This document shows positions 1 through 32,000 of a stretch of DNA of 32,000 nucleotides, piece by piece. The notes beneath the pieces were generated by a model. It had not been told where the DNA came from. It was given only the letters and a program-made list of their open reading frames with translations, and made no database searches. Source of the DNA: Thermodesulfobacteriota bacterium (GTDB lineage: Bacteria; Desulfobacterota; WTBG01; JAGOGO01); NCBI GenBank assembly GCA_026625185.1, contig CP113000.1, positions 120,001 through 152,000 of the forward strand. Reading direction: 5' to 3'. A program made the translations under genes and the position numbers. Position 1 is the first letter of the stretch. Each line of letters begins with the position of its first letter.

Positions 1-298
1 AGGAAGTATTTTTACGCTAACGAGAGCTAATTTCATGCCTTCAGGCGGCAAGACCAGCTTGAAATAGGAACAGCAAGGTATTGATTGTCATAAACATGGT
101 CTGCCAGTGTCCTCAATCTCTCAACTTTTCAATGGATTTCATTTTGGAGGTACGTCTTCAAAAAATTTTGGAAAAATTGAATTAAAAACTTAGAGATAAG
201 GTTACACGGCTTTTTCCCTCCTTTCAGAATACGTGAAAAGAGGGGGAATTTAAATACGTTTCGGCATTTTTTTTATCTTCAGGCGGGGGAACGTGTTC

Positions 299-327
299 TT
301 GACACCAGGCGAACTTTCCGCCATACT
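299..327 (+). promoter_or_regulatory. Candidate sigma70-type promoter for the AAA+ ATPase/VWA/MBL genes
   Basis: TTGACA (299-304), 17-nt spacer, CATACT (322-327), about 40 nt before the ATG at 370. Confidence 0.3.
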
Positions 328-369
328 TTTTATAAAATACCCTCAGAAAACTCACAAAAGGGGGTAAGG

Positions 370-1761
370 ATGAAACCAAAAAATCTAGGCGAGCTAAAAC
401 AATCTGGTTTTCACGACCTCTCAATCCGGCAGGAGATCCGCAAAAATTTAGTTTCTAAATTAAAAACCGGTGAAACCATTTTTCCCGATATTATTGGGTA
501 TTACCAAACGGTGATCCCTAAAATTATCAATGCCGTCTTAGCGGGCCATGATATCATCTTTCTGGGGGAGCGGGGACAGGCAAAAAGCCGGTTGATGAGA
601 AGTTTTGTCAACCTGCTCGATGAAGAGATCCCTTTTATCGAAGGGTGCGAGATCAACGACCATCCGTATCACCCGGTCTGCCGACGATGCAAAGCGTTGC
701 TCAAAAAAAAAGGGGATGCGCTTCCGATTGCCTGGAAAAATCGCTCCGGGCGGTACACGGAAAAACTGGCCACCCCCGATGTAACCATTGCTGACCTTAT
801 TGGCGAAATTGACCCGATAAAAGTCGCTGAGGGCCGTTACCTGGCGGATGAACTCACGATCCATTTCGGCCTTATCCCCCGGAGTCACCGGGGCATCTTT
901 GCCATCAATGAACTTCCGGACTTAGCCGAAAAAATCCAGGTAGGTCTTTTCAATCTCATGCAGGAACGCGACATCCAGATTCGCGGCTTTAATCTCCGCC
1001 TCCCGCTGGAAGTCTTTCTCCTTGCCAGTGCGAATCCGGAAGACTATACCAACCGGGGAAGGATTATCACCCCGTTAAAAGATAGGTTTGGCAGTGAAGT
1101 GAGAACCCACTATCCGGCAAACTGGACGGATGAGATTACGATTATTAACCAGGAGCAAAAATTGGTTTCCCTCGATGGCTACCAGATAATAACTCCGCGA
1201 TTTATGAAGGAGATCATCGCCTCGATAAGCTATGAAGCCCGCAGTCATCCGGAGATTGATCAACGGTCAGGGGTCAGTGTCCGCATGAGCATCGCCAACT
1301 ATGAAACCATCGTCAGCAATGCTTTCCGGCGTTCTCTCCGTCTGCAGGAGCGCGAAGTGGTGCCAAGAATAAGCGACCTCTCCGCTGCCTTTGCTTCCAG
1401 CTTAGGAAAAATCGAATGGTTCGGATTAGAGGAAAAAAGAGAAGATCAAACCTTCCGCGCCATCGTCCGCGAGGCTATCCGGAAGGTGTTTGCGTCTTAC
1501 TTTTCTGATTCCGCGATCGAGGAGACCCTGGCGGATTTTGATCACCATAAAAAGATACGCGTCTCCGAAGATATGCCCGCAAAAAAATACGGGGAACAAG
1601 TAAAGACAATACCGAGTCTCCACACCAGCGTGGAACGGATACTCGAAAAACACTCGCCGGCATTGATCGCCTCGGCCCTCGAATTTATCCTCGAAGGTCT
1701 CCACCTAAGAGGAAGACTGAACAAAGAGGAGGTCGGAAACGAAGGGGTCTATCGTAGTTAA
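370..1761 (+). CDS. AAA+ ATPase, ChlI/BchI (Mg-chelatase subunit I)-like
   Basis: 463-aa ORF with a purine-rich SD-like run (GGGGTAAGG) before the ATG. Walker A-like GERGQAKS and Walker B-like IFAINELPD. Only a 1-nt gap to a VWA gene, the classic AAA+/VWA pairing. Confidence 0.8.
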   Translation: MKPKNLGELKQSGFHDLSIRQEIRKNLVSKLKTGETIFPDIIGYYQTVIPKIINAVLAGHDIIFLGERGQAKSRLMRSFVNLLDEEIPFIEGCEINDHPYHPVCRRCKALLKKKGDALPIAWKNRSGRYTEKLATPDVTIADLIGEIDPIKVAEGRYLADELTIHFGLIPRSHRGIFAINELPDLAEKIQVGLFNLMQERDIQIRGFNLRLPLEVFLLASANPEDYTNRGRIITPLKDRFGSEVRTHYPANWTDEITIINQEQKLVSLDGYQIITPRFMKEIIASISYEARSHPEIDQRSGVSVRMSIANYETIVSNAFRRSLRLQEREVVPRISDLSAAFASSLGKIEWFGLEEKREDQTFRAIVREAIRKVFASYFSDSAIEETLADFDHHKKIRVSEDMPAKKYGEQVKTIPSLHTSVERILEKHSPALIASALEFILEGLHLRGRLNKEEVGNEGVYRS

Positions 1762-1762
1762 C

Positions 1763-3274
1763 ATGCGAACCTTCCAATACACTCTCGCTTCCGAAAACAA
1801 CCCGGTTACCCTACCCTCCCCTGAGGAGCTTCTGCTCTCGTTATCCGAACCATTACTGGAAACCGGAGATATTAAAAAAGCTCTCCAAAAAATTATTAAC
1901 CTCGGGGAGGGGAAAAAACTGAGAGGCCTCGAAGACCTCTTAGCGGAGACACGGAATATCAAAGCTTCTTTCCTTAAATCGTATAACCCAAAATCAGCGC
2001 TGGAAGCGCTCCAAAAGGAACTGCAGAGACAAAAGGGATGGGGCGGCTTGCCGGAGCCGGACCGAAAAGGCGGAGCCCGCCTCCTGGATGTCTCCGAAGA
2101 AAGGGAAAAAGCTCAAAAAAAACCACCCACGCCCTTAGAGCAGTTATTATCAGCCCTCCAGGACATAACGCACACCGTGCCGTTTACTGGTTTGACACCG
2201 GTTTCTCCTGAAGCAGTCCACGATTTTATCGAACGCATGAACTTAATCCTACAGGTGGAAAGGGACTTGCAGCGGGCGGTGTGGGGGTATGACCTGACGG
2301 CGATGAAGACTCAGCATATTTCCGATTTACTGGGAGAAGAAGCCGGCGCGACCTGGGAGTGTCTGAAAAACATCAAGAGCGAACTGGAAAGATCCGGTCT
2401 GTTGGAAGAGTGGGGAAATACCTACCGGTTAACCCAAAAGGGCTTTCATATTATCAGCAGTAAAATTCTCAAGGAAATTTTTGATCTCCTGAAAAGAGAC
2501 TTATTCGGTGAGCACGCAACCACATTTTACGGCGAAGGGAGTATTGACATCACCACCAGCCGACCCTACGTGTTTGGCCTGCCTCTTCATATCAACCTCT
2601 CTAAAACTTTAATGAATGCAGCCATCCGCCAGGGAAAAACTCCACGTTTGTCCCTTAAACCCGAAGACTTCGAAGTCTATGACCCGGAGTATGCTACCTT
2701 CTCAGCCACGGTGCTCATCCTGGATATGAGTCAATCAATGAAAGATCGGAACAATTTTCTCAACGCCAAAAAAGTGGCTTTAGCTTTTAATGACTTGATT
2801 CGGAGAAGGTTTCCTCCTGACTATCTGGGCATTATCGGTTTTTCAACCCTGGCCCGCAAACTTCTTCCCACCGAACTTCCGTATCTCCGCTGGGACGCGG
2901 AACAGTCCTATACCAACATCCAGGATGCCTTAAGGCTCAGCCGGAGACTTTTGAAACGGGAGGGTTCTCATAACAAACAGATCATCCTTATCACCGACGG
3001 AGAGCCCACTGCCCATTACGAGGGAGATAAGCTTTATTTCCGGTTCCCTCCCCATCCGGGAACCATCAAATATACGTTGGAAGAGGTAAAACAGTGCACC
3101 CGCGAAGGCATTGTTATCAATACCTTTATGATAGTCAAAAGCAACCCGCTTACCAATTTTGTTGAAGAAATGACTAAAATCAATCCCGGTCAATCCTATT
3201 ACGCTGACTTTGACACTCTGGGAGAAAACATAATCCTAAATTATCTGGTGAGAAAAAGGAAAAAGATTTCTTAA
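1763..3274 (+). CDS. VWA (von Willebrand factor A) domain protein, partner of the upstream AAA+ ATPase
   Basis: C-terminal VWA signature: MIDAS DxSxS in VLILDMSQSM, later ILITDGEPT. The N-terminal ~300 aa are helical/charged with no motif I recognise. Confidence 0.8.
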   Translation: MRTFQYTLASENNPVTLPSPEELLLSLSEPLLETGDIKKALQKIINLGEGKKLRGLEDLLAETRNIKASFLKSYNPKSALEALQKELQRQKGWGGLPEPDRKGGARLLDVSEEREKAQKKPPTPLEQLLSALQDITHTVPFTGLTPVSPEAVHDFIERMNLILQVERDLQRAVWGYDLTAMKTQHISDLLGEEAGATWECLKNIKSELERSGLLEEWGNTYRLTQKGFHIISSKILKEIFDLLKRDLFGEHATTFYGEGSIDITTSRPYVFGLPLHINLSKTLMNAAIRQGKTPRLSLKPEDFEVYDPEYATFSATVLILDMSQSMKDRNNFLNAKKVALAFNDLIRRRFPPDYLGIIGFSTLARKLLPTELPYLRWDAEQSYTNIQDALRLSRRLLKREGSHNKQIILITDGEPTAHYEGDKLYFRFPPHPGTIKYTLEEVKQCTREGIVINTFMIVKSNPLTNFVEEMTKINPGQSYYADFDTLGENIILNYLVRKRKKIS

Positions 3275-3280
3275 ACGTTT

Positions 3281-4045
3281 ATGGAAAAATTCTTCACCGT
3301 AACCTTCCTGGGTACCGGAACCGGCGTGCCCCTCAAAAACCGGCAGGCTCCGGGTCTGGTCGTGCAAGCCGGAGACACGCGCCTTTTGCTCGACAGCGGC
3401 AGTGGAACCGCATATCAGCTTGCTCGAGCGGGCTTTCATTATTATCAGTTTGATCATCTTTTGTATTCGCACTTTGCCCATCCCGATCATATCAACGACT
3501 TGGCGGAACTGATTTTTGCCAATAGCTATTTTGACCCTGTGCGAAAAACAACCATCTCCGTTTATGGACCGAAGGGGATAAAGAATTTTCTCAAGAACCT
3601 TTTTGTTCTTTATCCGGTCCTGGGCAACCCACCCTATCCGATCACGGTTCACGAGCTTGAGCAGGATACAAACAGCGTTAACGATGTAATAATGGAAACC
3701 AAACCGCTCAACCATCAGCAGAGCCCATGCCTGGGATACCGTATCCACTATCAGGGGAAGAGCATTATTTATTCAGGGGATACTGATTACTGTGATGCAC
3801 TGGTCACGTTAGCGCATAAAGGTGATTTGTTGATTGTTGAGTGCTCTTTTCCGGATGGCTATAAAATGGACGGCCACATTACCCCGACCGAAGTCGGGCA
3901 AATCGCAACCCAGGCTCAGGTAAAAAAAGTGGTCCTAACTCATCTGTATCCTCCGTGCGAACAGGTTGATGTGGTTTCTCAGGTTAAAGAACACTTTGGC
4001 GGCGAGGTGATCCGGGCGGAAGATTTGATGCAGATAAGCATTTGA
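3281..4045 (+). CDS. MBL-fold metallo-hydrolase (RNase Z/ElaC-like)
   Basis: LLLDSGSG, the variant metal motif SHFAHPDH, YSGDTDY, LIVECSF, GHITP, VLTHL. This is the spacing expected of the metallo-beta-lactamase fold. Confidence 0.75.
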   Translation: MEKFFTVTFLGTGTGVPLKNRQAPGLVVQAGDTRLLLDSGSGTAYQLARAGFHYYQFDHLLYSHFAHPDHINDLAELIFANSYFDPVRKTTISVYGPKGIKNFLKNLFVLYPVLGNPPYPITVHELEQDTNSVNDVIMETKPLNHQQSPCLGYRIHYQGKSIIYSGDTDYCDALVTLAHKGDLLIVECSFPDGYKMDGHITPTEVGQIATQAQVKKVVLTHLYPPCEQVDVVSQVKEHFGGEVIRAEDLMQISI

Positions 4046-4118
4046 AATTCTACTCTGTTCAAAAAGCTGGGCAGAGGAAAATCAATCGCAAGGAAAAATC
4101 TGTTTACGCTCTGAATAA

Positions 4119-4652
4119 TCAAGAAATCAATTTATTCGCTTTTAAACGGCGCACCACTGCGGGAACCATTGCTGAGCCTAAACATCCGAAAATCACCGTC
4201 AGGGTTGAGTCCAAAATAGCCTTTTGCCAAATTATTCCCGTTTCCATTCCCATAAACCTTTCAATAAGAAAAAACGCTGCAAACCGGGTGAAGGATGCGA
4301 TGCCCCCCACAATGATACACCCCACATAGCTTGAGGTGAGGCGGGGATAAAAAGCCGCTCCCAGGTCAACAACAAGACCCGGACAGATGAATTTTAAAAT
4401 AAGCAAAGGCCCTTTGCCCAATCCCATCAAGGTGCTGAGCACGCCGGCGATAAGCCCAACCAGGGATGCAGCCCCCATTTTAGGCACACATCCACGCCCT
4501 AACAAAATGAAAAACATAACAAAAAACATAGCATGGCCGGGCACATTAAGTTTTAGACGGAGAAGTACCCGGGCAAGAATGATAAAGGTGGCACAGAATC
4601 CCAGGTAGAGAGCTTCGCGCAGAGTAAATTTCGCCTTAGTTAACTTGTTCAC
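4119..4652 (-). CDS. Small polytopic membrane protein; candidate substrate-capture (S) component of the adjacent ECF-type transporter
   Basis: 177 aa, about 5-6 hydrophobic helices, GTG start with AAGGA 10 nt upstream. Lies 6 nt after the preceding gene and is the last gene of the TBDR1-ECF operon. The S-component role is inferred from size, topology and context only. Confidence 0.6.
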   Translation of the reverse strand: MNKLTKAKFTLREALYLGFCATFIILARVLLRLKLNVPGHAMFFVMFFILLGRGCVPKMGAASLVGLIAGVLSTLMGLGKGPLLILKFICPGLVVDLGAAFYPRLTSSYVGCIIVGGIASFTRFAAFFLIERFMGMETGIIWQKAILDSTLTVIFGCLGSAMVPAVVRRLKANKLIS

Positions 4653-4658
4653 AATAAA

Positions 4659-5384
4659 CTAATCCTTATTCTTCGGCTTTTTCTTCTCTGGTGATCTCCA
4701 AAGCGTTCCTTCTTTTTGCACAAAAAATACGATTTCCTTATGATGAAGGTTAGGACGAATCCAATTCTGGGTATCAATAAGCTCATAGTCAGGCAGGGCC
4801 TCACCCAAAAGATTTATCACCCGGCTGATGGCAGTCTGGCTGAGAATATCCCCCACGCTCTTCACACCTTTGACCTCGCGGATGCCCTTTAATTCAATAA
4901 AACGCCCATCATTGCCGGTACTTCTGAGGCCAACACCAGCCATCGCGCCGATAAACCCCTGCCCGGTTCCTCCTCCCAACCAGATATACACACCGAGCCG
5001 ATCTGCTATCTCCCGTGCTTCCTCCATGGTCAACACTTCTTTCTGCGCCCGCATGCCAAACGTGCGCAGGTCTTCAGGCACAGCATCTTTTTCCGAAACA
5101 CAGAGGCCGGGGTCAGCCCCTTCATGAAAGTTTTGCAGTAAAAAGCCCTGAGCACACTCAGCTATTTTGTGCAAATCCCCGTTAGTAGGGATTCCCTCGA
5201 TGCAGGCGCTGCTATTATGCGAGGTATAGGGAATATCAGGGTGAACCAGAAGCTGATGCCTCGTCACACTGGTATTGCTCACCAGTCCTTTTTTCGTCAG
5301 TTCTTCGGCCAGCATACGGGAAAGTCGGCCCGTCCCGATGCTTTCCATATTATCGGTGTCATCAATGCAGATAAACACACTCAT
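4659..5384 (-). CDS. Hypothetical cytoplasmic protein (N-terminal FICIDDTDN motif, Gly-rich GGGTGQGFIGAMAGVG)
   Basis: 241-aa ORF with a strong SD (AAGGAGG). No signal peptide or TM segments. The IDDTD N-terminus is reminiscent of the TiaS/DUF1743-type N-terminal domain, but that is a weak from-memory resemblance. Confidence 0.6.
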   Translation of the reverse strand: MSVFICIDDTDNMESIGTGRLSRMLAEELTKKGLVSNTSVTRHQLLVHPDIPYTSHNSSACIEGIPTNGDLHKIAECAQGFLLQNFHEGADPGLCVSEKDAVPEDLRTFGMRAQKEVLTMEEAREIADRLGVYIWLGGGTGQGFIGAMAGVGLRSTGNDGRFIELKGIREVKGVKSVGDILSQTAISRVINLLGEALPDYELIDTQNWIRPNLHHKEIVFFVQKEGTLWRSPEKKKPKNKD

Positions 5385-5408
5385 CTTAAAACCTCCTTAC
5401 AAAACGGC

Positions 5409-6092
5409 TTATTGAACCAAATGATTATTTTCCACTCTCCGGGGAACCTGTCCACCAAATCCCCTCGCCTCTGCTGAAAGAGCAGATTCGTTTGCGGTTT
5501 TTATTGCCCGAATAATCAGGGGAATCATAATACACGAAAAGATATCTTGCCAGTTAAAAGGATTAAAGCACTGGCGAAGCGCAACACGCGCACCCCGGAG
5601 ACGCTGTATGAGGGCTATTTCGTGAAACTCCCGGGCAAAATACGGAACAAACCGGAAGCTGGTAAGAATAGCAAAAGCGATCGAAAAAGGCAAAATTCTC
5701 CGCAGACCCCGCATCAACTGGGAACTCGGGGTGGTTCGCAGAAAGATCGCGCCGGGAAGAAAAAATAAAAGAATTTGAATTGAGATACGCATTCCAATAA
5801 AGAACCCGTCAACACCCTGACGAATCATATACAACCCCACCACAATGGCCATCTGAATCAGGAAAAAACGAATGTCCTGGAAAAAGTCAATTGGTTTTAA
5901 ACGAGAAAGATAATAGGTAGCTCCATTGAGCAGCAACAATACACCAAGCGCCCACGGATCACGCGAGATAATTGCCCCTATACTCAGAAAAAACCAAAGC
6001 GTCAGCTTCCCTGCCGCCGGCAGGTGATGCATTGCTGAATCCGCTGAACGAAACTGATACGCGTGTCCAATGCCGCCGCTTTTACGATGCAT
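5409..6092 (-). CDS. ecfT: ECF transporter transmembrane (T) component, EcfT/CbiQ family
   Basis: Polytopic protein with the two characteristic Ala-Arg-Gly coupling-helix motifs (IQRLRGARV and SAEARGFG). Start moved to the ATG at 6092, which overlaps the ATPase stop by 11 nt. The 65 aa upstream in the ORF track lie inside the ATPase gene. Confidence 0.8.
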   Translation of the reverse strand: MHRKSGGIGHAYQFRSADSAMHHLPAAGKLTLWFFLSIGAIISRDPWALGVLLLLNGATYYLSRLKPIDFFQDIRFFLIQMAIVVGLYMIRQGVDGFFIGMRISIQILLFFLPGAIFLRTTPSSQLMRGLRRILPFSIAFAILTSFRFVPYFAREFHEIALIQRLRGARVALRQCFNPFNWQDIFSCIMIPLIIRAIKTANESALSAEARGFGGQVPRRVENNHLVQ

Positions 6093-7458
6093 AAAGTTTT
6101 CCTTTTTCCACGACCACGCGGCGGTCCGCCCAATTTTGAAGCGGCAACGAATCATGTGAAGCAATAAGAACGGTGGTTCCCCTGACACGCCGAAGTTCGG
6201 ACAGGATATCCAGTATCCGCTTTCGCAGCAGAAAATCCAGGCCAGAGAAAGGCTCATCAAACAGCAAAACTTCCGGATGGATGGCAATTGCCGAGGCCAG
6301 CGCGACCCGGTGCTGCTCGCCGAAGCTGAGTGTCAAAGGAGACTGCTCCGCAAAAAGGGGAATGTCACAAAGAGCAAGTGCTTCAGCGACGCGTTCATTA
6401 ATTTCTGGTTGAGAGAGTTTCATCCGCGTTAAGGAAAACGCTACTTCTGCAAAGACGGTATCCTCAAAAAGCTGGCGTTGGGGATTCTGGAACAAAAATC
6501 CGACCTTTCCCAGCAGGCGTTCCGGCCAGGGAGGGTTCATGCCGCCAATCCGAATGCTTCCCGCTTCAGGGGTTACAAACCCGACCAGACACCGGAGAAA
6601 AGTTGATTTACCCGCTCCATTCAGCCCAAAGAGGTGAATCAGCTCCGCCTGATAAACCTTGACCTGCGCGTCCTGAAAAATCAAAGGGTTCTTGGAAGCA
6701 GGTCCCGCGACACAGAGGCCCTCAACCACAATAGCGGTTTTTTTTTCTGAGCTCGAAGCGCTTTCCTCCTTTTGCCGGTCATACGAGCTTTGAGACGGCG
6801 ATGGGATATTAACTTCTTGATGGTGTTGGCCGTTTTTCAGAAAAATAAAACGGTTGGCGATATTCTCATAGGGATTTAAATCATGGTCAGTAACAAGCAG
6901 GGCCTGCCCTTGCTGTTTGAGGCTTTTCAGAACCGCCATCAGGCGTTCTTTTCCGGGGGCATCCAGTTGGCAGGTTGGTTCATCCAGAAGTAATAAACCC
7001 GGCTTCATCGAGAGCACTGAGGCAATGGTTAAACGATGCTGCTCCCCTGCGGAAAGTTCCTCTACATTTCGTTTCTCGAACCCTGACAAGCCCACCGCTT
7101 CTAAAGACTCATGCACCCTGCCGGCTATCTGATCGGCGGGCAAACCAAGATTTTCCGGTCCAAACGCCACTTCATCTTCAACCGTGGTGCAAAGGATCTG
7201 AGATTCCGCGTTCTGAAAAACCATGCCGACAGCGACATTACTGCTGCTGTCGGCAATTCGGATAGTTCCTTCGGTCGTCCCGCCCCGCAAAAGCCCCTGG
7301 ATGGCCAGAAGAAGCGTGGTCTTGCCGCACCCGGAGGGGCCGCTTAAGCATACGCATTCGCCGGCAGCAACGGAAAACGAGATTTTTTCAGAAAATACCG
7401 GCGCTTCTTTTTCCGGATAGGTATAAAAAAAATTGCTGACCTCCAGAATCGGCGTCAT
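6082..7458 (-). CDS. Fused double ABC ATPase (EcfA-EcfA'/CbiO-type)
   Basis: Two complete nucleotide-binding domains. Walker A: GPSGCGKTT and GLNGAGKST. Signatures: LSAGEQHRL and LSFGEQHRV. Walker B: LLLDEP and LLFDEP. Confidence 0.9.
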   Translation of the reverse strand: MTPILEVSNFFYTYPEKEAPVFSEKISFSVAAGECVCLSGPSGCGKTTLLLAIQGLLRGGTTEGTIRIADSSSNVAVGMVFQNAESQILCTTVEDEVAFGPENLGLPADQIAGRVHESLEAVGLSGFEKRNVEELSAGEQHRLTIASVLSMKPGLLLLDEPTCQLDAPGKERLMAVLKSLKQQGQALLVTDHDLNPYENIANRFIFLKNGQHHQEVNIPSPSQSSYDRQKEESASSSEKKTAIVVEGLCVAGPASKNPLIFQDAQVKVYQAELIHLFGLNGAGKSTFLRCLVGFVTPEAGSIRIGGMNPPWPERLLGKVGFLFQNPQRQLFEDTVFAEVAFSLTRMKLSQPEINERVAEALALCDIPLFAEQSPLTLSFGEQHRVALASAIAIHPEVLLFDEPFSGLDFLLRKRILDILSELRRVRGTTVLIASHDSLPLQNWADRRVVVEKGKLYAS

Positions 7459-7485
7459 CCTTTTAAATCAACAACCTCTTTCTTT

Positions 7486-9513
7486 CTAAAAGGGAATTTC
7501 CATCCCTCCATAGACAAATCGTCCTGCTTGAGGAAAAGCATAACTTTCTTCATACTTCTCATCGCAGACATTATCAACTCCCGCGTATAAATGCAATCTC
7601 CGGTTAAATAATGCTTGATCCACTTTCATGTTAAGGATGGTGAAATTGCCTAATTTCTTCTTTTGCAGAGGGGTGTTTTTGGAATAAAAATATTGGTCAG
7701 CCACCCGCGTCAAATTCACGTTGGCGGACAATCCGAAGTCAAACAAATAATTTCCTTCAGCCGTGAACTTATGTATCGGCCGGTATTGCAACTCGTCTTT
7801 TTCGCTTCCCGTGGACCGGTCTCTGGTGTGAAGGAAGGTATAGCCCAGGCGCACCATTAGGTTTTTGAAAAACCGGTTTTCCCCCATAATTTCAATGCCC
7901 TCAAAAAGGTATTTATCATTGTTTTGGTACCGGTCGACACTCGACGAAATAGCAACCTTTTCAATGTAATTTTTAACATCAGTATAGAATCCCGTCAGAC
8001 CGACTTTGGTTTGCCAGGGAAGGTTCTGCTCGATCCCGGCTTCATAATTATACGAGGTCTCGGTGCTCAAGCCAGGATTGCCGCTCTGCTCGTCGTAAAG
8101 CTGGCTGATAGAGGGGAACCGCGTCTTCCGGGCCGCCGAACCTTTTATTCTGGTGTCTTTGGTTAGGTCATAATAAAGGCCGGCAAGAAAATTCCAGTCG
8201 TGGTCGTTGCCGCCGCCGTCCTTTTCAAGCCAGTTGTGCCGGTATCCCAGCACCAGACCGGCGTGGTCGAACAACGTGACGTTGTACTCCAGAACTGCTG
8301 AAGAGACATCAAGGTCTTTGTCATCATCGAAATAGCGAAACGCATATTTTTTGGGTTTGGTTTTGGGAATCTCGACATCACGGATTTTCCCCTCGGAATC
8401 CCAGGATTCTCTCCGTCCGTTAAAGCCAAGGGTGAAAAATCCCCATGACTCCAAATCGTATTTTACCTGCATATTTGCACCGGTAATCCTGGAGTCGTCT
8501 CTCTCGTGGTAAGTTCCCTTGATCAGGGGGTCATCCATGGTTCGGTAGTGATTGTCATCATACCCCTTTTTATTTTCGCGCAGTTGATTGACGTACACCC
8601 AGGACCTCAGCTCCAATGGCCCGGGGACATCATAGGTGATCGCCACATGACCTGAAATTCCTTCCAAATCATCCACCCGTTCATATTTTGACTTGCTGGC
8701 AAAGTCATCAGTGCCGTTAATGGTGCTGGGGGGTTTGCCGAATTCACTTCGATAATATTGAAAGACCATGCCGATATCGAGATCATCACGGGGTGAATAG
8801 CCCCCCTGGGCGAAATAGTTCTGTCTTCTTCTAAAACTGTTTTCCCTCAAACCCCCGTTCTCTTGGTCGGTGGGGGTAAAATCATCAGCCAGCCTGAACC
8901 CGTTGGTATTGTACGCGCTGCTGCTCAGAAAAAAATTCATTTTATCGGAAGAACCGGATACAGTACCCCGCACAAGGGAAGTTTCTTCCTCTCCCCCTTC
9001 GCCGCTTAGGGTCCCATGAATGCCCTTCCGGCTCCCCTTTTTGGTAACAATGTTGATAACCCCGCCCAGATCTCCTTCTCCGTAAAGCAGGGAACTGTTT
9101 CCCCCCATCATTTTTATCTTGGCAATATTTTCCACCGGTATCAGGGTGGGATCGTACTGGCCGTCGACCGTAGAGTTAAGCGGGATGCCGTCAAGCAGGA
9201 TAAGGGTGTGACGGGGCTTGAACCCCCGGTAATCTACCCGGGGAACGCCCTCGCCTCCGGTTCTGATATTTACCCCGGGAAGCAACTGCAGCGCTTCATC
9301 AATTGTTCTGGCGTCCCTATTTTGTATGTCCTCAGCAGTGACTTCCCGGGTTGTTCCGACTGATTCTACTGCCGGTTTTTCGGCAGAAACTACAATTTCC
9401 CCTAAGGTATAGGTTCCGGTAGCATCATCAGTCTGACCAAAGGTTACTTGAGCCCCACTCAAAATTAATTCATATGCTAACAAACTTACCATAAAAAATA
9501 ACCATCGTCTCAT
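7486..9513 (-). CDS. TonB-dependent outer-membrane receptor (TBDR1)
   Basis: Signal peptide, TonB-box-like TLGEIVVSA, plug motifs (IDEALQLLPGVNI, LILLDGIPLN, GGVINIVTKKG). Long beta-rich barrel ending in an aromatic residue (...GGMEIPF). Strong SD GGAGGAG. Confidence 0.9.
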   Translation of the reverse strand: MRRWLFFMVSLLAYELILSGAQVTFGQTDDATGTYTLGEIVVSAEKPAVESVGTTREVTAEDIQNRDARTIDEALQLLPGVNIRTGGEGVPRVDYRGFKPRHTLILLDGIPLNSTVDGQYDPTLIPVENIAKIKMMGGNSSLLYGEGDLGGVINIVTKKGSRKGIHGTLSGEGGEEETSLVRGTVSGSSDKMNFFLSSSAYNTNGFRLADDFTPTDQENGGLRENSFRRRQNYFAQGGYSPRDDLDIGMVFQYYRSEFGKPPSTINGTDDFASKSKYERVDDLEGISGHVAITYDVPGPLELRSWVYVNQLRENKKGYDDNHYRTMDDPLIKGTYHERDDSRITGANMQVKYDLESWGFFTLGFNGRRESWDSEGKIRDVEIPKTKPKKYAFRYFDDDKDLDVSSAVLEYNVTLFDHAGLVLGYRHNWLEKDGGGNDHDWNFLAGLYYDLTKDTRIKGSAARKTRFPSISQLYDEQSGNPGLSTETSYNYEAGIEQNLPWQTKVGLTGFYTDVKNYIEKVAISSSVDRYQNNDKYLFEGIEIMGENRFFKNLMVRLGYTFLHTRDRSTGSEKDELQYRPIHKFTAEGNYLFDFGLSANVNLTRVADQYFYSKNTPLQKKKLGNFTILNMKVDQALFNRRLHLYAGVDNVCDEKYEESYAFPQAGRFVYGGMEIPF

Positions 9514-9557
9514 AAACTCTCCTCCAAGAAATAATTTGGTATAATCAGTATTAATTT

Positions 9558-9569
9558 GTAATTATTTGT
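9558..9569. promoter_or_regulatory. Copy 1 of shared 12-mer ACAAATAATTAC (reads GTAATTATTTGT on the + strand)
   Basis: Perfect inverted partner of 9648-9659, 78 nt away. The same 12-mer recurs at 30756-30767 in the TBDR2 operon promoter region. Confidence 0.5.
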
Positions 9570-9587
9570 TGTTAAAATGAATTTTAT

Positions 9588-9616
9588 TTTTTAGCAGATA
9601 TGTTTTTCCTGGTCAA
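9588..9616 (-). promoter_or_regulatory. Candidate promoter for the TBDR1-ECF operon
   Basis: Minus-strand TTGACC (9616-9611), 17-nt spacer, TAAAAA (9593-9588). The -35 context TTTCTTGACCAGG resembles TTTCTTGACAAGG at the TBDR2 operon promoter. Confidence 0.3.
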
Positions 9617-9644
9617 GAAAAAAATAAGTAAAATTATCAATTAA

Positions 9645-9673
9645 TTGACAAATAATTACTTATAATTTAAAAT
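9645..9673 (+). promoter_or_regulatory. Candidate sigma70 promoter for tupB
   Basis: TTGACA (9645-9650), 17-nt spacer, TAAAAT (9668-9673), 100 nt upstream of the tupB ATG. The -35 overlaps 12-mer copy 2. Confidence 0.4.
9648..9659. promoter_or_regulatory. Copy 2 of shared 12-mer ACAAATAATTAC
   Basis: Exact match to 30756-30767 and exact reverse complement of 9558-9569. A degenerate copy (ACAATTATTTCC) lies at 9677-9688. Confidence 0.5.
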
Positions 9674-9773
9674 AATAACAATTATTTCCTTACATTAAGG
9701 GCATTATTAAGCCCTTGAGAAAATTTATTGCCTATTTCTTTGTGGTGGATTTTTATATAAGGAAAACAATATA

Positions 9774-10466
9774 ATGGATTTTATCCTCGAAGGGTTTCGT
9801 CAGGCGCTCAATCTCATCGTATCGTTAGACCAGGAAGTTCTTGGTATCGCCTTTCTTTCTCTATGGGTCTCAACCTCGGCTACCATCTTTGCTTCTTTTA
9901 TCGGGGTTCCCCTCGGGTTTGTCATTGGAGCTACCCAATTTCCGGGAAAGCACATGACCATTACTTTTTTTAACACCCTCCTGTCCTTTCCCACGGTGGT
10001 AGTAGGGCTTTTGGTTTTTGCTTTTATTTCCCGACAGGGCCCGTTCGGTTTTTTGGGTATTCTCTTTTCGCCAACCGCGATGATTATCGGCCAGTTTATC
10101 CTGGTTATCCCCATAATAACCGCGCTTACTATTGCAGCCGTGCAGGGGGTTGATCGGAGAGTACGATTGACTGCCCTTACCCTCGGCGCTAACCGGATGC
10201 AGACCAGCATTACGGTCTTGAACGAAGCCCGGTTTGCCCTCATGGCCGCTATTATTGCGGGATTCGGCCGAATCGTTGGCGAGGTTGGCGCGGCGATAAT
10301 GCTTGGGGGTAATATCCGGAATTACACCCGAACGATAACCACCGCGATTGCTCTGGAAACCAGCAAAGGTGACTTTGGCTTCGCTATTGCCCTGGGAATA
10401 ATTTTGATGATTGTCTCATTTGCCGTCAATATCCTTTTCCGCTATTTTCAACAAAGAGGAAGTTAA
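9774..10466 (+). CDS. tupB: Tungstate-type ABC transporter permease (TupB-like)
   Basis: 230-aa, 5-6 TM permease with the TupB-typical segment LGANRMQ...GFGRIVGEVGAAIMLGGNI. TupA-type binding proteins and a TupC-like ATPase lie in the same window. Confidence 0.75.
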   Translation: MDFILEGFRQALNLIVSLDQEVLGIAFLSLWVSTSATIFASFIGVPLGFVIGATQFPGKHMTITFFNTLLSFPTVVVGLLVFAFISRQGPFGFLGILFSPTAMIIGQFILVIPIITALTIAAVQGVDRRVRLTALTLGANRMQTSITVLNEARFALMAAIIAGFGRIVGEVGAAIMLGGNIRNYTRTITTAIALETSKGDFGFAIALGIILMIVSFAVNILFRYFQQRGS

Positions 10467-10535
10467 TGAATAGGCATGCAGGGAATGACACCACCGATTG
10501 GAAGGCCTTTCCCCGACCACGAGAAAAAAATGCCC

Positions 10536-10564
10536 TTGACATACCTTTCATTCAGACTTATCAT
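10536..10564 (+). promoter_or_regulatory. Candidate sigma70 promoter for the MoSto-like gene
   Basis: TTGACA (10536-10541), exactly 17 nt, TATCAT (10559-10564), 76 nt before the ATG at 10641. Confidence 0.4.
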
Positions 10565-10640
10565 CACAGAATAAAAGGGTATTCCGACACTATGACCCAA
10601 GCAAAATTAACAAAAAGATAGTTTCCTTAAAAAAAATTCC

Positions 10641-11498
10641 ATGGCACGGTTGATAAAGGAAAAAAACGAAAAGGGCAGACTCCATATTGATTCTCTTCTC
10701 ATGGGAGAATCTCTGGTAAGTAAGGATTTCCTCCAGCGGACCAAGGCCAAAGAACAGTTCCGGATGCATCCGGATATTAATGTTTTAAAAATAGGTGGCC
10801 AAAGCATTATCGACCGTGGGCGTAAAGCTCTGCTCCCTATCATTGATGTGCTGGTCCAAGCTAAAGAGAAGTATAAAATCTTATTGATGACCGGCGGTGG
10901 CAGCCGGGCTCGTCATGTCTATCATATTGGTATTGATCTGGGGATGTCTCCGGGGATTCTTTCTAAGCTGGGGGACAGAGTAGCCTGGCAAAACGCGATT
11001 ATGCTTGCAGTGGTTTTGTCTAAATACGGGGGGATAAAAATTTCGACCGGGGACGACCTGCAGCAGTTGACCATGTACTGCCAACTGGGATATATCCCGA
11101 TCACCGAAGGGATACCGCCTTATGGACTTTTTGAACATCCACCCGAACATGGTTCTATACCTCCGCATCGGACCGACTGCGGGGCTTTTCTGTTGGCGGA
11201 AAATATCGGGGCACGATCATTGATTTATCTCAAGGACGAAGCCGGGCTCTATGAAAGCGATCCCAAGAAGGTAAAAAAAGCAGATCGTAAAAGGCTCAGG
11301 TATTTTGATCGCATCTCAGCCCGTGAGCTTCTTAAATTGGATCTCGACGACCTGGTGATTGAACGTCCCATCATTCATTTTCTACAAAAGGCTCAGTCCA
11401 TCAAGGAACTTCAGATTATTGATGCGCTCCGGCATCCTGAACACATTCTTGCCGCCCTTGAAGGAAAGCACGTAGGTACTATTATTTACCAAGATTAA
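10641..11498 (+). CDS. Molybdenum/tungsten storage protein (MoSto, MosA/MosB-like), amino-acid-kinase/UMP-kinase fold
   Basis: Collinear blocks that I recall from A. vinelandii MosB: VLKIGGQSIIDRGR, LLMTGGGSRARHVY, GIPPY, GSIPPHRTDCGAFLLAE, LKDEAGLYESDPK, GKHVGTIIY. Recalled from memory, not searched. Confidence 0.75.
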   Translation: MARLIKEKNEKGRLHIDSLLMGESLVSKDFLQRTKAKEQFRMHPDINVLKIGGQSIIDRGRKALLPIIDVLVQAKEKYKILLMTGGGSRARHVYHIGIDLGMSPGILSKLGDRVAWQNAIMLAVVLSKYGGIKISTGDDLQQLTMYCQLGYIPITEGIPPYGLFEHPPEHGSIPPHRTDCGAFLLAENIGARSLIYLKDEAGLYESDPKKVKKADRKRLRYFDRISARELLKLDLDDLVIERPIIHFLQKAQSIKELQIIDALRHPEHILAALEGKHVGTIIYQD

Positions 11499-11531
11499 TA
11501 CTTATGCTGAAAATCCTACGGAGTGAGCCGT

Positions 11532-11741
11532 TTAAGTCTGCTTCCCGGTCTTGTCACCTTGATGAGTGAGGTAGACTATTTCAGCTCCAGTGATTGTGGC
11601 AATTTCATTGAGCTCTTGTTGACGAATGTGAGTAAGGTGGATCTTTAAATCGCTACCGCTCACCCCAACGACGCGAAATCGAGGTTTTTTTTCACCTTCT
11701 TGGCTTTTGCGTCTTTCTCGGACAAAAATTTTTGTATCCAT
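11532..11741 (-). CDS. Small basic hypothetical protein (69 aa)
   Basis: Strong SD (AAAGGAGG) 7 nt before the ATG. Divergent from padR. No family recognised. Confidence 0.55.
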   Translation of the reverse strand: MDTKIFVRERRKSQEGEKKPRFRVVGVSGSDLKIHLTHIRQQELNEIATITGAEIVYLTHQGDKTGKQT

Positions 11742-11804
11742 GGCAACCTCCTTTAGCGTGGGAATAAAATTAATGATTTTTCAAACACTATAATTTTGTC
11801 TATT

Positions 11805-11820
11805 AAGAATATATATTCTT
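11805..11820. promoter_or_regulatory. Perfect 16-bp palindrome AAGAATATATATTCTT; candidate PadR autoregulatory operator
   Basis: Located 10 nt upstream of the padR ATG, abutting its SD, in the 88-nt divergent region shared with the 69-aa gene. Confidence 0.4.
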
Positions 11821-11829
11821 TAAGGATAT

Positions 11830-12216
11830 ATGTCAAGAAAAAAAATACCCATAAATAAACCGACTCCGAAGCATCCATCCCAAGGAAAACAGGAGCGTTA
11901 CATCCAGCCCTCCATTTTGATGGGCCTTTTCTTCAAGTCCTCTTACGGATATGAATTGATTCATAATATTCAAAGCTTTGGTTTTGTGGAGGGGCAGGCG
12001 CCGCCGGGAATGATCTATCGTCATTTACGTCAGATGGAAGAAGATGGGTTAGTGTCTTCGAAATGGAAGACCGAGGGGACCGGCCCGGCAAAACGCGTCT
12101 ATTGGATAACCCCTGAAGGCAAAGAGGTACTCGGGGTCTGGATCGAATATATGAAAGGACAGGCTAAAAATTTAACTACCTTCATTAATCACTATCAGGC
12201 AGTACAAAAAAAATAA
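11830..12216 (+). CDS. PadR-family transcriptional regulator
   Basis: Winged-helix PadR pattern: SYGYELIHNI ... PGMIYRHLRQMEEDGLVSSKW ... KRVYWITPEGKEVL. SD AAGGA. Confidence 0.85.
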   Translation: MSRKKIPINKPTPKHPSQGKQERYIQPSILMGLFFKSSYGYELIHNIQSFGFVEGQAPPGMIYRHLRQMEEDGLVSSKWKTEGTGPAKRVYWITPEGKEVLGVWIEYMKGQAKNLTTFINHYQAVQKK

Positions 12217-12289
12217 AACCTGGTCATGTTATTAAGGAGAAAAGGAGTTGTTAAATATCTTATCTCGTTATTCTCAAAAGAAATAACAA

Positions 12290-12967
12290 ATGGGAAAATA
12301 TCTTTTCAAAATCGAGGATCTCACCCATATATATGAGGACCGTACTATTCTCAATATTTTCTCCCTTGCCTTTGAAGAGAAAAAAATCCACGCCATCACC
12401 GGTCCCAATGGCTCAGGGAAAACAACCCTCTGTAATATCCTGGGCCTGCTTTTAAAACCTACCTTCGGTAAGATTTGGTATCAGGAGGAGATGTTTTATG
12501 AAAATGGAGGCCTTCCTGAGAGACTGCGAAAAAAAATTACCATGGTCCATCAAAACCCTTTTCTTTTCCATACCACGGTAGAAAAAAATGTGGCGTATGG
12601 TCTCAAAGTGCGTAACTACTCCCATTCTCAGCGGAACCAAAAAGTCGCATCATTCCTTAAGCTCATGGGAATAGAGCATCTTCGGCACCAGCAAGGAACC
12701 CGTCTTTCGGGCGGAGAGACTCAGCGAGTAGCAGTGGCAAGAGCTTTGGCAATTGATCCGGAAGTATTAATCTTGGACGAATTCACTGCCAATGTGGACC
12801 GAAACTACGTCAAGATCATAGAAGGAGTAATACAGGATGTTTTTCGGCAAAAAAATATCACTATTTTCTTAGTCACTCACGACGAAAACCAAGCCTCCCG
12901 GATCGCGCATACGGTTACTCATCTCATTGACGGTGAGGTAGTGGACCACTCGTCTCTATCCCATTAA
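12290..12967 (+). CDS. tupC: ABC transporter ATP-binding protein (TupC-like)
   Basis: Walker A GPNGSGKTT, signature LSGGETQRV, Walker B LILDEF. The 225-aa single-NBD size is typical of TupC. The tupC assignment rests on context with tupB/tupA. Confidence 0.7.
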   Translation: MGKYLFKIEDLTHIYEDRTILNIFSLAFEEKKIHAITGPNGSGKTTLCNILGLLLKPTFGKIWYQEEMFYENGGLPERLRKKITMVHQNPFLFHTTVEKNVAYGLKVRNYSHSQRNQKVASFLKLMGIEHLRHQQGTRLSGGETQRVAVARALAIDPEVLILDEFTANVDRNYVKIIEGVIQDVFRQKNITIFLVTHDENQASRIAHTVTHLIDGEVVDHSSLSH

Positions 12968-13101
12968 CACCAGGTCGCCTTCATTTGCATACCTTTGCTA
13001 TCTCCTCGTCATACTCCTCGACGTCGATTACTCGTCACCGCCTCGACCTACTTTTGAATGCACCTTGGTATAACGCCCCCTCCTTTCCCTTCATCTGGGT
13101 C

Positions 13102-13362
13102 AAAGTCAATAATGATAAGATATTCTGACAAATAAAAACCCCGCTCGATCTATGAGAAGGAGGGGTGCAAAGTTTTAAACAATGCCTCAATCCAGCGATA
13201 AAAGATGCCATTGCGAGTGAAACGAAGCAATCTCAAATTTTAGGATGAGATTGCCGCGCACCTTTTGGGTGCTCGCAATGGCAGGCACATCAATGCTTGT
13301 TTTTGTTATCGCTGGATTAAAGCAATGTATAATTAAGCGGCTGCTGATTTTATTTTGAATTG
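13102..13362 (-). repeat. Copy A of a ~118-nt 3'UTR/terminator module, interrupted by a 134-nt insertion
   Basis: 13102-13184 plus 13328-13362 align with 14979-15096 (e.g. AAAGTCAATAAT..GACAAATAAAA(A)CCCCGCTCGATCTATGA..; TATAATTAA.CG.CTGCTGATTT). Lies just downstream of the YihY-like stop. The stem is degraded in this copy. Confidence 0.7.
13185..13318. mobile_element. MITE-like non-coding insertion with 13-bp terminal inverted repeats and nested internal stems
   Basis: Absent from the paralogous copy B. TIRs: AATCCAGCGATAA (13189-13201) and TTATCGCTGGATT (13306-13318). Nested pairs: GCCATTGCGAG/CTCGCAATGGC, GCAATCTC/GAGATTGC, GCACC/GGTGC. Flanked by AAACAATG and AAAGCAATG, resembling a target-site duplication. 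Confidence 0.55.
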
Positions 13363-13392
13363 AACTGTATAAAACTTATTTATTTGCTTACA

Positions 13393-14724
13393 TCATAGAT
13401 CTTTCAAAAGCTTGTTGTCCGGCAGTTTTTCAATGGTTTTGCCAAATGTTTCTAATAACACTGATAGGGTCTCAAATTCGGGCGTATGAGCGAAGGGCAT
13501 GGTATTGACGCCTCGTTGTTCCATAGCGTCAATGACGTACTGTATCGAAAGCGTGTTGATGTCGAGAGCGGGCTGGTACCCGCGTTCTCCCTCCGTATCG
13601 GTAACCGAAACAATTCGGCATTTCACCAGATCAAACAGGATTTCGTTGACCAAGCGGATCGGAATTTCGAGCTGGTTTGATATGTCACTATCCGTCAATG
13701 GCTTTTCTCTCCGAATAAAATTTCGAATCAGGTGGTGGGTGATTTGGAGGGAAAGCAACGTTTTGATGCGATGACTCGCCTGAAGGGCGTCCGGTTCAAA
13801 CTCGTAGGTGTCAACATTCTGGTGAGCGAAGGATATTTCGGCCCCGTACAAAACGACCCGCCAGCTCAACTGGAGCCAGGCCATGAATAGCGGCAGCGCG
13901 GCAAAGCTGCCATAGATGGCATTGTAACTGGCTATGCCGATCTGAAACCTGATGTATACCCACTGAAGGACCTGATAAATGGTGCCGGTAATAACACCAG
14001 CCAGGAGGCCGGACGTGAAGCGGACCCTCGTATTCGGCATAAAAATATAAAGAAAGGTGAAAACACCCCAAAGAAGGGTATAGGGCAGCAGCTTCAGCAA
14101 TAGAAACACCAGAAAGCGAAGGTTCCCCAGAATGGCGACCTTTTCCGTAATCAGGGTCACCTGAGTCGTGATGAAGACAGTCACGCTGCCGGAAAGAATG
14201 ATAATTACGGGACAGATCAGCATGAGGGATAGGTAATCCCCGAACTTCCGGCCGATCGTCCGCTGTTCCTTGATTCCCCAAATGTCATTGAAGGAGCTTT
14301 CGATCTGCCCCAGTACCTGTAGTACGGACCAAAAAAGGATGATCAAACCGACCCCGGCGATCACCCCCCCTTGTGTATTTTCCAGGAGTGAATGGGAAAA
14401 TTGTATGACCTTGGCCAGAATATCCTCGTGTCCGGACAGCTTGTCGCGCAATTGCTCTACCAACATTTTTTCAAAACCGAAACCCTTTGCGATGCCGAAG
14501 GCCATGGCCGCGACAGGAACGATCGAGATCATCGTAAAAAATGTCAAAGCCGACGCGCGTAGGGAACATTTGTCCTCGTCAAAGCTTCGAATGGAGAGGG
14601 TTACCACCCTCAAAAGATGGAGGGAAAAAGATTTGCCGCGAGGGAGTTTTGTTCGGCGAATTCTCCAGATATCGTGTTTGATAAAATCCCTTGTCTTTTG
14701 AATCCTTTTTTTGATGGCATCCAT
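13393..14724 (-). CDS. YihY/BrkB-family inner-membrane protein with a ~110-aa cytoplasmic C-terminal extension
   Basis: SLRASALTFFTMISIVPVAAMAFGIAKGFG and six hydrophobic segments typical of YihY. Strong SD AAGGAGG. The soluble C-terminal tail (about aa 330-443) has no motif I recognise. Confidence 0.85.
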   Translation of the reverse strand: MDAIKKRIQKTRDFIKHDIWRIRRTKLPRGKSFSLHLLRVVTLSIRSFDEDKCSLRASALTFFTMISIVPVAAMAFGIAKGFGFEKMLVEQLRDKLSGHEDILAKVIQFSHSLLENTQGGVIAGVGLIILFWSVLQVLGQIESSFNDIWGIKEQRTIGRKFGDYLSLMLICPVIIILSGSVTVFITTQVTLITEKVAILGNLRFLVFLLLKLLPYTLLWGVFTFLYIFMPNTRVRFTSGLLAGVITGTIYQVLQWVYIRFQIGIASYNAIYGSFAALPLFMAWLQLSWRVVLYGAEISFAHQNVDTYEFEPDALQASHRIKTLLSLQITHHLIRNFIRREKPLTDSDISNQLEIPIRLVNEILFDLVKCRIVSVTDTEGERGYQPALDINTLSIQYVIDAMEQRGVNTMPFAHTPEFETLSVLLETFGKTIEKLPDNKLLKDL

Positions 14725-14978
14725 GAACCCCTCCTTTCGGATAGATTAACTCCTCATCCAGCTTGAGTTTGCTAATAATTATATTTGCTCTCCAAAAATG
14801 TTTATACGGATCTATGGGAATGAGTCTAAAAATAAAAAAGACCCATCGCTTTTTTATCCAGCGATCCGGCCTTTTTTTTATTCTCATCACTCATGGAAGT
14901 CCCATCCTTAGTGATAGAAATTTTTTGTACTGTTATTATTGCTTACTTTGCTTTGATCTTTTTAACTCGTGGGAGAGA

Positions 14979-15096
14979 AAAAGTCAATAATTATGGAAAA
15001 TTCCGACAAATAAAACCCCGCTCGATCTATGACGAAGGAGCGGGGCAAAATTCTAAACTATGTATAATTAAACGTCTGCTGATTTAACTTTGAATT
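14979..15096 (-). repeat. Copy B (intact) of the 3'UTR/terminator module
   Basis: Aligns with both halves of copy A. Begins 9 nt after the porin stop codon when read on the minus strand. Confidence 0.7.
15008..15045 (-). terminator. Rho-independent terminator after the porin gene
   Basis: Perfect 8-bp GC-rich stem (CCCCGCTC 15016-15023 / GAGCGGGG 15038-15045), 14-nt loop, followed on the minus strand by TTTTATTT. Confidence 0.6.
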
Positions 15097-15104
15097 CCTT
15101 TTTT

Positions 15105-16451
15105 CTAAAAAGTAACCACCGTCTGGAAATAAACCCAGTCGGCATCATCAGAGCTGCCGGTATCCTTAACATATTCTCCGCAGAAAAAGTGAGCGTACCC
15201 ACCTTCAAGAGTCAAAAAGCTAAGGGGCTTACAGGTCATGACCACGTCCAACTCATCCCCCACATAATCCGACACATCGGCCGAGGTGCCTTTGCGTATC
15301 TTCTTGCCCGAAGCGTTATACCAGGCGTCTTCGGTTTCATCCAGATAAAATCTATGATACTGGAGAGATCCTTTCAGGCGGTCTTTAATAGGCGTAAAAT
15401 CCAGGAAACAAGCAACCTCTTTCACGTTTTGCCAGCGAAAAAAGTCAATAATGCCATAAGGCTCGTGGGTAGATTGAAATAAAGGAATAAAAGTTTCAGA
15501 TTTCCCGTCATGCGGCTTGTCGTCGCCGCTGGCAAAGTTGTATTCAATCTTCGCGACCGGTTGAGCAAAACAGTTTTTAAAGGTGTAATTGATATCCCCG
15601 TGCCAGGCATAGGCCTTAATCGTATCGGTTGCTTTATCACCAAGCTGCCAGGCAAATTCGTAACCATAACCCAAAGCATCATAGCACGGCAGCTTACCTT
15701 CACCCCGTGTTCCCAGGGTGACGCGTTCAGAATCGCCATTCTGTTGGTCCTCACCGGTTACCTCCCGATGTTTATCAATAAGGTTTAAGGCGTACAGATC
15801 AAAAACCGATCCCTTAATTCCTTTAAAGGTGGAGTAAACACCGAAAAAGTGTTCGCCAAACTTACCGTCATTAAAATGTCTATCAAGATATTGAACCACG
15901 TTCCCCCAAAACAGGTCAACATCAAACAAATTTGGGTTATAGGTGAGCTTAAAAGCGTCAAAGGAACGCATCAAATTTGGCCACGCAGAACAATGCACCA
16001 AGCGTTTAGCCCCGTAACTTAATTCTTGCCTTCCAATCTTCAGACTCACGGGAAGGTCATTGGGCTTTGATAATAAAAAATATAATTGGTGGAGATCGAA
16101 ATCGTCTTTCTGTGGTTTGGGGCTCACATCTGAGTCCCACTCCCGACCATCCAATCCCTCAAAAAAAAGCAAAACCTTATCATTGATATTTGCGCCCACG
16201 TTGAACCTGGTGCGGGCATAGACGTATCCGTCCTTGTCATTAACGTCATCGTCAAAATCGAAATCCTTCTTATACTCATAGCGGAGACGATACTCGCCTC
16301 CCCAGGTGATTTTTACATTATCAAATTTAAACTCCTTAATCGTTTTAGGCAAAAGCCCTGCATTTTCAGCGCCGAACGCTGTCCCCCCAAAACTCATTAT
16401 ACAAACAACGAAACAAATTTCTAATGCCCAAAAATAGTTCCGTTTCCTCAT
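15105..16451 (-). CDS. Outer-membrane beta-barrel porin (alginate-export/AlgE-like family candidate)
   Basis: Signal peptide (MRKRNYFWALEICFVVCIMSFGGTAFGAEN), WGGEYRLRYEY-type first strand, alternating beta pattern throughout, C-terminal ...FQTVVTF. Start placed at the second ATG (16451), which has a GGGAGAG SD. The track ORF starts 7 codons earlier at 16472. Confidence 0.8.
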   Translation of the reverse strand: MRKRNYFWALEICFVVCIMSFGGTAFGAENAGLLPKTIKEFKFDNVKITWGGEYRLRYEYKKDFDFDDDVNDKDGYVYARTRFNVGANINDKVLLFFEGLDGREWDSDVSPKPQKDDFDLHQLYFLLSKPNDLPVSLKIGRQELSYGAKRLVHCSAWPNLMRSFDAFKLTYNPNLFDVDLFWGNVVQYLDRHFNDGKFGEHFFGVYSTFKGIKGSVFDLYALNLIDKHREVTGEDQQNGDSERVTLGTRGEGKLPCYDALGYGYEFAWQLGDKATDTIKAYAWHGDINYTFKNCFAQPVAKIEYNFASGDDKPHDGKSETFIPLFQSTHEPYGIIDFFRWQNVKEVACFLDFTPIKDRLKGSLQYHRFYLDETEDAWYNASGKKIRKGTSADVSDYVGDELDVVMTCKPLSFLTLEGGYAHFFCGEYVKDTGSSDDADWVYFQTVVTF

Positions 16452-16514
16452 GTTCTCTCCCTTTTTCGACATTAGTTTTTTCTAAATTAAAATCTAAAAC
16501 CAATTGATTTCGGC

Positions 16515-16544
16515 ATTATATTTCATAGATTTTAAATCTAACAA
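16515..16544 (-). promoter_or_regulatory. Candidate promoter for the porin gene
   Basis: Minus-strand TTGTTA (16544-16539), 18-nt spacer, TATAAT (16520-16515), in an AT-rich 434-nt gap. Confidence 0.35.
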
Positions 16545-16682
16545 ATGATTTTTATCAGTTAATAAGATATTTTTTATCAGGATATTTATTCAGAATAGCC
16601 TATTAAATAAATGGGAATACTTACCGAACCTATTATTTATCCATAATAAAATCCAATATCAGCAAATTACATTTCTTCTATG

Positions 16683-16785
16683 GGTTGATAGCAGTGGGGT
16701 AAAAAACTGGTGACCAAAATCATTTTTTCCTAAACTACCGGATTATCTTCTCTCCTGCCGGCAAGATCAATTAACCAATATATGA
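16683..16785 (-). pseudogene. Decayed fragment homologous to the 3' end of tupA
   Basis: Nucleotide similarity to 16931-17030 (GATAGC.GTGGGG.TAAAAA..TGG.TGACC.AA..TAT.TTTTCC.AAACT.CCGGATTATCTTCT). In the homologous frame it reads EKIIR*FRKK*, with stops and an indel. Confidence 0.6.
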
Positions 16786-16906
16786 TTTTGAATATGACAA
16801 AACCTGGAGAGATTCACGGGACAATAACTCTAATTTTACTTAGCCCAAACTTACCTCCCGGGTAGAGGCAAATTTGGGCTGTTCTGTTCGCTCAACAATT
16901 GGAAAA

Positions 16907-17752
16907 TCAATTATTTTTTCCAACTGCTTCGGGGATAGCGGTGGGGATAAAAAGTGGTTGACCGAACTTATCTTTTCCAAACTCCCGGATTATCTTCTGG
17001 CCTTCGGTTGAGGTCAGCCAGCCAATGTAGGCCATAGCATAAACATATTTAACCTGAGGGAACTTGGCGGGATTAACCGCAATCACACCGTACGGGTTGT
17101 TTAAAACCGGGTCACCTTGGCAGAGAATTTTTAATCCGATTTTTCCTCCATAGGCCAAGTAAGTTCCCCGGTCTGATAAAGCATACGCCTGTTTCTCGTT
17201 CGCCATCGTCAAAACAGGTCCCATGCCTTGGCCGGCTTCCATATACCATTTCCCTTGGGGCTTGATTCCCGCCTTTTCCCAGATCTTTAATTCTTTTTTA
17301 TGAGTTCCCGAATCGTCTCCCCGGGATATAAAAGGCGCGTGGGCAAGTGCGATCTTCTTCAAGGCTTCCTTAGCATCAGTTGTACCTTTGATCTTGGCTG
17401 GATCCTTTTCCGGCCCAATGATAATAAAATCATTGTACATAACGAACCGCCGGTTAACACCCGAGCCATTCGCGACAAACTTATCTTCTGCCTCACGAGC
17501 GTGTACCAGAACCACATCAACATCTCCCCGTGCGCCCAGCTCCAAAGCCTTTCCGGTTCCCACGGAAATCACGTCTACCTTAATATTCATCATCTTTTCA
17601 AAGGGCGGATTAAGTGACTGAAGGATCCCGGTATCCTCAGTGCTGGTAGTGGTGGCTAATCGAAGCCGCAGTTCTTCAGCACGAATAATTCCTGTGGTAC
17701 TAATTACGAAAAGCACCAAAACCATAAAAACTAATCCCCATTTTTTTCCCAT
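16907..17752 (-). CDS. tupA: Tungstate ABC transporter substrate-binding protein TupA (canonical)
   Basis: Signal peptide, TupA signature LATTTSTEDTGIL, VLVHA, SRGDDSGTHKKELKIW. SD AAGGAGG. Confidence 0.85.
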   Translation of the reverse strand: MGKKWGLVFMVLVLFVISTTGIIRAEELRLRLATTTSTEDTGILQSLNPPFEKMMNIKVDVISVGTGKALELGARGDVDVVLVHAREAEDKFVANGSGVNRRFVMYNDFIIIGPEKDPAKIKGTTDAKEALKKIALAHAPFISRGDDSGTHKKELKIWEKAGIKPQGKWYMEAGQGMGPVLTMANEKQAYALSDRGTYLAYGGKIGLKILCQGDPVLNNPYGVIAVNPAKFPQVKYVYAMAYIGWLTSTEGQKIIREFGKDKFGQPLFIPTAIPEAVGKNN

Positions 17753-17853
17753 AGAACCTCCTTGGTTTGATAAAAAGTTTGATATAAACTATCCTCTTTT
17801 ACCATATCACCCTACCTCACGTAAAACACGTGCACAGGTGACTCTAAAATTAT

Positions 17854-18684
17854 CTACTCCCCAAAACATTGGGAAGCTGAAAAGTACAAGGGCTCACCAA
17901 ACTCTTCCCTTCCAAAGGTAGCAATGATCTTTTGCCCTTGTGCACCCCTCAAAAATTCAACAAATTTTTTTGCCGGCTCATAGTTCGCTTGAGGATACAT
18001 TGTCGGGTTAGTTGTGAGTGCATGGTATCGATTGATAAGCATCGAGTCACCTTCGAAAAGGACCGCAAGGGTTAAGGCGTGGTTTTCCTTGCGCGCCACA
18101 ATATAGGTTGACCGATCCACCATAAAATAGCCGTTTTCATTCGCTGCCTTCTGAAGCGAAGCCATCATAAAATCTTTTGAGGTTCGATACCAGCTACCGG
18201 CGGGTTTTATTCCCGTTTTTTCCCAGATACCCAGTTCCTTTTTGTGAGTGCCGGAGTTATCTCCGCGGGTAATGAAGACTGCCTCTTTCTCAGCGATCTT
18301 CTTATAGGCACAGAGGACATCCTTACACTCCTTGATTGCCGCTGGATCTTCCTTGGGCCCCAGAACAACAAAATCATTGCCGCCAATATACGTCCGGTTA
18401 AGCGCCCAGCCTTCTTCTACGCCCTTTGCCTCTTCAGCCGGAGCATGCACCATAATGACATCAACCGTTCCGCTCTTAAGCATCTGTAACGACTCGCCTG
18501 AACCCGCCTTGGTCACGTTCAGTTCACAAGGAATCTCCTTTTTAAACTCGGCAAAAAGGGCATCCACCAACCCTAACTCATAGGGCGAACCAGTAGCCAA
18601 ACGTAAGGTGGTTGCCAAAAGAGAAGAAGGCACTACTAAAACCATCGGTAAAACAAAAAGTAAAAATATTCGGACCAATCTCAT
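17854..18684 (-). CDS. TupA-family periplasmic binding protein paralog lacking the TTTS motif
   Basis: Collinear with TupA1 (IMVHAP, TRGDNSGTHKKELGIWEK, GIKP.G.WY). The N-terminal anion-binding motif is LATGSPYELGLVDAL instead of ATTTSTEDTGIL. Signal peptide and SD GAGGAG present. Confidence 0.8.
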   Translation of the reverse strand: MRLVRIFLLFVLPMVLVVPSSLLATTLRLATGSPYELGLVDALFAEFKKEIPCELNVTKAGSGESLQMLKSGTVDVIMVHAPAEEAKGVEEGWALNRTYIGGNDFVVLGPKEDPAAIKECKDVLCAYKKIAEKEAVFITRGDNSGTHKKELGIWEKTGIKPAGSWYRTSKDFMMASLQKAANENGYFMVDRSTYIVARKENHALTLAVLFEGDSMLINRYHALTTNPTMYPQANYEPAKKFVEFLRGAQGQKIIATFGREEFGEPLYFSASQCFGE

Positions 18685-18727
18685 CGTAGTCTCCTCAATC
18701 TATAGTTGAACTCATCGTCATAAGTTT

Positions 18728-19459
18728 TTATTTAACGTATTTGTCTTTATACTCTTTCCAGGAAAAGTCGCTGACCGGTGTAACGGTGAAGACTTCCTTT
18801 TCCGGGGCCGTAAGAATCCGGACCGTCACGCACCGGGACATTGCCTCATACTGAGCATTGGCTTCCGGGTCGGTATCTTTTTTTGCTCTTAACTCTTGCA
18901 TCTCCTTGGGGAATTGAAATGTTGTGGTAAGTTTAATCGCTTTGCCGGTGCTCATGCCGGCAAAAATATAGCAGGAATCACCGATGGTTTTGTCAAACGC
19001 CAAATTGCCGTTAAACGCCCCTTCTGACCCTTTACCGTAGCGAGCGCCGGTCAGGTAACTGATCGCATCCGCAGGACACGCCCGCGGAGTGCCGCTCACC
19101 ACAAATTGATCACCCCGCAGAGGAATTTCTCCCGGATAGAGCTGTGCTAATGCAATCTGAGTAGCGCGGTAACCGAGCGCTATTCCCGGGCAGACGTGAC
19201 CATGAAATTTTTCCAGATCCCCAAAGGTAAGGGTGATATTTTTGATAGTGGCGCACTGAGGCTGCGCGCCTTCTTTGCCCTTATCAAATTTATGTTGTGG
19301 CTTTTCTTGCCCCGGTAGCTTCACGGTAATGGTGGGGATTCCTTCCCACGTGCCACCGCCACCCGCAAGTGCTTTTGTCACCCATGGCAGGACGCAGAAG
19401 GATAGTAAGGCGATAAAAGTAATGGTAATGCCCAAGCAAACTTTTCTGTAATGTTTCAT
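18728..19459 (-). CDS. Exported or membrane-anchored FmdE-domain protein
   Basis: FHGHVCPGIALGYR is the hallmark of the FmdE family (formylmethanofuran dehydrogenase subunit E-like). N-terminal hydrophobic signal/anchor MKHYRKVCLGITITFIALLSFCVLPWVTKALAGGGG. SD AAGGAGG. Confidence 0.75.
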   Translation of the reverse strand: MKHYRKVCLGITITFIALLSFCVLPWVTKALAGGGGTWEGIPTITVKLPGQEKPQHKFDKGKEGAQPQCATIKNITLTFGDLEKFHGHVCPGIALGYRATQIALAQLYPGEIPLRGDQFVVSGTPRACPADAISYLTGARYGKGSEGAFNGNLAFDKTIGDSCYIFAGMSTGKAIKLTTTFQFPKEMQELRAKKDTDPEANAQYEAMSRCVTVRILTAPEKEVFTVTPVSDFSWKEYKDKYVK

Positions 19460-19541
19460 ACTGTGTCCTCCTTGTTATAAAAATTTTTTATATGCGTCAA
19501 AACGATGTGCCCATATGGGCAAGGAAAAGCTTTTGCTAAGC

Positions 19542-20303
19542 TCACTCAAGTCGGTAGATTATCGGCACGCGCACTTCGGCCCTAACCGGCGGCTTGGGGA
19601 AGGGTGCTACTGCCTCTACCGTTTTAACCACATTATCATCCAGCACGTCAAACCCTGAACTCTTGGCGATCTTTATAGTGGTAGCGTTTCCATTTTCCAA
19701 AATTATGAACTCTATGATCACTTTCCCTTGCCAACCCATTCGCTGCGCCCTTGCTGGGTAGGTAATATTTTCTTGGATGATTTTTTTGATATAAGCAAAA
19801 TGCTCACTCAGATACTTTTTTCTAAGTGAATCGGCCGAAATCCCTCCCGTACCATTACCGGCCCCCCCCACCAAACCTCCCCCTCCTCCAAGGCCGGTGC
19901 CGCAAGCAGACTGGTCTCCGGTACCGGGAAGTGTTTCCGTCAGCGGTTGAGTCTTCGGAACCTCGGCTGAAGCTATCGGTACCGGACCTTGCTCCTCAAC
20001 GGGGGTTACAATTTTAGGCTCCGAACATTCATCTACCTTCTTTTCCAGTTGCCTAATCTTTTGCACTATTTTTGGGTTTTCTATTGGTTTTGGTTTATCC
20101 GGTTCCGGCATTTTGGGGGCGAGCAAAACTTTTTCATCTTTCGGAGGCCCGGGAGAATTAATGACCGATTCCAGAATGCTTAAATCAATAATCACCGGTT
20201 TAGTATTCATCAAGGCGCTGGTCGTTCCGATAACCCCGGCCAAAACAATAACCACGGTATGGATAATTAAAGAAACTAAAAACCCGCACGCCTGGCGCTT
20301 CAT
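19542..20303 (-). CDS. tonB: Energy transducer TonB
   Basis: N-terminal TM anchor, Pro/Lys-rich spacer (PKMPEPDKPKPIENPK), Gly-rich linker. C-terminal TonB domain: AQRMGWQGKVIIEFIILENG...SSGFDVLD...PFPKPP. Confidence 0.85.
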   Translation of the reverse strand: MKRQACGFLVSLIIHTVVIVLAGVIGTTSALMNTKPVIIDLSILESVINSPGPPKDEKVLLAPKMPEPDKPKPIENPKIVQKIRQLEKKVDECSEPKIVTPVEEQGPVPIASAEVPKTQPLTETLPGTGDQSACGTGLGGGGGLVGGAGNGTGGISADSLRKKYLSEHFAYIKKIIQENITYPARAQRMGWQGKVIIEFIILENGNATTIKIAKSSGFDVLDDNVVKTVEAVAPFPKPPVRAEVRVPIIYRLE

Positions 20304-20680
20304 CGCTTAATCTCGGTTTGAAGGCTTACCTTGGTAAATCCTAAAGTTTTTACTAAATCAAGCACATCCACAAATACCTGGAGCGCAATTTCCCGATCCG
20401 CCTTGATAAGAACAGGATTGTTTTTATCCAACTTCTGCATTGAGTCTTGGAGGCTTTCTATGGTCATGGGCCGGGAATTGAAATAGATCAGCCCGTTTTT
20501 ATCTATCTCAACGGTCTGAATCTTCAGGGTCATTTCCTGCTTATGCGCTGCCCGGGGAAGGTCTATTGGAATAACGCCTGTGGCAATAAAGGTGGAGGTG
20601 GTAAGCACAATCGTTAAAAGCACCAGCATCACATCAACCAACGGGATTACGTTGATATAATCAAATTCCTTTTCTTCCAT
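20300..20680 (-). CDS. exbD: Biopolymer transport protein ExbD/TolR
   Basis: 126 aa, [20 protein letters not shown] segment plus periplasmic domain. 4-nt overlap with tonB. Confidence 0.85.
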
Positions 20681-21095
20681 GCCTTATCTCCCATTTCATC
20701 ATGATCACCTTCACCCGCCTCAACAGCACGTTATAAAGAACCACCGACGGTATGGCCACCAGTAACCCCACAGCCGTCGCCTTTAAGGCCAGAGCCAGGC
20801 CAATCATGATTTTATTGGTATCCATAAAGCCTTCTTTGCCCATGGTGTAAAAGGTCAACATGATGCCCAGGACGGTTCCCAACAACCCGATATACGGAGC
20901 ATTGCTTCCCACGGTGGCGATAATATGAAGTTTCGCGGTGAGTTTAAGTTCCAGGGTCTTTAAATCAGAAAAATCTCTTACCTTGATGTGCCGGTACACC
21001 AGAAACCGCTCAATGGCGATACCCACCGATAACACACTCATAAAAACTAAAACTCCGATTATTCCGTAATCAACGATTGCTTTAAGCCAGTCCAT
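20661..21095 (-). CDS. exbB: MotA/TolQ/ExbB proton-channel protein (short form)
   Basis: 144 aa, three TM segments, [19 protein letters not shown] motif. 20-nt overlap with exbD. Confidence 0.85.
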
Positions 21096-21154
21096 TGATT
21101 TTTTTGTGCTCCTTTAAGTATGTCCTTGCGCGTTACCAGGGAGGAGTTCTTTTT

Positions 21155-22549
21155 TTATCTATCGTGACTCCTCTGCTTTAATTTTGCCAGGCGACTTATA
21201 ACAAGGTATATAATCCCACCCAGGGCAATGGTTCCTAAACCCCAACCGGATGTTAGTGGTTTATCCTTTAGAGAATAAAAGATGATCCAGAGGTTACCCA
21301 CAATAAATATGATCGGCGTCAATGGGTATCCCCAGGTCTTGTAAGTCGAGTGCCGACGATGATTTCGTCTCCTGAGGATAATCAGGCCGCAGACCGTGAG
21401 CACCGCAAAAAGGGATAAGGTGAATCCGATATAAATAAGAAGTTTATCAAATGAAGCAGTTACGGCCATGACAATAGCGAGGAACCCCTGCAAAACAATA
21501 GCATGAGCAGGAGTATGATGTTTTTTTCTGAGCTTTGCTAACGTCTTAATAAAAACTCCATCCCGCGCCATGGCGTAATATACTCTGGGACCTGCCAAAA
21601 TCATGGCGCTGGTTACCGAGAGCAGACCGATCGCGATTGCTCCAGCAACAAAATAGCTCGCCTTCTCACCAAAGAGCGTTACCGCGGCCTTTGCTCCTAC
21701 CTCTAATACCCCGCTCATCTCCGGCACGCTGAGCGCATAGAGGTAGGTTAGGTTTAAAAGGAAATAAAGAATCATTACCAAAAAAGTCCCGGTTAAAAGC
21801 GAAAACGGAATGTTGCGGGCCGAGTTTTTAATTTCGCTTCCCAAATAAGCAGCCGCATTCCAGCCGCTGTAAGCAAAAGAGATAAAAATAAGCGAGACGG
21901 CAAAGGAGCCCGAAAAAACCGAAGCGGTTTGCGAAGTATCGAACAGGCGCGGCATCGAGCCTTTTCCCAGAAAGAACCCTCCGGCCACAAAGCTCACAAT
22001 CAACAGAAGCTTGAAGGTAGTCAACACATTTTGCACCCGGCTTCCGAACCAAAGACTGTGGGCATGGATCAGGGAAAAAATAATGACGATCACTGAGGCA
22101 AGCATGGTGACGGGCGTGACAATCAGGATTGAACTGTTGCAAAGCGAGGCGTTCATGTCCATAGGCAAGAGGTTGGGGAACGCGCGAAAAAAATAGGTGG
22201 AAAAAGCGATAGTAGCCGCGGCAATGGGAGCGGAAAATCCAACGATCAATGATATCCAACCGGAAAGAAAGGCCGTCAATTTTCCGAAGCTTTCCCGCAG
22301 ATAGACGTATTCTCCTCCGGCGAGGGGAAACATTGCTCCCAGCTCTCCATAGCAGAGAGCGCCGGAAAGAGCGAAAATGCCGCCGATAATCCAGCACAAG
22401 AGCATGGCGCCGGGACTTCCGAGTTCTTGAATAATAAATCCCGAAGTCGTAAAAATCCCGGTGCCGATCATGTTGGCCACCACCAGAATCGTGGCCGAGA
22501 AAAAACCGATCTCGCGCTTTAACCCATTGCTGACATCGTTATGGTTCAT
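21155..22549 (-). CDS. APC-superfamily (amino acid/polyamine/organocation) permease
   Basis: 464 aa, ~12 TM segments, N-terminal FSATILVVANMIGTGIFTTSG motif typical of APC transporters. Substrate not inferable. Confidence 0.8.
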   Translation of the reverse strand: MNHNDVSNGLKREIGFFSATILVVANMIGTGIFTTSGFIIQELGSPGAMLLCWIIGGIFALSGALCYGELGAMFPLAGGEYVYLRESFGKLTAFLSGWISLIVGFSAPIAAATIAFSTYFFRAFPNLLPMDMNASLCNSSILIVTPVTMLASVIVIIFSLIHAHSLWFGSRVQNVLTTFKLLLIVSFVAGGFFLGKGSMPRLFDTSQTASVFSGSFAVSLIFISFAYSGWNAAAYLGSEIKNSARNIPFSLLTGTFLVMILYFLLNLTYLYALSVPEMSGVLEVGAKAAVTLFGEKASYFVAGAIAIGLLSVTSAMILAGPRVYYAMARDGVFIKTLAKLRKKHHTPAHAIVLQGFLAIVMAVTASFDKLLIYIGFTLSLFAVLTVCGLIILRRRNHRRHSTYKTWGYPLTPIIFIVGNLWIIFYSLKDKPLTSGWGLGTIALGGIIYLVISRLAKLKQRSHDR

Positions 22550-22564
22550 GTTGCCTGATACTTT

Positions 22565-24325
22565 TTAATTAAAATGATATCCCTTAACGTCGTTTTCTAA
22601 ACAACCCCCAATATAGATCACGCCCATGGATTTTTCACTTTCTTTTTCCACCACTTTCGGAAGATCGCCCAAGGTGGTTCGCACGAGCGTTTCTTTTTCT
22701 TTACGGCCTGAATTATAAGCAATCGCCGCCGGCGTGGCCTCCGGATAATACTTCTGCAATGTGGGCATGAGGTTTGGCATCTCCCTCAACCCCATGAAAA
22801 TCGCCATTGTTTCACCCTTATCGGCAATCGCTTTAATTAACGCTTCGTTATTTTTAAAGCCATCCGGCGCGATAACCACGATGGTTCCTTTGCATGACAC
22901 ATCCCTTCCCGTAAGAGCATTGGAAGCGTTGAAAGCGCTCAAGCCCGGCACAATTTTCGTGTCCTCGTCTGGCAACGAAGCCTTCAACCATCGCCAGCAC
23001 GTGCCAAAGATAGTAGGATCGCCATAGTCCAAAAACGCCACGTTCTTCCCTTGCGCCAGAGCGTCCTTGACCGTCGTGAGCACCTTATCCCGCTCAGCCT
23101 TCAGTGATTTTTGGAGCTCGTCTTGAGAGAGCTCAGGATGGTTCTTTTTAAAGACCCACTCCATGTAATCTTTATGGTTAAACAGGATCGGCTTTTCTCC
23201 GATATAACGAGCAAATCTCGTCTTCATCTCATCCGGACAGATAAAAACATCAGCCCGGGCAAGGTAAAACAAGGTATCCATGGTGAGGAGGCTCGTGTCA
23301 CCACAGCCCATGCCCATGATGTAGAGTTTTGCATGAGGCTTAATGGTTATGGCCTCTATTTTCGACACGGCTTTTACCCAGCGGCCGGCAGAAAGGCCAT
23401 CCGGGGCGACAAATGCGAATTTGCCGGATTTTTCTAAAGGATGGTTATCGGCGGTATCGGCAATGATCAGGCGGCGCTCTCCCAGCAGATTGAAGAAAAG
23501 CTCTCCATAGGATATAAGGGAACGATATCCGTCCGGATCTGAGACCAAGAAGACCGTGTTTGGATCCGAAGCAACTCCTGCTTTTTCAATGAGTTTCCTT
23601 ACCGAGACCCCGCTAAACTTTTTTAGTTTTGGCGTTCCATTTCCTTCGCCCCTTTGCTTCACGTCCACGTCAATCCGGGGAAAATCAGATAAATTTTTGA
23701 GGGTAAAGGTATTCTTTACTGCTCCCGTGACTGTCACCTCCGAAGATGAGAGCGTTTCTGTCTTTTTAAAAATAAGTCCGGAAGCCACTTTAAGGACCTC
23801 AATCTGGCTTACTTCATTTAAGGAACGATCGGGAAAAATATCATTGGCAATAACCAGCTTGGGAAATCCCATCGGGGATTTGGCGCCTTCAGCGCCGGTA
23901 TCAACCTTGGGGTTCTTCGCGTGAATAGTTGATAGCGCAATCACCACGTCACCGGGATTATGGTCCAGCACTTCTCCCCACGAAAGGACCGTCTGGCTCC
24001 CCTTTTTATTCTTAACCACAATCGCTAAATCTATGGGTTTGAAAAAATTTGCATCTTCATCTTTCTGCACGCACGCCAGTTCAAGCAGGTTCTTCAAAGG
24101 CACACCCCGGAAATACACGTCACCCTCGGAATGTCCTTCGCTGTTGGCGACTTCATTATACCGCACGAAAAGTGACTGCATGTTTTCAAGGTCCTGTAAG
24201 GTTACAAAGAGAGGTTGTTGCACCATGCCGGTAACGGACAAAACCGGCAGGACGCCTGCCCATCCTTTTACACCGACAAGCAAGAGAAACGCCAGTGAGA
24301 AAAGCACCATTATTTTTTTTCGCAT
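22565..24325 (-). CDS. Secreted fusion protein A: signal peptide + two YedY/sulfite-oxidase-like beta domains + C-terminal CbiF/CobM-like tetrapyrrole-methylase fold
   Basis: Signal peptide MRKKIMVLFSLAFLLLVGVKGWAG. Domains at about aa 27-180 and 196-328 carry VTG.V..P...L.DL / GV.L..L...AG / DGY.S..SYGEL / vKavskIE patterns. Aa 333-576 are collinear with precorrin methylases (YIMGMGCGD, LDYGDPTIFG, VPGLSAFNASNALTG, ETMAIFMGL, TPAAIAYN...TLVRTTLGDL, GVIYIGG). Confidence 0.8.
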   Translation of the reverse strand: MRKKIMVLFSLAFLLLVGVKGWAGVLPVLSVTGMVQQPLFVTLQDLENMQSLFVRYNEVANSEGHSEGDVYFRGVPLKNLLELACVQKDEDANFFKPIDLAIVVKNKKGSQTVLSWGEVLDHNPGDVVIALSTIHAKNPKVDTGAEGAKSPMGFPKLVIANDIFPDRSLNEVSQIEVLKVASGLIFKKTETLSSSEVTVTGAVKNTFTLKNLSDFPRIDVDVKQRGEGNGTPKLKKFSGVSVRKLIEKAGVASDPNTVFLVSDPDGYRSLISYGELFFNLLGERRLIIADTADNHPLEKSGKFAFVAPDGLSAGRWVKAVSKIEAITIKPHAKLYIMGMGCGDTSLLTMDTLFYLARADVFICPDEMKTRFARYIGEKPILFNHKDYMEWVFKKNHPELSQDELQKSLKAERDKVLTTVKDALAQGKNVAFLDYGDPTIFGTCWRWLKASLPDEDTKIVPGLSAFNASNALTGRDVSCKGTIVVIAPDGFKNNEALIKAIADKGETMAIFMGLREMPNLMPTLQKYYPEATPAAIAYNSGRKEKETLVRTTLGDLPKVVEKESEKSMGVIYIGGCLENDVKGYHFN

Positions 24326-24330
24326 AGTTA

Positions 24331-25086
24331 TTAGTCCTTTTTATTATTTGTGTTAAGTTGAAAGAAATACCAAAGCATCAAGACCGACATGAACGCTCCG
24401 CCCAATAAAATCAATCGGGTGCCCGGGTCCTTTTTCATGATGATTCGCAAGGGAAGTTGCTCCTTGCTTTTCTGGTCAACATCTAAATGCAAACTCCAGC
24501 CTTGAAACCAACACGGGTGCAAAAAGCTGATCTCTTTTGGATAGGTCTGAGAATCGGTCTTGAGATCTAAGGCGACCGCGCACTGGCGAAGTGGATTCTT
24601 TAAAAGGGAATTTTTCCAGAAAGTCGGTCGCACCTCTTTTACTTCCATGGTTCCGAGTTCAACCGAAATAATATCGCCGGCTTTAATCGGAATCACCTTC
24701 TGGGCGCCGGTAAACACGCTCAAGGCGTGGCCGGATAATGCCATGAGGAAAAAAATATGCATGAGCGAAGGAGAAAGCTTTAAGAAAAATTGACCAAAAC
24801 CAGACCCCCGTCTTTTGGGCCACAGGCCGGCCAGCCGGTCCAGGGTGCAGGCGCCGGTGTTAATGCCTAAGAAGATGAGAAGGAAAAAGAACGAGAAAAT
24901 CCACCAGCTTTTTCCGTCACCAAAAACTTTGAACCATTCCTGAAAGAGCATTTGGTTCAAAGGACGAAAGATGCCGGGACAATACTTTATATAATAAGCC
25001 CCGATGGTTAGATTAAGCGCAATGAGAAATAAAAGATAAAGGCTCAGTTTTACACTGGCTAAAAACCGCCACAGCGCTTTAACCAT
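24331..25086 (-). CDS. Short ResB/CcsB-like membrane protein
   Basis: N-terminus LWRFLASVKLSLYLLFLIALNLTIG and GINTGACTLDRL resemble the ResB N-terminal region. Four TM segments with a ~100-aa periplasmic loop. 8-nt overlap with the upstream CcsA-like gene; SD GGAGGG. Much shorter (251 aa) than typical ResB. Confidence 0.6.
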   Translation of the reverse strand: MVKALWRFLASVKLSLYLLFLIALNLTIGAYYIKYCPGIFRPLNQMLFQEWFKVFGDGKSWWIFSFFFLLIFLGINTGACTLDRLAGLWPKRRGSGFGQFFLKLSPSLMHIFFLMALSGHALSVFTGAQKVIPIKAGDIISVELGTMEVKEVRPTFWKNSLLKNPLRQCAVALDLKTDSQTYPKEISFLHPCWFQGWSLHLDVDQKSKEQLPLRIIMKKDPGTRLILLGGAFMSVLMLWYFFQLNTNNKKD

Positions 25087-25840
25087 TTTTCCCTCCGATC
25101 ATCATTACCAGCTCCGATAATTGGTATTGAAAGGTAAACACGAGAACCAACACCATCCCGGCAATCGCCACCCCGGCTTTTTTTCGCAAATCCCATTTGG
25201 CGACAAAGCTCAAGTGGATGTAGGCGACATAGTAGCACCAGATCGCCGCTGATCCCAAATGCCGATCCGCCCAGTGAAAGGGACTTCCCCAGCCCAGATA
25301 AGCCCAGATGGCACCAAAAACCTGAGAGAGGCTAAAAAGCACGAACCCCCAGATTACAAGATCATGAAAAATCGGAACCTCGATTTTTTTACGGACATAA
25401 AAAAACGCAAGCCAGGCCCCCATAATAAAACAGGCATGAGCCAGCACTTCACAAGCAAAAAACAGGGGGGAGAAGAAAGTCTGATTTTTGGCAAACGGAG
25501 GAATGACTCCTTTCGGGTACACCAGGGTGATGATAGAAAAAAAGAAAATGGGCATGATAATATGGGAAAATAATTTTAGGTCATTTTTAAAGAACCGCAC
25601 TATCAAGCCGATAAAGCCAAGTGACCAGGGAAGAAAGGAGATTTCATTAAACATGGGGTTTGCAAAAAAAAAGCCCAGGTACCAGCCGCGGGTTATTTGA
25701 CTCACCGTATGAAAGACAAACCCGAAAACAAAAAACACCTCGGCCACCCGTTCCTTTTTTAGAAGACCAGAAAAAACACTAACGAGATACCCGCCAAAAG
25801 CAAGATAAAAGGTGATTAAAGAAAGCTCAGCAATTGACAT
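25079..25840 (-). CDS. CcsA/CcmC-family (cytochrome c assembly / heme-handling) membrane protein with a divergent Trp-rich motif
   Basis: GAIWAYLGWGSPFHWADRHLGSAAIWCYYVAYIHL aligns with the CcsA consensus WA...WG.YW.WDPKE....W..Y...LH, but WSWDPKE is replaced by FHWADRH. 8 TM segments. SD AGGGAGG. Confidence 0.7.
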   Translation of the reverse strand: MSIAELSLITFYLAFGGYLVSVFSGLLKKERVAEVFFVFGFVFHTVSQITRGWYLGFFFANPMFNEISFLPWSLGFIGLIVRFFKNDLKLFSHIIMPIFFFSIITLVYPKGVIPPFAKNQTFFSPLFFACEVLAHACFIMGAWLAFFYVRKKIEVPIFHDLVIWGFVLFSLSQVFGAIWAYLGWGSPFHWADRHLGSAAIWCYYVAYIHLSFVAKWDLRKKAGVAIAGMVLVLVFTFQYQLSELVMMIGGKNG

Positions 25841-25956
25841 GAACCCTCCCTTGTCCCAATCAGGATTTTAGATGAAATCATCCCTCACTAAAACAACTAC
25901 AGTTTAGCAATCTTTGTTTGGAAAGAGCCCTATCCTACGCAGTATTTTTTCAGGAG

Positions 25957-26048
25957 GCACCCCCTGGTGCTGTGATTGCTCTCGTCCATGCCGATATCTA
26001 CCCGTTGGACAAGAGCCGACCTATCGCATTCAAAGCACCAGGGGGCAT
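25957..26048 (-). promoter_or_regulatory. Structured intra-operon leader upstream of the CcsA-like gene
   Basis: Perfect 12-bp long-range helix (25960-25971 CCCCCTGGTGCT with 26034-26045 AGCACCAGGGGG) enclosing 62 nt. On the minus-strand RNA the 3' arm can instead fold locally (GCACC-AGGG-GGUGC) and is followed by CCUCC, complementary to the gene's SD. Confidence 0.35.
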
Positions 26049-26117
26049 AGGTAATAGAGGGGGAGAAAATTACTATTCATTTCTTTGACAAAGTCAGTAC
26101 CGCCGCCATTTTTCGAT

Positions 26118-27872
26118 TTAATTAAGGCAGGGGCCGACATAAATCAGTCCCAACCATTTTTCGCTTTCTTTTTCATTTGCTTTTAATACCTCCTGGAGCG
26201 TAGACCTGACTATCTTTTCCTTTTCCGTGTAACCGGCATTATAAACCAGACTTATCGGCGTGGTGCCGGCATAGTATTTCTGCAAAAACGGCACCAGGGT
26301 GGGCAATTCCTTCAGACCCATAAAAATAACCAGCGTTTCACCCTGGTCGGCAATCGCCTTAACCAACGGCTCGTTGCTTTTTAATCCCCGGGGCGCTGTA
26401 ATTACCAGGGATCCGTTGCAGGTCGGATCTCGTTTAAGAAGCGCATTGGAAACGTTAAAAGCGCTGATGCCGGGAACAATCTCGATTTGATCTTCGCTAA
26501 TATAGTCTTTTAAAAAGCGGCCGCTTCCAAAAACTCCGGGATCGCCATACTCCAGATAAGCAACGGTCTTCCCTTCGTTCAAAGCGGCAATAACTTTTTG
26601 AACTTCCTTCGCACGCTGTTCTTTGAGAAGTTTTTCCTTTTCCTCTTGCGTGAGGTTTGGGTTGGGCTTGTGAATAATCTGTTCCAATGAATGGATCGGA
26701 TTAAAGAGCACCGGCTTGTCCCCGATATAACCGGCAAGGCTGTTTTTCAGCTCATCGGAACACACAAAAGCATCCGCCTTGGATAGACAGGAAAGCGCTT
26801 CGAGAGTAATCAGTTTTGTTTCCGAACACCCGATACTGATGATGTAAACCCTGGGCTCTTTTTTCAGAGTGATTACCTCTATCTTATCAACTGACTTCAC
26901 AGTCCGGTCCGCTGAAAGATCATTGGGCAGAACGAGCATGAACTTTCCGGTTTTTTTCAAGGGCTGATTATCCACGGTATCCGCGAGCATAATCTCTGCG
27001 CCCGCGCGCGAAAGGAAGAGCTCACCGTAGGATACCAGCGACCGGTATCCATCAGGAGCAGAAGCGATAATAACGGAATTTAAATCCGGCTTGATTCCGG
27101 CTTTCTCGAGGAGAACGCTCAGCGAAACCCCCTTATACTTATTAAATCCGTGAAAACCTTTGCCTTCGCCGACCTGTTTGGCAAATAACGCGGTCTGAGG
27201 ATAGGAAGAGATTTTTTTAAGTTCTGATGACTTTCCTTTGCCTGAGATAACCGTTACTTTTGGCGAAAAAATACTTTCTCCCTTTTTTCCCTGAATCGGC
27301 AGGTGGAGGTCCACCACCTCAATGTTGGTAATCTCCTCAATACACCGGTCGGTGTAAAAATCATTAGCCACCACCAAGGTGGGAAGGCCAACGTTTCGTT
27401 TTAACTGATCAACCATGTTCGGAGCGATTTCCTGAGCAAAAGCCGGATCACCTAACTTTTTAGGCATGATCGGAGTAGCTTCAATGCCGACGATGATATC
27501 CCCCGGGTTCCGGTAGAATACCTCGCCCCAGGAAAGCACCACCTGCTCGCCTTTCTTGTTTCGAACCACTATCGCCAGGTCAACCAGCTTGGAAAATGCC
27601 GACGCCTCTTTTCTGACTCCCGCAAGATCAAGCAGGGCTTGGAGTGAAGGCCCGTGAAAATAAAACACTCCGTGAAAACTTTTGTCTTTGGACACCTCAT
27701 TGAGCCGCACACAAGCGCTGTCAAACTTTTTAAGGTCTTCCATATTCATATACAGCGGCTGTTTCACCTCGCCCGTGATGCTGATCACGGATTGCGCATC
27801 CGCCCATGCCTGAACAGTGAAAAAGCAGCCTACGGCAATCAAAAAAACAATGGAAATTATTTTTTTAAACAT
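26118..27872 (-). CDS. Secreted fusion protein B (paralog of 22565-24325)
   Basis: Same architecture as protein A and collinear with it throughout. Signal peptide MFKKIISIVFLIAVGCFFTVQAWADA. Methylase-like domain with YIISIGCSE, LEYGDPGVFG, VPGISAFNVSNALL, ETLVIFMGL, GLIYVGP. Start placed at the ATG (27872) after the TTG listed in the ORF track; SD AAGGGA. Confidence 0.8.
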   Translation of the reverse strand: MFKKIISIVFLIAVGCFFTVQAWADAQSVISITGEVKQPLYMNMEDLKKFDSACVRLNEVSKDKSFHGVFYFHGPSLQALLDLAGVRKEASAFSKLVDLAIVVRNKKGEQVVLSWGEVFYRNPGDIIVGIEATPIMPKKLGDPAFAQEIAPNMVDQLKRNVGLPTLVVANDFYTDRCIEEITNIEVVDLHLPIQGKKGESIFSPKVTVISGKGKSSELKKISSYPQTALFAKQVGEGKGFHGFNKYKGVSLSVLLEKAGIKPDLNSVIIASAPDGYRSLVSYGELFLSRAGAEIMLADTVDNQPLKKTGKFMLVLPNDLSADRTVKSVDKIEVITLKKEPRVYIISIGCSETKLITLEALSCLSKADAFVCSDELKNSLAGYIGDKPVLFNPIHSLEQIIHKPNPNLTQEEKEKLLKEQRAKEVQKVIAALNEGKTVAYLEYGDPGVFGSGRFLKDYISEDQIEIVPGISAFNVSNALLKRDPTCNGSLVITAPRGLKSNEPLVKAIADQGETLVIFMGLKELPTLVPFLQKYYAGTTPISLVYNAGYTEKEKIVRSTLQEVLKANEKESEKWLGLIYVGPCLN

Positions 27873-27965
27873 CAAGTTTTCCCTTTCTTCTATCCCTTAC
27901 CATTATCCCCTTTACCTCTCTTTTTGGAAAAGAGGGGGGGCTGGGGGATCTTAAATCTCTATACC

Positions 27966-28017
27966 ACTAACAACTAACAATTATCAACTAACAATGAAAC
28001 TAACACCAACACTAACC
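27966..28017. repeat. Five copies of heptamer ACTAACA (minus-strand UGUUAGU) directly after the TBDR2 stop codon
   Basis: Copies start at 27966, 27973, 27987, 27999 and 28011 (the last is ACTAACC), giving spacings of 7, 14, 12 and 12 nt. Confidence 0.8.
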
Positions 28018-30135
28018 TTAGTATTTCGCCGTCAACCCGAACCAGACGGTTCTTCCCATTGCCGGGAAACCATACTCAGGCTCGTAGTCCCGGTCGAGCA
28101 TGTTGTTCATCGCCATGTAAGCTTCAAAATACTTCAGGAAGTTCTGCGAAATCCGGCAGTCAAACGTCATCTGCGAGTCGCTTTTGATCGTAGGATCTTT
28201 CGGATACGTTGGCGTAGGGAGCCGGGAGTAGACTTGGGCCACATAAATAGCGTTAAAATCAAGCCGGGTTCCTATTCTCGGCACAGTATACCGAAGCCCA
28301 ACATCAAATTTATGGAGCGGAGTATTGAGAACCTTATCCGTTACCCGGCCTTCGCTGTGATCTTTGGCTCGATTGTACATGTAATCAAAGCTTAGCACCA
28401 GGTTCTTTACCCAGGGCGGATAAAATTCGGTATTGAGTTCAAAACCAGCCATTCTAATTTTCCCGAAATTCAAATAGTTCCCACCTTGATCCGGAGGAAG
28501 GTCGCGGGTAATCCAGTCTGATATGCGGTGATAAAAATAGGCAAGCTCTAACCAGGCGAGATTACCAAAAGCATGATTTACCCCAAAGGTAGTGTTGACG
28601 CTTTGCTCTGTTTTTAAATCGGGATTCCCCCCCGAGGTCGAATAGAGTTCCTGCAAGGTAGGAAAGCGGGTTTTTTTAGCAACTGAGGTAAAAAGCTTGG
28701 TATCTTTATCAATCTGATAGGTAAGGCCCCCCATGGGATTGAAGGAATGGGAAATTGGCGCTGTTTTGTTATCCCTTTGGGCTTGCAAATCCCCGTATTC
28801 AACTCCAGGCGGCAACACTGGATCATCTTTTGAGTTCCAAGTATCATTATAATTTGACCCTTTAATATCGAACCAGTCGTAGCTCACCCCGGCAACCAGG
28901 GCAAGGTTTTTAATGAGGGCAAACTCATTTTCCAAGCCTAAAGAACCGGTGTAGGTATAGGATTTCGAGAAGGGCAGGTATTCATCATTTTTTTCTTTAT
29001 GGATGTCCCTGGTTAAATGATAGGAAAACCGAAGGATGTCCCAGGAAACCGGCTGGTAATCCGCAAAGAATTTTCCTCCCCAGCTTTCATCATTGTACAA
29101 GCTGTCAGCAATGTTATTTTTAAAGTCATACCAGTCATAGGATTCATATATATCGTCGTGTTTGTGATAAAAAAGTTTGCCCCGTAAGGTCAATTGATCG
29201 AAAACTTTTTGCTTCCCGCTTAAATCAAGAGCCCAGTCATCATATTTTGGCCAGCGATTAAACGGAGTGAACGCCGGTCGTGTAAGGAACATCCGTGAAG
29301 CTTCCCGTATGCTGGGAGGCACCCCCTTTTCACGGTCAATGTAATAAAAATTTGCGTAATATTCGGAATCAGGGTTAAATTCGACACCAACTTTGGCCCA
29401 GATCGCGTGTTTTTGGGAGTCCGAATTATTGCGGTATCCACCATTTTCCATTTCATAAGTACCAGTTTTTCCTTTAATTGTCCCTTGAACCGGCTTAAAA
29501 TCATCCGAGAGCCGCCATCCTAATGTCTCCTCATGGGTGTAGTTTAACCAGTAGCTGAAAATCCCTTTTTTCCACCCGGTAGAAAAGGATTCCCTATCAC
29601 TACCGTGTTCCCCCATCTCAAAGGTGGCTGAAGCTGCCATTTTTGTAGTGGCTTTTTTGGTAACGATGTTGATAACCCCGCCCATGGCGCCCGCGCCATA
29701 AATGACCGAAGGTGCCCCCTTGGTAATTATGATTTTGGCGATGTTGTCCGTCGGTATGGAGGAAAGGTCGAGTTTATGGTAATTCTGCTCGTAATAGGGA
29801 ACACCGTCAATGAGCACCAGGAGGCGTTCCTGACCAAAACCCTGGATCGAAATGTAGGGTTCGTTTTTCTTGCCGGTGGAAACCCGCACTCCCGGAGCAT
29901 GGGCCAGAGCTTCAGCCACATTTGTGCTGTGAGTGGCTTTAATCTGCTCTGCCGTTACTTCGTTAGTGATAGCCATTTCGGTAACAGCCGCCGGCTTTTC
30001 ACCGGATACAACTATTTCACCCAGGTCATAGGCGGTAAAATCAGCTTCTTCGTCTTTTTCTGCCGACCATGCCGGGAGGGAAAAAGCAAACAACAAACTA
30101 AAACTAATTAATAATAATAAAACTTTTACCCTCAT
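28018..30135 (-). CDS. TonB-dependent outer-membrane receptor (TBDR2)
   Basis: Signal peptide MRVKVLLLLISFSLLFAFSLPAWSA, TonB box DLGEIVVSG, plug motifs (VAEALAHAPGVRV, LVLIDGVPY, GGVINIVTKKA). 705-aa barrel ending ...FGLTAKY. SD AAGGAGG. Confidence 0.9.
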   Translation of the reverse strand: MRVKVLLLLISFSLLFAFSLPAWSAEKDEEADFTAYDLGEIVVSGEKPAAVTEMAITNEVTAEQIKATHSTNVAEALAHAPGVRVSTGKKNEPYISIQGFGQERLLVLIDGVPYYEQNYHKLDLSSIPTDNIAKIIITKGAPSVIYGAGAMGGVINIVTKKATTKMAASATFEMGEHGSDRESFSTGWKKGIFSYWLNYTHEETLGWRLSDDFKPVQGTIKGKTGTYEMENGGYRNNSDSQKHAIWAKVGVEFNPDSEYYANFYYIDREKGVPPSIREASRMFLTRPAFTPFNRWPKYDDWALDLSGKQKVFDQLTLRGKLFYHKHDDIYESYDWYDFKNNIADSLYNDESWGGKFFADYQPVSWDILRFSYHLTRDIHKEKNDEYLPFSKSYTYTGSLGLENEFALIKNLALVAGVSYDWFDIKGSNYNDTWNSKDDPVLPPGVEYGDLQAQRDNKTAPISHSFNPMGGLTYQIDKDTKLFTSVAKKTRFPTLQELYSTSGGNPDLKTEQSVNTTFGVNHAFGNLAWLELAYFYHRISDWITRDLPPDQGGNYLNFGKIRMAGFELNTEFYPPWVKNLVLSFDYMYNRAKDHSEGRVTDKVLNTPLHKFDVGLRYTVPRIGTRLDFNAIYVAQVYSRLPTPTYPKDPTIKSDSQMTFDCRISQNFLKYFEAYMAMNNMLDRDYEPEYGFPAMGRTVWFGLTAKY

Positions 30136-30163
30136 GATACTCCTCCTTTTTTTAATATCGGGG

Positions 30164-30268
30164 CTATCTCAGTTCTAATTCCGAGAGTCCCAGAGCCACT
30201 TGATTTTTGAGTAAATCTATTCGACTGATTATCTTATCAGCGAGTTTAAGAAGTTCCATATCATTCAT
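30164..30268 (-). CDS. Candidate 34-aa small ORF (MNDMELLKLADKIISRIDLLKNQVALGLSELELR)
   Basis: Hand-translated; below the ORF-track size cutoff. ATG preceded by AAGGAGG with a 7-nt spacer. Fills the gap between the 109-aa ORF and TBDR2. Predicted amphipathic helix. Confidence 0.4.
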   Translation of the reverse strand: MNDMELLKLADKIISRIDLLKNQVALGLSELELR

Positions 30269-30272
30269 ACTC

Positions 30273-30602
30273 TTACCTCCTTTCACACTTTAGAAGTTCA
30301 TCCATCTTTAAAGTCCTCTCCACATACTTCCCTCCATCAGAATTTCTCTTATATAACAACAAGTTCAACTTTCCATGTAAGAAAACAAACATACTACAGG
30401 CTATATGTCCCATAGTACTTAATCCTGTAGGAAGTATATAATCATCTGGAGAGGAATCCTTTAGTTTCTCAGCGAACAGTCTATAAATCTGAGTTGTTCC
30501 ATAACGGGATATTACTCCCTCCGAGAGATATACAAGTTCTCCAAATCTCTCAGCATCTTCGTTATCGTGTCCTCCACGGTTGACAATAAAAACCTTTTTC
30601 AT
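30273..30602 (-). CDS. Hypothetical 109-aa protein, first gene of the TBDR2 array
   Basis: ORF with SD AAAGGA. Visibly more A+T-rich than its neighbours. No family recognised. Confidence 0.55.
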   Translation of the reverse strand: MKKVFIVNRGGHDNEDAERFGELVYLSEGVISRYGTTQIYRLFAEKLKDSSPDDYILPTGLSTMGHIACSMFVFLHGKLNLLLYKRNSDGGKYVERTLKMDELLKCERR

Positions 30603-30712
30603 GATTAGAATCCTTTCGGTATAGTTGGGATCGAATCTACTGGTTGAAGAGGGTCTATTATCTCAACATTATTTTTTAACTCTTTTTTCTTTTTTAAAAA
30701 AAATAATATTTC

Positions 30713-30745
30713 AGCTATAATATAGCTAAAATATAGCCTTGTCAA
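30713..30745 (-). promoter_or_regulatory. Candidate sigma70 promoter of the long minus-strand array, with a palindromic operator over the -10
   Basis: Minus-strand TTGACA (30745-30740), 17-nt spacer, TATTAT (30722-30717). A perfect 7-1-7 palindrome AGCTATA-A-TATAGCT (30713-30727) covers the -10. Confidence 0.45.
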
Positions 30746-30777
30746 GAAAATAATTACAAATAATTACAAATAATATT
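30746..30777. repeat. Three tandem 10-bp-phased AAATAATTAC-type repeats abutting the -35, including the exact 12-mer ACAAATAATTAC (30756-30767)
   Basis: GAAAATAATTAC / AAATAATTAC / AAATAATATT. The 12-mer is identical to 9648-9659 and the reverse complement of 9558-9569. Confidence 0.6.
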
Positions 30778-30890
30778 ATCAAACAACTAAAATTACCTTT
30801 TTGGATAGACATTATGGGCAATTTATTACTAATGAGTTCCTCTAAAAATGTTTTTCCTGCGAAAGCAGTAATCCAGAACTAATCGAAATT

Positions 30891-30993
30891 ACCGGACTCC
30901 CGCACCTGTGCCTTCCAGGGTATTCGCGGGAGTGACAACCTGGGAATTATTAGAGGTGCCCTAATGGGATCCTGAAGGTTGGATTAAAACCGG
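30891..30993. other. GC-rich structured segment in a 528-nt gene-free gap (candidate ncRNA or regulatory RNA; strand unresolved)
   Basis: Hairpin 1: ACTCCCGC (30896-30903) with GCGGGAGT (30926-30933), inner CCTG/CAGG. Hairpin 2: CAACCT (30936-30941) with AGGTTG (30976-30981), inner ATTAG/CTAAT. Flanking ACCGG...CCGG. Confidence 0.25.
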
Positions 30994-31130
30994 AAAGAAG
31001 AATAATAATTTTGGTTTTTTAACTACTTGATGATTATTCCCGCACCGCCGGGATGGGGGTTGGTGTGGAAGACATTCAAGGTAAGAGTTTTATAATTTTT
31101 GGGAAGCGTTTGAAGGCAATATAAATGGTG

Positions 31131-32000
31131 CTAAAGTTCCGCCATTACCTTGCCGGTATCTTTGGTATCGTATCCGCCCATTTTGTTTATGCTTTGTTTA
31201 AACTCCGGAGACCGGATTACCTCAACCAGGGAAACTATGGGCTGCGCAGATAAATTTTCTCTGGGAATAACGAAATCATATTGTTCGTTTGTCAGGTGAA
31301 TAAAGGTTAGATTTAACATCTTGGCAGCTGACAAAATGCCTAAGCCCACATCTACTGCCCCGCTGGCAACTGCCATAGCCACTTCAAAATGAGTGTTGAC
31401 TTCTTTTTCATACCCATCAAGCCGCATTGGCTCAATGCCAACTTTCTTACATTCATAATCAAAAAGCACTCTGGTGCCGGATCCTTCTTGCCGGTTAATG
31501 ATTTTGATTGCCGTCCGGGACAAGTCCTTAATGGACAAAATGTTTAAAGGATTTTCCGGCTTTACCATTAAACCAATATCACGATAGGCTAAATTGATGA
31601 CCGTGGTTCTAATCCCCGGGAGATAACGGGAGATGTACGGGACATTGTATTGGCCGGTGTCAGGATCAAAAAGATGGCAGCCGGCTATGTGGCTGTTCCC
31701 CCTGCCCAAGGCAATAAGTCCGGCCAAACTTCCGACGTTCGAAAAAGAAAGACTATATTCAGAAAACCGTCTGCTTAATTCATGCGAGAGCAATTCTACC
31801 GTAAAATCATTGCTTCCCATGATCACGATATGATCTTTCAGCTCTCTCGGTTTGTTTTTGAGGCCGATATTTTCCTTAGCGCTTTCGACGATCCACCCTT
31901 CAACTAATCGCCTCGGAAAAGTCCACTTGCCCGTAACCTTGGTCCCCGGTATTTTCTTTTCCTTTAAAAGTTTATAAACCAGCTTTTCATTTATATTGAG
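31131..32000 (-). CDS. Transcriptional regulator: excisionase/MerR-type HTH + periplasmic-binding-protein-like (molybdate/tungstate-binding-type) sensor domain; 5' end beyond the window
   Basis: The frame stays open from 31826 up to base 32000 with no stop (hand-translated: LNINEKLVYKLLKEKKIPGTKVTGKWTFPRRLVEGWI..., an HTH). The downstream 230 aa resemble the PBP-like domain found fused to HTH in putative oxyanion-responsive regulators (IMGSNDF..., NRQEGSGTR). Confidence 0.7.
   Translation of the reverse strand, partial: LNINEKLVYKLLKEKKIPGTKVTGKWTFPRRLVEGWIVESAKENIGLKNKPRELKDHIVIMGSNDFTVELLSHELSRRFSEYSLSFSNVGSLAGLIALGRGNSHIAGCHLFDPDTGQYNVPYISRYLPGIRTTVINLAYRDIGLMVKPENPLNILSIKDLSRTAIKIINRQEGSGTRVLFDYECKKVGIEPMRLDGYEKEVNTHFEVAMAVASGAVDVGLGILSAAKMLNLTFIHLTNEQYDFVIPRENLSAQPIVSLVEVIRSPEFKQSINKMGGYDTKDTGKVMAEL

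Follow-up and report, generated by a model that had tools for sequence, protein, structure and literature searches.

How a TonB-dependent outer-membrane receptor can be served by an inner-membrane importer of the ECF type, without a periplasmic binding protein, and which ligand such a pair would carry, are the questions raised by five genes in the window (the whole stretch of 32,000 nucleotides analysed, from a Thermodesulfobacteriota bacterium). The original prediction had described an operon headed by the receptor TBDR1, followed after 27 nt by a fused EcfA-EcfA' ATPase, with EcfT overlapping by 11 nt. The five minus-strand open reading frames and the gaps between them (27, -11, 24 and 6 nt, in order) agreed with this description. 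The genes of this cassette, and the TonB genes located outside it, were the following:

7486-9513, minus strand: TBDR1, TonB-dependent outer-membrane receptor, 675 aa (Pfam Plug and barrel)
6082-7458, minus strand: fused EcfA-EcfA' ATPase, 458 aa (Pfam ABC_tran, NCBIfam ECF/CbiO models)
5409-6092, minus strand: EcfT (T component), 227 aa from the ATG at 6092 (Pfam PF02361 CbiQ)
4659-5384, minus strand: free-standing soluble protein resembling the TiaS kinase domain (TCKD), 241 aa (PF22641, fold)
4119-4652, minus strand: putative S component, 177 aa, six predicted transmembrane helices (AF2 model, fold matches)
19542-21095, minus strand: TonB, ExbD and ExbB, in the TBDR2 array, outside the cassette (PF03544, PF02472, PF01618)

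No terminator or promoter signal above background was found inside the five-gene operon. A binding-protein gene was also missing from the operon, as had been claimed, and two TupA-type binding proteins were encoded elsewhere in the window (16907-18684). The five-gene arrangement is far beyond chance, and the same set was present at 72 genome loci spread over several lineages.

TonB-dependent receptors are recognised by a Plug domain, a 22-strand barrel, a TonB box and a C-terminal aromatic residue. TBDR1 fulfilled these criteria: the Plug (PF07715, 82 bits) and barrel (PF00593, 106 bits) domains both scored above their cut-offs, and the protein had a signal peptide, ended in Phe and carried, near residue 37, the TonB-box-like LGEIVVSA. 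Only generic TBDR models were matched in NCBIfam, all far under their cut-offs; the top row was a B12 receptor model (TIGR01779, 133 bits vs. a cut-off of 599.7), with which siderophore models tied, NF007926 reached 122 bits vs. 836, and an assignment to BtuB was rejected. PDB sequence matches were confined to the plug domain. TBDR1 was 29% identical to TBDR2 of the same window, and its homologues flanking ECF genes shared 36-56% identity. The TonB-ExbD-ExbB set of the TBDR2 array is the likely energiser of TBDR1; a TonB gene adjoined the cassette in 14 related loci.

The importer fulfilled the gene-content and fold criteria of a group I ECF transporter: S, T and A genes in one operon (gaps of -11, 24 and 6 nt), two EcfA-type ABC ATPase domains, a T component of the CbiQ/EcfT family with two coupling-helix motifs, and a small membrane protein with a six-helix S fold. 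In the case of the ATPase, two ABC_tran stretches were detected by Pfam (181 bits), and the Walker A, signature, Walker B-Glu and H-loop motifs were read from the translation in both halves. The leading NCBIfam models were TIGR04521 (315.1, cut-off 330), TIGR04520 (314.7, cut-off 315) and TIGR01166 cbiO (303.4, cut-off 211.8); since these scores sum both halves, each half alone falls under the equivalog cut-offs. EcfT matched PF02361 with 58 bits (cut-off 25), and its N-terminus, starting from the ATG at 6092 that creates the 11-nt overlap with the ATPase stop, aligned with those of its homologues. In an alignment with 32 homologues, Q163, G167, A207, A209 and R210 were invariant and R166 and A168 nearly so, both coupling-helix Arg-Gly motifs (LRGA and ARG) being present and conserved.

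The 177-aa protein had been proposed only as a candidate S component, to be compared with known S folds, and the comparison supported the proposal. Its six predicted transmembrane helices are followed by a C-terminal amphipathic helix, and its AF2 model (pLDDT 87, pTM 0.84) retrieved ECF S components at all of ranks 1-10 in Foldseek. In a wide VIA search the best match was YkoE (5edl_A, Z 17.1, 164 aa, 3.1 A), and the 13 rows that followed were likewise all S components; CbiM (Z 9.8-11.2), BtuM (8.3) and CbrT (6fnp_E, 7.4) ranked below YkoE, ThiT, PanT, BioY and FolT. Membership of the YkoE family PF09819 (ABC_cobalt) was rejected (21.5 bits vs. a cut-off of 25.2, residues 41-102 only), and none of the NCBIfam models matched. 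As judged from the model, the protein is the S component of a new family, related to YkoE in fold but separate from it; this family comprised 348 representative clusters. The predicted EcfT-S complex gave weak support only (ipSAE 0.33 vs. 0.00 in the best of 3 controls), with at least 82% of contacts agreeing between runs and a partner pLDDT of at least 69. Of 80 solved complexes, 58 passed the mark used for complex prediction, as did 2 of 110 mismatched pairs; only 7 of the 80, and both passing mismatches, did so at 0.60 or under, the range in which the EcfT-S score falls. As ECF holo-complexes have already been solved, the docking score may also reflect structures familiar to the predictor.

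The 241-aa protein, under-weighted in the original prediction, has no membrane segment. It matched PF22641 (TiaS_TCKD) with 30.1 bits (cut-off 27), and its profile found PDB 3u02 at 4e-15 and TiaS at 7e-11. Its model (pLDDT 83) retrieved TiaS in Foldseek (5xob, E 3e-9) and in VIA (3amt_A, Z 20.2, 151 aa, 2.2 A). D8, D9, T10, D11, N12, G17, T18 and G19 were invariant in an alignment of 40 homologues, and D8, D9, T10, D11 and T18 aligned with the same residues of TiaS; the criterion for a TiaS TCKD domain (PF22641 score, DDTD and Thr18 positions) was thereby fulfilled. Residues from about 160 to 241 form a small C-terminal beta-rich domain in the model, to which no known fold was assigned. TiaS itself was rejected as an identification (NF040849, 48.9 vs. 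a cut-off of 600), only the TCKD part (residues 1-153) being matched. By alignment and modelled fold, the protein is a free-standing copy of the TiaS TCKD kinase domain, working with a TiaS-type ATP site yet not a TiaS; its action is inferred. Weak fold echoes of the pterin pyrophosphokinase HPPK were also seen in the model (Z 6-6.7, within noise).

The receptor and the ECF genes had been expected to be conserved together, and a survey of related loci was in agreement. Fifty-one of the 72 related cassettes had enough flanking sequence for the receptor to be counted, and a TBDR1-type receptor stood beside the ECF genes on the same strand in 50 of them (43 directly upstream and 7 at 1.7-3.1 kb downstream; 1 had none). 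In a few Geobacteraceae relatives a TupA-like gene lay between receptor and ATPase. With the S fold and the EcfT motifs, this co-conservation upheld the view of a TBDR heading a dedicated, binding-protein-free ECF importer whose S component comes last. The pairing had been called unusual, and it is uncommon, but it is not without precedents: in Gram-negative bacteria such receptors were predicted to accompany NikMNQO (Rodionov et al. 2006, cited as ref. 81 in PMC11247825), and the BtuB gene is co-localised with the solitary S-type cobalamin carrier BtuM (PMC6072759).

For the substrate, a corrinoid, Ni/Co or a W/Mo complex had been left as options, and the regulatory sequences and gene neighbourhoods favoured the last of these. 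An exact 12-mer was found at two places in the window:

9547-9673, unstranded: divergent control region between the TBDR1 operon and tupB, with an inverted pair of the exact 12-mer ACAAATAATTAC
30756-30767, plus strand: third, exactly matching copy of the 12-mer, upstream of the TBDR2 / TonB-ExbBD / TupA array

The copies in the control region (9558-9569 on the minus strand and 9648-9659 on the plus strand) each overlapped a promoter-like site (9575-9547, minus; 9645-9673, plus, 11 of 12), and the 12-mer marks the promoters of TBDR1, tupB and TBDR2. The three copies were the only exact ones in the 3.3-Mb genome, and at up to 2 mismatches 13 were found in the window, vs. 3.8 +/- 2.1 by shuffling. 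The third copy places the TBDR2 array and the TBDR1-ECF operon in one candidate regulon. Genes for TupA, TupB, MoSto-like or HTH_17+PBP_like (TunR-type) proteins adjoined 21 of the 72 related cassettes; about 70% of the related loci had no W/Mo gene within 8 kb. ModE-type palindromes were over-represented in the related loci (20 matches vs. 3.0 in shuffles), and in Geobacter-type loci at least 10 of them preceded the receptor gene by no more than 320 nt. Eight genomes had the TCKD gene without the S gene, and in 5 of these it was directly beside a MoSto-like gene, with a tupABC set nearby in 3 and tup-like genes nearby in the other 2. Distant S-like proteins adjoined mod-like operons and MoSto-like pairs (L079, L081, L084) or, in the Clostridia-like locus L083, lay near a PBP_like regulator. 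The genome encoded five AOR-type tungstoenzymes; no ModA match was found in it, and its only TupA genes were those of this window.

On account of the rare shared 12-mer, the W/Mo neighbours, the ModE-type boxes and the pairing of TCKD with MoSto-like and tupABC genes in the absence of the importer, a tungsten or molybdenum species is the most likely substrate, although this rests on association and operators only, without binding or transport data. The ligand, whose identity is inferred, would most likely be a trace-level oxyanion or a complexed or thiolated W/Mo species. Since tupB, tupC and two TupA genes are already present in the genome, a second route for tungsten calls for an explanation, for instance another chemical species or Mo vs. 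W. These observations are best read as a two-membrane W/Mo uptake route composed of TBDR1, the ECF importer and the TCKD enzyme, to which a probability of about 0.55 was given, the direction and order of transport, the ligand and the kinase action being inferred. TBDR1, energised by TonB-ExbBD, would bring the scarce ligand to the periplasm; the dedicated group I ECF transporter (new S family, EcfT and fused A-A') would move it across the inner membrane without a binding protein; and in the cytoplasm the TCKD protein would act ATP-dependently on what has been imported, and may trap or activate it or hand it to a MoSto-like store or to cofactor synthesis. That the cassette is the first ECF transporter for a group-6 metal, with its own TBDR and an ATP-using TiaS-kinase-domain enzyme serving a MoSto-like store or cofactor synthesis, can only be put forward tentatively.

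The same genes could instead import an organic micronutrient needed with W/Mo enzymes (a pterin-type precursor or other vitamin-like compound), which the TCKD kinase would phosphorylate and so trap. The nearest fold is a counterpoint to a W/Mo substrate: YkoE handles a thiamine precursor, characterised S components bind organic vitamins or Ni/Co cations (all the non-metal ones organic vitamins), and we know of no S component for an oxyanion. Salvage kinases trap other ECF substrates by phosphorylation, the TCKD of TiaS activates the carbonyl oxygen of a heterocycle, the HPPK echoes point the same way within their noise, and a ligand that is too bulky or too rare to enter through porins would fit uptake by a TBDR. 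Even so, this explanation is unlikely, if still credible: the genome encodes MoaC, MoaE and MoeA and is therefore not a pterin auxotroph, the TCKD gene is paired with MoSto and tupABC where the importer is missing, the operators are of the metal-sensing ModE type, and the adjacent regulators are TunR-like with oxyanion-binding PBP_like domains. Moreover, neither the window nor 13 related loci yielded a riboswitch of any vitamin class; no Rfam family reached its gathering score in the window, and the sole match in the 13 loci was a c-di-GMP-I riboswitch (L055). The lack of a B12 or Moco riboswitch in these same sequences argues against a corrinoid too, and hence bears on a CbiMNQO/NikMNQO- or CbrT-like importer of Ni/Co or corrinoid fed by a BtuB- or Ni-type TBDR. 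Such an importer would be consistent with the CbiQ and CbiO models being the best family matches for T and A, with the receptors predicted beside NikMNQO (cited as ref. 81 in PMC11247825), with the B12 receptor model topping the NCBIfam rows of TBDR1, and with the tetrapyrrole-methylase-fold proteins and ChlI/VWA pair also encoded in the window. It is nevertheless very improbable, as the B12-receptor score was far short of its cut-off and tied with siderophore models, and the CbiM, BtuM and CbrT folds ranked low. CbrT was rejected on the missing cobalamin riboswitch and its Z of only 7.4, and no Ni, Co or B12 genes recurred in the 72 neighbourhoods. CbiM/NikM proteins have a hallmark N-terminal Met-His metal-binding start; the 177-aa protein starts with VNKLTKAKF, no CbiN/NikN-like gene was present in the operon, and with a Z of 9.8-11.2 this identification was rejected as well.

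A further explanation concerns the parts and not the ligand: the functional core may be a solitary S carrier with a trapping TCKD enzyme, EcfAA'-T and the receptor being optional or serving another S component, just as BtuM and solitary BioY are carriers that need no ECF module. In every phylum-sample genome with a strong S match, S and TCKD stayed together. The pair also persisted in L083, where EcfA/T is missing but DUF2149 and an ExbB-like gene are present, and in L086, where the order is TBDR-S-TCKD. In the close relative L078 only TCKD and S remained after the loss of the receptor, ATPase and EcfT genes; the cassette is therefore dispensable, which also counts against the two-membrane W/Mo route. 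No other partner of the S component is as constant as the TCKD protein, which has a W/Mo link of its own. As an account of the whole cassette, however, this seems quite doubtful: the order EcfAA'-EcfT-S was invariant and tightly spaced in all 63 of the 72 loci with mapped EcfAA' and S, the genome had one copy each of S and TCKD, and the component that relocates or drops out was the TCKD gene, not the ECF genes.

A two-membrane W/Mo route remains the preferred reading, and the cassette would then combine features of several known systems. YkoEDC of Bacillus subtilis, also of group I, has a similar layout, a dedicated operon with S, T and a duplicated (fused) ATPase. Structurally, the 177-aa protein is closest to YkoE (Z 17.1), and PF09819 is the only Pfam family that it touches, but sequence identity is 16% and the PF09819 score lies below the cut-off; YkoEDC belongs to a monoderm, without an outer-membrane receptor and with a thiamine riboswitch, whereas here a TBDR and a TCKD-like enzyme are encoded, operators and neighbours are of the W/Mo type, and a riboswitch is lacking. 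NikMNQO/CbiMNQO share group I membership, a CbiQ-type T and a CbiO-type A; they are trace-metal importers of diderms and a precedent for a TBDR paired with a binding-protein-free ECF importer. Unlike them, the S unit here has no Met-His start, no extra helix and no CbiN/NikN, and the cassette has a fused heterodimer ATPase, an accessory TCKD protein and a W/Mo context. BtuB-BtuM likewise joins a TBDR to an S-fold protein of the inner membrane with no periplasmic binding protein involved, and the close-family S protein has an invariant Cys reminiscent of the Cys ligand of BtuM; BtuM, however, has no ECF module, is under B12 control and matched in fold only at Z 8.3, in contrast to the full EcfAA'-T and absent B12 signal found here. 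TupABC/ModABC probably have the same physiological purpose, and share neighbourhoods and regulon with the cassette (the 12-mer at tupB here, ModE boxes and TunR-like regulators in relatives), but they are type I ABC importers with a periplasmic binding protein, no TBDR and no homology to the S and T described here. Archaeal TiaS, the tRNA(Ile2) agmatidine synthetase (3amt, 3au7, 4rvz), shares the TCKD fold over its N-terminal 150-160 residues, the DDTD motif and the Thr18 position with the 241-aa protein. It has about 420 residues, and its tRNA-binding part consists of ferredoxin-like, OB and zinc-ribbon domains, of which the OB and zinc ribbon are absent here; the 241-aa protein, unlike TiaS, is bacterial and encoded in transporter and metal-storage operons.

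In anaerobes, formate dehydrogenases, aldehyde oxidoreductases and benzoyl-CoA reductases are limited by tungsten and molybdenum, two metals that are in short supply or chemically masked where sediments are sulfidic. To our knowledge, textbook W/Mo importers are all binding-protein-dependent ABC systems, none with active outer-membrane transport, and a part in W/Mo supply has not been described for any of the protein families of the cassette. The cassette is a concrete, testable candidate for active outer-membrane W/Mo uptake, and since it has cultured carriers, namely strain NaphS2, Desulfatiglans anilini and Pseudodesulfovibrio karagichevae, genetics is feasible. It offers a new substrate class for ECF transporters together with a new S-component family, and for the first time gives a functional context to the many bacterial "TiaS-like" proteins, which are wrongly labelled as tRNA enzymes by annotation pipelines. 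If the proposed route is true, it would be a third, binding-protein-independent principle of W/Mo uptake beside ModABC/WtpABC/TupABC, and would give the TCKD fold a new biochemical role.

Five head-to-tail open reading frames, separated by 27, -11, 24 and 6 nt, formed a minus-strand cassette running from 9513 to 4119 in an uncultured bacterium of Desulfobacterota type, whose 3.3-Mb genome is a single contig:

9513-7486, minus strand: TBDR1, TonB-dependent receptor (Plug plus barrel) with a signal peptide, the TonB-box-like stretch LGEIVVSA and Phe as its last residue
7458-6082, minus strand: EcfAA', fused ATPase of 458 aa with two complete ABC ATPase domains (best family models, ECF/CbiO ATPases)
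6092-5409, minus strand, ATG at 6092: EcfT, a CbiQ/EcfT protein
5384-4659, minus strand: TCKD protein, soluble, 241 aa, with a TiaS_TCKD domain
4652-4119, minus strand: S, polytopic, 177 aa, merely grazing PF09819 (YkoE family; 21.5 bits vs. a cut-off of 25.2)

The original prediction of a receptor heading an ECF-type importer operon was confirmed in every detail, including the 11-nt overlap of the EcfT and ATPase genes, which was given by the ATG at 6092, where the alignment with 31 homologues begins. A scan of the operon detected no internal terminators or promoters above background. Both coupling-helix Arg-Gly motifs were present in EcfT and were invariant or nearly so in 32 homologues.

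The 177-aa protein had been proposed as the S component, a proposal which would have failed had its fold been different; its AlphaFold2 model, built from an alignment of 33 homologues (pLDDT 87, pTM 0.84; six transmembrane helices and a C-terminal amphipathic helix), matched S components first. The best ten Foldseek matches in the PDB were ECF S components only: YkoE (5edl, TM 0.69), followed by ThiT, RibU and PanT, with BioY and FolT lower in the list. An independent all-against-representatives search also placed 5edl_A at the top (Z 17.1, 164 aa, 3.1 Å), followed by 13 more S components ahead of any other fold; CbiM (Z 9.8-11.2), BtuM (8.3) and CbrT (7.4) were among the lower-ranked matches. 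Docking of S onto EcfT was only weakly supported (ipSAE 0.33 vs. 0.00 for the best of three controls), with at least 82% of contacts agreeing between runs and a partner pLDDT of at least 69. Among 80 solved complexes 58 passed the mark used, and among 110 mismatched pairs 2 did; a pass at 0.60 or lower was seen for just 7 of the 80 and for both of the mismatches that passed. As ECF complexes have already been solved, even this weak support may stem from the predictor having memorised them. Some proteins of 359-408 aa carried an S-like domain at the C-terminus and an N-terminal membrane domain with sub-threshold similarity to CbiQ (17.5-24 bits vs. a cut-off of 25), one of them starting with a CbiQ-like DPRLK. 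The probability against the EcfT profile (hhalign) was 14% for one N-terminal half and 0.4% for another; EcfT-S fusions were thus not established as Rosetta-stone evidence and were left out of the docking evidence.

Scanning 185,579 species genomes for the pattern of the S alignment yielded 72 related loci. These came from Geobacteraceae, Desulfuromonadales, Desulfatiglandales, Desulfobacterales, Syntrophales, strain NaphS2, Anaeromyxobacter, Desulfobaculum, Pseudodesulfovibrio and a “Poribacteria”-labelled MAG; the cassette was also present on a SURF_5 Abyssobacteria contig. After the window proteins were mapped and the loci classified, 51 had a complete ECF module and enough flanking sequence to be counted. 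A TBDR1-type gene (36-56% identity) was directly upstream on the same strand in 43 of them and 1.7-3.1 kb downstream, also on the same strand, in 7, and was absent in one. The receptor and the ECF genes were therefore co-conserved (50/51), as the original prediction required. TBDR1 was only 29% identical to TBDR2, the second receptor of the window, indicating that the cassette receptor belongs to a specific lineage. Searches of NCBIfam and of PDB sequences returned nothing beyond generic TonB-dependent receptor matches below threshold and did not reveal its substrate.

Several features of individual loci were also recorded. In 19 Geobacter-type loci (e.g. L047:2412-3602), a roughly 396-aa protein carrying fibronectin type III domains was encoded immediately upstream of the receptor, often in two copies. 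In a Desulfuromonadales MAG, a c-di-GMP-I riboswitch (L055:8871-8945, 57 bits) was located directly downstream of the S gene. In a close relative, MAG MFD00709.bin.2.91 (L078:7141-9716; about 92% nucleotide identity to the window), the stretch from the tupB promoter to the TCKD gene contained no TBDR1, EcfAA' or EcfT gene. The TCKD frame was fragmented there, and S stopped after residue 61 and gave way to 1.5 kb of unrelated DNA; tupB, the MoSto-like gene, padR and tupC were all intact. This state reflects either cassette decay or indel errors of long-read assembly.

The 241-aa protein belonged to a large family (6214 clusters at E ≤ 1e-3). Over residues 1-152, a profile built from 40 members matched a short TiaS-like protein from Pyrococcus (PDB 3u02, 4e-15) and the Archaeoglobus TiaS (7e-11), and the model (pLDDT 83) superposed on TiaS (Z 20.2, 151 aa, 2.2 Å; Foldseek E 3e-9). 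D8, D9, T10, D11, N12, G17, T18 and G19 were invariant in the family alignment and aligned with the DDTD motif and Thr18 of TiaS, which in that enzyme are the site for ATP/Mg and the threonine that becomes autophosphorylated. The protein had none of the tRNA-binding domains of TiaS, and its equivalog score was 48.9 (cut-off 600); it is therefore no TiaS, although its ATP site is of the TiaS type. Residues 160-241 formed a small beta-rich domain to which no fold was assigned. The gene was mobile within the cassette: it preceded that of the ATPase in 11 loci, stood between T and S in 7 and followed S in 8, and in L076 it was on the opposite strand. Among 251 sampled genomes of the phylum, S-like matches were found in 7 and TCKD in 16, and every genome with a strong S match had TCKD within a few kb of S. 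Seven longer TCKD-bearing proteins were found, none with TCKD fused to S or MoSto; the partners were a regulator plus TonB-dependent receptor (1), a Peripla_BP_2 protein (1), a glycosyltransferase (1) and DAO/BFD oxidoreductases (4). In the last four (P0329-P0332, all different, metagenomic, 782-836 aa), the TCKD-like domain was attached to a FAD oxidoreductase of DAO type that also had a [2Fe-2S] domain resembling BFD, a second and unexplained context for the bacterial TCKD fold.

The ligand of the cassette was inferred to be a tungsten or molybdenum species, with a probability of roughly 0.55. Six independent lines pointed to it: the window, a 12-mer, the related loci, ModE boxes, TCKD without S and distant S-like proteins. 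In the window, tupB was divergent from TBDR1 and was followed by a MoSto-like gene, padR and tupC; two TupA genes, FmdE, TonB-ExbBD and TBDR2 were encoded farther along. The 12-mer ACAAATAATTAC occurred in three exact copies in the window and nowhere else in the 3.3-Mb genome: two (9558-9569, minus strand; 9648-9659, plus strand) formed an inverted pair over the promoter-like sites of TBDR1 and tupB, and the third (30756-30767, plus strand) was upstream of the TBDR2 array. The PadR-family regulator (11830-12216), located inside the split tup locus, is a candidate for binding this operator. A Desulfobacteraceae MAG (L021:2914-3258) encoded a 62%-identical PadR homologue immediately ahead of its receptor. 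The genome had five AOR-family tungstoenzyme genes; its only two TupA-like genes were those of the window and no ModA (TIGR01256) was matched in the whole genome, so all of its recognisable W/Mo uptake genes lay within 32 kb.

In the related loci, 20 ModE palindromes were found vs. 3.0 in shuffles (E. coli-type palindrome with up to 5/22 mismatches, consensus from PMC545781), at least 10 of them in Geobacter-type loci, no more than 320 nt ahead of the receptor gene. Genes for TupA, TupB, MoSto-like or HTH_17+PBP_like (TunR-type) proteins were present within 8 kb in 21 of the 72 loci. Four loci (L009:4878-5753, L019, L055 and L026) had a degenerate gene for a TupA-like binding protein between the receptor and the ECF ATPase; that of L009 (NF041772, 79 bits vs. 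a cut-off of 400) overlapped the ATPase start by 4 nt. Such genes could encode a periplasmic shuttle for an ECF transporter, an arrangement that would have no precedent. Of 8 sampled genomes with TCKD but without S, 5 carried the TCKD gene directly beside a MoSto-like gene (L090-L094, from genomes G135, G146, G111, G203 and G234; about 280 nt apart, same strand). A tupABC set adjoined the pair in 2-3 of these 5 (including L092 and L093), the others having tup-like genes nearby; TCKD and the MoSto-like protein seem to work as a pair.

Distant S-like proteins (E 1e-10 to 1e-20) were found at a MoSto-like pair (L079:7001-10671) and at the head of mod-like operons (L081:1542-4282 and L084:7001-12218, the latter also with two MoSto-like genes). 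In these three loci the proteins were 369-408 aa long, with the S-like domain following the membrane domain; the adjoining genes were mod-like SBP/permease/ATPase operons or two MoSto-like genes, and one example of this type came from a Bacteroidota-like (T9SS) contig. Another followed a PBP_like regulator on a Clostridia-like contig (L083:3081-11199), where no EcfA or EcfT genes were found; a functional core consisting of S and the TCKD protein alone was considered distinctly unlikely. Neighbours in L083, whose contig encoded one protein with a CW_binding_2 domain, were an fn3 wall protein, a 604-aa unknown, an ExbB-like protein, DUF2149 and a TCKD homologue.

An organic cofactor as the substrate remains possible, if doubtful, but no cobalamin, Moco or other riboswitch was found with Rfam in the window (at the gathering threshold) or in 13 related loci, the only exception being the c-di-GMP-I riboswitch downstream of S in L055, and pterin biosynthesis genes were present in the genome. 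Salvage of a pterin (Moco/Wco) was specifically weakened by the MoaC, MoaE and MoeA encoded there. Nickel, cobalt or a corrinoid was regarded as highly improbable, since the S protein lacked CbiM/NikM features and the window and the 13 related loci lacked a cobalamin riboswitch.

In the most likely mechanism for import of a W/Mo species, which adds an inferred ligand, transport direction and enzyme reaction to an observed parts list and its conservation, TBDR1, driven by the TonB-ExbBD set of the window, would concentrate the species in the periplasm, where S would capture it. The extracytoplasmic loops PGH (39-40) and G-K-GP (79-82) of S were conserved and D96 in helix 4 was invariant; all three are candidate ligands. 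The fused ATPase, acting via EcfT, would topple S and release the species inside, and the TCKD protein would then spend ATP on it or on its acceptor.

The architecture is that of a group I ECF importer, nearest to YkoEDC, which has a fused ATPase and, in YkoE, the closest fold. The pairing of a TonB-dependent receptor with an ECF importer is uncommon, yet precedented: such receptors were predicted beside NikMNQO (ref. 81, as cited in PMC11247825), and BtuB and the S-type BtuM are co-localised (PMC6072759). The Geotalea daltonii paper (PMC13119186) was rejected as a description of the cassette, as it concerns CbiMNQO, a different system. No published cassette, W/Mo ECF transporter or bacterial TCKD in metal uptake was found with incomplete full-text coverage, which makes this absence weak evidence of novelty. 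What is new is the S family, for which there is no Pfam or NCBIfam model, its obligatory TCKD partner and the tungsten/molybdenum wiring.

Follow-up and report, generated by a model that had tools for sequence, protein, structure and literature searches.

Genes and features of the locus

The MoSto-like gene occupies positions 10641-11498 (plus strand) of the window, the whole 32 kb stretch of DNA that was analyzed, and encodes a protein of 285 aa with an ATG start and a match to the Pfam family AA_kinase. Upstream, on the same strand, lies the gene for a TupB-like ABC permease (9774-10466; NCBIfam ABC_perm1, 243 bits), which scores 215 bits with the TupB model (equivalog cutoff 320) versus 92 bits with ModB. 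The spacer between the two genes holds the consensus-like promoter that had been predicted there, a sigma-70-like match of the form TTGACA-17-TATCAT (10536-10564, plus strand; 11 of 12 positions) located 77 nt before the ATG. Four close relatives keep it unchanged; with the whole spacer 94% identical, however, this conservation is not discriminating. A 51-aa ORF called by gene callers at 10466-10621 was rejected, since its frame is disrupted in close relatives by an indel of 4 nt.

On the downstream side, orf69 (11532-11741, minus strand) encodes a conserved basic protein of 69 aa without annotation and has a strong AAGGAGG Shine-Dalgarno sequence. Divergent from it is a gene for a PadR-family regulator (11830-12216, plus strand; Pfam PadR, 2.1e-15), which is followed by a gene for a short ABC ATPase of 225 aa that has no TOBE domain (12290-12967, plus strand; Pfam ABC_tran) and is the presumed partner of the permease. 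This ATPase reaches 123 bits with the TupC model against a cutoff of 400, scores higher with the ECF and PstB models, and receives no specific NCBIfam assignment. The original prediction had set the MoSto-like gene between tupB and tupC. On the upstream side, the permease is TupB-like, though under the TupB cutoff; on the other side, orf69 and the PadR gene intervene, and the ATPase is below the TupC cutoff. The placement is lineage-specific, being found only in relatives that are 92-96% identical. Elsewhere, the module of MoSto, orf69 and PadR genes adjoins Tup, Mod or MOT1 transporters, or none.

A separate operon on the opposite strand, 5.4 kb from the MoSto-like gene, contains the gene for a TupA tungstate-binding protein (16907-17752, minus strand; Geobacter TupA 3LR1, E 4.5e-92), for which TupA is the only NCBIfam match. 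The TupA signature consists of a TTTS motif together with Arg118 and Thr124 (PMC4139814), and the protein keeps all of these elements (ATTTST and SRGD..SGTH aligned). Next to it are a TupA paralogue without TTTS, whose N-terminal motif reads ATGSPY (17854-18684, minus strand; PDB 3MUQ/3LR1; NCBIfam TupA, 157 bits), and genes for an FmdE-domain protein, TonB, ExbD and ExbB (18728-21095, minus strand; Pfam and NCBIfam). The window also encodes a PBP_like protein and, beside the TupA genes, an outer-membrane protein of the Alginate_exp family (15105-16472, minus strand; Pfam, 1.2e-69), a family that also adjoins modABC in the Nitrotoga mosBA locus.

Mo/W genes occur near the MoSto-like gene in 15 of 22 loci, with transporters of mixed type (TupA in 6, ModA in 4, MOT1 in 6). 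One locus (L095) carries MOT1, XdhC, FmdE and three molybdopterin enzymes, while Mod and Tup systems both flank the module in another (L101), and the cofactor genes found among the neighbors include MobA-like, XdhC and MoCF_biosynth genes. Because the transporter types are mixed, a preference for tungsten can be inferred locally and not as a trait of the family; the proposal that tungsten rather than molybdenum is the stored metal thus does not hold as a family property.

Relationship to MosA, MosB and UMP kinases

Searches of PDB sequences matched the 285-aa protein to MosB with an E value of 3.7e-62 (213 bits) and to MosA with 1.1e-42 (149 bits), the best UMP kinase match being 6e-09 (39 bits). 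Both NCBIfam pyrH models score below their thresholds, with 57.9 bits versus a cutoff of 158 for pyrH_arch and 21.6 bits versus 243.9 for pyrH_bact. Residues 15-282 align with MosB 7-267 with small gaps, so that the two proteins are collinear, as had been predicted, and the identity to Azotobacter vinelandii MosB (PDB 2OGX, 4F6T, 6GU5 chain B) is 42-43% over the full length. The identity is 35% to MosA, which belongs to the same family and differs in its indel pattern, and about 25% to UMP kinase (PyrH), which has the fold and the ATP motifs in common with the MoSto-like protein.

An alignment with MosA, MosB and UMP kinase revealed an N-terminal arm of about 45 residues, nearly invariant across the window clade, and a PPY...IPPHRTD insertion; both are present in MosB and lacking in UMP kinase. 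The beta-type indel pattern is also that of MosB. The motifs KxGG, TGGG, RTD and KDxxGLYxxDPK are kept, and the ATP motifs of the amino-acid kinases are conserved at the sequence level (K50-I-G-G53, T84-G-G-G87, R177-T-D179 and K198-D...D207-P-K209). Across 25 homologues of about 75% identity, alignment columns are on average 84% identical, which indicates strong purifying selection. Unlike MosB, the window clade has an insertion of its own, five residues long (215-219), and an HPEH motif.

A neighbor-joining tree of the MoSto family with UMP-kinase outgroups (200 bootstraps; deep nodes unresolved) separates MosA, MosB and the MoSto-like protein from the outgroups with a bootstrap of 100. Within the family, the window clade groups with the clades P0123 and P0122 at a bootstrap of 83, apart from MosB proper (91) and from the alpha clade (99). 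Judged from its sequence, the protein is thus a genuine member of the MoSto family, nearer to MosB than to MosA, and falls in a clade of its own on the beta-like side. This agrees with the original prediction of a MoSto homolog distinct from PyrH, for which a check of clade membership had been proposed.

Glu129, His140 and His156 of MosA, the ligands of its Mo8 and threefold-axis clusters, correspond to Ser135, Tyr146 and Gly162 in the MoSto-like protein, and MosB likewise lacks equivalents of the three. We take His-alpha140 to be the third cluster-anchoring residue of Azotobacter MosA; Met-beta149 is said to have been proposed by Brunle et al. (PNAS, 2019) as a gate in the cage wall, within a mechanism that reportedly includes catalysis at the beta-ATP and the alpha arm. 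The solved MoSto sequences, which have Met at beta-149 and Glu, His and His at alpha-129, 140 and 156, agree in part with these roles. The equivalent of Met-beta149 is Ile158 throughout the window clade, Met in the clades P0122, P0123 and P0124, and Phe in alpha. Glu-alpha129 and His-alpha156 covalently anchor clusters in Azotobacter MoSto (PMC4504029). An AlphaFold monomer model built from 25 close homologues had a pLDDT of 43.5 and was too poor to use.

Copy number and conserved neighbors

A tblastn search across the whole window found no second MoSto-like sequence, and a single copy is present within 8-10 kb of flank in 86 of 87 related loci. The two copies in the remaining locus (L055) were considered as an independent split into alpha- and beta-like subunits, which was rejected because they are 97.6% identical and hence duplicates. 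In contrast, mosB and mosA adjoin, 12 bp apart, in all three canonical proteobacterial loci. The prediction that no second subunit gene lies next to this one therefore applies to the related loci as well. The library searched contains 1.84 billion representatives; of those at 50% identity that were full-length and examined, just one cluster (P0152) is of alpha type, and wherever an alpha-type protein bears an organism name, the organism is proteobacterial. With regard to scope, the metagenome scan used a narrow family alignment, and the best 80 of its 472 confirmed matches all belong to the window clade and two sister clades; the scan of the genome collection, with the single MoSto-like protein as query, gave the best-matching loci, all of them from close relatives.

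The UMP kinases, which represent the ancestral fold, are homohexamers and a likely template for a MoSto made from one gene. A homo-oligomeric MoSto is plausible, given that the gene stands alone in nearly all loci at this depth of flank whereas the canonical subunit genes are adjacent.

The description of a single-subunit system was correct in that no second MoSto subunit is linked, but it overlooked two conserved partner genes that may belong to the system. The first is orf69. Counting loci with enough flank, it adjoins the MoSto-like gene in 26 of 27 in the window clade, and it also accompanies the solo gene in 10/10 of P0123 type and 3/4 of P0122 type. A reverse check that started from orf69 recovered the linkage to MoSto in 4 of 4 long contigs. 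The orf69 family has a conserved core and comprises about 710 clusters, all of them named "hypothetical"; no significant match was obtained in Pfam, NCBIfam, PDB sequences or Foldseek, and no fusion to a MoSto-family protein was found. Its size had raised the possibility of a TOBE/Mop protein, which was rejected for want of any TOBE similarity.

The other partner encodes a TiaS-TCKD-like protein (4659-5384, minus strand; Pfam TiaS_TCKD, 30.1 bits versus a cutoff of 27), here displaced into a TonB-receptor/ECF-transporter operon. The protein matches PDB 3u02 (E 2.4e-08) and TiaS (1e-04), with a TiaS equivalog score of 48.9 against a cutoff of 600, and is 36% identical (E 6e-37) to a representative of the family, c1, from other loci, which itself has no Pfam match. 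The c1 gene is present in 20 of 27 window-clade loci and 6 of 10 P0123-type loci; it adjoins tupB in one locus (L006), and in the P0123-type clade the MoSto, orf69 and c1 genes are all co-directional.

The PadR gene is found in 26 of 27 window-clade loci, and the sister clades lack it. A candidate PadR operator, the palindrome ATATTCTTTAAGGATAT (11813-11829), overlaps the padR start and the promoter-like site of orf69, a minus-strand match at 11836-11808. Its family consensus is ATATCCTT-N-AAGGATAT, and it occurs in the same place in many relatives. The palindrome search returned this single site in the window; the regions ahead of the MoSto-like gene and of the transporter genes have none.

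The MoSto-like gene is thus linked with orf69, PadR and the TCKD-like gene, all three of which are missing from canonical mosBA loci. In one relative (L005) it stands alone, with neither partners nor Mo/W genes within 10 kb. The linkage to orf69, and often to a kinase-like protein, suggests a multi-part version of the metal store.

Possible function of the cage and its partners

In Azotobacter, the ATP site of MosB reportedly powers both the activation of molybdate and its passage across the cage wall, and no protein other than MoSto is known to us to assemble and store polyoxometalate clusters with the help of ATP. The explanation that we favor as a whole, by a modest degree, is a homomeric solo MoSto that acts as an ATP-loaded store of Mo or W and is accompanied by linked partner genes. 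Six identical subunits would surround a cavity in a D3 hexamer like that of the UMP kinases, each subunit retaining the amino-acid-kinase ATP site. Because this site is kept as in MosB, loading of molybdate or tungstate would be driven by ATP, with a Tup-type transporter supplying the oxyanion in this case, and the resulting polyoxometalate clusters would serve as a reserve for molybdo- and tungsto-pterin enzymes. More speculatively, the strongly basic orf69 protein may be an accessory such as a cap, a nucleation factor or a release factor, the ATP-using TCKD-like protein could serve a nucleotide-dependent loading or hand-off step, and PadR might repress orf69 and padR through the palindrome at the padR start codon. 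The replacement of Glu129, His140, His156 and Met-beta149 and the partnerless locus speak against this explanation. A bolder version, which we put forward only tentatively, is a three-component system with the solo MoSto-like proteins of anaerobic bacteria at its core as a homohexameric cage, loaded with Mo/W by means of ATP; orf69 and the TCKD-like protein would complete it. In this version the two small partners would replace the alpha subunit (as a lock on the ATP site, or in cluster nucleation or release) and the alpha/beta cage of Azotobacter would be derived.

The protein might alternatively retain the fold and ATP chemistry of MoSto and not be a bulk store at all, acting instead as a sensor or as an enzyme for the activation or hand-off of molybdate or tungstate. 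Together with orf69 and the TCKD-like protein, it would then channel molybdate or tungstate into the making of cofactors, or tell W from Mo. The absence of the covalent anchoring residues of MosA fits this reading, as do the two linked accessory proteins that canonical MoSto lacks, the cofactor genes among the neighbors, and the role of TCKD in TiaS, where Pfam and NCBIfam describe it as a kinase domain that uses ATP. However, the missing ligands do not rule out storage, because non-polar pockets of Azotobacter MoSto accommodate many of its clusters with no covalent ligand (PMC4504029); the anchoring residues are absent from MosB too, and an alternative substrate has no support. We therefore regard such a role as rather unlikely. 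It is still less probable that the protein forms a hetero-oligomer with a second MoSto-family subunit whose gene lies at another place in the genome. Azotobacter MoSto does require both subunits (PMC6448029), and the scans covered the best-matching loci; against this stand the single copy within 8-10 kb in nearly all loci, a sole duplicate pair of almost identical sequence, the adjacency of mosB and mosA in all three canonical loci, the single alpha-type cluster among the full-length representatives examined, the proteobacterial origin of the alpha-type proteins that bear organism names, and the homohexameric state of the UMP kinases. An ordinary UMP kinase, or another amino-acid-kinase enzyme merely resembling MosB, could be invoked on the grounds that Pfam gives only the generic AA_kinase and that NCBI records name the relatives "uridine kinase" or "amino acid kinase family protein". 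This reading is contradicted by the present evidence and appears extremely improbable in view of the scores far under the pyrH cutoffs, the gap between the MosB and UMP kinase matches, the full bootstrap support for the MoSto family, the arm and insertion, and the Mo/W gene context.

Both Mo and W are stored by MoSto (PMC6448029, PMC4504029), and the MoSto-like gene resembles the Nitrotoga mosBA locus in having molybdate/tungstate transport genes nearby. The hosts differ, as the gene described here belongs to an anaerobic Desulfobacterota-type organism, a bacterium of the sulfate-reducer type, and Azotobacter is an aerobic diazotroph. Other small cytoplasmic Mo/W stores tied to Tup/Mod transport are the Mop/Tub molbindins, whose fold is unrelated to that of MoSto; unlike MoSto, molbindin/TOBE proteins bind a few mononuclear oxyanions, without ATP, and orf69 resembles them in size alone. 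Tub of Eubacterium limosum has been described as the first characterized physiological tungstate store (PMC11980592).

The searchable literature yielded no study of a solo MoSto-like protein, and, as the original prediction had stated, the MoSto experiments in the literature searched all concern the Azotobacter alpha/beta complex. The family membership of the protein is already contained in the automatic JGI label, "molybdenum storage protein". If widespread in W/Mo-dependent anaerobes, such a form would reveal the minimal requirements of the cage, tell whether the cage can do without an alpha subunit or has small partners in its place, and show how strict anaerobes buffer their supply of W and Mo. 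We know of no loading or release factors of MoSto, even in Azotobacter; the proteins encoded by orf69 and the TCKD-like gene offer concrete candidates for such roles. Relatives of the solo proteins occur in methanogens and candidate phyla, and the abundance of the family in metagenomes from sediments and wetlands means that it may matter for trace-metal cycling there.

A member of the MoSto family

The 285-codon ORF starts with ATG and fills exactly the span originally given, 10641-11498 (+). In a search of all solved structures, its product matched MosB of A. vinelandii with an E value of 3.7e-62 (213 bits), MosA with 1.1e-42 (149 bits) and the best UMP kinase with 6e-09 (39 bits). Residues 15-282 are collinear with MosB 7-267 almost without gaps, which bears out the original prediction, and its residues are 43% identical with those of MosB and 35% with those of MosA. 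The comparison of MosA and MosB with PyrH, suggested at the same time, also took in the NCBIfam pyrH models, both of which fell far short of their cut-offs (57.9 vs 158 and 21.6 vs 243.9), and Pfam assigned the generic AA_kinase alone. In the alignment, the protein carries an N-terminal arm of about 45 residues and a PPY...IPPHRTD insertion, both missing from UMP kinase, and it has a beta-type indel pattern; the ATP motifs of the kinase fold (KIGG, TGGG, RTD and KDxxGLYxxDPK) are present. The position of Met-beta149, reportedly proposed as a gate by Brunle et al. in 2019, is Ile in the window clade (this protein and its close homologues), Met in the sister clades (P0122- and P0123-type) and Phe in alpha. 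In MosA, the cluster-anchoring His of the threefold axis is His140; its counterpart here is Tyr146, and the positions of Glu129 and His156 are occupied by Ser135 and Gly162. MosB likewise lacks the three residues. Glu129 and His156 of the alpha subunit anchor clusters covalently in MoSto (PMC4504029).

A neighbour-joining tree (200 bootstraps) was rooted on genuine UMP kinases, one each of loci L013 and L014, with the A. vinelandii MosB and MosA sequences reconstructed from printed alignments. The MoSto family was monophyletic (bootstrap 100), and the protein fell inside it, apart from the UMP kinases. AvMosA and cluster P0152 formed a tight alpha clade (99) and AvMosB with P0124 the MosB proper (91), whereas the window protein and its homologues of about 75% identity joined P0123 and P0122 (83) in a lineage of their own, placed on the non-alpha side, the deeper nodes being without resolution.

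The group is small, since only 53 clusters at E <= 1e-30 came out of an exhaustive search through 1.84 billion representatives (50% identity). The closest relatives among genomes, at 92-96% identity, are MAGs named "uncultured delta proteobacterium" and those of about 75% identity are MAGs of Syntrophobacteraceae and Desulfobacteraceae; inside the clade the protein is strongly constrained (84% mean column identity over 25 sequences, about 75% identical). Alpha-subunit annotations are spread over many Alpha-, Beta- and Gammaproteobacteria, and no second alpha-type cluster beside P0152 was seen among the full-length 50%-identity representatives examined. Solo-looking clades (P0133, P0131 and P0159) come from the methanogen Methanocorpusculum, Candidatus Glassbacteria and Candidatus Alcyoniella, so that the family reaches archaea and candidate phyla. 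P0144 (732 aa), a fusion of a multi-pass membrane domain with a MoSto-like domain at the C terminus (37% identity with the window protein), hints at membrane-coupled forms.

The homology itself is not new, because in the JGI pipeline these proteins already carry the label "molybdenum storage protein"; NCBI names them "uridine kinase" or "amino acid kinase family protein", and MoSto has been said to have "no known homologs" (PMC6448029). In the searchable literature we found no study of a solo MoSto, nor anything that connects MoSto with Desulfobacterota or methanogens or that mentions the partner proteins described below. The main interest lies in these conserved, wholly uncharacterised partners and in a minimal cage open to direct test.

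A solo gene with conserved partners

The whole window contains no second MoSto-like copy detectable by tblastn with the protein. In addition, 87 related loci were compared, namely 8 loci of reference genomes and long contigs and 79 of a metagenome scan (drawn from the best 80 of 472 confirmed matches), and searched for paralogues with 18 family queries, MosA and MosB included. Exactly one MoSto-family gene was present in 86 of them, over up to 8-10 kb on each side. The exception, L055 (5711-8849), has two copies around orf69-PadR-orf69 which, being 97.6% identical, reflect a recent duplication or an assembly artefact. In contrast, the canonical loci of Azotobacter chroococcum, Methylocystis bryophila and Candidatus Nitrotoga have mosB followed 12 bp on by mosA. 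The MoSto fold derives from UMP kinases, which are homohexameric, and the solo arrangement supports, without proving, a homo-oligomer of the same kind. The single-subunit gene that had been proposed is found in all but one of the loci compared, its product may be homo-oligomeric, and the conserved partner genes had been overlooked.

One of these encodes orf69, a basic protein of 69 codons at 11532-11741 (-). The ORF lies just 3' of the MoSto-like gene, in convergent orientation, and its ribosome-binding site is a perfect AAGGAGG. Where the flank suffices, a homologue adjoins the MoSto-like gene in 26 of 27 loci of the window clade, and one is present in 10 of 10 P0123-type and 3 of 4 P0122-type loci; in the P0123-type clade it lies immediately 5', on the same strand. 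Reciprocally, starting from orf69 homologues, PadR and the MoSto-like gene were adjacent on 4/4 long contigs, and canonical mosBA loci lack an orf69-like ORF. The family comprises about 710 clusters, every one "hypothetical" and without a Pfam domain, and its profile matched nothing in PDB or Pfam. An invariant basic core (F-R-E-R...G-E-K-K-P-R-F-R..G..G) precedes a variable charged tail. The model, of moderate confidence (pLDDT 78, pTM 0.63), predicts a beta-beta-beta-alpha-beta fold with a flexible basic loop, and has no Foldseek neighbour in PDB (best E 0.15).

When all the ORFs within 5 kb were clustered over 91 loci, another recurrent neighbour emerged: c1, a TiaS-TCKD-like protein of about 244 aa found in 20/27 window-clade and 6/10 P0123-type loci. 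The usual window-clade order is MoSto, orf69 (opposite strand), PadR and c1 (opposite strand), and the P0123-type order is c1, orf69 and MoSto in one direction. The homologue in the window, at 4659-5384 (-), shares 36% identity with the c1 representative (E 6e-37), clears the Pfam TiaS_TCKD gathering score (30.1 vs 27) and matches the solved TCKD-containing proteins 3u02 (E 2.4e-08) and TiaS (1e-04). It stays far below the TiaS equivalog cut-off (48.9 vs 600), and Pfam assigns no domain to the c1 representative. The gene lies 5.3 kb off the MoSto-like gene, closing an operon of TonB-dependent receptor and ECF-type transporter on the minus strand; in L006, a relative of 96% identity, c1 is directly 5' of the permease gene and divergent.

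The regulator PadR (11830-12216) occurs in 26/27 window-clade loci and in none of the sister clades. A palindrome with the consensus ATATCCTT-N-AAGGATAT overlaps the padR start codon in many relatives; the window has a single copy (11813-11829), which also overlaps the orf69 promoter-like site, and the motif is absent 5' of the MoSto-like gene. This placement suggests that PadR may control orf69 and its own gene through a candidate operator. A perfect 16-bp palindrome, AAGAATATATATTCTT (11805-11820), overlaps the motif at the padR start. In 3/4 P0122-type loci (e.g., L087, 2423-2854), a DUF134 protein with a zinc-ribbon tail takes the place of PadR as the small regulator-like neighbour.

Molybdenum and tungsten context, and possible function

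Where 3 kb or more of sequence flanks the locus on each side, Mo/W genes lie within 5 kb in 15/22 of the window clade and 5/8 of the P0123 type. The window-clade types are mixed (TupA 6, ModA 4, MOT1 6, ModE-like HTH_17+PBP_like 3); L095 surrounds the module with MOT1, XdhC, a MobA-like gene, FmdE, three molybdopterin oxidoreductases and ModA/ModB-like genes, and L101 has a Mod system on one flank and a Tup system on the other. The family is thus tied to Mo/W handling generally. In the window, the upstream permease (9774-10466, +) is TupB-like, scoring 215 bits with the NCBIfam TupB model (cut-off 320) and 92 with ModB, and TupA (16907-17752) has the published TTTS, Arg118 and Thr124 signature, which makes tungsten a reasonable local guess, as originally proposed, but not a family property. 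As for the proposed position between tupB and tupC, the upstream gene is tupB-like, the ATPase (12290-12967, +) is generic (123 bits with the TupC model, cut-off 400) and the arrangement recurs only in the 92-96% identical relatives.

Azotobacter MoSto binds more than 100 Mo, can accumulate W, and uses ATP for loading and none for release (PMC6448029; PMC4504029). By analogy, the window protein would assemble as a homohexameric cage of D3 symmetry with six identical ATP sites of the beta-like type, which would load molybdate or tungstate into the cavity as polyoxometalates. More speculatively, orf69 and the TCKD-like protein might stand in for the alpha subunit, in ATP-groove locking and cluster nucleation, or might provide regulated release or hand-off, functions not known in Azotobacter.

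The main rival to storage is that the protein activates or routes the oxyanion without bulk storage. The missing alpha-type ligands would suit it, but storage is compatible with their absence because many Azotobacter clusters occupy non-polar pockets (PMC4504029); we consider this rival rather unlikely. Less probable still is a hidden, unlinked partner subunit: Azotobacter MoSto needs both subunits, but against it stand the solo loci, the adjacency of mosB and mosA in canonical loci and the single alpha-type cluster among the representatives examined. That the protein is an ordinary kinase, as its generic Pfam domain and the NCBI names might suggest, is very improbable given its place in the tree.

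Other genes of the window

Beside TupA lie a TTTS-less paralogue, FmdE, TonB-ExbBD and an Alginate_exp-family outer-membrane protein. The paralogue (17854-18684, -) has ATGSPY in place of TTTS and keeps RGD..SGTH, and may bind a different ligand. The Alginate_exp-family protein (15105-16472, -) has a counterpart by modABC beside mosBA in Candidatus Nitrotoga (L100, 8745-10484), and is a candidate outer-membrane channel for molybdate/tungstate.

The 51-aa ORF at 10466-10621 (+), between the permease and MoSto-like genes, is annotated in public records and is probably non-coding, since a 4-nt indel breaks its frame in the 92-96% identical relatives. The apparent single operon at 4119-9513 (-) encodes a TonB-dependent receptor (best match to B12 receptors, sub-threshold), an ECF-type ATPase of two domains, a T component resembling CbiQ, the TCKD-like protein and a 177-aa protein that matches ABC_cobalt weakly. 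Its pairing of TonB receptor and ECF transporter is unusual. In two paralogues of about 585 aa (22565-24325 and 26118-27875, both -), an Oxidored_molyb domain, which binds molybdopterin, is joined to a tetrapyrrole methylase domain; another TonB-dependent receptor (28018-30135) and a PBP_like protein of the ModE type (31131-31826) are encoded nearby.

Follow-up and report, generated by a model that had tools for sequence, protein, structure and literature searches.

A TonB-dependent gene array beside tungstate-uptake genes in a Thermodesulfobacteriota bacterium: a candidate W/Mo acquisition island

Fifteen consecutive co-directional genes, all on the minus strand, lie in the window (the whole 32,000-nt stretch of contig CP113000.1 that was analysed; Table 1). 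Both the ORFs and the genes predicted on the parent metagenome contig give this layout, confirming the original prediction of a 15-gene array running from promoter to terminator, with overlaps of 8 nt (CcsA/ResB), 20 nt (ExbB/ExbD) and 4 nt (ExbD/TonB). Nine of the 14 junctions overlap or are shorter than 60 nt, and the five larger ones measure 82, 101, 142, 277 and 434 nt. The array may comprise more than one transcript: the AlgE-type porin sits behind the 434-nt gap, which is AT-rich and contains promoter-like sites, and probably forms its own transcription unit. A 46-aa TTG ORF proposed earlier (30605-30745) is probably no gene, since it overlaps the promoter; with the 34-aa ORF in its stead the count is again 15.

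Table 1. Features of the array and its surroundings, with window coordinates and the basis of each assignment.
Feature	Coordinates	Strand	Basis
TBDR1, ECF-type transporter and TiaS-TCKD-like protein (second TonB-dependent module of the island)	4119..9513	-	Pfam
Operator motif copies, divergent TBDR1/tupB promoter region	9556-9571 and 9646-9661		second copy overlaps a TTGACA
tupB, MoSto-beta-like gene, padR, tupC	9774..12967	+	Pfam; NCBIfam for TupB and TupC
Intrinsic-terminator-like hairpin and T-run	~15006..15046	-	read directly from sequence
AlgE-family outer-membrane porin	15105..16472	-	Pfam Alginate_exp E 1.2e-69
TupA1, canonical periplasmic tungstate-binding protein	16907..17752	-	PDB 3lr1 (G. 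sulfurreducens TupA) E 4.5e-92; TTTS motif
TupA2, divergent TupA paralogue without TTTS anion-binding motif	17854..18684	-	39% identical to TupA1
FmdE-domain protein, exported or membrane-anchored	18728..19459	-	Pfam FmdE E 6.6e-24; PDB 2glz E 1.1e-6
ExbB (short exbB2 type), ExbD, TonB complex	19542..21095	-	Pfam; TIGR02805 170.6 bits > 135.35 cut-off
TonB	20303-19542	-	
ExbD	20680-20300	-	
ExbB	21095-20661	-	
APC-superfamily (LAT-like) permease	21155..22549	-	Pfam AA_permease_2 E 1.8e-57
MoTPm_B, MoTPm_A paralogue	22565..24325	-	47% identity to MoTPm_A
Truncated ResB-like membrane protein, 251 aa	24331..25086	-	family members match Pfam ResB
CcsA-like haem-handling membrane protein, 253 aa	25079..25840	-	Pfam Cytochrom_C_asm 41.5 bits > 29.9 cut-off
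Conserved structured spacer, 277 nt	25841..26117	-	MFE -92.9 kcal/mol, z = -3.5 vs shuffles
MoTPm_A: Sec signal, two SUOX/PruR-like domains, class III (CbiF-like) methyltransferase domain	26118..27875	-	Pfam
TBDR2, TonB-dependent outer-membrane transporter, 705 aa	28018..30135	-	Plug and beta-barrel domains
Two-gene insertion between promoter and TBDR2	30164..30602	-	gene calls
34-aa ORF	30268-30164	-	gene call on parent contig
Pam3_gp32-like, 109 aa	30602-30273	-	Pfam PF23992 E 3e-9
Sigma-70-like promoter, TTGACA-17-TATTAT	30717..30745	-	11/12 match; top match of promoter scan
Candidate operator, tandem direct repeat GTAATTATTT x2, 10-nt phase, abuts -35 box	30746..30775	-	repeat and conservation
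TaoR/TupR-type regulator, 3' part	31131..32000	-	HTH_17 and PF12727 PBP_like; Pfam PBP_like E 2.7e-69

Because promoter-like matches in the region were no more numerous in total than in shuffles, the match at the head of the array is weak evidence by itself; its position and sequence are kept in relatives, ~100 nt before TBDR2, and this conservation is the stronger argument for a promoter. The two-gene insertion is absent from three of these relatives (L083, L084, L088), in which the promoter runs straight into the TBDR2 ribosome-binding site; the first two array genes are a recent insertion outside the conserved system. The terminator, composed of CCCCGCTC ... GAGCGGGG and TTTTATTTGT, was missed by the scanner because its hairpin loop is 14 nt long. 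The same terminator-like element is seen again at ~13102-13160. The 277-nt spacer retains 87% column identity with L003/L004 and matched no Rfam family.

A tandem GTAATTATTTGT x2 repeat, the candidate operator, borders the array promoter and is kept in L083/L084/L088. The motif was 20-fold enriched 5' of TBDR2 orthologues (13 hits in 56.7 kb versus 20 in 1.8 Mb, p = 6e-12); relative to other intergenic DNA the enrichment there was 5.6-fold. The p-values overstate independence, the motif being AT-rich and many carrier loci mutually related. Within the window it is common to the TBDR2, TBDR1 and tupB promoters.

TBDR2 scored too low for any of the curated NCBIfam subfamilies (haem, siderophore, B12), and its match to solved TonB-dependent transporters was confined to the plug region. 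Its orthologues are 45-87% identical and syntenic with a distinctive protein family adjoining TBDR2, named MoTPm here, which the original prediction had listed as a novel periplasmic protein. TBDR1 shares 28% identity with TBDR2, and its module again adjoins TBDR2-ExbBD-TonB in L155/L156 and L008/L098/L104.

MoTPm has more than 600 homologues. AF2 models for MoTPm_A (pLDDT 84 and 89) were matched with Foldseek to SoxC/SorA/YedY and PruR in the N-half and to CbiF/CobM/CysG in the C-domain. The SUOX/PruR-like domains have no conserved Cys, most homologues bear a CxxCH motif, and stand-alone methylase paralogues carry signal peptides of their own. MoTPm forms without CxxCH occur only where CcsA/ResB-like genes exist (21 versus 0, p = 3e-7), with the exception of an acidobacterial locus (L058) that has a CxxCH-less MoTPm but neither the Ccs-like pair nor TBDR2. 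The CcsA-like family keeps a WWD-like W..GWG....W motif and an invariant H209; at least 90% of its members have H194, and a smaller alignment also shows conservation of H44 and H158. The ResB-like gene always adjoins the CcsA-like gene in related loci; 17 of 28 family members match Pfam ResB (best E 1.1e-5), the window's copy gave no Pfam match, and H110 and H120 are invariant. The APC permease scored best in NCBIfam with the L-type amino acid transporter family. It is the conserved partner of methyltransferase-bearing MoTPm: its gene comes immediately after 31 of 60 full-length MoTPm genes but after 0 of 18 methylase-less forms (p = 2.3e-5).

The neighbouring genes listed in the original prediction were confirmed: a W/Mo-type regulator (HTH_17+PBP_like), MoSto (PDB 2ogx_B, E 3.7e-62, to the beta-like protein) and tupB/tupC, by NCBIfam. 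The regulator starts outside the window, is 303 aa long on the parent contig, where the full-length call also gives HTH_17+PBP_like, and in its C-domain resembles the PBP domain of PRK14498, a MoeA fusion. In a passage of PMC10102598 citing Rajeev 2019, its family is tied to tungstate/molybdate regulation. The tupB/tupC cluster has no tupA of its own. TupA1 scored 224.7 bits with NCBIfam TupA, under the equivalog cut-off of 400, and TupA2, aligned to 3muq, places ATGSPYE opposite the homologue's ATTTSTY. The FmdE protein sequence shows a hydrophobic segment at the N-terminus.

Related loci were compiled as a set of 149 non-redundant loci from at least five phyla (carriers being Thermodesulfobacteriota, Nitrospirota, Spirochaetota, Acidobacteriota and Ca. 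Abyssobacteria); nearly all derive from MAGs, and some are frameshifted (L003, L052). In this set, TBDR2 orthologues adjoin MoTPm and often also TupA/TupBC, a TaoR/TupR-type regulator (HTH_17+PF12727) or MoSto. Of 44 genome loci anchored on MoTPm and no shorter than 12 kb, TBDR2 was present in 31, APC in 21, CcsA-like in 14 and TupA in 15, and 22 had at least one W/Mo marker (TupA, TupB, TaoR-like or MoSto). A separate set of 32 metagenome loci, anchored on TBDR2 and with the same minimum length, included 19 with MoTPm and 11 with a W/Mo marker. About half of the large loci had no such marker within 10 kb, and about a quarter of the TBDR2-anchored loci bore chelate-type FecCD/Peripla_BP_2 transporters and DUF364 instead. 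Of 76 large loci, 14 have a TaoR/TupR-type regulator gene that is adjacent or divergently oriented. Some operons are compact, among them L063 (TBDR2, short MoTPm, TonB, TupA, TupA, TupB, TupC) and L052 (MoTPm, TupA, TupB, TupC). The pattern that would speak against the original prediction, TBDR2 orthologues never found with tup genes, did not appear: orthologues adjoin both tup genes and W/Mo-type regulators. The predicted FmdE link failed as a core trait, FmdE occurring in 3 of 76 large loci; the AlgE-type porin was in none of the 76, its place being taken by OprO/P-type porins in three loci (L009/L025/L078); anion-type porins end the operon in both cases. The conserved core is TBDR2, MoTPm, the APC permease, the CcsA/ResB-like pair and ExbB-ExbD-TonB. 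Lineage-specific additions are the Pam3_gp32-like insertion, TupA2, FmdE and the AlgE-type porin. The link of a TonB system to W/Mo genes is no accident of this genome.

We give even odds to a reading in which the array forms the main operon of a TonB-dependent acquisition island under W/Mo regulation, where periplasmic cargo processing feeds TupA-TupBC. The adjacent TaoR/TupR-type regulator would control it through the tandem operator at the promoter. TBDR2, powered by its own ExbB-ExbD-TonB, would bring a scarce W/Mo species through the outer membrane, most likely carrier-bound or part of an organic carrier and not the free oxyanion. Sec-exported MoTPm_A and MoTPm_B would then capture the cargo in the periplasm and process it chemically, each with its two SUOX/PruR-type ligand-binding domains and its CbiF-like SAM-methyltransferase domain. 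The truncated CcsA/ResB-type pair may supply redox or haem support, substituting for the c-type haem borne by most MoTPm homologues, and the LAT-like permease may serve the methyltransferase domain by shuttling SAM/SAH or the reaction product. Freed tungstate/molybdate would be bound by TupA1, passed to TupBC, whose genes share the operator and lie 5 kb away in the cluster that would form the inner-membrane half of the pathway, and finally stored by MoSto. Since SAM is not known to occur in the periplasm, the methylase domain may only bind its ligand.

The sequence data show the domain identities, the export signals, the synteny across phyla and an operator that is shared and conserved; from these we infer W/Mo as the cargo, each biochemical step and the regulator that binds the operator. 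Of the energised W/Mo import first proposed, the association of genes stood, by tup synteny and the shared operator motif; cargo identity and W/Mo transport stay predictions from genes. A complexed organic cargo gains some support because MoTPm combines PruR-like (pterin-binding-type) and tetrapyrrole-methylase-fold domains, and because some orthologous loci have FecCD/Peripla_BP_2 ABC importers instead of TupBC. As counterpoints, the FecCD/Peripla_BP_2 and DUF364 pattern fits iron, haem or corrinoid cargo equally, and the MoTPm domains point to pterin- or tetrapyrrole-like ligands rather than oxyanions.

It is unlikely, though worth weighing, that TBDR2 instead imports molybdopterin, Moco/Wco or a breakdown product, with the PruR-like domains of MoTPm binding the pterin, the methylase modifying it, and TupA taking only released metal or being merely co-regulated. 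The MoTPm N-half matches the PruR neopterin complex 7kom (TM 0.71 on target, rmsd 3.3 Å), further PruR pterin-binding structures (7kp2, 7rkb) and SUOX Moco domains, and the W/Mo-regulated context also fits. Moco and MPT are, however, extremely labile outside proteins, genes that make or insert pterin or Moco are not a conserved feature of the related loci, and the PruR pterin-stacking residues gave no reliable alignment onto MoTPm. The PruR pocket is moreover described as too short for Moco (PMC11194511).

Somewhat less probable still is a periplasmic redox/methylation system (detoxification, respiration or pterin-type signalling) formed by MoTPm, the Ccs-like pair and the APC permease, to which TBDR2 would only bring substrate or cofactor. 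A haem c motif together with a membrane partner that handles haem implies electron transfer, PruR offers the precedent of a signalling protein (PMC11194511), and some loci have MoTPm without TBDR2 (L040, L058, L060, L077), but MoTPm is tightly syntenic with a TonB-dependent transporter and its own ExbBD-TonB, the genes immediately downstream encode binding proteins and ABC importers, and no DcpA-like or sensor partner is conserved in the related loci. Import of haem or a corrinoid by TBDR2 is improbable; here the CbiF-like domain would bind or methylate the tetrapyrrole, the CcsA/ResB-like pair would carry it across the inner membrane, and tup genes would adjoin only through clustering of metal-cofactor genes. 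The TP_methylase fold of the MoTPm C-domain is nearest to precorrin-4 methylases, CcsA-family proteins handle haem, and chelate-type ABC importers adjoin MoTPm in some loci. Yet TBDR2 lies far under BtuB and haem-receptor cut-offs, a riboswitch search found no cobalamin or other Rfam match, methylase-less short MoTPm occurs in pure TBDR-TupABC operons (L063), and the recurrent TupA/TupBC/TaoR-like adjacency and shared operator are left unexplained. It is very improbable that the array is a common ferric-siderophore system, or a mosaic whose transcription units are unrelated and share direction by chance: iron uptake typically involves a TonB-dependent transporter, ExbBD-TonB and, as in some loci here, FecCD-type neighbours, and the 277- and 434-nt gaps with promoter-like sites and the recently inserted first two genes suit a mosaic, but no Fur box was found, TBDR2 is under siderophore-receptor cut-offs, core gene order is kept across phyla, the regulator is W/Mo-type, and the operator motif is common to tupB.

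For the W/Mo acquisition island, no description was found in the literature. Of the transporters with solved structures, Cir and BtuB have the plugs nearest to that of TBDR2, a likeness that also suits tetrapyrrole import, and MoTPm, like PruR, is Sec-exported and without a Mo-binding Cys (PMC11194511), as pterin salvage would have it. The linking of an energised outer-membrane transporter to tungstate-uptake genes, in an uncultured sulfate-reducer-type bacterium and by way of an uncharacterised exported enzyme, suggests an undescribed route by which anaerobes may scavenge W/Mo.

The link between TBDR2, the TonB-dependent receptor of the fifteen-gene array, and tup genes, proposed in the original prediction for a single array, was borne out in other genomes. 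Related loci (L-numbers below) were collected with two independent anchors, a profile of the exported MoTPm family run on genome contigs (best 80 loci) and a profile of TBDR2 run on metagenome contigs (80 loci). ORFs were called and compared with the proteins encoded in the window; once duplicates were discarded, 149 loci remained. Almost all are MAGs, some with frameshifts; the closest relatives of the window are MAGs labelled Thermodesulfobacteriota or "delta proteobacterium", and the best 80 genome loci include no cultured carrier. Features were tallied in loci of at least 12 kb (44 MoTPm-anchored and 32 TBDR2-anchored, 76 together).

Occurrence of array and associated genes in related loci of at least 12 kb
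Feature	MoTPm-anchored	TBDR2-anchored
TBDR2	31/44	32/32 (anchor)
MoTPm	42/44 (anchor)	19/32
APC permease	21/44	8/32
CcsA-like	14/44	10/32
ExbB	19/44	14/32
TupA	15/44	6/32
TaoR-like regulator	10/44	4/32
Any W/Mo marker (TupA, TupB, TaoR-like, MoSto)	22/44	11/32
FecCD/Peripla_BP_2 importer	4/44	9/32
DUF364	7/44	7/32

Three gene orders recur: (i) CcsA-like, ResB-like, MoTPm, APC, TBDR2, ExbB, ExbD and TonB, followed by an exported stand-alone methylase, two TupA genes and an OprO/P porin; (ii) TaoR-like/TupA/TupB/TupC divergent from TBDR2, MoTPm, APC, ExbB, ExbD and TonB; and (iii), in Nitrospirota, TBDR2, a methylase-less MoTPm, TonB, TupA, TupA, TupB and TupC. MoTPm, TupA, TupB and TupC are consecutive in locus L052. 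Because of these recurrent orders, the refuting condition named with the original prediction, that TBDR2 orthologues elsewhere never occur with tup genes, fails. The FmdE-domain protein, which had been put forward as a key link and has a hydrophobic segment at its N-terminus, was present in 3/76 large loci and was rejected as a core link of the array. The last array gene, an AlgE-family porin, was present in 0/76 of these loci, and the Pam3_gp32-like gene was likewise not conserved.

Within the window, the ORF listing and the gene calls of the parent contig, which is 837 kb long and comes from JGI metagenome 3300028916, concur on fifteen consecutive minus-strand genes, and the overlaps originally claimed (CcsA-like/ResB-like 8 nt, exbB/exbD 20 nt, exbD/tonB 4 nt) are exact. 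Nine of the 14 junctions overlap or are shorter than 60 nt, the remaining five measuring 82, 101, 142, 277 and 434 nt. The predicted promoter (TTGACA-17-TATTAT) was recovered as the top match of a promoter scan that overall returned no more sites than shuffled sequence. The predicted terminator is evident on reading the sequence and was missed by the scanner because its loop is 14 nt.

Coordinates of features in the window and in related loci (L-numbers)
Feature	Position	Strand
AAA (MoxR/CobS-like) ATPase, VWA-domain protein and MBL-fold hydrolase genes, left edge of island	370-4045	+
TBDR1-ECF operon	4119-9513	
Operator 12-mer match upstream of TBDR1	9556-9571	
Operator 12-mer match before tupB	9646-9661	
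MoSto-beta-like gene and padR, between tupB and tupC	10641-12216	
Terminator-like hairpin, second copy	13102-13160	
Terminator-like hairpin, array copy	14980-15046	
Array terminator	~15046-15006	
Fifteen-gene array	30602 to 15105	-
Spacer between MoTPm_A and CcsA-like gene	25841-26117	
Invariant TBDR2 motif (residues 322-328)	~29154-29174	
Cassette with Pam3_gp32-like gene	30164-30640	
Array promoter	30745-30717	-
Perfect tandem repeat (candidate operator)	30748-30767	
Conserved region, regulator stop codon to operator	30840-31130	
Insertion/deletion element	~30840-30990	
Stand-alone methylase gene	L025:16941-17867	
Stand-alone methylase gene	L036:8946-9899	
MoTPm::TupA-like fusion gene	L042:19-2562	
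Two divergent TBDR2-ExbBD modules	L125:1400-13000	

Further elements were observed in and around the array. The terminator-like hairpin of the array belongs to a repeated element: a second copy shares an identical core of 21 nt with it, and as direct repeats the two bracket a BrkB/YihY-family gene. The 277-nt spacer contains a long stable hairpin (z = -3.5), matched no Rfam family, has no T-tract, and is conserved at the DNA level in L003 and L004 at least as well as the flanking genes; it could serve in attenuation or transcript processing, or be an internal regulatory RNA. A cassette of ~485 nt, made up of the Pam3_gp32-like gene (109 aa) and an ORF of 34 aa, is inserted precisely between the promoter of W/Mo type and the ribosome-binding site of TBDR2; it is missing from the relatives L083, L084 and L088. 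The operon promoter would transcribe this cassette, which is possibly a toxin-antitoxin-like or phage-derived hitchhiker.

A perfect tandem repeat (GTAATTATTT x2) was found directly upstream of the -35 box, and its 12-mer recurs (at most 3 mismatches over 16 nt) upstream of TBDR1 and before tupB, where it overlaps a TTGACA. Across the 149 loci, 13 copies of the motif (at most 1 mismatch) fell in the 56.7 kb lying upstream of TBDR2 genes and 20 in the other 1.8 Mb, an enrichment of 20-fold (binomial p = 6e-12, an optimistic value since related loci are not independent), or 5.6-fold versus other intergenic DNA. Typically 2-3 copies, phased at 10 nt, lie 110-190 nt 5' of the start codon, and the motif is present even in orthologues with only ~50% protein identity. 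The adjacent regulator has the domain structure of the TaoR/TupR type, an N-terminal excisionase-type HTH and a C-terminal PF12727 PBP-like domain (the family label being drawn from PMC10102598), and we infer that it binds this candidate operator. No credible riboswitch or other known RNA was returned by Rfam at gathering threshold for the whole window or by more permissive scanning of the promoter region and of the 277-nt gap, and no Fur box was found at up to 3 mismatches. The region from the regulator stop codon to the operator is nearly identical in relatives with 62-87% protein identity, and contains an insertion/deletion element of ~150 nt, present here and in L084 and missing from L083 and L088; an sRNA, a 3'UTR and a miniature mobile element are candidate explanations.

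TupA1 matched the solved G. sulfurreducens TupA (PDB 3lr1) with E 4.5e-92 and carries the TTTS motif (ATTTSTEDTG); on this sequence evidence it is a putative tungstate-binding protein. Its paralogue TupA2 (39% identical) has lost the motif (ATGSPYE); the strict NCBIfam TupA equivalog cut-off of 400 bits is reached by neither (224.7 and 156.7 bits, respectively). The MoSto-beta-like protein was assigned by its matches to 2ogx_B (A. vinelandii MosB, E 3.7e-62) and 2ogx_A (E 1.1e-42). One MoSto subunit type is encoded here versus two in A. vinelandii, and the MoSto-PadR pair recurs beside a TBDR2 orthologue in L112 (70% identity).

TBDR2 has the N-terminal plug and 22-strand barrel domains of a TonB-dependent transporter (Pfam Plug E 4.9e-25, TonB_dep_Rec_b-barrel E 4.8e-31). 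It fell in no characterised substrate subfamily and scored under all curated NCBIfam receptor cut-offs, the best models being those for haem (161.9 versus 316.85), siderophore (151.6 versus 223.5) and B12 (116.7 versus 599.7). The energiser is complete, with ExbB of the short exbB2 type, ExbD and TonB encoded together (Pfam); ExbB scores 170.6 bits with TIGR02805, above its cut-off of 135.35, and the C-terminal domain of TonB is accepted by TIGR01352. Among TBDR2 orthologues the motif F-Y-H-x-H-x-D and several basic residues are invariant, and they may form a site that binds a metal or an oxyanion complex. In one metagenome contig (L125), two divergent copies of the TBDR2-ExbBD module were seen, one with MoTPm and the Ccs-like pair. 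The second receptor of the window, TBDR1 (28% identical to TBDR2), leads an ECF-type transporter operon encoding a double ATPase, a CbiQ-like T component, a putative S component and a protein with a TiaS-TCKD / 'methanogenesis marker 11'-like domain. This unusual pairing of a TonB-dependent transporter with an ECF importer has the operator motif in common with the array and recurs beside TBDR2-ExbBD-TonB in L155/L156.

The "novel periplasmic proteins" of the original prediction proved to be MoTPm_A and MoTPm_B, both of 585 aa, with 47% mutual identity and a single architecture: a Sec-type signal peptide, a tandem domain pair and a C-terminal TP_methylase domain. The family has more than 600 matches at 90% clustering, named by their sources only as "precorrin-4 methylase" or "SAM-dependent methyltransferase". 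Both domains of the N-terminal half matched Pfam Oxidored_molyb weakly. Confident AlphaFold models (pLDDT 84 for the full protein, 89 for the N-terminal half) gave Foldseek matches of this half to the SUOX fold (SoxC, SorA, chicken sulfite oxidase and YedY, E 2e-7 to 1e-5) and to PruR (7kom, TM 0.71 on target, rmsd 3.3 Å; 7kp2, 7rkb, 7kou), the latter including a neopterin complex. PruR-type proteins are marked by Asn/Tyr/Trp residues that contact the pterin, by a PW motif and by an operon shared with a DcpA-type cyclase. In MoTPm, a DGY motif is invariant in the second domain, whose alignments to SUOX/PruR are marginal and partial. Tat export would be expected of SUOX molybdoenzymes, in which the cofactor is inserted in the cytoplasm; the N-termini of MoTPm_A and MoTPm_B (MMFKKIISIV... 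and MRKKIMVLFS...) contain no twin arginine. In most homologues, a loop of the first domain contains the haem-attachment motif CxxCH, which implies Sec export; MoTPm_A and MoTPm_B are without it. Across 68 homologues, residues 1-340 contain no Cys that is invariant or at least 90% conserved, and from this lack of any conserved Cys the Mo-coordinating Cys of SUOX molybdoenzymes was judged to be missing. MoTPm shares with PruR a Sec-exported SUOX-like domain without that Cys, and no DcpA-like neighbour was found in any locus examined. Salvage of a cofactor (pterin or Moco) would explain part of this anatomy; it leaves unexplained the recurring TupA/TupBC/TaoR-like/MoSto context and the operator common to these genes.

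The C-terminal domain of MoTPm scored 130.3 and 128.1 bits with Pfam TP_methylase (cut-off 27.8) and superposed on precorrin-4 methylases, CysG and SUMT (4e16, E 8.6e-14, TM 0.75 on target). No specific tetrapyrrole step (CobM/CbiF, CobA, CobI and others) could be assigned, equivalog scores lying far below cut-offs (CobM 64-70 bits versus 259.65). The class III motifs G-x-G-C-x-(D/E), Y-G-D-P and P-G-(I/L)-S-A-F-N are invariant or nearly so, which suggests a working SAM site. Tetrapyrrole uptake or remodelling is a second partial explanation of the anatomy, to which the same W/Mo gene context and operator remain foreign. Lacking both the Cys and a Tat signal, MoTPm does not classify as a SUOX enzyme. 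Its tandem domains joined to a methylase, and the missing DcpA partner, set it apart from a PruR signalling module, and failure of all equivalog cut-offs from a pathway methylase.

Variants of the family were observed in other loci. Many loci have, as their third MoTPm-like gene, a separate class III methyltransferase (~310 aa) that carries a signal peptide and directly follows tonB (L025 and L036; likewise L026, L039, L044 and L078), a position held in the window by FmdE. These signal peptides are a second indication that MoTPm-type methylase domains are truly exported. Short MoTPm proteins of ~340-390 aa, which consist of two SUOX-like domains with CxxCH and lack the methylase, occur in Nitrospirota/Thermodesulfovibrionales (L063, L064, L067, L068), within TBDR2-TonB-TupA-TupA-TupB-TupC operons that have a divergent LysR-type regulator in place of the HTH_17+PF12727 type. 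An in-frame MoTPm::TupA-like fusion of 847 aa in L042, its TupA part lacking a signal peptide, was not taken as Rosetta-stone evidence because relatives at 83-88% identity are unfused and L052 has separate genes; this singleton is either a very recent fusion or an assembly artefact.

An APC permease gene, LAT-like in the array, lies directly 3' of 31/60 methylase-bearing versus 0/18 methylase-less MoTPm genes (p = 2.3e-5), an adjacency that ties the permease to the methylase domain. The CcsA-like call was upheld: Pfam gave 41.5 bits against a cut-off of 29.9, and both the WWD-like motif and the histidines are conserved (W179, G183, W184, W190 and H209 invariant and H194 in at least 90% of 28 members; H44 and H158 conserved in a 22-sequence alignment). 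The ResB-like call held at family level, 17/28 orthologues matching ResB weakly, but not for the window copy, which has no Pfam match. A full-length ResB partner or equivalog-level CcsB was not found (TIGR03144 48.2 bits versus 187.6), and neither family profile matched any PDB sequence. Among full-length MoTPm, CxxCH occurred without the Ccs-like pair in 25, with it in 14, and was absent in the presence of the pair in 21, and none lacked both (p = 3e-7); one exception, just beyond the flank criterion, is the Acidobacteria locus L058, with neither. A role of the pair solely as dedicated maturase of the MoTPm haem was rejected, since the pair stays where CxxCH has been lost and a dedicated attachment factor should vanish with the motif. 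The membrane pair seems able to stand in for covalent haem, and the pattern points to a common redox or haem-supply role, loosely analogous to MsrQ feeding MsrP. A periplasmic enzyme system unrelated to uptake would also explain part of the anatomy, and again neither the tup, TaoR-like and MoSto neighbours nor their operator follow from it. An iron system or a gene mosaic, the fourth partial explanation, likewise does not account for this recurring context and operator.

The analysis shows the gene identities, the export signals, the synteny and the operator. From comparative evidence and structure prediction, on which the uptake reading of the island is based, we infer a W/Mo cargo, its chemical form, methylation and redox steps, and a permease substrate. 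The parts are compatible with a metal bound by a metallophore or a pterin, or with the thiometallates that form in sulfidic habitats, as candidate cargoes; an organic chelate would suit the FecCD-type importers and DUF364 of some loci, and periplasmic release of the oxyanion the pure TBDR-TupABC operons. In the most far-reaching form of this reading, MoTPm would use redox chemistry and methylation to strip W/Mo from an imported carrier that is either organic (pterin-like or metallophore) or thio-complexed, a dedicated LAT-type APC exchanger would pass SAM out and SAH back, and the mini-CcsBA would serve as a transmembrane haem or electron conduit; the freed oxyanion would then pass to TupA-TupBC. 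That this full scheme is correct, joining TonB-dependent W/Mo acquisition to periplasmic SAM-dependent methyl transfer as the first of both kinds, is regarded as unlikely. If true, it would represent an adaptation of anaerobes to habitats with scarce or sulfide-bound W/Mo.

Outer-membrane passage of tungstate and molybdate is largely unaddressed, only inner-membrane ABC systems (Mod, Tup, Wtp) being well described, as is the question of how anaerobes obtain W/Mo tied up by sulfide or organic matter. The island offers a concrete, widespread gene set (more than 600 MoTPm homologues, at least five phyla) with a dedicated TonB-dependent transporter and a conserved operator and regulator. MoTPm itself is an apparently unstudied exported family with pterin-binding-type and methyltransferase-type domains and, if its methylase is active, would also pose the problem of SAM supply to the periplasm. 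The carriers, syntrophs and reducers of sulfate and metals, depend on W/Mo for key enzymes (formate dehydrogenases, aldehyde oxidoreductases, benzoyl-CoA reductases), so that the system could be relevant wherever trace metals are limiting in anoxic sediments and digesters.

Known systems resemble the island in parts. The FepA/FhuA siderophore systems and BtuB-BtuFCD likewise combine a plug-and-barrel outer-membrane transporter, energised by ExbB-ExbD-TonB, with periplasmic binding proteins and an ABC importer, and have a metal-responsive regulator acting at the promoter, whereas the downstream binding protein and importer here are TupA/TupBC, for an oxyanion, and the conserved core includes the large exported MoTPm, the APC permease and the CcsA/ResB-like pair. 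Compared with the TupABC tungstate transporter (D. alaskensis TupA, PMC4139814), TupA1 is close to 3lr1 with its TTTS motif and homologues of TupB and TupC are present, but tupA lies apart from tupBC, inside the TBDR2 operon, with a second paralogue lacking TTTS and scores below the strict equivalog cut-offs.

PruR, of the PruR-DcpA signalling system, is a Sec-exported degenerate SUOX fold without the Mo-binding Cys that acts as a periplasmic pterin binder (PMC11194511). MoTPm has this fold, export route and lack of Cys in common with it, but its domains are in tandem, mostly with a CxxCH insertion, and are fused to a class III methyltransferase, without a DcpA partner and in a context of transport rather than c-di-GMP signalling. 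In MsrP-MsrQ (YedYZ), a periplasmic SUOX-fold protein receives electrons from a haem-containing membrane partner; MsrP is exported by the Tat route and binds Moco through a Cys. The Foldseek matches of MoTPm include YedY, and a haem-type membrane partner is common to both, whereas MoTPm has no conserved Cys and a Sec-type signal, and its partner is CcsA/ResB-like, not MsrQ-like. With CbiF/CobM and CobA/CysG, MoTPm shares the TP_methylase fold and conserved GxGxG(D/E), YGDP and PG(I/L)S motifs, but it is exported, fused to SUOX-like domains, below the pathway cut-offs and outside cobalamin or sirohaem gene contexts. As in System II CcsBA/ResBC, a CcsA-family protein (WWD-like motif, histidines) adjoins a ResB-related membrane protein; here, in contrast, the two are only ~253 and ~250 aa, neither matches equivalog models, and the pair is kept exactly where MoTPm has lost CxxCH, the opposite of a dedicated maturation factor.

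Azotobacter uses catecholate metallophores as an outer-membrane route for Mo. P. aeruginosa takes another outer-membrane route for Mo, a T6SS-secreted ModA with IcmP (as cited in PMC11734730). Both resemble the island in active Mo capture beyond the inner-membrane ABC transporter; the island differs in having no T6SS, secreted ModA or metallophore synthesis genes, and in bringing its own TonB-dependent transporter, TonB set and periplasmic enzyme. A full-text literature search (TonB, tungstate, TupA, FmdE, TunR, tetrapyrrole methylase, CcsA, metallophore) returned no description of the system. The island works like a TonB-dependent metal-chelate uptake system whose receptor, TBDR2, stands outside the characterised subfamilies, and it is built around a periplasmic core without a described counterpart and a periplasmic step that is possibly unprecedented.

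Follow-up and report, generated by a model that had tools for sequence, protein, structure and literature searches.

The fold of CbiF/CobM and the class III SAM methyltransferases (PF00590) was previously known only from the cytoplasm. In sulfate reducers, tungstate is reportedly taken up by the TupABC transporter under TunR-type regulation. In Geobacter, dedicated ResB/ResC pairs adjoin their client cytochromes (PMC2700814). PruR (Agrobacterium/Vibrio; PDB 7kom, 7kou) is a periplasmic, Sec-exported, Cys-less truncated sulfite-oxidase (SUOX) fold that binds free pterins (PMC11194511).

Here, we analysed a 32,000-nt stretch of a Thermodesulfobacteriota genome (the window) that encodes two paralogs, A and B (Table 1). 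Literature searches for the fused architecture or its family returned no description, and all NCBIfam methylase equivalogs score far below their cutoffs for both paralogs. That is, the architecture matches no described family, in line with a preliminary description of the locus that did not recognise it, and the family of exported fused proteins is uncharacterised. The best reading, which we hold tentatively at slightly under an even chance, is that of a Sec-exported periplasmic cargo handler or partner of a TonB-dependent import system under W/Mo-type control. If true, the locus would represent an outer-membrane/periplasmic extension of W/Mo acquisition.

Table 1. Features of the window, sorted by position
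Feature	Position	Strand	Basis and remarks
Putatively co-regulated set with operator copies	4119..12967	mixed	TupB-like permease, ABC ATPase, second receptor, ECF-type transporter
ECF-type transporter	4119-7458	-	Pfam
Second TonB-dependent receptor	7486-9513	-	Pfam
Further copies of candidate operator TTTGTAATTATTTGT	9555-9569; 9648-9662	+; -	tupB/second-receptor divergent intergenic region
TupB-like permease	9774-10466	+	TupB 215 bits vs ModB 92 bits
ABC ATPase	12290-12967	+	Pfam
AlgE-like outer-membrane barrel	15105..16472	-	Pfam Alginate_exp E 1e-69; after TupA
Two TupA-like periplasmic binding proteins	16907..18684	-	NCBIfam TupA 224.7 and 156.7 bits, cutoff 400
FmdE-domain protein	18728..19459	-	Pfam FmdE E 7e-24; PDB 2glz, 3d00; N-terminal signal-like leader
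TonB, ExbD, ExbB (dedicated)	19542..21095 (19542-20303, 20300-20680, 20661-21095)	-	Pfam
LAT/SLC7-type APC amino-acid exchanger	21155..22549	-	Pfam AA_permease_2 E 2e-57; 15 bp 3' of paralog A
Paralog A	22565-24325	-	586 aa; signal peptide, two truncated SUOX/PruR-like domains, CbiF-like TP_methylase domain
ResB/CcsB-like membrane partner	24331..25086	-	251 aa; no Pfam match; pairing with CcsA-like gene invariable
CcsA-like heme-handling membrane protein	25079..25840	-	253 aa; Pfam Cytochrom_C_asm E 1.6e-10
Intercistronic RNA hairpin	25961..26050	-	between paralog B and CcsA-like gene; MFE -51 kcal/mol, z -3.44
Paralog B	26118-27875	-	585 aa; architecture as in paralog A
TonB-dependent receptor	28018..30135	-	Pfam Plug + TonB_dep_Rec_b-barrel; first large gene of operon
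Likely operon promoter TTGACA-17-TATTAT	30717..30745	-	consensus match alone, 11/12
Candidate operator TTTGTAATTATTTGT, two tandem copies	30746..30770	-	abut -35 hexamer
TunR-type regulator gene	31131..32000	-	HTH_17 + PF12727 W/Mo-binding-type domain; 5' end cut by window edge

Domain architecture and export

The paralogs align end to end (46% identity, 517 bits), i.e., they are homologous over their full length as previously claimed; for paralog B, an ATG at 27872 is preceded one codon earlier by a TTG. Both C-termini match the TP_methylase profile PF00590 almost completely (positions 1-211 of 212; E 6e-37 and 1e-37), while the second N-terminal domain of each matches Oxidored_molyb PF00174 (41 and 44 bits; gathering score 24). 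AlphaFold2 yields confident models of both paralogs (pLDDT 85.4 and 83.9). Foldseek relates their C-terminus to CbiF/CobM (E about 1e-15 to 1e-16, target TM 0.77-0.79) and their N-terminal half to SorA, SoxC, sulfite oxidase, YedY and PruR. Both fold assignments of the preliminary description, i.e., TP-methylase and YedY/sulfite-oxidase-like, are thus borne out. The motifs it had quoted (GMGCGD/SIGCSE, GDPxxFG, VPG[LI]SAFN, FMGL, IY[IV]G) were all located, as were the four Cys positions common to both paralogs.

With CbiF/CobM, the family shares the fold, the full-length profile and the collinear GxGxGD-type loop, GDP, PGxS and FxGL blocks. It differs in being exported, in its fusion to SUOX-like domains, in a helical insertion of about 40 residues between motif blocks one and two and in the lack of cobalamin or siroheme genes nearby. 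SorAB, SoxCD and YedY (MsrP) are periplasmic and provide the best fold matches of the N-terminal half, and the combination of heme c and SUOX recalls SorAB. Unlike these enzymes, the family has a Sec rather than a Tat leader, a truncated pocket, no dimerisation domain and no Mo-ligand Cys. The latter absence had been noted before and is confirmed by the alignment: domain 1 has NEVT where SorA has NQCSGN, and domain 2 has a truncated Cys hairpin.

The nearest truncated fold is PruR (target TM 0.72, rmsd 3.0), where the similarity is at fold level only since no sequence-profile match to the N-terminal module (N-module) was found. Both are Sec-exported SUOX folds of about 130-150 aa with a short hairpin and without Mo-ligand Cys, and domain 2 carries the N/D-x-Y motif as D-G-Y (98, 97 and 100% conserved), an Asp variant also found in PruR groups C and D. 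In contrast to PruR, the family domain has no PW motif (the Trp160 equivalent is partly conserved), is tandem-duplicated and usually heme-c-bearing, and has a TonB-dependent receptor, not a DcpA-type c-di-GMP enzyme, as its partner. With PruR as precedent, a pterin-type pocket in the N-module is plausible.

The claimed Sec-type signal peptides are supported by n/h/c leader layouts in both paralogs (MRKK-hydrophobic-GWA/G and MMFKK-hydrophobic-AWA/D). By a simple heuristic, 174/190 family members carry a Sec-like leader and only 6 a Tat-like RR. Export is further indicated since 158/192 members (82%) contain a CxxCH heme-c motif, since the co-variation of Cys478 with Cys575 resembles that of a disulfide pair (both present in 149, neither in 36, discordant in 7) and since the neighbours are all envelope genes. 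Split versions of the protein (locus L003) are likewise predicted to be exported.

The database annotation, under which the proteins would be cytoplasmic and methylate precorrin-4 or precorrin-2 in cobalamin or siroheme synthesis, draws on the Pfam TP_methylase match and on names in the source records, e.g., 'precorrin-4 methylase' or 'SAM-dependent methyltransferase'. It is effectively refuted by the signal peptides, the CxxCH motif and the disulfide-like Cys pairs, by a neighbourhood without cobalamin genes and by the scores of the CobM/CbiF equivalogs (70 and 64 bits; cutoff 260), with other equivalogs far below.

Receptor partnership and the predicted heme site

With 353 loci in species-representative genomes, the family is widely distributed among anaerobes. 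A TonB-dependent receptor is encoded near the family gene in 39/43 well-flanked loci, and this adjacency holds across phyla. With regard to architecture, it is observed for 79/97 fused and 16/16 N-only genes; the N-module is often encoded without the methylase-like domain, and such stand-alone genes adjoin receptors. It is the N-module that forms the receptor's core partner. The ExbB/ExbD/TonB set recurs in related loci. As previously described, the two paralog genes flank the CcsA-like/ResB-like pair and follow the receptor.

A hairpin His in domain 2 is found in 100% of the CxxCH-containing members vs. 32% of those without the motif. Judged from these motifs, the family consists mostly of c-type hemoproteins from which the window copies have lost CxxCH; both lack it, and the heme character could therefore not be seen in the preliminary description. 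Paralog B retains the hairpin His (GEGKGFHG) and may bind heme non-covalently. Paralog A lacks the heme loop and has another residue in place of the His (GEGNGTPK), such that its entire predicted heme site is lost.

The CcsA-like protein has invariant W179, W184, W190 (WWD-like) and H209 (39 homologs), the ResB-like protein invariant H110, H120, C80, W51 and W62 (43 homologs). Like System II CcsBA/ResBC, the pair thus shows WWD-type Trp and conserved His, and it adjoins a CxxCH protein in many loci. Unlike System II, both partners comprise only about 250 aa, a single invariant His follows the WWD-like motif, and the pair persists next to members without CxxCH, e.g., in the window and in Smithella. 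Its presence does not correlate with CxxCH (22/16/4/1 among the 43 well-flanked loci), and the client of the pair is therefore one that we infer. Motif-less members that retain the hairpin His do have the pair in their locus.

The earlier view of a non-catalytic periplasmic heme or corrinoid binder or carrier would turn the methylase fold into a tetrapyrrole pocket and assign heme transport to the CcsBA-like pair. In its favour, the fold normally binds tetrapyrroles and a heme-handling pair is encoded next to it. The receptor falls below every substrate-specific NCBIfam cutoff, its best match being a heme/hemoglobin receptor subfamily (162 bits; cutoff 317), and in 8 loci the family gene has FecCD/Peripla_BP_2 genes nearby. 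We nevertheless consider this view quite improbable: the conserved core contains no heme-uptake or heme-degradation genes, neither the window nor 18 related loci contain a cobalamin riboswitch, and the regulatory context is W/Mo. Furthermore, the receptor's partner is the N-module, often without methylase fold, and the methylase-like domain tracks an amino-acid exchanger unable to carry a tetrapyrrole. Of the formerly proposed tetrapyrrole- or pterin-type cofactor role, the tetrapyrrole/corrinoid part is thus not favoured given the missing cobalamin riboswitch, while the pterin part stays plausible through PruR.

Under our preferred reading of a receptor-linked cargo handler, the two truncated SUOX/PruR-like domains would capture or redox-process the cargo. 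In most members, a c-type heme would apparently be held by the domain-1 CxxCH loop on one side and by a His on the other, located in the domain-2 hairpin that takes the place of the Mo-Cys loop; the CcsA/ResB-like pair would provide this heme. For the window paralogs, both without CxxCH, the heme-based part may not hold.

The methylase-like domain and the amino-acid exchanger

Family-wide, the SAM loop reads G (87%), any residue, G (99%), C (85%) or P (10%), G or A, and D (95%). That is, the canonical GPGD is kept in 10% of members, and Cys replaces Pro in 85%; the loop is GMGCGD in paralog A and SIGCSE in paralog B. The GDP, PGxSxFN..NA, FxGL and IYIG motifs are 91-100% conserved (GDP 98-100%, S463 97%, F465 95%, N466 96%, A470 98%, F510 98%, Y571 98%), and the domain matches the N-module in conservation. 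With its SAM-pocket motifs nearly invariant, it gives no impression of having degenerated. The altered loop, from which a non-catalytic role had been concluded, is a weak argument since the loop and the other pocket motifs are conserved across the family.

A LAT-type exchanger follows directly after 59/97 fused genes vs. 0/16 N-only genes (p 2e-6, in a test that, like the other contingency tests here, ignores phylogenetic non-independence), with a median gap of 12 bp over 47 loci. The methylase-like domain is thus an add-on that co-occurs with this exchanger. By sequence, the exchanger matches xCT (7e-52), b0,+AT, LAT2 and BasC (4e-46) in PDB. Our preferred reading is that the CbiF-like add-on, with its SAM-type pocket intact, would act jointly with the exchanger encoded directly 3'; its ligand would thus probably be of adenosyl or amino-acid type and cross the inner membrane through the exchanger. 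Since class III methylases are dimers, paralogs A and B may act as a heterodimer.

A doubtful but possible alternative is a periplasmic SAM-dependent methyltransferase, where the exchanger would let cytoplasmic SAM out in return for periplasmic SAH, and the CbiF-like domain would methylate receptor-imported cargo or the N-module ligand. The near-invariant pocket, the canonical loop in some members, the tie between permease and methylase-like domain (with likely translational coupling) and a stand-alone exported TP_methylase in locus L003 all speak for it. LAT/SLC7 homologs, to which the exchanger is related, are obligate exchangers, and APC-family permeases for SAM and S-methylmethionine exist in yeast and E. 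coli. On the other hand, bacteria have no known periplasmic SAM pool or SAM exporter, the permease is not directly 3' of 38/97 fused genes (Spirochaetota loci included), paralog B carries the SIGCSE loop, no methyl acceptor can be named, and the motif conservation is also compatible with binding without catalysis.

This alternative overlaps with the best reading, catalysis being its stronger claim.

Proposed tungsten/molybdenum control and the cargo

The regulator upstream of the receptor matches PBP_like (E 5e-69) and HTH_17 (E 1.9e-4, positions 11-47 of 51), its frame is open up to the window end, and it resembles the C-terminal domain of the MoeA fusion PRK14498 (239 bits, NCBIfam). The promoter is the best sigma-70-like match within 16400-31200. 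The adjoining operator candidate has 4 matches with at most 2 mismatches (0.13 expected), a number reached by 0/100 shuffles; its 12-mer core did not turn up in the close relatives L008 and L009, i.e., the operator is seen in this genome only. We assume that the TunR-type regulator acts on it. W/Mo genes occur within 8 kb of the family gene in 22/43 well-flanked loci, and about half show none; in locus L090, the order is receptor, N-module, TunR-type regulator and ModA-like gene. Given regulator, operator common to tupB, TupA in the operon and these loci, the context is tungsten/molybdenum.

Like the TupABC/TunR systems, the window encodes a TupA with TTTS motif (16907-17752 but not 17854-18684, as read in translation), a TupB-like permease and an HTH_17+PF12727 regulator. 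Known Tup systems, in contrast, have no TonB-dependent receptor, hemoprotein or methylase-like component. Free tungstate appears to use its own porin-TupA-TupBC route in these loci; what the receptor would import instead is an organic species that is scarce, complexed and W/Mo-bearing (or W/Mo-linked).

This W/Mo regulon, together with the SUOX fold, the PruR-like pocket with its conserved D-G-Y and the exported FmdE-domain protein of the operon, would also fit a pterin-cofactor system. Here, the SUOX-like domains would bind receptor-scavenged molybdopterin, tungstopterin or a breakdown product for cofactor salvage or for W/Mo extraction towards TupA; an exported Metallophos phosphoesterase in the Spirochaetota variant could cleave dinucleotide cofactors. 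We regard this as unlikely: truncated pockets of the PruR type lack the length to accommodate Moco (PMC11194511), the 'Mo site' hairpin seems to serve as a heme ligand instead, and neither the window nor the 18 related loci contain a Moco riboswitch. No bacterial Moco transporter or salvage route is known, either. Riboswitches for SAM and THF were likewise not found.

L008 and L009 have the RNA hairpin in the same place, and the three sequences show no compensatory changes. The AlgE-like barrel, a possible anion porin of uncertain operon membership, also keeps its position in these two loci, and a Porin_O_P gene takes the equivalent place in L001. The same ECF set adjoins family genes in L003, L057, L062 and L031.

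Fused architecture and its distribution

All genes from the TonB-dependent receptor to the TupA-like pair form one long minus-strand run in the window, in which the two paralogs (A and B; 46% identity in a full-length alignment) flank a CcsA-like/ResB-like gene pair.

Window coordinates of the genes in the minus-strand run
Feature	Coordinates	Strand
TonB-dependent receptor	30135..28018	minus
Paralog B	27875..26118	minus
CcsA-like	25840..25079	minus
ResB-like	25086..24331	minus
Paralog A	24325..22565	minus
APC permease	22549..21155	minus
ExbB, ExbD, TonB	21095..19542	minus
Exported FmdE-domain protein	19459..18728	minus
Two TupA-like proteins	18684..16907	minus

The preliminary description had proposed secreted paralogs that fuse two sulfite-oxidase/YedY-like domains to a tetrapyrrole-methylase fold. 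ORFs, Pfam, AlphaFold2 (confident models of both paralogs; pLDDT 85 and 84) and Foldseek bear this out. All motifs it quoted are found in the sequence, and the domains it named for checking were recovered, i.e., PF00590 at the C-terminus and PF00174, above threshold, in the N-terminal half. The PF00590 match is full-length (128 and 130 bits, gathering score 27.8; profile positions 1-211 of 212; E about 1e-37). Based on the models, Foldseek assigns the C-terminal domain the two-lobed alpha/beta fold of CbiF/CobM, CysG and SUMT type (3ndc, 2cbf and 4e16 with E 1e-15 to 1e-16 and target TM 0.77-0.79; further matches are NirE, CbiL and CobJ). For the N-terminal half, it returns SorA (E 8e-8), SoxC, sulfite oxidase, nitrate reductase and YedY. 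This half comprises domains 1 and 2 (together the N-module), each a truncated sulfite-oxidase (SUOX) fold of ~150 aa. PF00174 maps to domain 2 with 41 and 44 bits (gathering score 24).

A search of 5.8 billion proteins yielded 189 relatives, which bear generic or misleading names only. Among the 120 matches listed of these 189, all but a few truncated proteins share the architecture. Scanning one genome per species, we found 353 loci in Thermodesulfobacteriota (Smithella, Syntrophus, Syntrophorhabdus, Desulfatiglandales, Desulfobacteraceae, Geobacter, Desulfuromonas), Nitrospirota, Spirochaetota/Leptospirales and Abyssobacteria; ORFs in the loci fetched for comparison (L numbers below) were called mechanically. 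NCBIfam has no model for the fusion and none for the stand-alone N-module. In the literature, no description turned up for the architecture, for W or Moco uptake via TonB, or in connection with Geobacter annotations. The fusion architecture is real and undescribed, and the database labels of all these proteins (precorrin methylase or molybdopterin oxidoreductase) appear wrong.

Methylase-like domain and export

We compared the SAM-binding motifs within the family. The loop of paralog A (GMGCGD) is GxGxGD with Cys for Pro, and SIGCSE of paralog B departs from GxGxGD. Among 192 members, the loop reads G87-x-G99-[C85/P10]-[G54/A41]-D95 (numbers denote percent conservation). The other blocks, i.e., G98-D100-P100, P79-G91-x-S97-x-F95-N96-x-x-N96-A98, F98-x-G95-L91 and Y98 in the final strand, are conserved as well. 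Since these motifs are conserved and the mean conservation of the domain (0.62) equals that of the N-module (0.61), the sequences argue for a maintained SAM-type ligand pocket.

An ordinary cobalamin or siroheme enzyme is excluded by equivalog scores and neighbourhood: CobM/CbiF (TIGR01465) reaches 70.2 and 64.2 bits at an equivalog cutoff of 259.65, and there are no cob/cbi biosynthesis genes nearby. Corrinoid uptake was judged unlikely because none of 19 loci (the window and 18 related ones) contains a cobalamin riboswitch.

To our knowledge, all characterised class III tetrapyrrole methylases are cytoplasmic. In contrast, the family combines this fold with leaders, heme-attachment motifs and co-varying Cys pairs. 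In both paralogs, the leader runs from a basic n-region through a hydrophobic core to a small-residue cleavage site. Using a simple heuristic, we find a Sec-type leader in 174/190 family members, a Tat-like RR in 6 and a lipobox in 7. CxxCH is present in 158/192 non-identical members (82%); maturation of this type of heme attachment is confined to the outside of the cytoplasm. Furthermore, Cys478 and Cys575 are both present in 149 members and both absent in 36, with 7 discordant cases (p 6e-31, shared ancestry uncorrected), which is the pattern of a putative structural disulfide. Cys341, located in the SAM loop, and Cys363 also co-occur, more loosely. Export is thus supported by the heme motif as well as by the disulfide-like co-occurrence. 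A Spirochaetota variant encodes a two-SUOX-domain lipoprotein, a 299-aa TP_methylase and a Metallophos phosphoesterase as separate proteins, each with its own leader. Since the split TP_methylase has a leader of its own, the exported methylase fold is not an artefact of one gene model.

N-module, PruR likeness and heme

SUOX molybdoenzymes carry the Cys ligand of Mo on a long beta-hairpin, whereas both N-module domains are without that Cys. Domain 1 has NEVT where SorA shows the Mo-ligand context NQCSGN, and in domain 2 a short G-[D/E]-G-x-G-[Y/F]-H-G loop stands in place of the long Cys hairpin. Periplasmic SUOX enzymes are exported via Tat with the cofactor loaded, in contrast to the Sec-type leaders of the family (Tat-like RR in 6/190 by the heuristic). 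Lacking both the Mo-ligand Cys and a Tat signal, the proteins are not canonical Moco enzymes.

The best small structural match of the N-module is PruR (7kom; target TM 0.72, rmsd 3.0). This periplasmic protein, known from experiment, is a SUOX fold with Sec export and no Mo-ligand Cys; it holds free pterins between a Trp and the Tyr of an N-x-Y motif, which in part of the PruR groups is D-x-Y. The N-module likewise is a small exported truncated SUOX fold with a shortened hairpin and no Mo-Cys. Its domain 2 shows D98-G97-Y100 (percent conservation), which compares to the N/D-x-Y of PruR by sequence match only; domain 1 has no motif of this type. The Trp of DRWVKA, the candidate counterpart of the C-terminal stacking Trp of PruR, found in paralog A and in the family consensus, is Thr in paralog B and variable in other members. 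In contrast to PruR, the family is missing the PW motif that replaces the Cys, and a domain-2 profile gives no PruR chain even at E <= 10, which speaks against membership at the sequence level. The likeness is one of fold and logic rather than of membership. The partners differ, too: PruR acts with a DcpA-type periplasmic domain, whereas the family is found with a TonB-dependent receptor, a LAT permease and the CcsBA-like pair. PruR-DcpA signalling is ruled out, as no DcpA partner occurs at the loci. The family also takes the Cys-less SUOX folds, newly recognised as the PruR class, into a heme-bearing, receptor-linked setting.

Most members carry the heme loop consensus M-P-H-x-x-C-x-x-C-H in domain 1. 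Because the hairpin His of domain 2 is kept in 100% of the CxxCH members vs. 32% of the motif-less ones, it is likely the distal heme ligand. The heme would then be placed between domains 1 and 2, over the position of Mo in SUOX. Both window paralogs are without CxxCH and without any alternative CXnC[HK] motif: in the lineage of paralog A, the loop is deleted and the hairpin His replaced (GEGNGTPK), and paralog B retains the GFHG hairpin. As a side observation, residue 355 of the family alignment (P0001 numbering), where the first helix of the methylase-like domain ends, is Met in 78% of CxxCH members and in 6% of those without the motif. This Met could contact the heme or serve as alternative ligand, or the difference could be a phylogenetic artefact.

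The CcsA-like and ResB-like proteins are both short (about 250 aa) but retain hallmarks of heme handling. W179, W184, W190 (WWD-like) and H209 of the former are invariant, as are H110, H120 and C80 of the latter; H189 and H194 of the CcsA-like protein are conserved to 62% and 72%, respectively. The CcsA-like protein scores 41.5 bits in Pfam (threshold 29.9) and 48 for NCBIfam CcsB (cutoff 188). Geobacter genomes encode dedicated ResB/ResC pairs beside client cytochromes (PMC2700814). A corresponding role of the pair as dedicated lyase for the family's CxxCH was suggested by two loci and dropped after a wider survey; within 43 well-flanked loci, CxxCH and the pair are present (T) or absent (F) independently (22 TT, 16 TF, 4 FT, 1 FF). 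Motif-less members that keep the hairpin His are accompanied by the pair, namely paralog B, those of six Smithella loci and that of a further related locus (L061). On the most economical reading, the pair would provide heme to the N-module, covalently attached or not.

Genomic partners and tungsten/molybdenum setting

To survey the neighbours of the family, we used 43 non-redundant loci flanked by 4 kb or more on each side. A TonB-dependent receptor is present in 39/43, a LAT-type permease in 27/43, a CcsA-like protein in 26/43, TonB in 23/43 and at least one W/Mo gene, i.e., TupA, TupB, PF12727 regulator or WtpA/ModA-like, in 22/43. More commonly, the N-module forms a stand-alone protein (330-390 aa, exported), for which an exhaustive profile search gave 2260 matches with E <= 1e-3 and 132 with E <= 1e-30. 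Each one sampled contains one CxxCH and the His hairpin. Stand-alone genes also adjoin TonB-dependent receptors, and downstream of one of them lie genes for a complete HTH_17+PF12727 regulator and a ModA-like protein.

We also compared fused genes with stand-alone (N-only) ones, restricted to complete genes followed by 1.5 kb or more of sequence. The permease is located immediately downstream of 59/97 fused genes (median gap 12 bp, overlaps frequent) vs. 0/16 N-only genes (Fisher p 1.9e-6, shared ancestry uncorrected). A receptor is nearby in 79/97 and 16/16 cases and a CcsA-like gene in 53/97 and 11/16, respectively. These counts associate the receptor and the heme-delivery pair with the N-module, and the permease with the methylase-like domain.

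By sequence, this permease is homologous to LAT/SLC7 transporters (xCT 7e-52, b0,+AT, LAT2, BasC 4e-46). Members of this family are obligate amino-acid exchangers, and yeast SAM and S-methylmethionine permeases belong to the wider APC superfamily. Since SAM and SAH are alpha-amino acids and LAT-type transport is amino-acid exchange, it is conceivable by analogy that the exchanger feeds the exported methylase.

At the regulatory level, the open frame at 31131-32000, which runs to the window edge, encodes an N-terminal HTH_17 and a C-terminal PF12727 (PBP_like) domain, the architecture of the tungstate-responsive TunR family. Downstream of this gene, two tandem TTTGTAATTATTTGT copies abut TTGACA-17-TATTAT, the best sigma-70-like promoter match of the region. 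The remaining window copies of this candidate operator flank the divergent promoter region between the TupB-like permease gene and the second receptor/ECF operon; all copies together make 4 sites observed vs. 0.13 expected. Its 12-mer core is absent from the related loci L008 and L009, and in other related loci it occurs at chance level only. The TupB-like protein scores 215 bits as TupB vs. 92 as ModB. The operon's two TupA-like proteins reach 224.7 and 156.7 bits for NF041772 (cutoff 400), and the TTTS motif is found only in the one at 16907-17752. An AlgE-like barrel follows TupA in the window and close relatives, with a phosphate-type porin in its place in a Nitrospirota locus. Since a barrel or porin follows TupA, the free oxyanion seems to have a route of its own, which suggests that the TonB-dependent receptor would carry something else. 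Typing the receptor's substrate via PDB and NCBIfam gave generic plug similarity to CirA and BtuB only.

The preliminary description, in which the proteins bind or modify a pterin- or tetrapyrrole-type molecule in the periplasm, was partly right and needs five corrections. The family consists mostly of hemoproteins, its core function belongs with the TonB-dependent receptor, and its regulatory setting is W/Mo. The methylase-like domain, previously considered decayed, is conserved, and it is genetically linked to an amino-acid exchanger. We tentatively view the fused proteins as Sec-exported periplasmic partners in a receptor system under W/Mo-type control, with a putative mechanism, and give this general model slightly less than even chances. 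True periplasmic methyl transfer, judged from sequence, is considerably more doubtful. In the full case, a dedicated LAT-type exchanger would supply an exported class III methyltransferase with SAM and take away SAH. The methyltransferase would work on receptor-imported cargo, providing a new high-affinity acquisition of W/Mo from complexed forms in anoxic habitats, and the heme-c/PruR-like module would be the redox site binding the cargo. This full case, which would constitute the first periplasmic SAM-dependent methylation system, is rated improbable, slightly below periplasmic methyl transfer alone.

W and Mo enzymes underpin the formate, aldehyde and aromatic-compound metabolism of syntrophs, sulfate reducers and metal reducers. 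The only uptake routes for W/Mo that we know of are ABC transporters of free oxyanions. Uptake of complexed metal by these anaerobes would follow from a conserved TonB-dependent module with W/Mo-type control, a point that bears on trace-metal limitation in sediments, digesters and aquifers. Independently of this, the view of SAM chemistry as confined to the cytoplasm is challenged by a tetrapyrrole-methylase fold that is exported, keeps an intact SAM-type pocket and is genetically linked to an amino-acid exchanger.

Further genes were observed around the cluster. In a Thermodesulfovibrionales locus (L001:6425-11747), four tandem TupA-like PBP_like_2 genes and then a porin gene of the phosphate-selective type (Porin_O_P) are located downstream of the cluster, an array that suggests several oxyanion specificities. 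The genes of the TupB-like permease and its ABC ATPase are separated by those of an amino-acid-kinase-fold protein (archaeal-UMP-kinase-like, 58 bits, below cutoff) and of a PadR regulator (window 10641-12216, plus strand). A MoxR-type AAA_5 ATPase, a VWA-domain protein and an MBL-fold hydrolase are arranged in tandem at 370-4045 (plus strand); pairs of the AAA_5/VWA type are reminiscent of CoxD/CoxE and CobS/CobT, which insert metal cofactors, and MBL-fold genes are also near family members in L004 and L007. At 4119-9513 (minus strand), the second receptor is followed by ECF-type transporter genes, namely a fused double ATPase, CbiQ, a 241-aa TiaS-TCKD/'methanogenesis marker 11'-like protein and a YkoE-like PF09819 membrane protein. 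This five-gene set is also found beside the family in Spirochaetota (L003, L057, L062) and in L031. In four loci, a gene for a BrkB/YihY-family membrane protein lies a few kb from the cluster (window 13393-14724, minus strand; L006, L017, L020).

Within 30165-30602 (minus strand; AT-rich, 36% GC), between promoter and receptor, a 109-aa Pam3_gp32-like ORF (phage, E 3e-9) is followed by an ORF of ~34 aa; no other locus yielded the gp32-like gene. A long conserved RNA hairpin with a 13-bp GC-rich outer stem (z -3.4) is shared by the window (25961-26050, minus strand; in the 278-nt gap from paralog B to the CcsA-like gene), L008:8282-8363 and L009:4159-4239. It has no match in Rfam and could act between the cistrons in processing, stability or attenuation. 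On a Desulfatiglandales contig, a group II intron domain (RF02012, 48 bits) is matched shortly after the family gene, at L032:13519-13658 (plus strand). With regard to riboswitches as a clue to the ligand, the 19 loci hold nothing beyond a c-di-GMP-I (GEMM-I) aptamer of 47.8 bits in a Pelobacter MAG (L068:7210-7290, plus strand), located directly upstream of a receptor/fusion-protein/permease/TonB cluster. In relatives of Geobacter, certain GEMM-I aptamers respond to cGAMP and regulate genes of electron transfer.

Follow-up and report, generated by a model that had tools for sequence, protein, structure and literature searches.

A compact CcsA/ResB-like membrane protein pair with a rebuilt histidine set in a TonB-dependent tungsten/molybdenum acquisition operon

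Our analysis of a 32 kb stretch of Thermodesulfobacteriota DNA (the window) shows that two small adjacent membrane proteins are homologous to CcsA and ResB, that they are not an ordinary cytochrome c maturation system, and that they are a fixed component of a TonB-dependent operon for tungsten and molybdenum acquisition. To our knowledge, haem-handling proteins (CcsA, CcmC, CcmF, ResB) have been described almost exclusively in cytochrome c maturation. In the compact branch described here the canonical periplasmic haem ligands have been lost and the site rebuilt, and together with a sister branch it is a standard part of TonB-dependent uptake operons. Its operon belongs to the W/Mo cofactor regulon of anaerobes in at least five phyla. 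How tungsten and molybdenum are acquired from sulfidic, metal-poor habitats is poorly understood, and we are not aware of any TonB-dependent W/Mo system that has been characterised and includes periplasmic processing. As for function, we tentatively propose that the pair may be a haem-holding membrane redox or haem-supply module serving the periplasmic processing of imported W or Mo.

Results

The original prediction, made from the window alone, read a 253-aa protein as having the CcsA-type layout, and this reading holds. Residues 65-241 match Pfam PF01578 (Cytochrom_C_asm) with 41.5 bits against a gathering score of 29.9 (E 1.6e-10), and the score against the NCBIfam CcsB equivalog TIGR03144 is 48.2 bits, below its cut-off of 187.6. 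Source annotations read "cytochrome c biogenesis protein CcsA". Aligned with canonical CcsA, the sequence WGSPFHWADRH (residues 184-194) is the homologue of WGxYWSWDPKE, with Trp replaced by F188, Asp by A191 and Glu by H194. The WWD motif (core WGx[FYW]WxWDxxE) is thus absent, as had been predicted, and WSWD has become FxWA in all family members. The His of YIHL, H209, aligns with the canonical YLH His, in the TM helix that follows the Trp loop, which is TM-His2 of CcsBA. Across the family alignment W179, W184, W190, H194 and H209 are invariant (80 of 80 loci), while H189 of "FHW" is H, R, Q, S or N; of the FHWADRH variant, whose conservation the original prediction wished to see checked, W190 and H194 are therefore fixed and H189 is not.

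The axial ligands were compared in a MAFFT alignment of the CcsA-like family with 21 canonical sequences. At the position of P-His1 (the His of LHV) the window protein has F127, and the 80 loci show Phe in 73 cases, Tyr in 5 and never His; P-His2 (the His of the C-terminal GLHSY) has no counterpart in the family. In CcsBA, CcmC and CcmF the periplasmic axial His and the WxWD core hold haem for ligation. The absence of all three features from every member bears out the earlier view that the pair does not carry out ordinary cytochrome c maturation. H135 was considered as a haem ligand in the role of P-His1 and dropped: it lies 8 residues past the P-His1 position and is conserved in 58 of 80 loci. 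The dN/dS of the CcsA-like gene against its relative in locus L005 is 0.16, which indicates purifying selection within the clade that lacks the haem site.

The 251-aa partner, whose gene overlaps that of the CcsA-like protein by 8 nt on the same minus strand, had been taken for a miniature ResB. Its own match to Pfam PF05140 (ResB) has E 2.3, with 7.3 bits against a cut-off of 24.6; 10 of 11 family members match PF05140, the best with E 2.5e-6. The orthologue in locus L004 is on record with a "weak" PF05140 match. The assignment is confirmed by an AF2 model (pLDDT 86.3) whose best Foldseek match is CcsBA 7S9Y (E 1.4e-6, TM 0.61) and whose PDB matches at E<=0.001 are exclusively CcsBA 7S9Y, CcmF 6ZMQ and CcsBA 7S9Z. 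When the PDB was searched with profiles of the CcsA-like and of the ResB-like alignment, nothing relevant came up; the fold search alone worked. The model shows four TM helices. The large periplasmic domain that follows the third TM helix in ResB proteins and precedes the last is missing, and only a beta domain of some 95 aa (residues 128-219) is present; the Pfam ResB model, for comparison, spans 486 positions. W51, W62, N76 and C80 are invariant in the ResB-like family. Four His, namely H110 and H120 of the ResB-like protein (spacing 10) and H194 and H209 of the CcsA-like protein (spacing 15), are kept wherever they can be aligned, that is in 76-80 of about 80 loci and in every sequence aligned at each position. 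Hydropathy and the AF2 helices suggest that they lie at matching membrane depths. From topology and the CcsBA literature, we provisionally take H110 to be the counterpart of TM-His1 of CcsBA.

Table 1. Positions in the window of the pair and of the genes and signals around it.
Feature	Position	Strand	Basis
Regulator with N-terminal HTH and C-terminal PBP_like oxyanion-sensor domain	31131-31997	-	PF12727, 232.6 bits
Best sigma-70-like promoter of the intergenic region, TTGACA-17-TATTAT	30714-30745	-	promoter scan, 11/12 matches
TonB-dependent outer-membrane receptor (TBDR), first large gene of the operon	28018-30135	-	plug and beta-barrel Pfam domains
Periplasmic 585-aa protein: signal-like helix, two SO-fold domains, CbiF-like domain	26118-27875	-	PF00174 and PF00590
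Divergent CcsA/ResC-type haem-handling membrane protein, 253 aa	25079-25840	-	PF01578; alignment with canonical CcsA
Miniature ResB/CcsB-type partner, 251 aa	24331-25086	-	AF2/Foldseek; Pfam ResB in relatives
Second periplasmic SO-fold and methylase-fold paralogue, 586 aa	22565-24325	-	46% identical to the 585-aa protein
Amino-acid/polyamine-family (APC) permease	21155-22549	-	PF13520, 195.6 bits
ExbB (energy transducer for the receptor)	20661-21095	-	Pfam
ExbD (energy transducer for the receptor)	20300-20680	-	Pfam
TonB (energy transducer for the receptor)	19542-20303	-	Pfam
FmdE-family protein, hydrophobic N-terminus	18728-19459	-	PF02663, 84.9 bits
TupA-like periplasmic tungstate/molybdate-binding protein	17854-18684	-	NCBIfam TupA
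TupA-like periplasmic tungstate/molybdate-binding protein	16907-17752	-	NCBIfam TupA
ABC ATPase	12290-12967	+	TupC/WtpC-like matches
TupB-like permease	9774-10466	+	NCBIfam TupB, 214.9 bits

The pair lies in one minus-strand operon (Table 1) that encodes the receptor, two proteins with sulfite-oxidase (SO)-fold and CbiF-like domains, the pair itself, the APC permease, ExbB-ExbD-TonB, the FmdE-family protein and two TupA-like proteins. For the substrate of the receptor, no NCBIfam equivalog was reached and the PDB matches were restricted to the plug domain. The TupA-like proteins score 156.7 and 224.7 bits, under the 400-bit equivalog cut-off, and all Tup matches in the window are below their equivalog cut-offs. 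The TupB-like permease and the ABC ATPase, encoded apart from the operon, are probably the inner-membrane oxyanion importer. Upstream of the operon and on the same strand lies the regulator, which matches the C-terminal region of NCBIfam PRK14498 with 244.8 bits in addition to its HTH match; the PBP_like domain is of the type fused to MoeA. A perfect palindrome, GCTATA-N12-TATAGC, overlaps the promoter; it is unique in the window, and 0 of 100 shuffles reach one match. It resembles a ModE-type site and is a possible operator, to which we give little weight because the palindrome is absent from the other loci. Among the annotated ORFs of the window we found no DsbD or thioredoxin-type domain, as the CcdA/DsbD and ResA/CcsX partners of a maturation system would have. 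The original prediction had missed this operon context: the receptor, ExbBD-TonB, the TupA- and TupB-like genes, the HTH+PBP_like regulator, and the riboswitch present in ten orthologous loci.

We collected 82 related loci from Thermodesulfobacteriota, Desulfuromonadales, Thermodesulfovibrionales, Spirochaetota and Acidobacteriota/Aminicenantes, at least five phyla in all. The ResB-like gene adjoins the CcsA-like gene in 80 of them. A TBDR gene adjoins the pair in 65 of 82 loci (43 of the 47 with full flanks), and an SO-fold gene stands beside it in 65 of 82. ExbB-ExbD-TonB genes accompany the pair in 27-28 loci; an APC permease lies within 8 kb in 21, the minimal Geobacteraceae operons included; and an FmdE-family gene is found in 4, namely the window, its close relatives L005 and L019, and L007. 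In the minimal Geobacteraceae operons the pair is present without any SO-fold gene. In several locus types a TBDR and a periplasmic protein are the only companions of the pair, and no further inner-membrane transporter is encoded within 10 kb. Many loci do without the methylase half, which is thus optional. The expectation that the pair would be obligatorily linked to the methylase fold thus fails: its obligatory linkage is to the TBDR and, less strictly, to the N-terminal double SO-fold half.

Several observations connect these loci with tungsten and molybdenum. TupA-like genes adjoin the module in 16 of 82 loci, and the L013 operon reads TBDR, CcsA-like, ResB-like, SO-fold protein with CXXCH, TonB, TupA, TupA, permease, ATPase. 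L001, L003 and L004 contain TOBE proteins, regulators and ModABC-like genes, the regulator that adjoins the module in L001 and L003 being of the HTH_17+PBP_like type as in the window; many of the loci have a TOBE protein, a regulator or a TupA-like gene. A Moco/Wco riboswitch (RF01055) lies directly upstream of the TBDR in ten orthologous loci (L001, L004, L022, L024, L025, L063, L070, L071, L077 and L081); the window itself has none, either at the gathering score or at E<=1. Together, the Tup-like genes, the regulator, the TBDR with ExbBD-TonB and the riboswitch in the orthologous loci place the module in W/Mo acquisition.

As had been noted originally, the pair sits between two secreted methylase-fold paralogues, both with N-terminal signal-like helices followed by Oxidored_molyb and TP_methylase domains, and the idea that it is functionally tied to these flanking periplasmic proteins is upheld. 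The AF2 model of the 585-aa protein (pLDDT 82.8) has CbiF/CobM 4E16, 3NDC and 2CBF as its best Foldseek matches, and its CbiF-like domain, like that of the paralogue, retains the GDP and PG(I/V)SA motifs. The SO-fold half alone gave no PDB sequence match, and the Foldseek result for the whole model is dominated by the methylase half, so that no structural neighbour emerged for the SO-fold half. The SO-fold domains lack the Mo-ligand Cys, the loop that carries it in the sulfite-oxidase family reading GEGKGFHG, and the SO-fold half has no invariant Cys at all. The N-termini are of Sec or lipoprotein type, without a twin arginine, and hence not Tat signals.

A search of all six frames of the window for CXXCH was negative, in agreement with what had been seen in its translated proteins. 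Given typical frequencies of Cys and His, we estimate that chance alone would produce about 0.1 such motifs, so that all this absence tells us is that the window lacks a cytochrome c gene. In the family of the 585-aa partner, by contrast, a CXXCH is the norm: 108 of the 120 best homologues of the 585-aa protein carry one in a conserved loop (around aa 140), at which the window protein reads KKLGDPAFAQ. CXXCH is present in 32 SO-fold ORFs adjoining the pair in about 30 related loci, and 27 of the 47 full-flank loci have no CXXCH ORF within 8 kb of it. In Desulfuromonadales loci the first paralogue has the motif and the second does not. From these sequences we conclude that the clientless state of the window is derived, a lineage-specific loss of the haem c site. 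The candidate redox cofactors of the periplasmic partners differ by lineage, being haem c in most, a TGAT motif in spirochaetes and neither in the window; 12 loci are TGAT-only, with the pair present and no CXXCH client. There is a hint that TGAT could be an ApbE flavinylation site. A published flavinylation survey names neither molybdopterin-fold nor CcsA/ResB proteins, and no ApbE gene is among the called genes of L001, L003 and L004.

A sister subfamily (L085-L170) consists of small CcsA/ResB-like pairs in operons with TBDR, BtuF-FecCD-ABC and CobN(HmuS)-like genes, without cytochrome neighbours. Its members resemble ours in their size of about 250 aa, in lacking the canonical P-His2, in having the ResB-like gene immediately downstream and in standing always in TonB-type uptake operons, never beside multihaem cytochromes. 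They have only a shifted His near the P-His1 position, their motif is LGWGxPVVWxD, and their ResB-like helix reads PHxMH...GY, as compared with PSLxH...GH in the window family. Their gene neighbourhoods point to salvage of haem or corrinoids and not to Mo/W. The reaction of CobN-like HmuS is reductant-dependent (PMC12583661).

Discussion

What could such a pair do? The loss of the haem site by the window partner implies a task other than classic cytochrome maturation, and the explanation that we put forward, tentatively, is that of a haem-holding redox or haem-supply module. Haem would be received from the cytoplasm at the conserved inner site formed by H110 and H209, the counterpart of TM-His1/TM-His2, and a second haem would sit at a rebuilt outer site, H120 and H194, below the remnant of the Trp loop. 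Jointly the two haems would form a transmembrane electron path to the periplasm, where W or Mo species brought in by the receptor would be processed by redox chemistry, directly or via the SO-fold proteins, and the oxyanion would then be passed to TupA and the Tup ABC importer. By analogy, the pair would work like FoxB/FpvG or MsrQ and not as a haem lyase. A role other than that of a lyase is supported by the persistence of the pair where no CXXCH client is near, as in the window clade, the 12 TGAT-only loci and the minimal Geobacteraceae operons. The redox reading draws further support from the different candidate redox cofactors of the periplasmic partners in different lineages, and from the sister subfamily with its altered His set, cytochrome-free uptake operons and CobN(HmuS)-like genes. 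Against it, no cytoplasmic or quinol donor site was identified, and the SO-fold proteins of the window, with neither CXXCH nor TGAT, offer no evident electron acceptor.

Against a redox function stands also the CXXCH neighbour of most fused-type relatives, the classic sign of a dedicated haem-delivery pair. A close rival, which we regard as possible if somewhat doubtful, is indeed that the pair is a dedicated haem exporter or chaperone, with or without thioether formation, that supplies the SO-fold monohaem cytochrome of the module; in the window lineage, where the covalent site was lost, haem would be loaded non-covalently or the client would be encoded elsewhere. The motif in the best homologues and in the adjoining SO-fold ORFs speaks for this, as do the invariant inner-site His and three Trp of the loop. 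In P. carbinolicus, moreover, Pcar_0192, annotated with one haem-binding site, adjoins Pcar_0193/0194, and a second, canonical pair exists (Pcar_2228/2229); several Geobacter ResB/ResC pairs each lie beside cytochrome genes (PMC2700814). Orthologues next to multihaem cytochromes with unusual attachment motifs were what the original prediction had named as speaking against itself, and in good part this is the situation found, although the motif is an ordinary single CXXCH. Such a motif, however, could be handled by the general system. Delivery of haem is also difficult to reconcile with the loss of both periplasmic axial His and the WxWD core, seen even in members beside CXXCH partners, with purifying selection on the pair in clades and locus types that have no CXXCH or SO-fold gene nearby, and with a sister subfamily devoid of cytochrome neighbours. 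The four His do not discriminate between haem delivery and the redox module, since a haem translocator needs the same two-site logic.

Extending the idea of the first reading, one may instead suppose a translocator that carries a non-haem or modified ligand across the inner membrane, inwards or outwards, where the ligand could be a tetrapyrrole-like metallophore, in view of the CbiF-like domains, or a pterin cofactor, in view of the SO-fold domains. We consider this unlikely. Transporters under riboswitch control often carry the cofactor that the riboswitch senses, or precursors of that cofactor, which counts in its favour, together with the locus types that have no inner-membrane transporter apart from the pair, the motifs and CbiF/CobM fold kept by the CbiF-like domains, and the tetrapyrrole-type uptake operons of the sister subfamily. 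Yet another importer is usually present, a Tup/Mod-type ABC system or APC permease in many loci and BtuF-FecCD-ABC always in the sister subfamily, and the conserved inner-site His point to haem itself. More improbable still is TonB-dependent salvage or processing of a Mo/W-bearing organic cofactor or tetrapyrrole-like metallophore with the pair as its inner-membrane translocator or handler, a reading drawn from the Moco-riboswitch-controlled receptor, the periplasmic molybdopterin-fold domains without Cys ligand and the periplasmic CbiF-like domains. Were it true, haem-handling proteins would have been repurposed for a non-haem cofactor, and small pairs without canonical periplasmic His would be a general, unrecognised class of TonB-uptake accessories. 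That the pair is a general System II cytochrome c synthase located here by chance, or a decaying remnant of one, seems to us highly improbable. The PF01578 match and the source annotations are what one would expect of such a synthase; its score, however, is far under the CcsB equivalog cut-off, it lacks P-His1 and P-His2, its association with TBDR operons is strictly kept in different phyla, the window has no thiol-redox partner or cytochrome gene, and P. carbinolicus has its separate canonical pair; the dN/dS value and the invariant residues argue against decay.

With CcsBA and ResB-ResC (Helicobacter hepaticus CcsBA, 7S9Y/7S9Z) the pair shares its superfamily and fold, the cooperation of two membrane proteins, the His after the Trp loop (YIH for YLH), the His in a ResB TM helix and the Trp-rich periplasmic loop. 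It differs in the size of its members (about 250 aa each, with the reduced periplasmic domain in the ResB-like one), in its ligands (Phe for P-His1, no P-His2, FxWxxxH for WSWDPKE with an invariant His for Glu, and the extra conserved H120 in the ResB-like helix) and in its genomic setting, which is a TonB-dependent Mo/W operon and not the company of CcdA/ResA and cytochromes. In dedicated CcsA/ResBC isoforms the WWD core and both P-His are retained, and the clients have unusual motifs or are multihaem proteins. Like Wolinella NrfI/CcsA1 and the four Geobacter ResB/ResC pairs (PMC2700814), ours is an extra pair beside a presumed periplasmic client; unlike them, it has a rebuilt ligand set, a client motif that is an ordinary single CXXCH or absent, and a TBDR as its constant neighbour. 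MsrQ-MsrP (YedZ-YedY) likewise combines a membrane protein containing transmembrane His pairs with a periplasmic sulfite-oxidase-fold protein, and FoxB and FpvG are inner-membrane reductases acting on TBDR-imported metal complexes that need redox release, which is the analogy we propose. The membrane parts of all three are, however, non-homologous to the pair, and the SO-fold domains here differ from MsrP in having GEG in place of the Mo-ligand Cys and Sec-type instead of Tat signals.

As a natural experiment, the family also bears on the question of which residues turn a haem-handling protein into a lyase. For a TonB-dependent W/Mo system with these genes, the literature we found is confined to a genome annotation of 2012, in which Aklujkar et al. 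describe the Pelobacter (Syntrophotalea) carbinolicus cluster Pcar_0191-Pcar_0195 (PMC3543383): Pcar_0195 as a TonB-dependent channel, Pcar_0194 as ResC/HemX-like, Pcar_0193 as ResB-like, and Pcar_0192 and Pcar_0191 as "molybdopterin-binding tetrapyrrole methyltransferases". That paper offers annotation and speculation on "novel porphyrins", and for this cluster no motif analysis, link to a Mo/W regulon or experiments. By annotation this is the same module, and its order matches our Syntrophotalea locus L025, with the difference that Pcar_0192 has one haem-binding site and the two window paralogues have none. The receptor, the SO-fold monohaem and CbiF-like proteins, the pair, the APC permease and the Tup genes thus make up a testable gene set, with P. 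carbinolicus as at least one cultured host.

Results

The pair is a divergent ResB/CcsA module, conserved as a component of a TonB-dependent operon under Mo/W regulation. Both ORFs, the Trp loop WGSPFHWADRH (residues 184-194 of the CcsA-like protein) and the YIHL motif that holds H209 are as the original prediction described them. The CcsA-like protein scores 41.5 bits (E 1.6e-10) for Pfam PF01578 (Cytochrome C assembly protein), above the gathering score, and at 48 bits stays well below the NCBIfam CcsB equivalog cut-off of 187.6. The ResB-like window protein on its own has no significant match in Pfam or NCBIfam; 10 of 11 members of its family match PF05140 (ResB) weakly (best E 2.5e-6), and its AF2 model (pLDDT 86.3) has only three significant PDB neighbours, CcsBA 7S9Y (E 1.4e-6, TM 0.61), CcmF 6ZMQ and CcsBA 7S9Z, so that the earlier description of it as a miniature ResB is correct. 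With a profile of the CcsA-like family, a search of 1.84 billion representatives returned 49 clusters at E<=1e-30; relaxing the threshold to E<=1e-10 raised this to 259, and E<=1e-3 to 1699. Across these hits, small CcsA-like subfamilies grade into one another. In the window the pair lies in the middle of a long string of genes on one strand, flanked by 585- and 586-aa proteins that are 46% identical and carry Oxidored_molyb and TP_methylase domains; a TupB-like permease and an ABC ATPase are encoded farther off.

Coordinates of features in the window and in related loci (L numbers)
Locus	Feature	Position	Strand	Remarks
Window	HTH+PBP_like regulator	31131-31997	minus	
Window	Promoter-like site	30714-30745		TTGACA-17-TATTAT
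Window	Two small ORFs	30165-30602		between promoter and receptor gene
Window	Small ORF	30273-30602		109 aa; Pfam Pam3_gp32-like, 37 bits
Window	TonB-dependent receptor	28018-30135	minus	
Window	SO-fold/methylase protein, first	26118-27875	minus	585 aa
Window	CcsA-like	25079-25840	minus	253 aa
Window	ResB-like	24331-25086	minus	251 aa; overlaps CcsA-like ORF
Window	SO-fold/methylase protein, second	22565-24325	minus	
Window	APC permease	21155-22549	minus	
Window	ExbB	20661-21095	minus	
Window	ExbD	20300-20680	minus	
Window	TonB	19542-20303	minus	
Window	FmdE-family protein	18728-19459	minus	
Window	TupA-like binding protein	17854-18684	minus	
Window	TupA-like binding protein	16907-17752	minus	
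Window	AlgE-type ("Alginate export") barrel	15105-16472		
Window	TupB-like permease and ABC ATPase	9774-12967		
Window	PadR regulator	11830-12216		
Window	Amino-acid-kinase-family gene	10641-11498		
Window	Second uptake locus	4119-9513		
Window	Second receptor, TonB-dependent	7486-9513		second locus
Window	Duplicated ABC ATPase	6082-7458		second locus
Window	CbiQ-like gene	5409-6287		second locus
Window	Cobalt-transport-like small membrane protein	4119-4652		second locus
L001	RF01055	4854-4976		
L004	RF01055	7888-8010		
L022	RF01055	7718-7837		
L024	RF01055	2734-2853		
L025	RF01055	2063-2182		
L063	RF01055	5945-6064		
L070	RF01055	3027-3149		
L071	RF01055	6286-6409		
L077	RF01055	7877-7996		
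L081	RF01055	7725-7845		
L001	TGAT partner	7649-8725		
L003	TGAT partner	8926-9984		
L085	Sister-subfamily locus	890-13033		

Distant homologues (37-44% identity) in a spirochaete, a second spirochaete MAG and an Aminicenantes MAG share the same core, namely the receptor, the CcsA-like and ResB-like proteins and a periplasmic protein (about 340 aa) whose homology is to the N-terminal half of the 585-aa proteins in the window; their loci also hold TOBE proteins, HTH_17+PBP_like regulators and ModABC/Tup-like transporters. Scanning a single genome for each species gave 80 further loci in Thermodesulfobacteriota, Desulfuromonadales/Geobacteraceae, Thermodesulfovibrionales, Spirochaetota/Leptospirales and Acidobacteriota/Aminicenantes, and in single bins labelled Pedobacter, Bacteroidetes and Myxococcota. 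With HMMs derived from the window and the loci identified first, we counted neighbours within 8 kb in 82 non-duplicate loci, counts that split ORFs in MAG loci shift slightly: a ResB-like gene occurs in 80, a receptor in 65, a sulfite-oxidase-fold (SO-fold) gene in 65, ExbB, ExbD or TonB in 27-28, an amino-acid/polyamine-family (APC) permease in 21 and a TupA-like gene in 16. Of the 47 loci with flanks of 4 kb or more in each direction, 43 have the receptor. The linkage to methylase-fold genes, proposed to be obligatory, does not hold, with such a domain in only 29 of the 82; the tie to the flanking proteins stands, but the constant partner is the receptor and the context is W/Mo uptake. A Thermodesulfovibrionales chromosome (L013) has the operon TBDR-CcsA-like-ResB-like-SO-fold-TonB-TupA-TupA-permease-ATPase (TBDR, TonB-dependent receptor), and a Geobacteraceae locus (L040) has TBDR-CcsA-like-ResB-like-APC permease-ExbB-ExbD-TonB with unrelated genes on either side.

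The Moco/Wco riboswitch RF01055 immediately precedes the receptor gene in ten loci, which come from Spirochaetota, Acidobacteriota/Aminicenantes and Desulfuromonadales; five were found straight from Rfam and five with a model built on those and then confirmed by Rfam. Neither Rfam nor our own model found this riboswitch in the window, where a PBP_like regulator stands in its place. The module is therefore part of a Mo/W cofactor regulon. We found no literature on a TonB-dependent receptor controlled by a Moco riboswitch.

The canonical periplasmic haem ligands are missing from the pair. In a MAFFT alignment of CcsA-like family members with intermediate and canonical sequences, Phe127 stands where canonical proteins have their first periplasmic His (ALQSxWLxxHV), nothing in the family corresponds to their C-terminal His (GLHSY), WGxYWSWDPKE has become WGSPFHWADRH with Glu replaced by H194, and the canonical YLH histidine is retained as H209. 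For the canonical synthases we use the labels P-His1 and P-His2 (periplasmic axial histidines) and TM-His2 (inner site), following the CcsBA literature. Across 80 loci W179, W184, W190, H194 and H209 are invariant, and position 127 holds F or Y, with no H in any locus. H189, the His of FHW, varies. H135 was dropped as a candidate haem ligand, being kept in only 58 of the 80. In the ResB-like protein W51, W62, N76 and C80 are invariant (79/79), and H110 (77/77) and H120 (76/76) are there wherever the position aligned. Hydropathy and the AF2 helices place H110 and H209 towards the cytoplasmic side of the membrane and H120 and H194 towards the periplasmic side.

All six frames of the window are free of the CXXCH haem c attachment motif, whose absence had been noted for the translated proteins. 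Homologues of the 585-aa protein number over 600; in 108 of the best 120, one CXXCH lies within a conserved loop that links the two SO-fold domains (PIMPH[RK]xCxxCHxPE[VF]Y); the 12 that lack it, in which the loop reads PIMPKKLGDPAFAQEI or similar, are the closest relatives of the window protein and the homologue P0243. CXXCH is also present in 32 SO-fold ORFs adjoining the pair in related loci. The partner family is thus normally a monohaem cytochrome c whose site was lost in the window lineage, and the pair has been kept under selection despite this loss: between the window and L005, both of the CXXCH-less clade, dN/dS of the CcsA-like gene is 0.16, indicating purifying selection. Other partners differ. 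Spirochaete stand-alone SO-fold proteins lack CXXCH and have an N-terminal TGAT motif (29 ORFs, 27 besides those tabulated), in some loci the SO-fold proteins have neither motif, and Geobacteraceae operons have no SO-fold gene. In 27 of the 47 full loci no ORF of 100 aa or more within 8 kb contains CXXCH, a few of these 27 being frameshifted assemblies. SO-fold partners carry Sec or lipoprotein signals, not Tat, and have GEGKGFHG at the loop that holds the Mo-ligand Cys in sulfite-oxidase-family enzymes.

The C-terminal half of the 585-aa protein has a class III methyltransferase fold, nearest CbiF/CobM (4E16, 3NDC, 2CBF; E ~1e-14), with the GDP and PG(I/V)SA motifs kept. In homologues this half must be periplasmic, since the chain that contains it also bears the haem c site, with no intervening TM helix. 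SAM would be unexpected in that compartment.

The next CcsA-like subfamily, sampled in 86 loci, has the motif LGWGxPVVWxD and lacks P-His2; in the MAFFT alignment its sole nearby His is two residues off the P-His1 position. Its ResB-like helix reads PHxMH...GY, implying that the outer site of the sister pair is built differently. The context is very uniform (CcsA-like-ResB-like-BtuF-like-FecCD-ABC-CobN-like), often with a receptor, ExbBD/TonB or CbiZ, and not one multihaem ORF occurs in the sampled loci. The CobN-like protein HmuS acts in the periplasm as a haem dechelatase and depends on a reductant (PMC12583661); the sister operons look like haem or corrinoid salvage with dechelation. Small pairs without the canonical periplasmic His set therefore appear as a general accessory of TonB-type uptake and not of cytochrome loci.

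Discussion

How might such a pair work? From the four conserved histidines we infer that H110/H209 would form an inner haem site and H120/H194 a rebuilt outer one; the histidines are 10 residues apart on one helix and 15 on the other, a pattern reminiscent of NarI and other di-haem carriers. Our leading reading, held tentatively, is that the pair may be a haem-holding transmembrane redox module serving periplasmic processing of imported W/Mo species, with FoxB/FpvG or MsrQ as proposed analogues; no other reading fits all locus types without extra assumptions. A close rival is dedicated haem export or delivery to an SO-fold cytochrome, the role classically read from this kind of gene neighbourhood, which would likewise require two haem sites. 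That the pair translocates the cargo itself is less likely, because other importers usually accompany it. Taken as a whole, the original prediction of a repurposed translocator or chaperone for a tetrapyrrole-like ligand is partly supported: classic cytochrome c maturation is indeed not indicated, but the supposed absence of a client reflects a haem site that was lost, not one that was never there.

The same cluster was annotated in Pelobacter carbinolicus by Aklujkar et al. 2012 (PMC3543383), with Pcar_0195 as TonB-dependent channel, Pcar_0194 as ResC/HemX-like, Pcar_0193 as ResB-like, Pcar_0192 as a molybdopterin-binding tetrapyrrole methyltransferase with one haem-binding site, Pcar_0191 as its counterpart lacking that site, and a second ResB/ResC pair, Pcar_2228/2229. 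We found no functional study of it, and its sequence peculiarities, regulon membership and breadth are apparently undescribed in the literature found.

Additional observations

The promoter-like site, the best one 5' of the receptor gene and near-consensus, is overlapped by a perfect palindrome, GCTATA-N12-TATAGC, unique in the window and found in none of the other loci, that recalls ModE-type operators. Of the two small ORFs downstream, the tabulated one is followed by a short ORF of about 34 aa. The flanking paralogues share the order signal-like helix, two SO-fold domains, CbiF/CobM-like fold, and the usual GxGPGD of the methylase fold is G(C)GD or GCSE. In spirochaete-type partners (M)A(V/I)TGATP directly follows the signal or lipobox; it resembles the ApbE flavinylation site [ST]GA[ST] but is without the residues that normally flank it, and no ApbE gene was seen near these partners.

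The APC permease, an "amino-acid" permease by family, is conserved in the module across many lineages (window, L005, L010-L012, L016, L021-L023, L035, L040-L046, L051, L064, L076), and in Geobacteraceae it alone joins the pair as an inner-membrane protein of the operon; it might transport the cargo, or else a co-substrate (SAM or methionine, for instance). In the MAG loci L005, L019, L043, L054 and L060 the module genes are split into many short ORFs, probably by long-read indel errors and not as pseudogenes. The FmdE-family protein has a hydrophobic N-terminus and 7 Cys, and its gene separates tonB from the tupA-like genes; the FmdE gene of L007 has the receptor gene on one side and a methylase-fold gene on the other. 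Just past the two TupA-like genes is the AlgE-type outer-membrane barrel, possibly an anion porin tied to oxyanion uptake. The window's tup operon is unusual in being interrupted, between the TupB-like permease and the likely ATPase, by the amino-acid-kinase-family gene and the PadR regulator. The second uptake locus is unrelated to the module.
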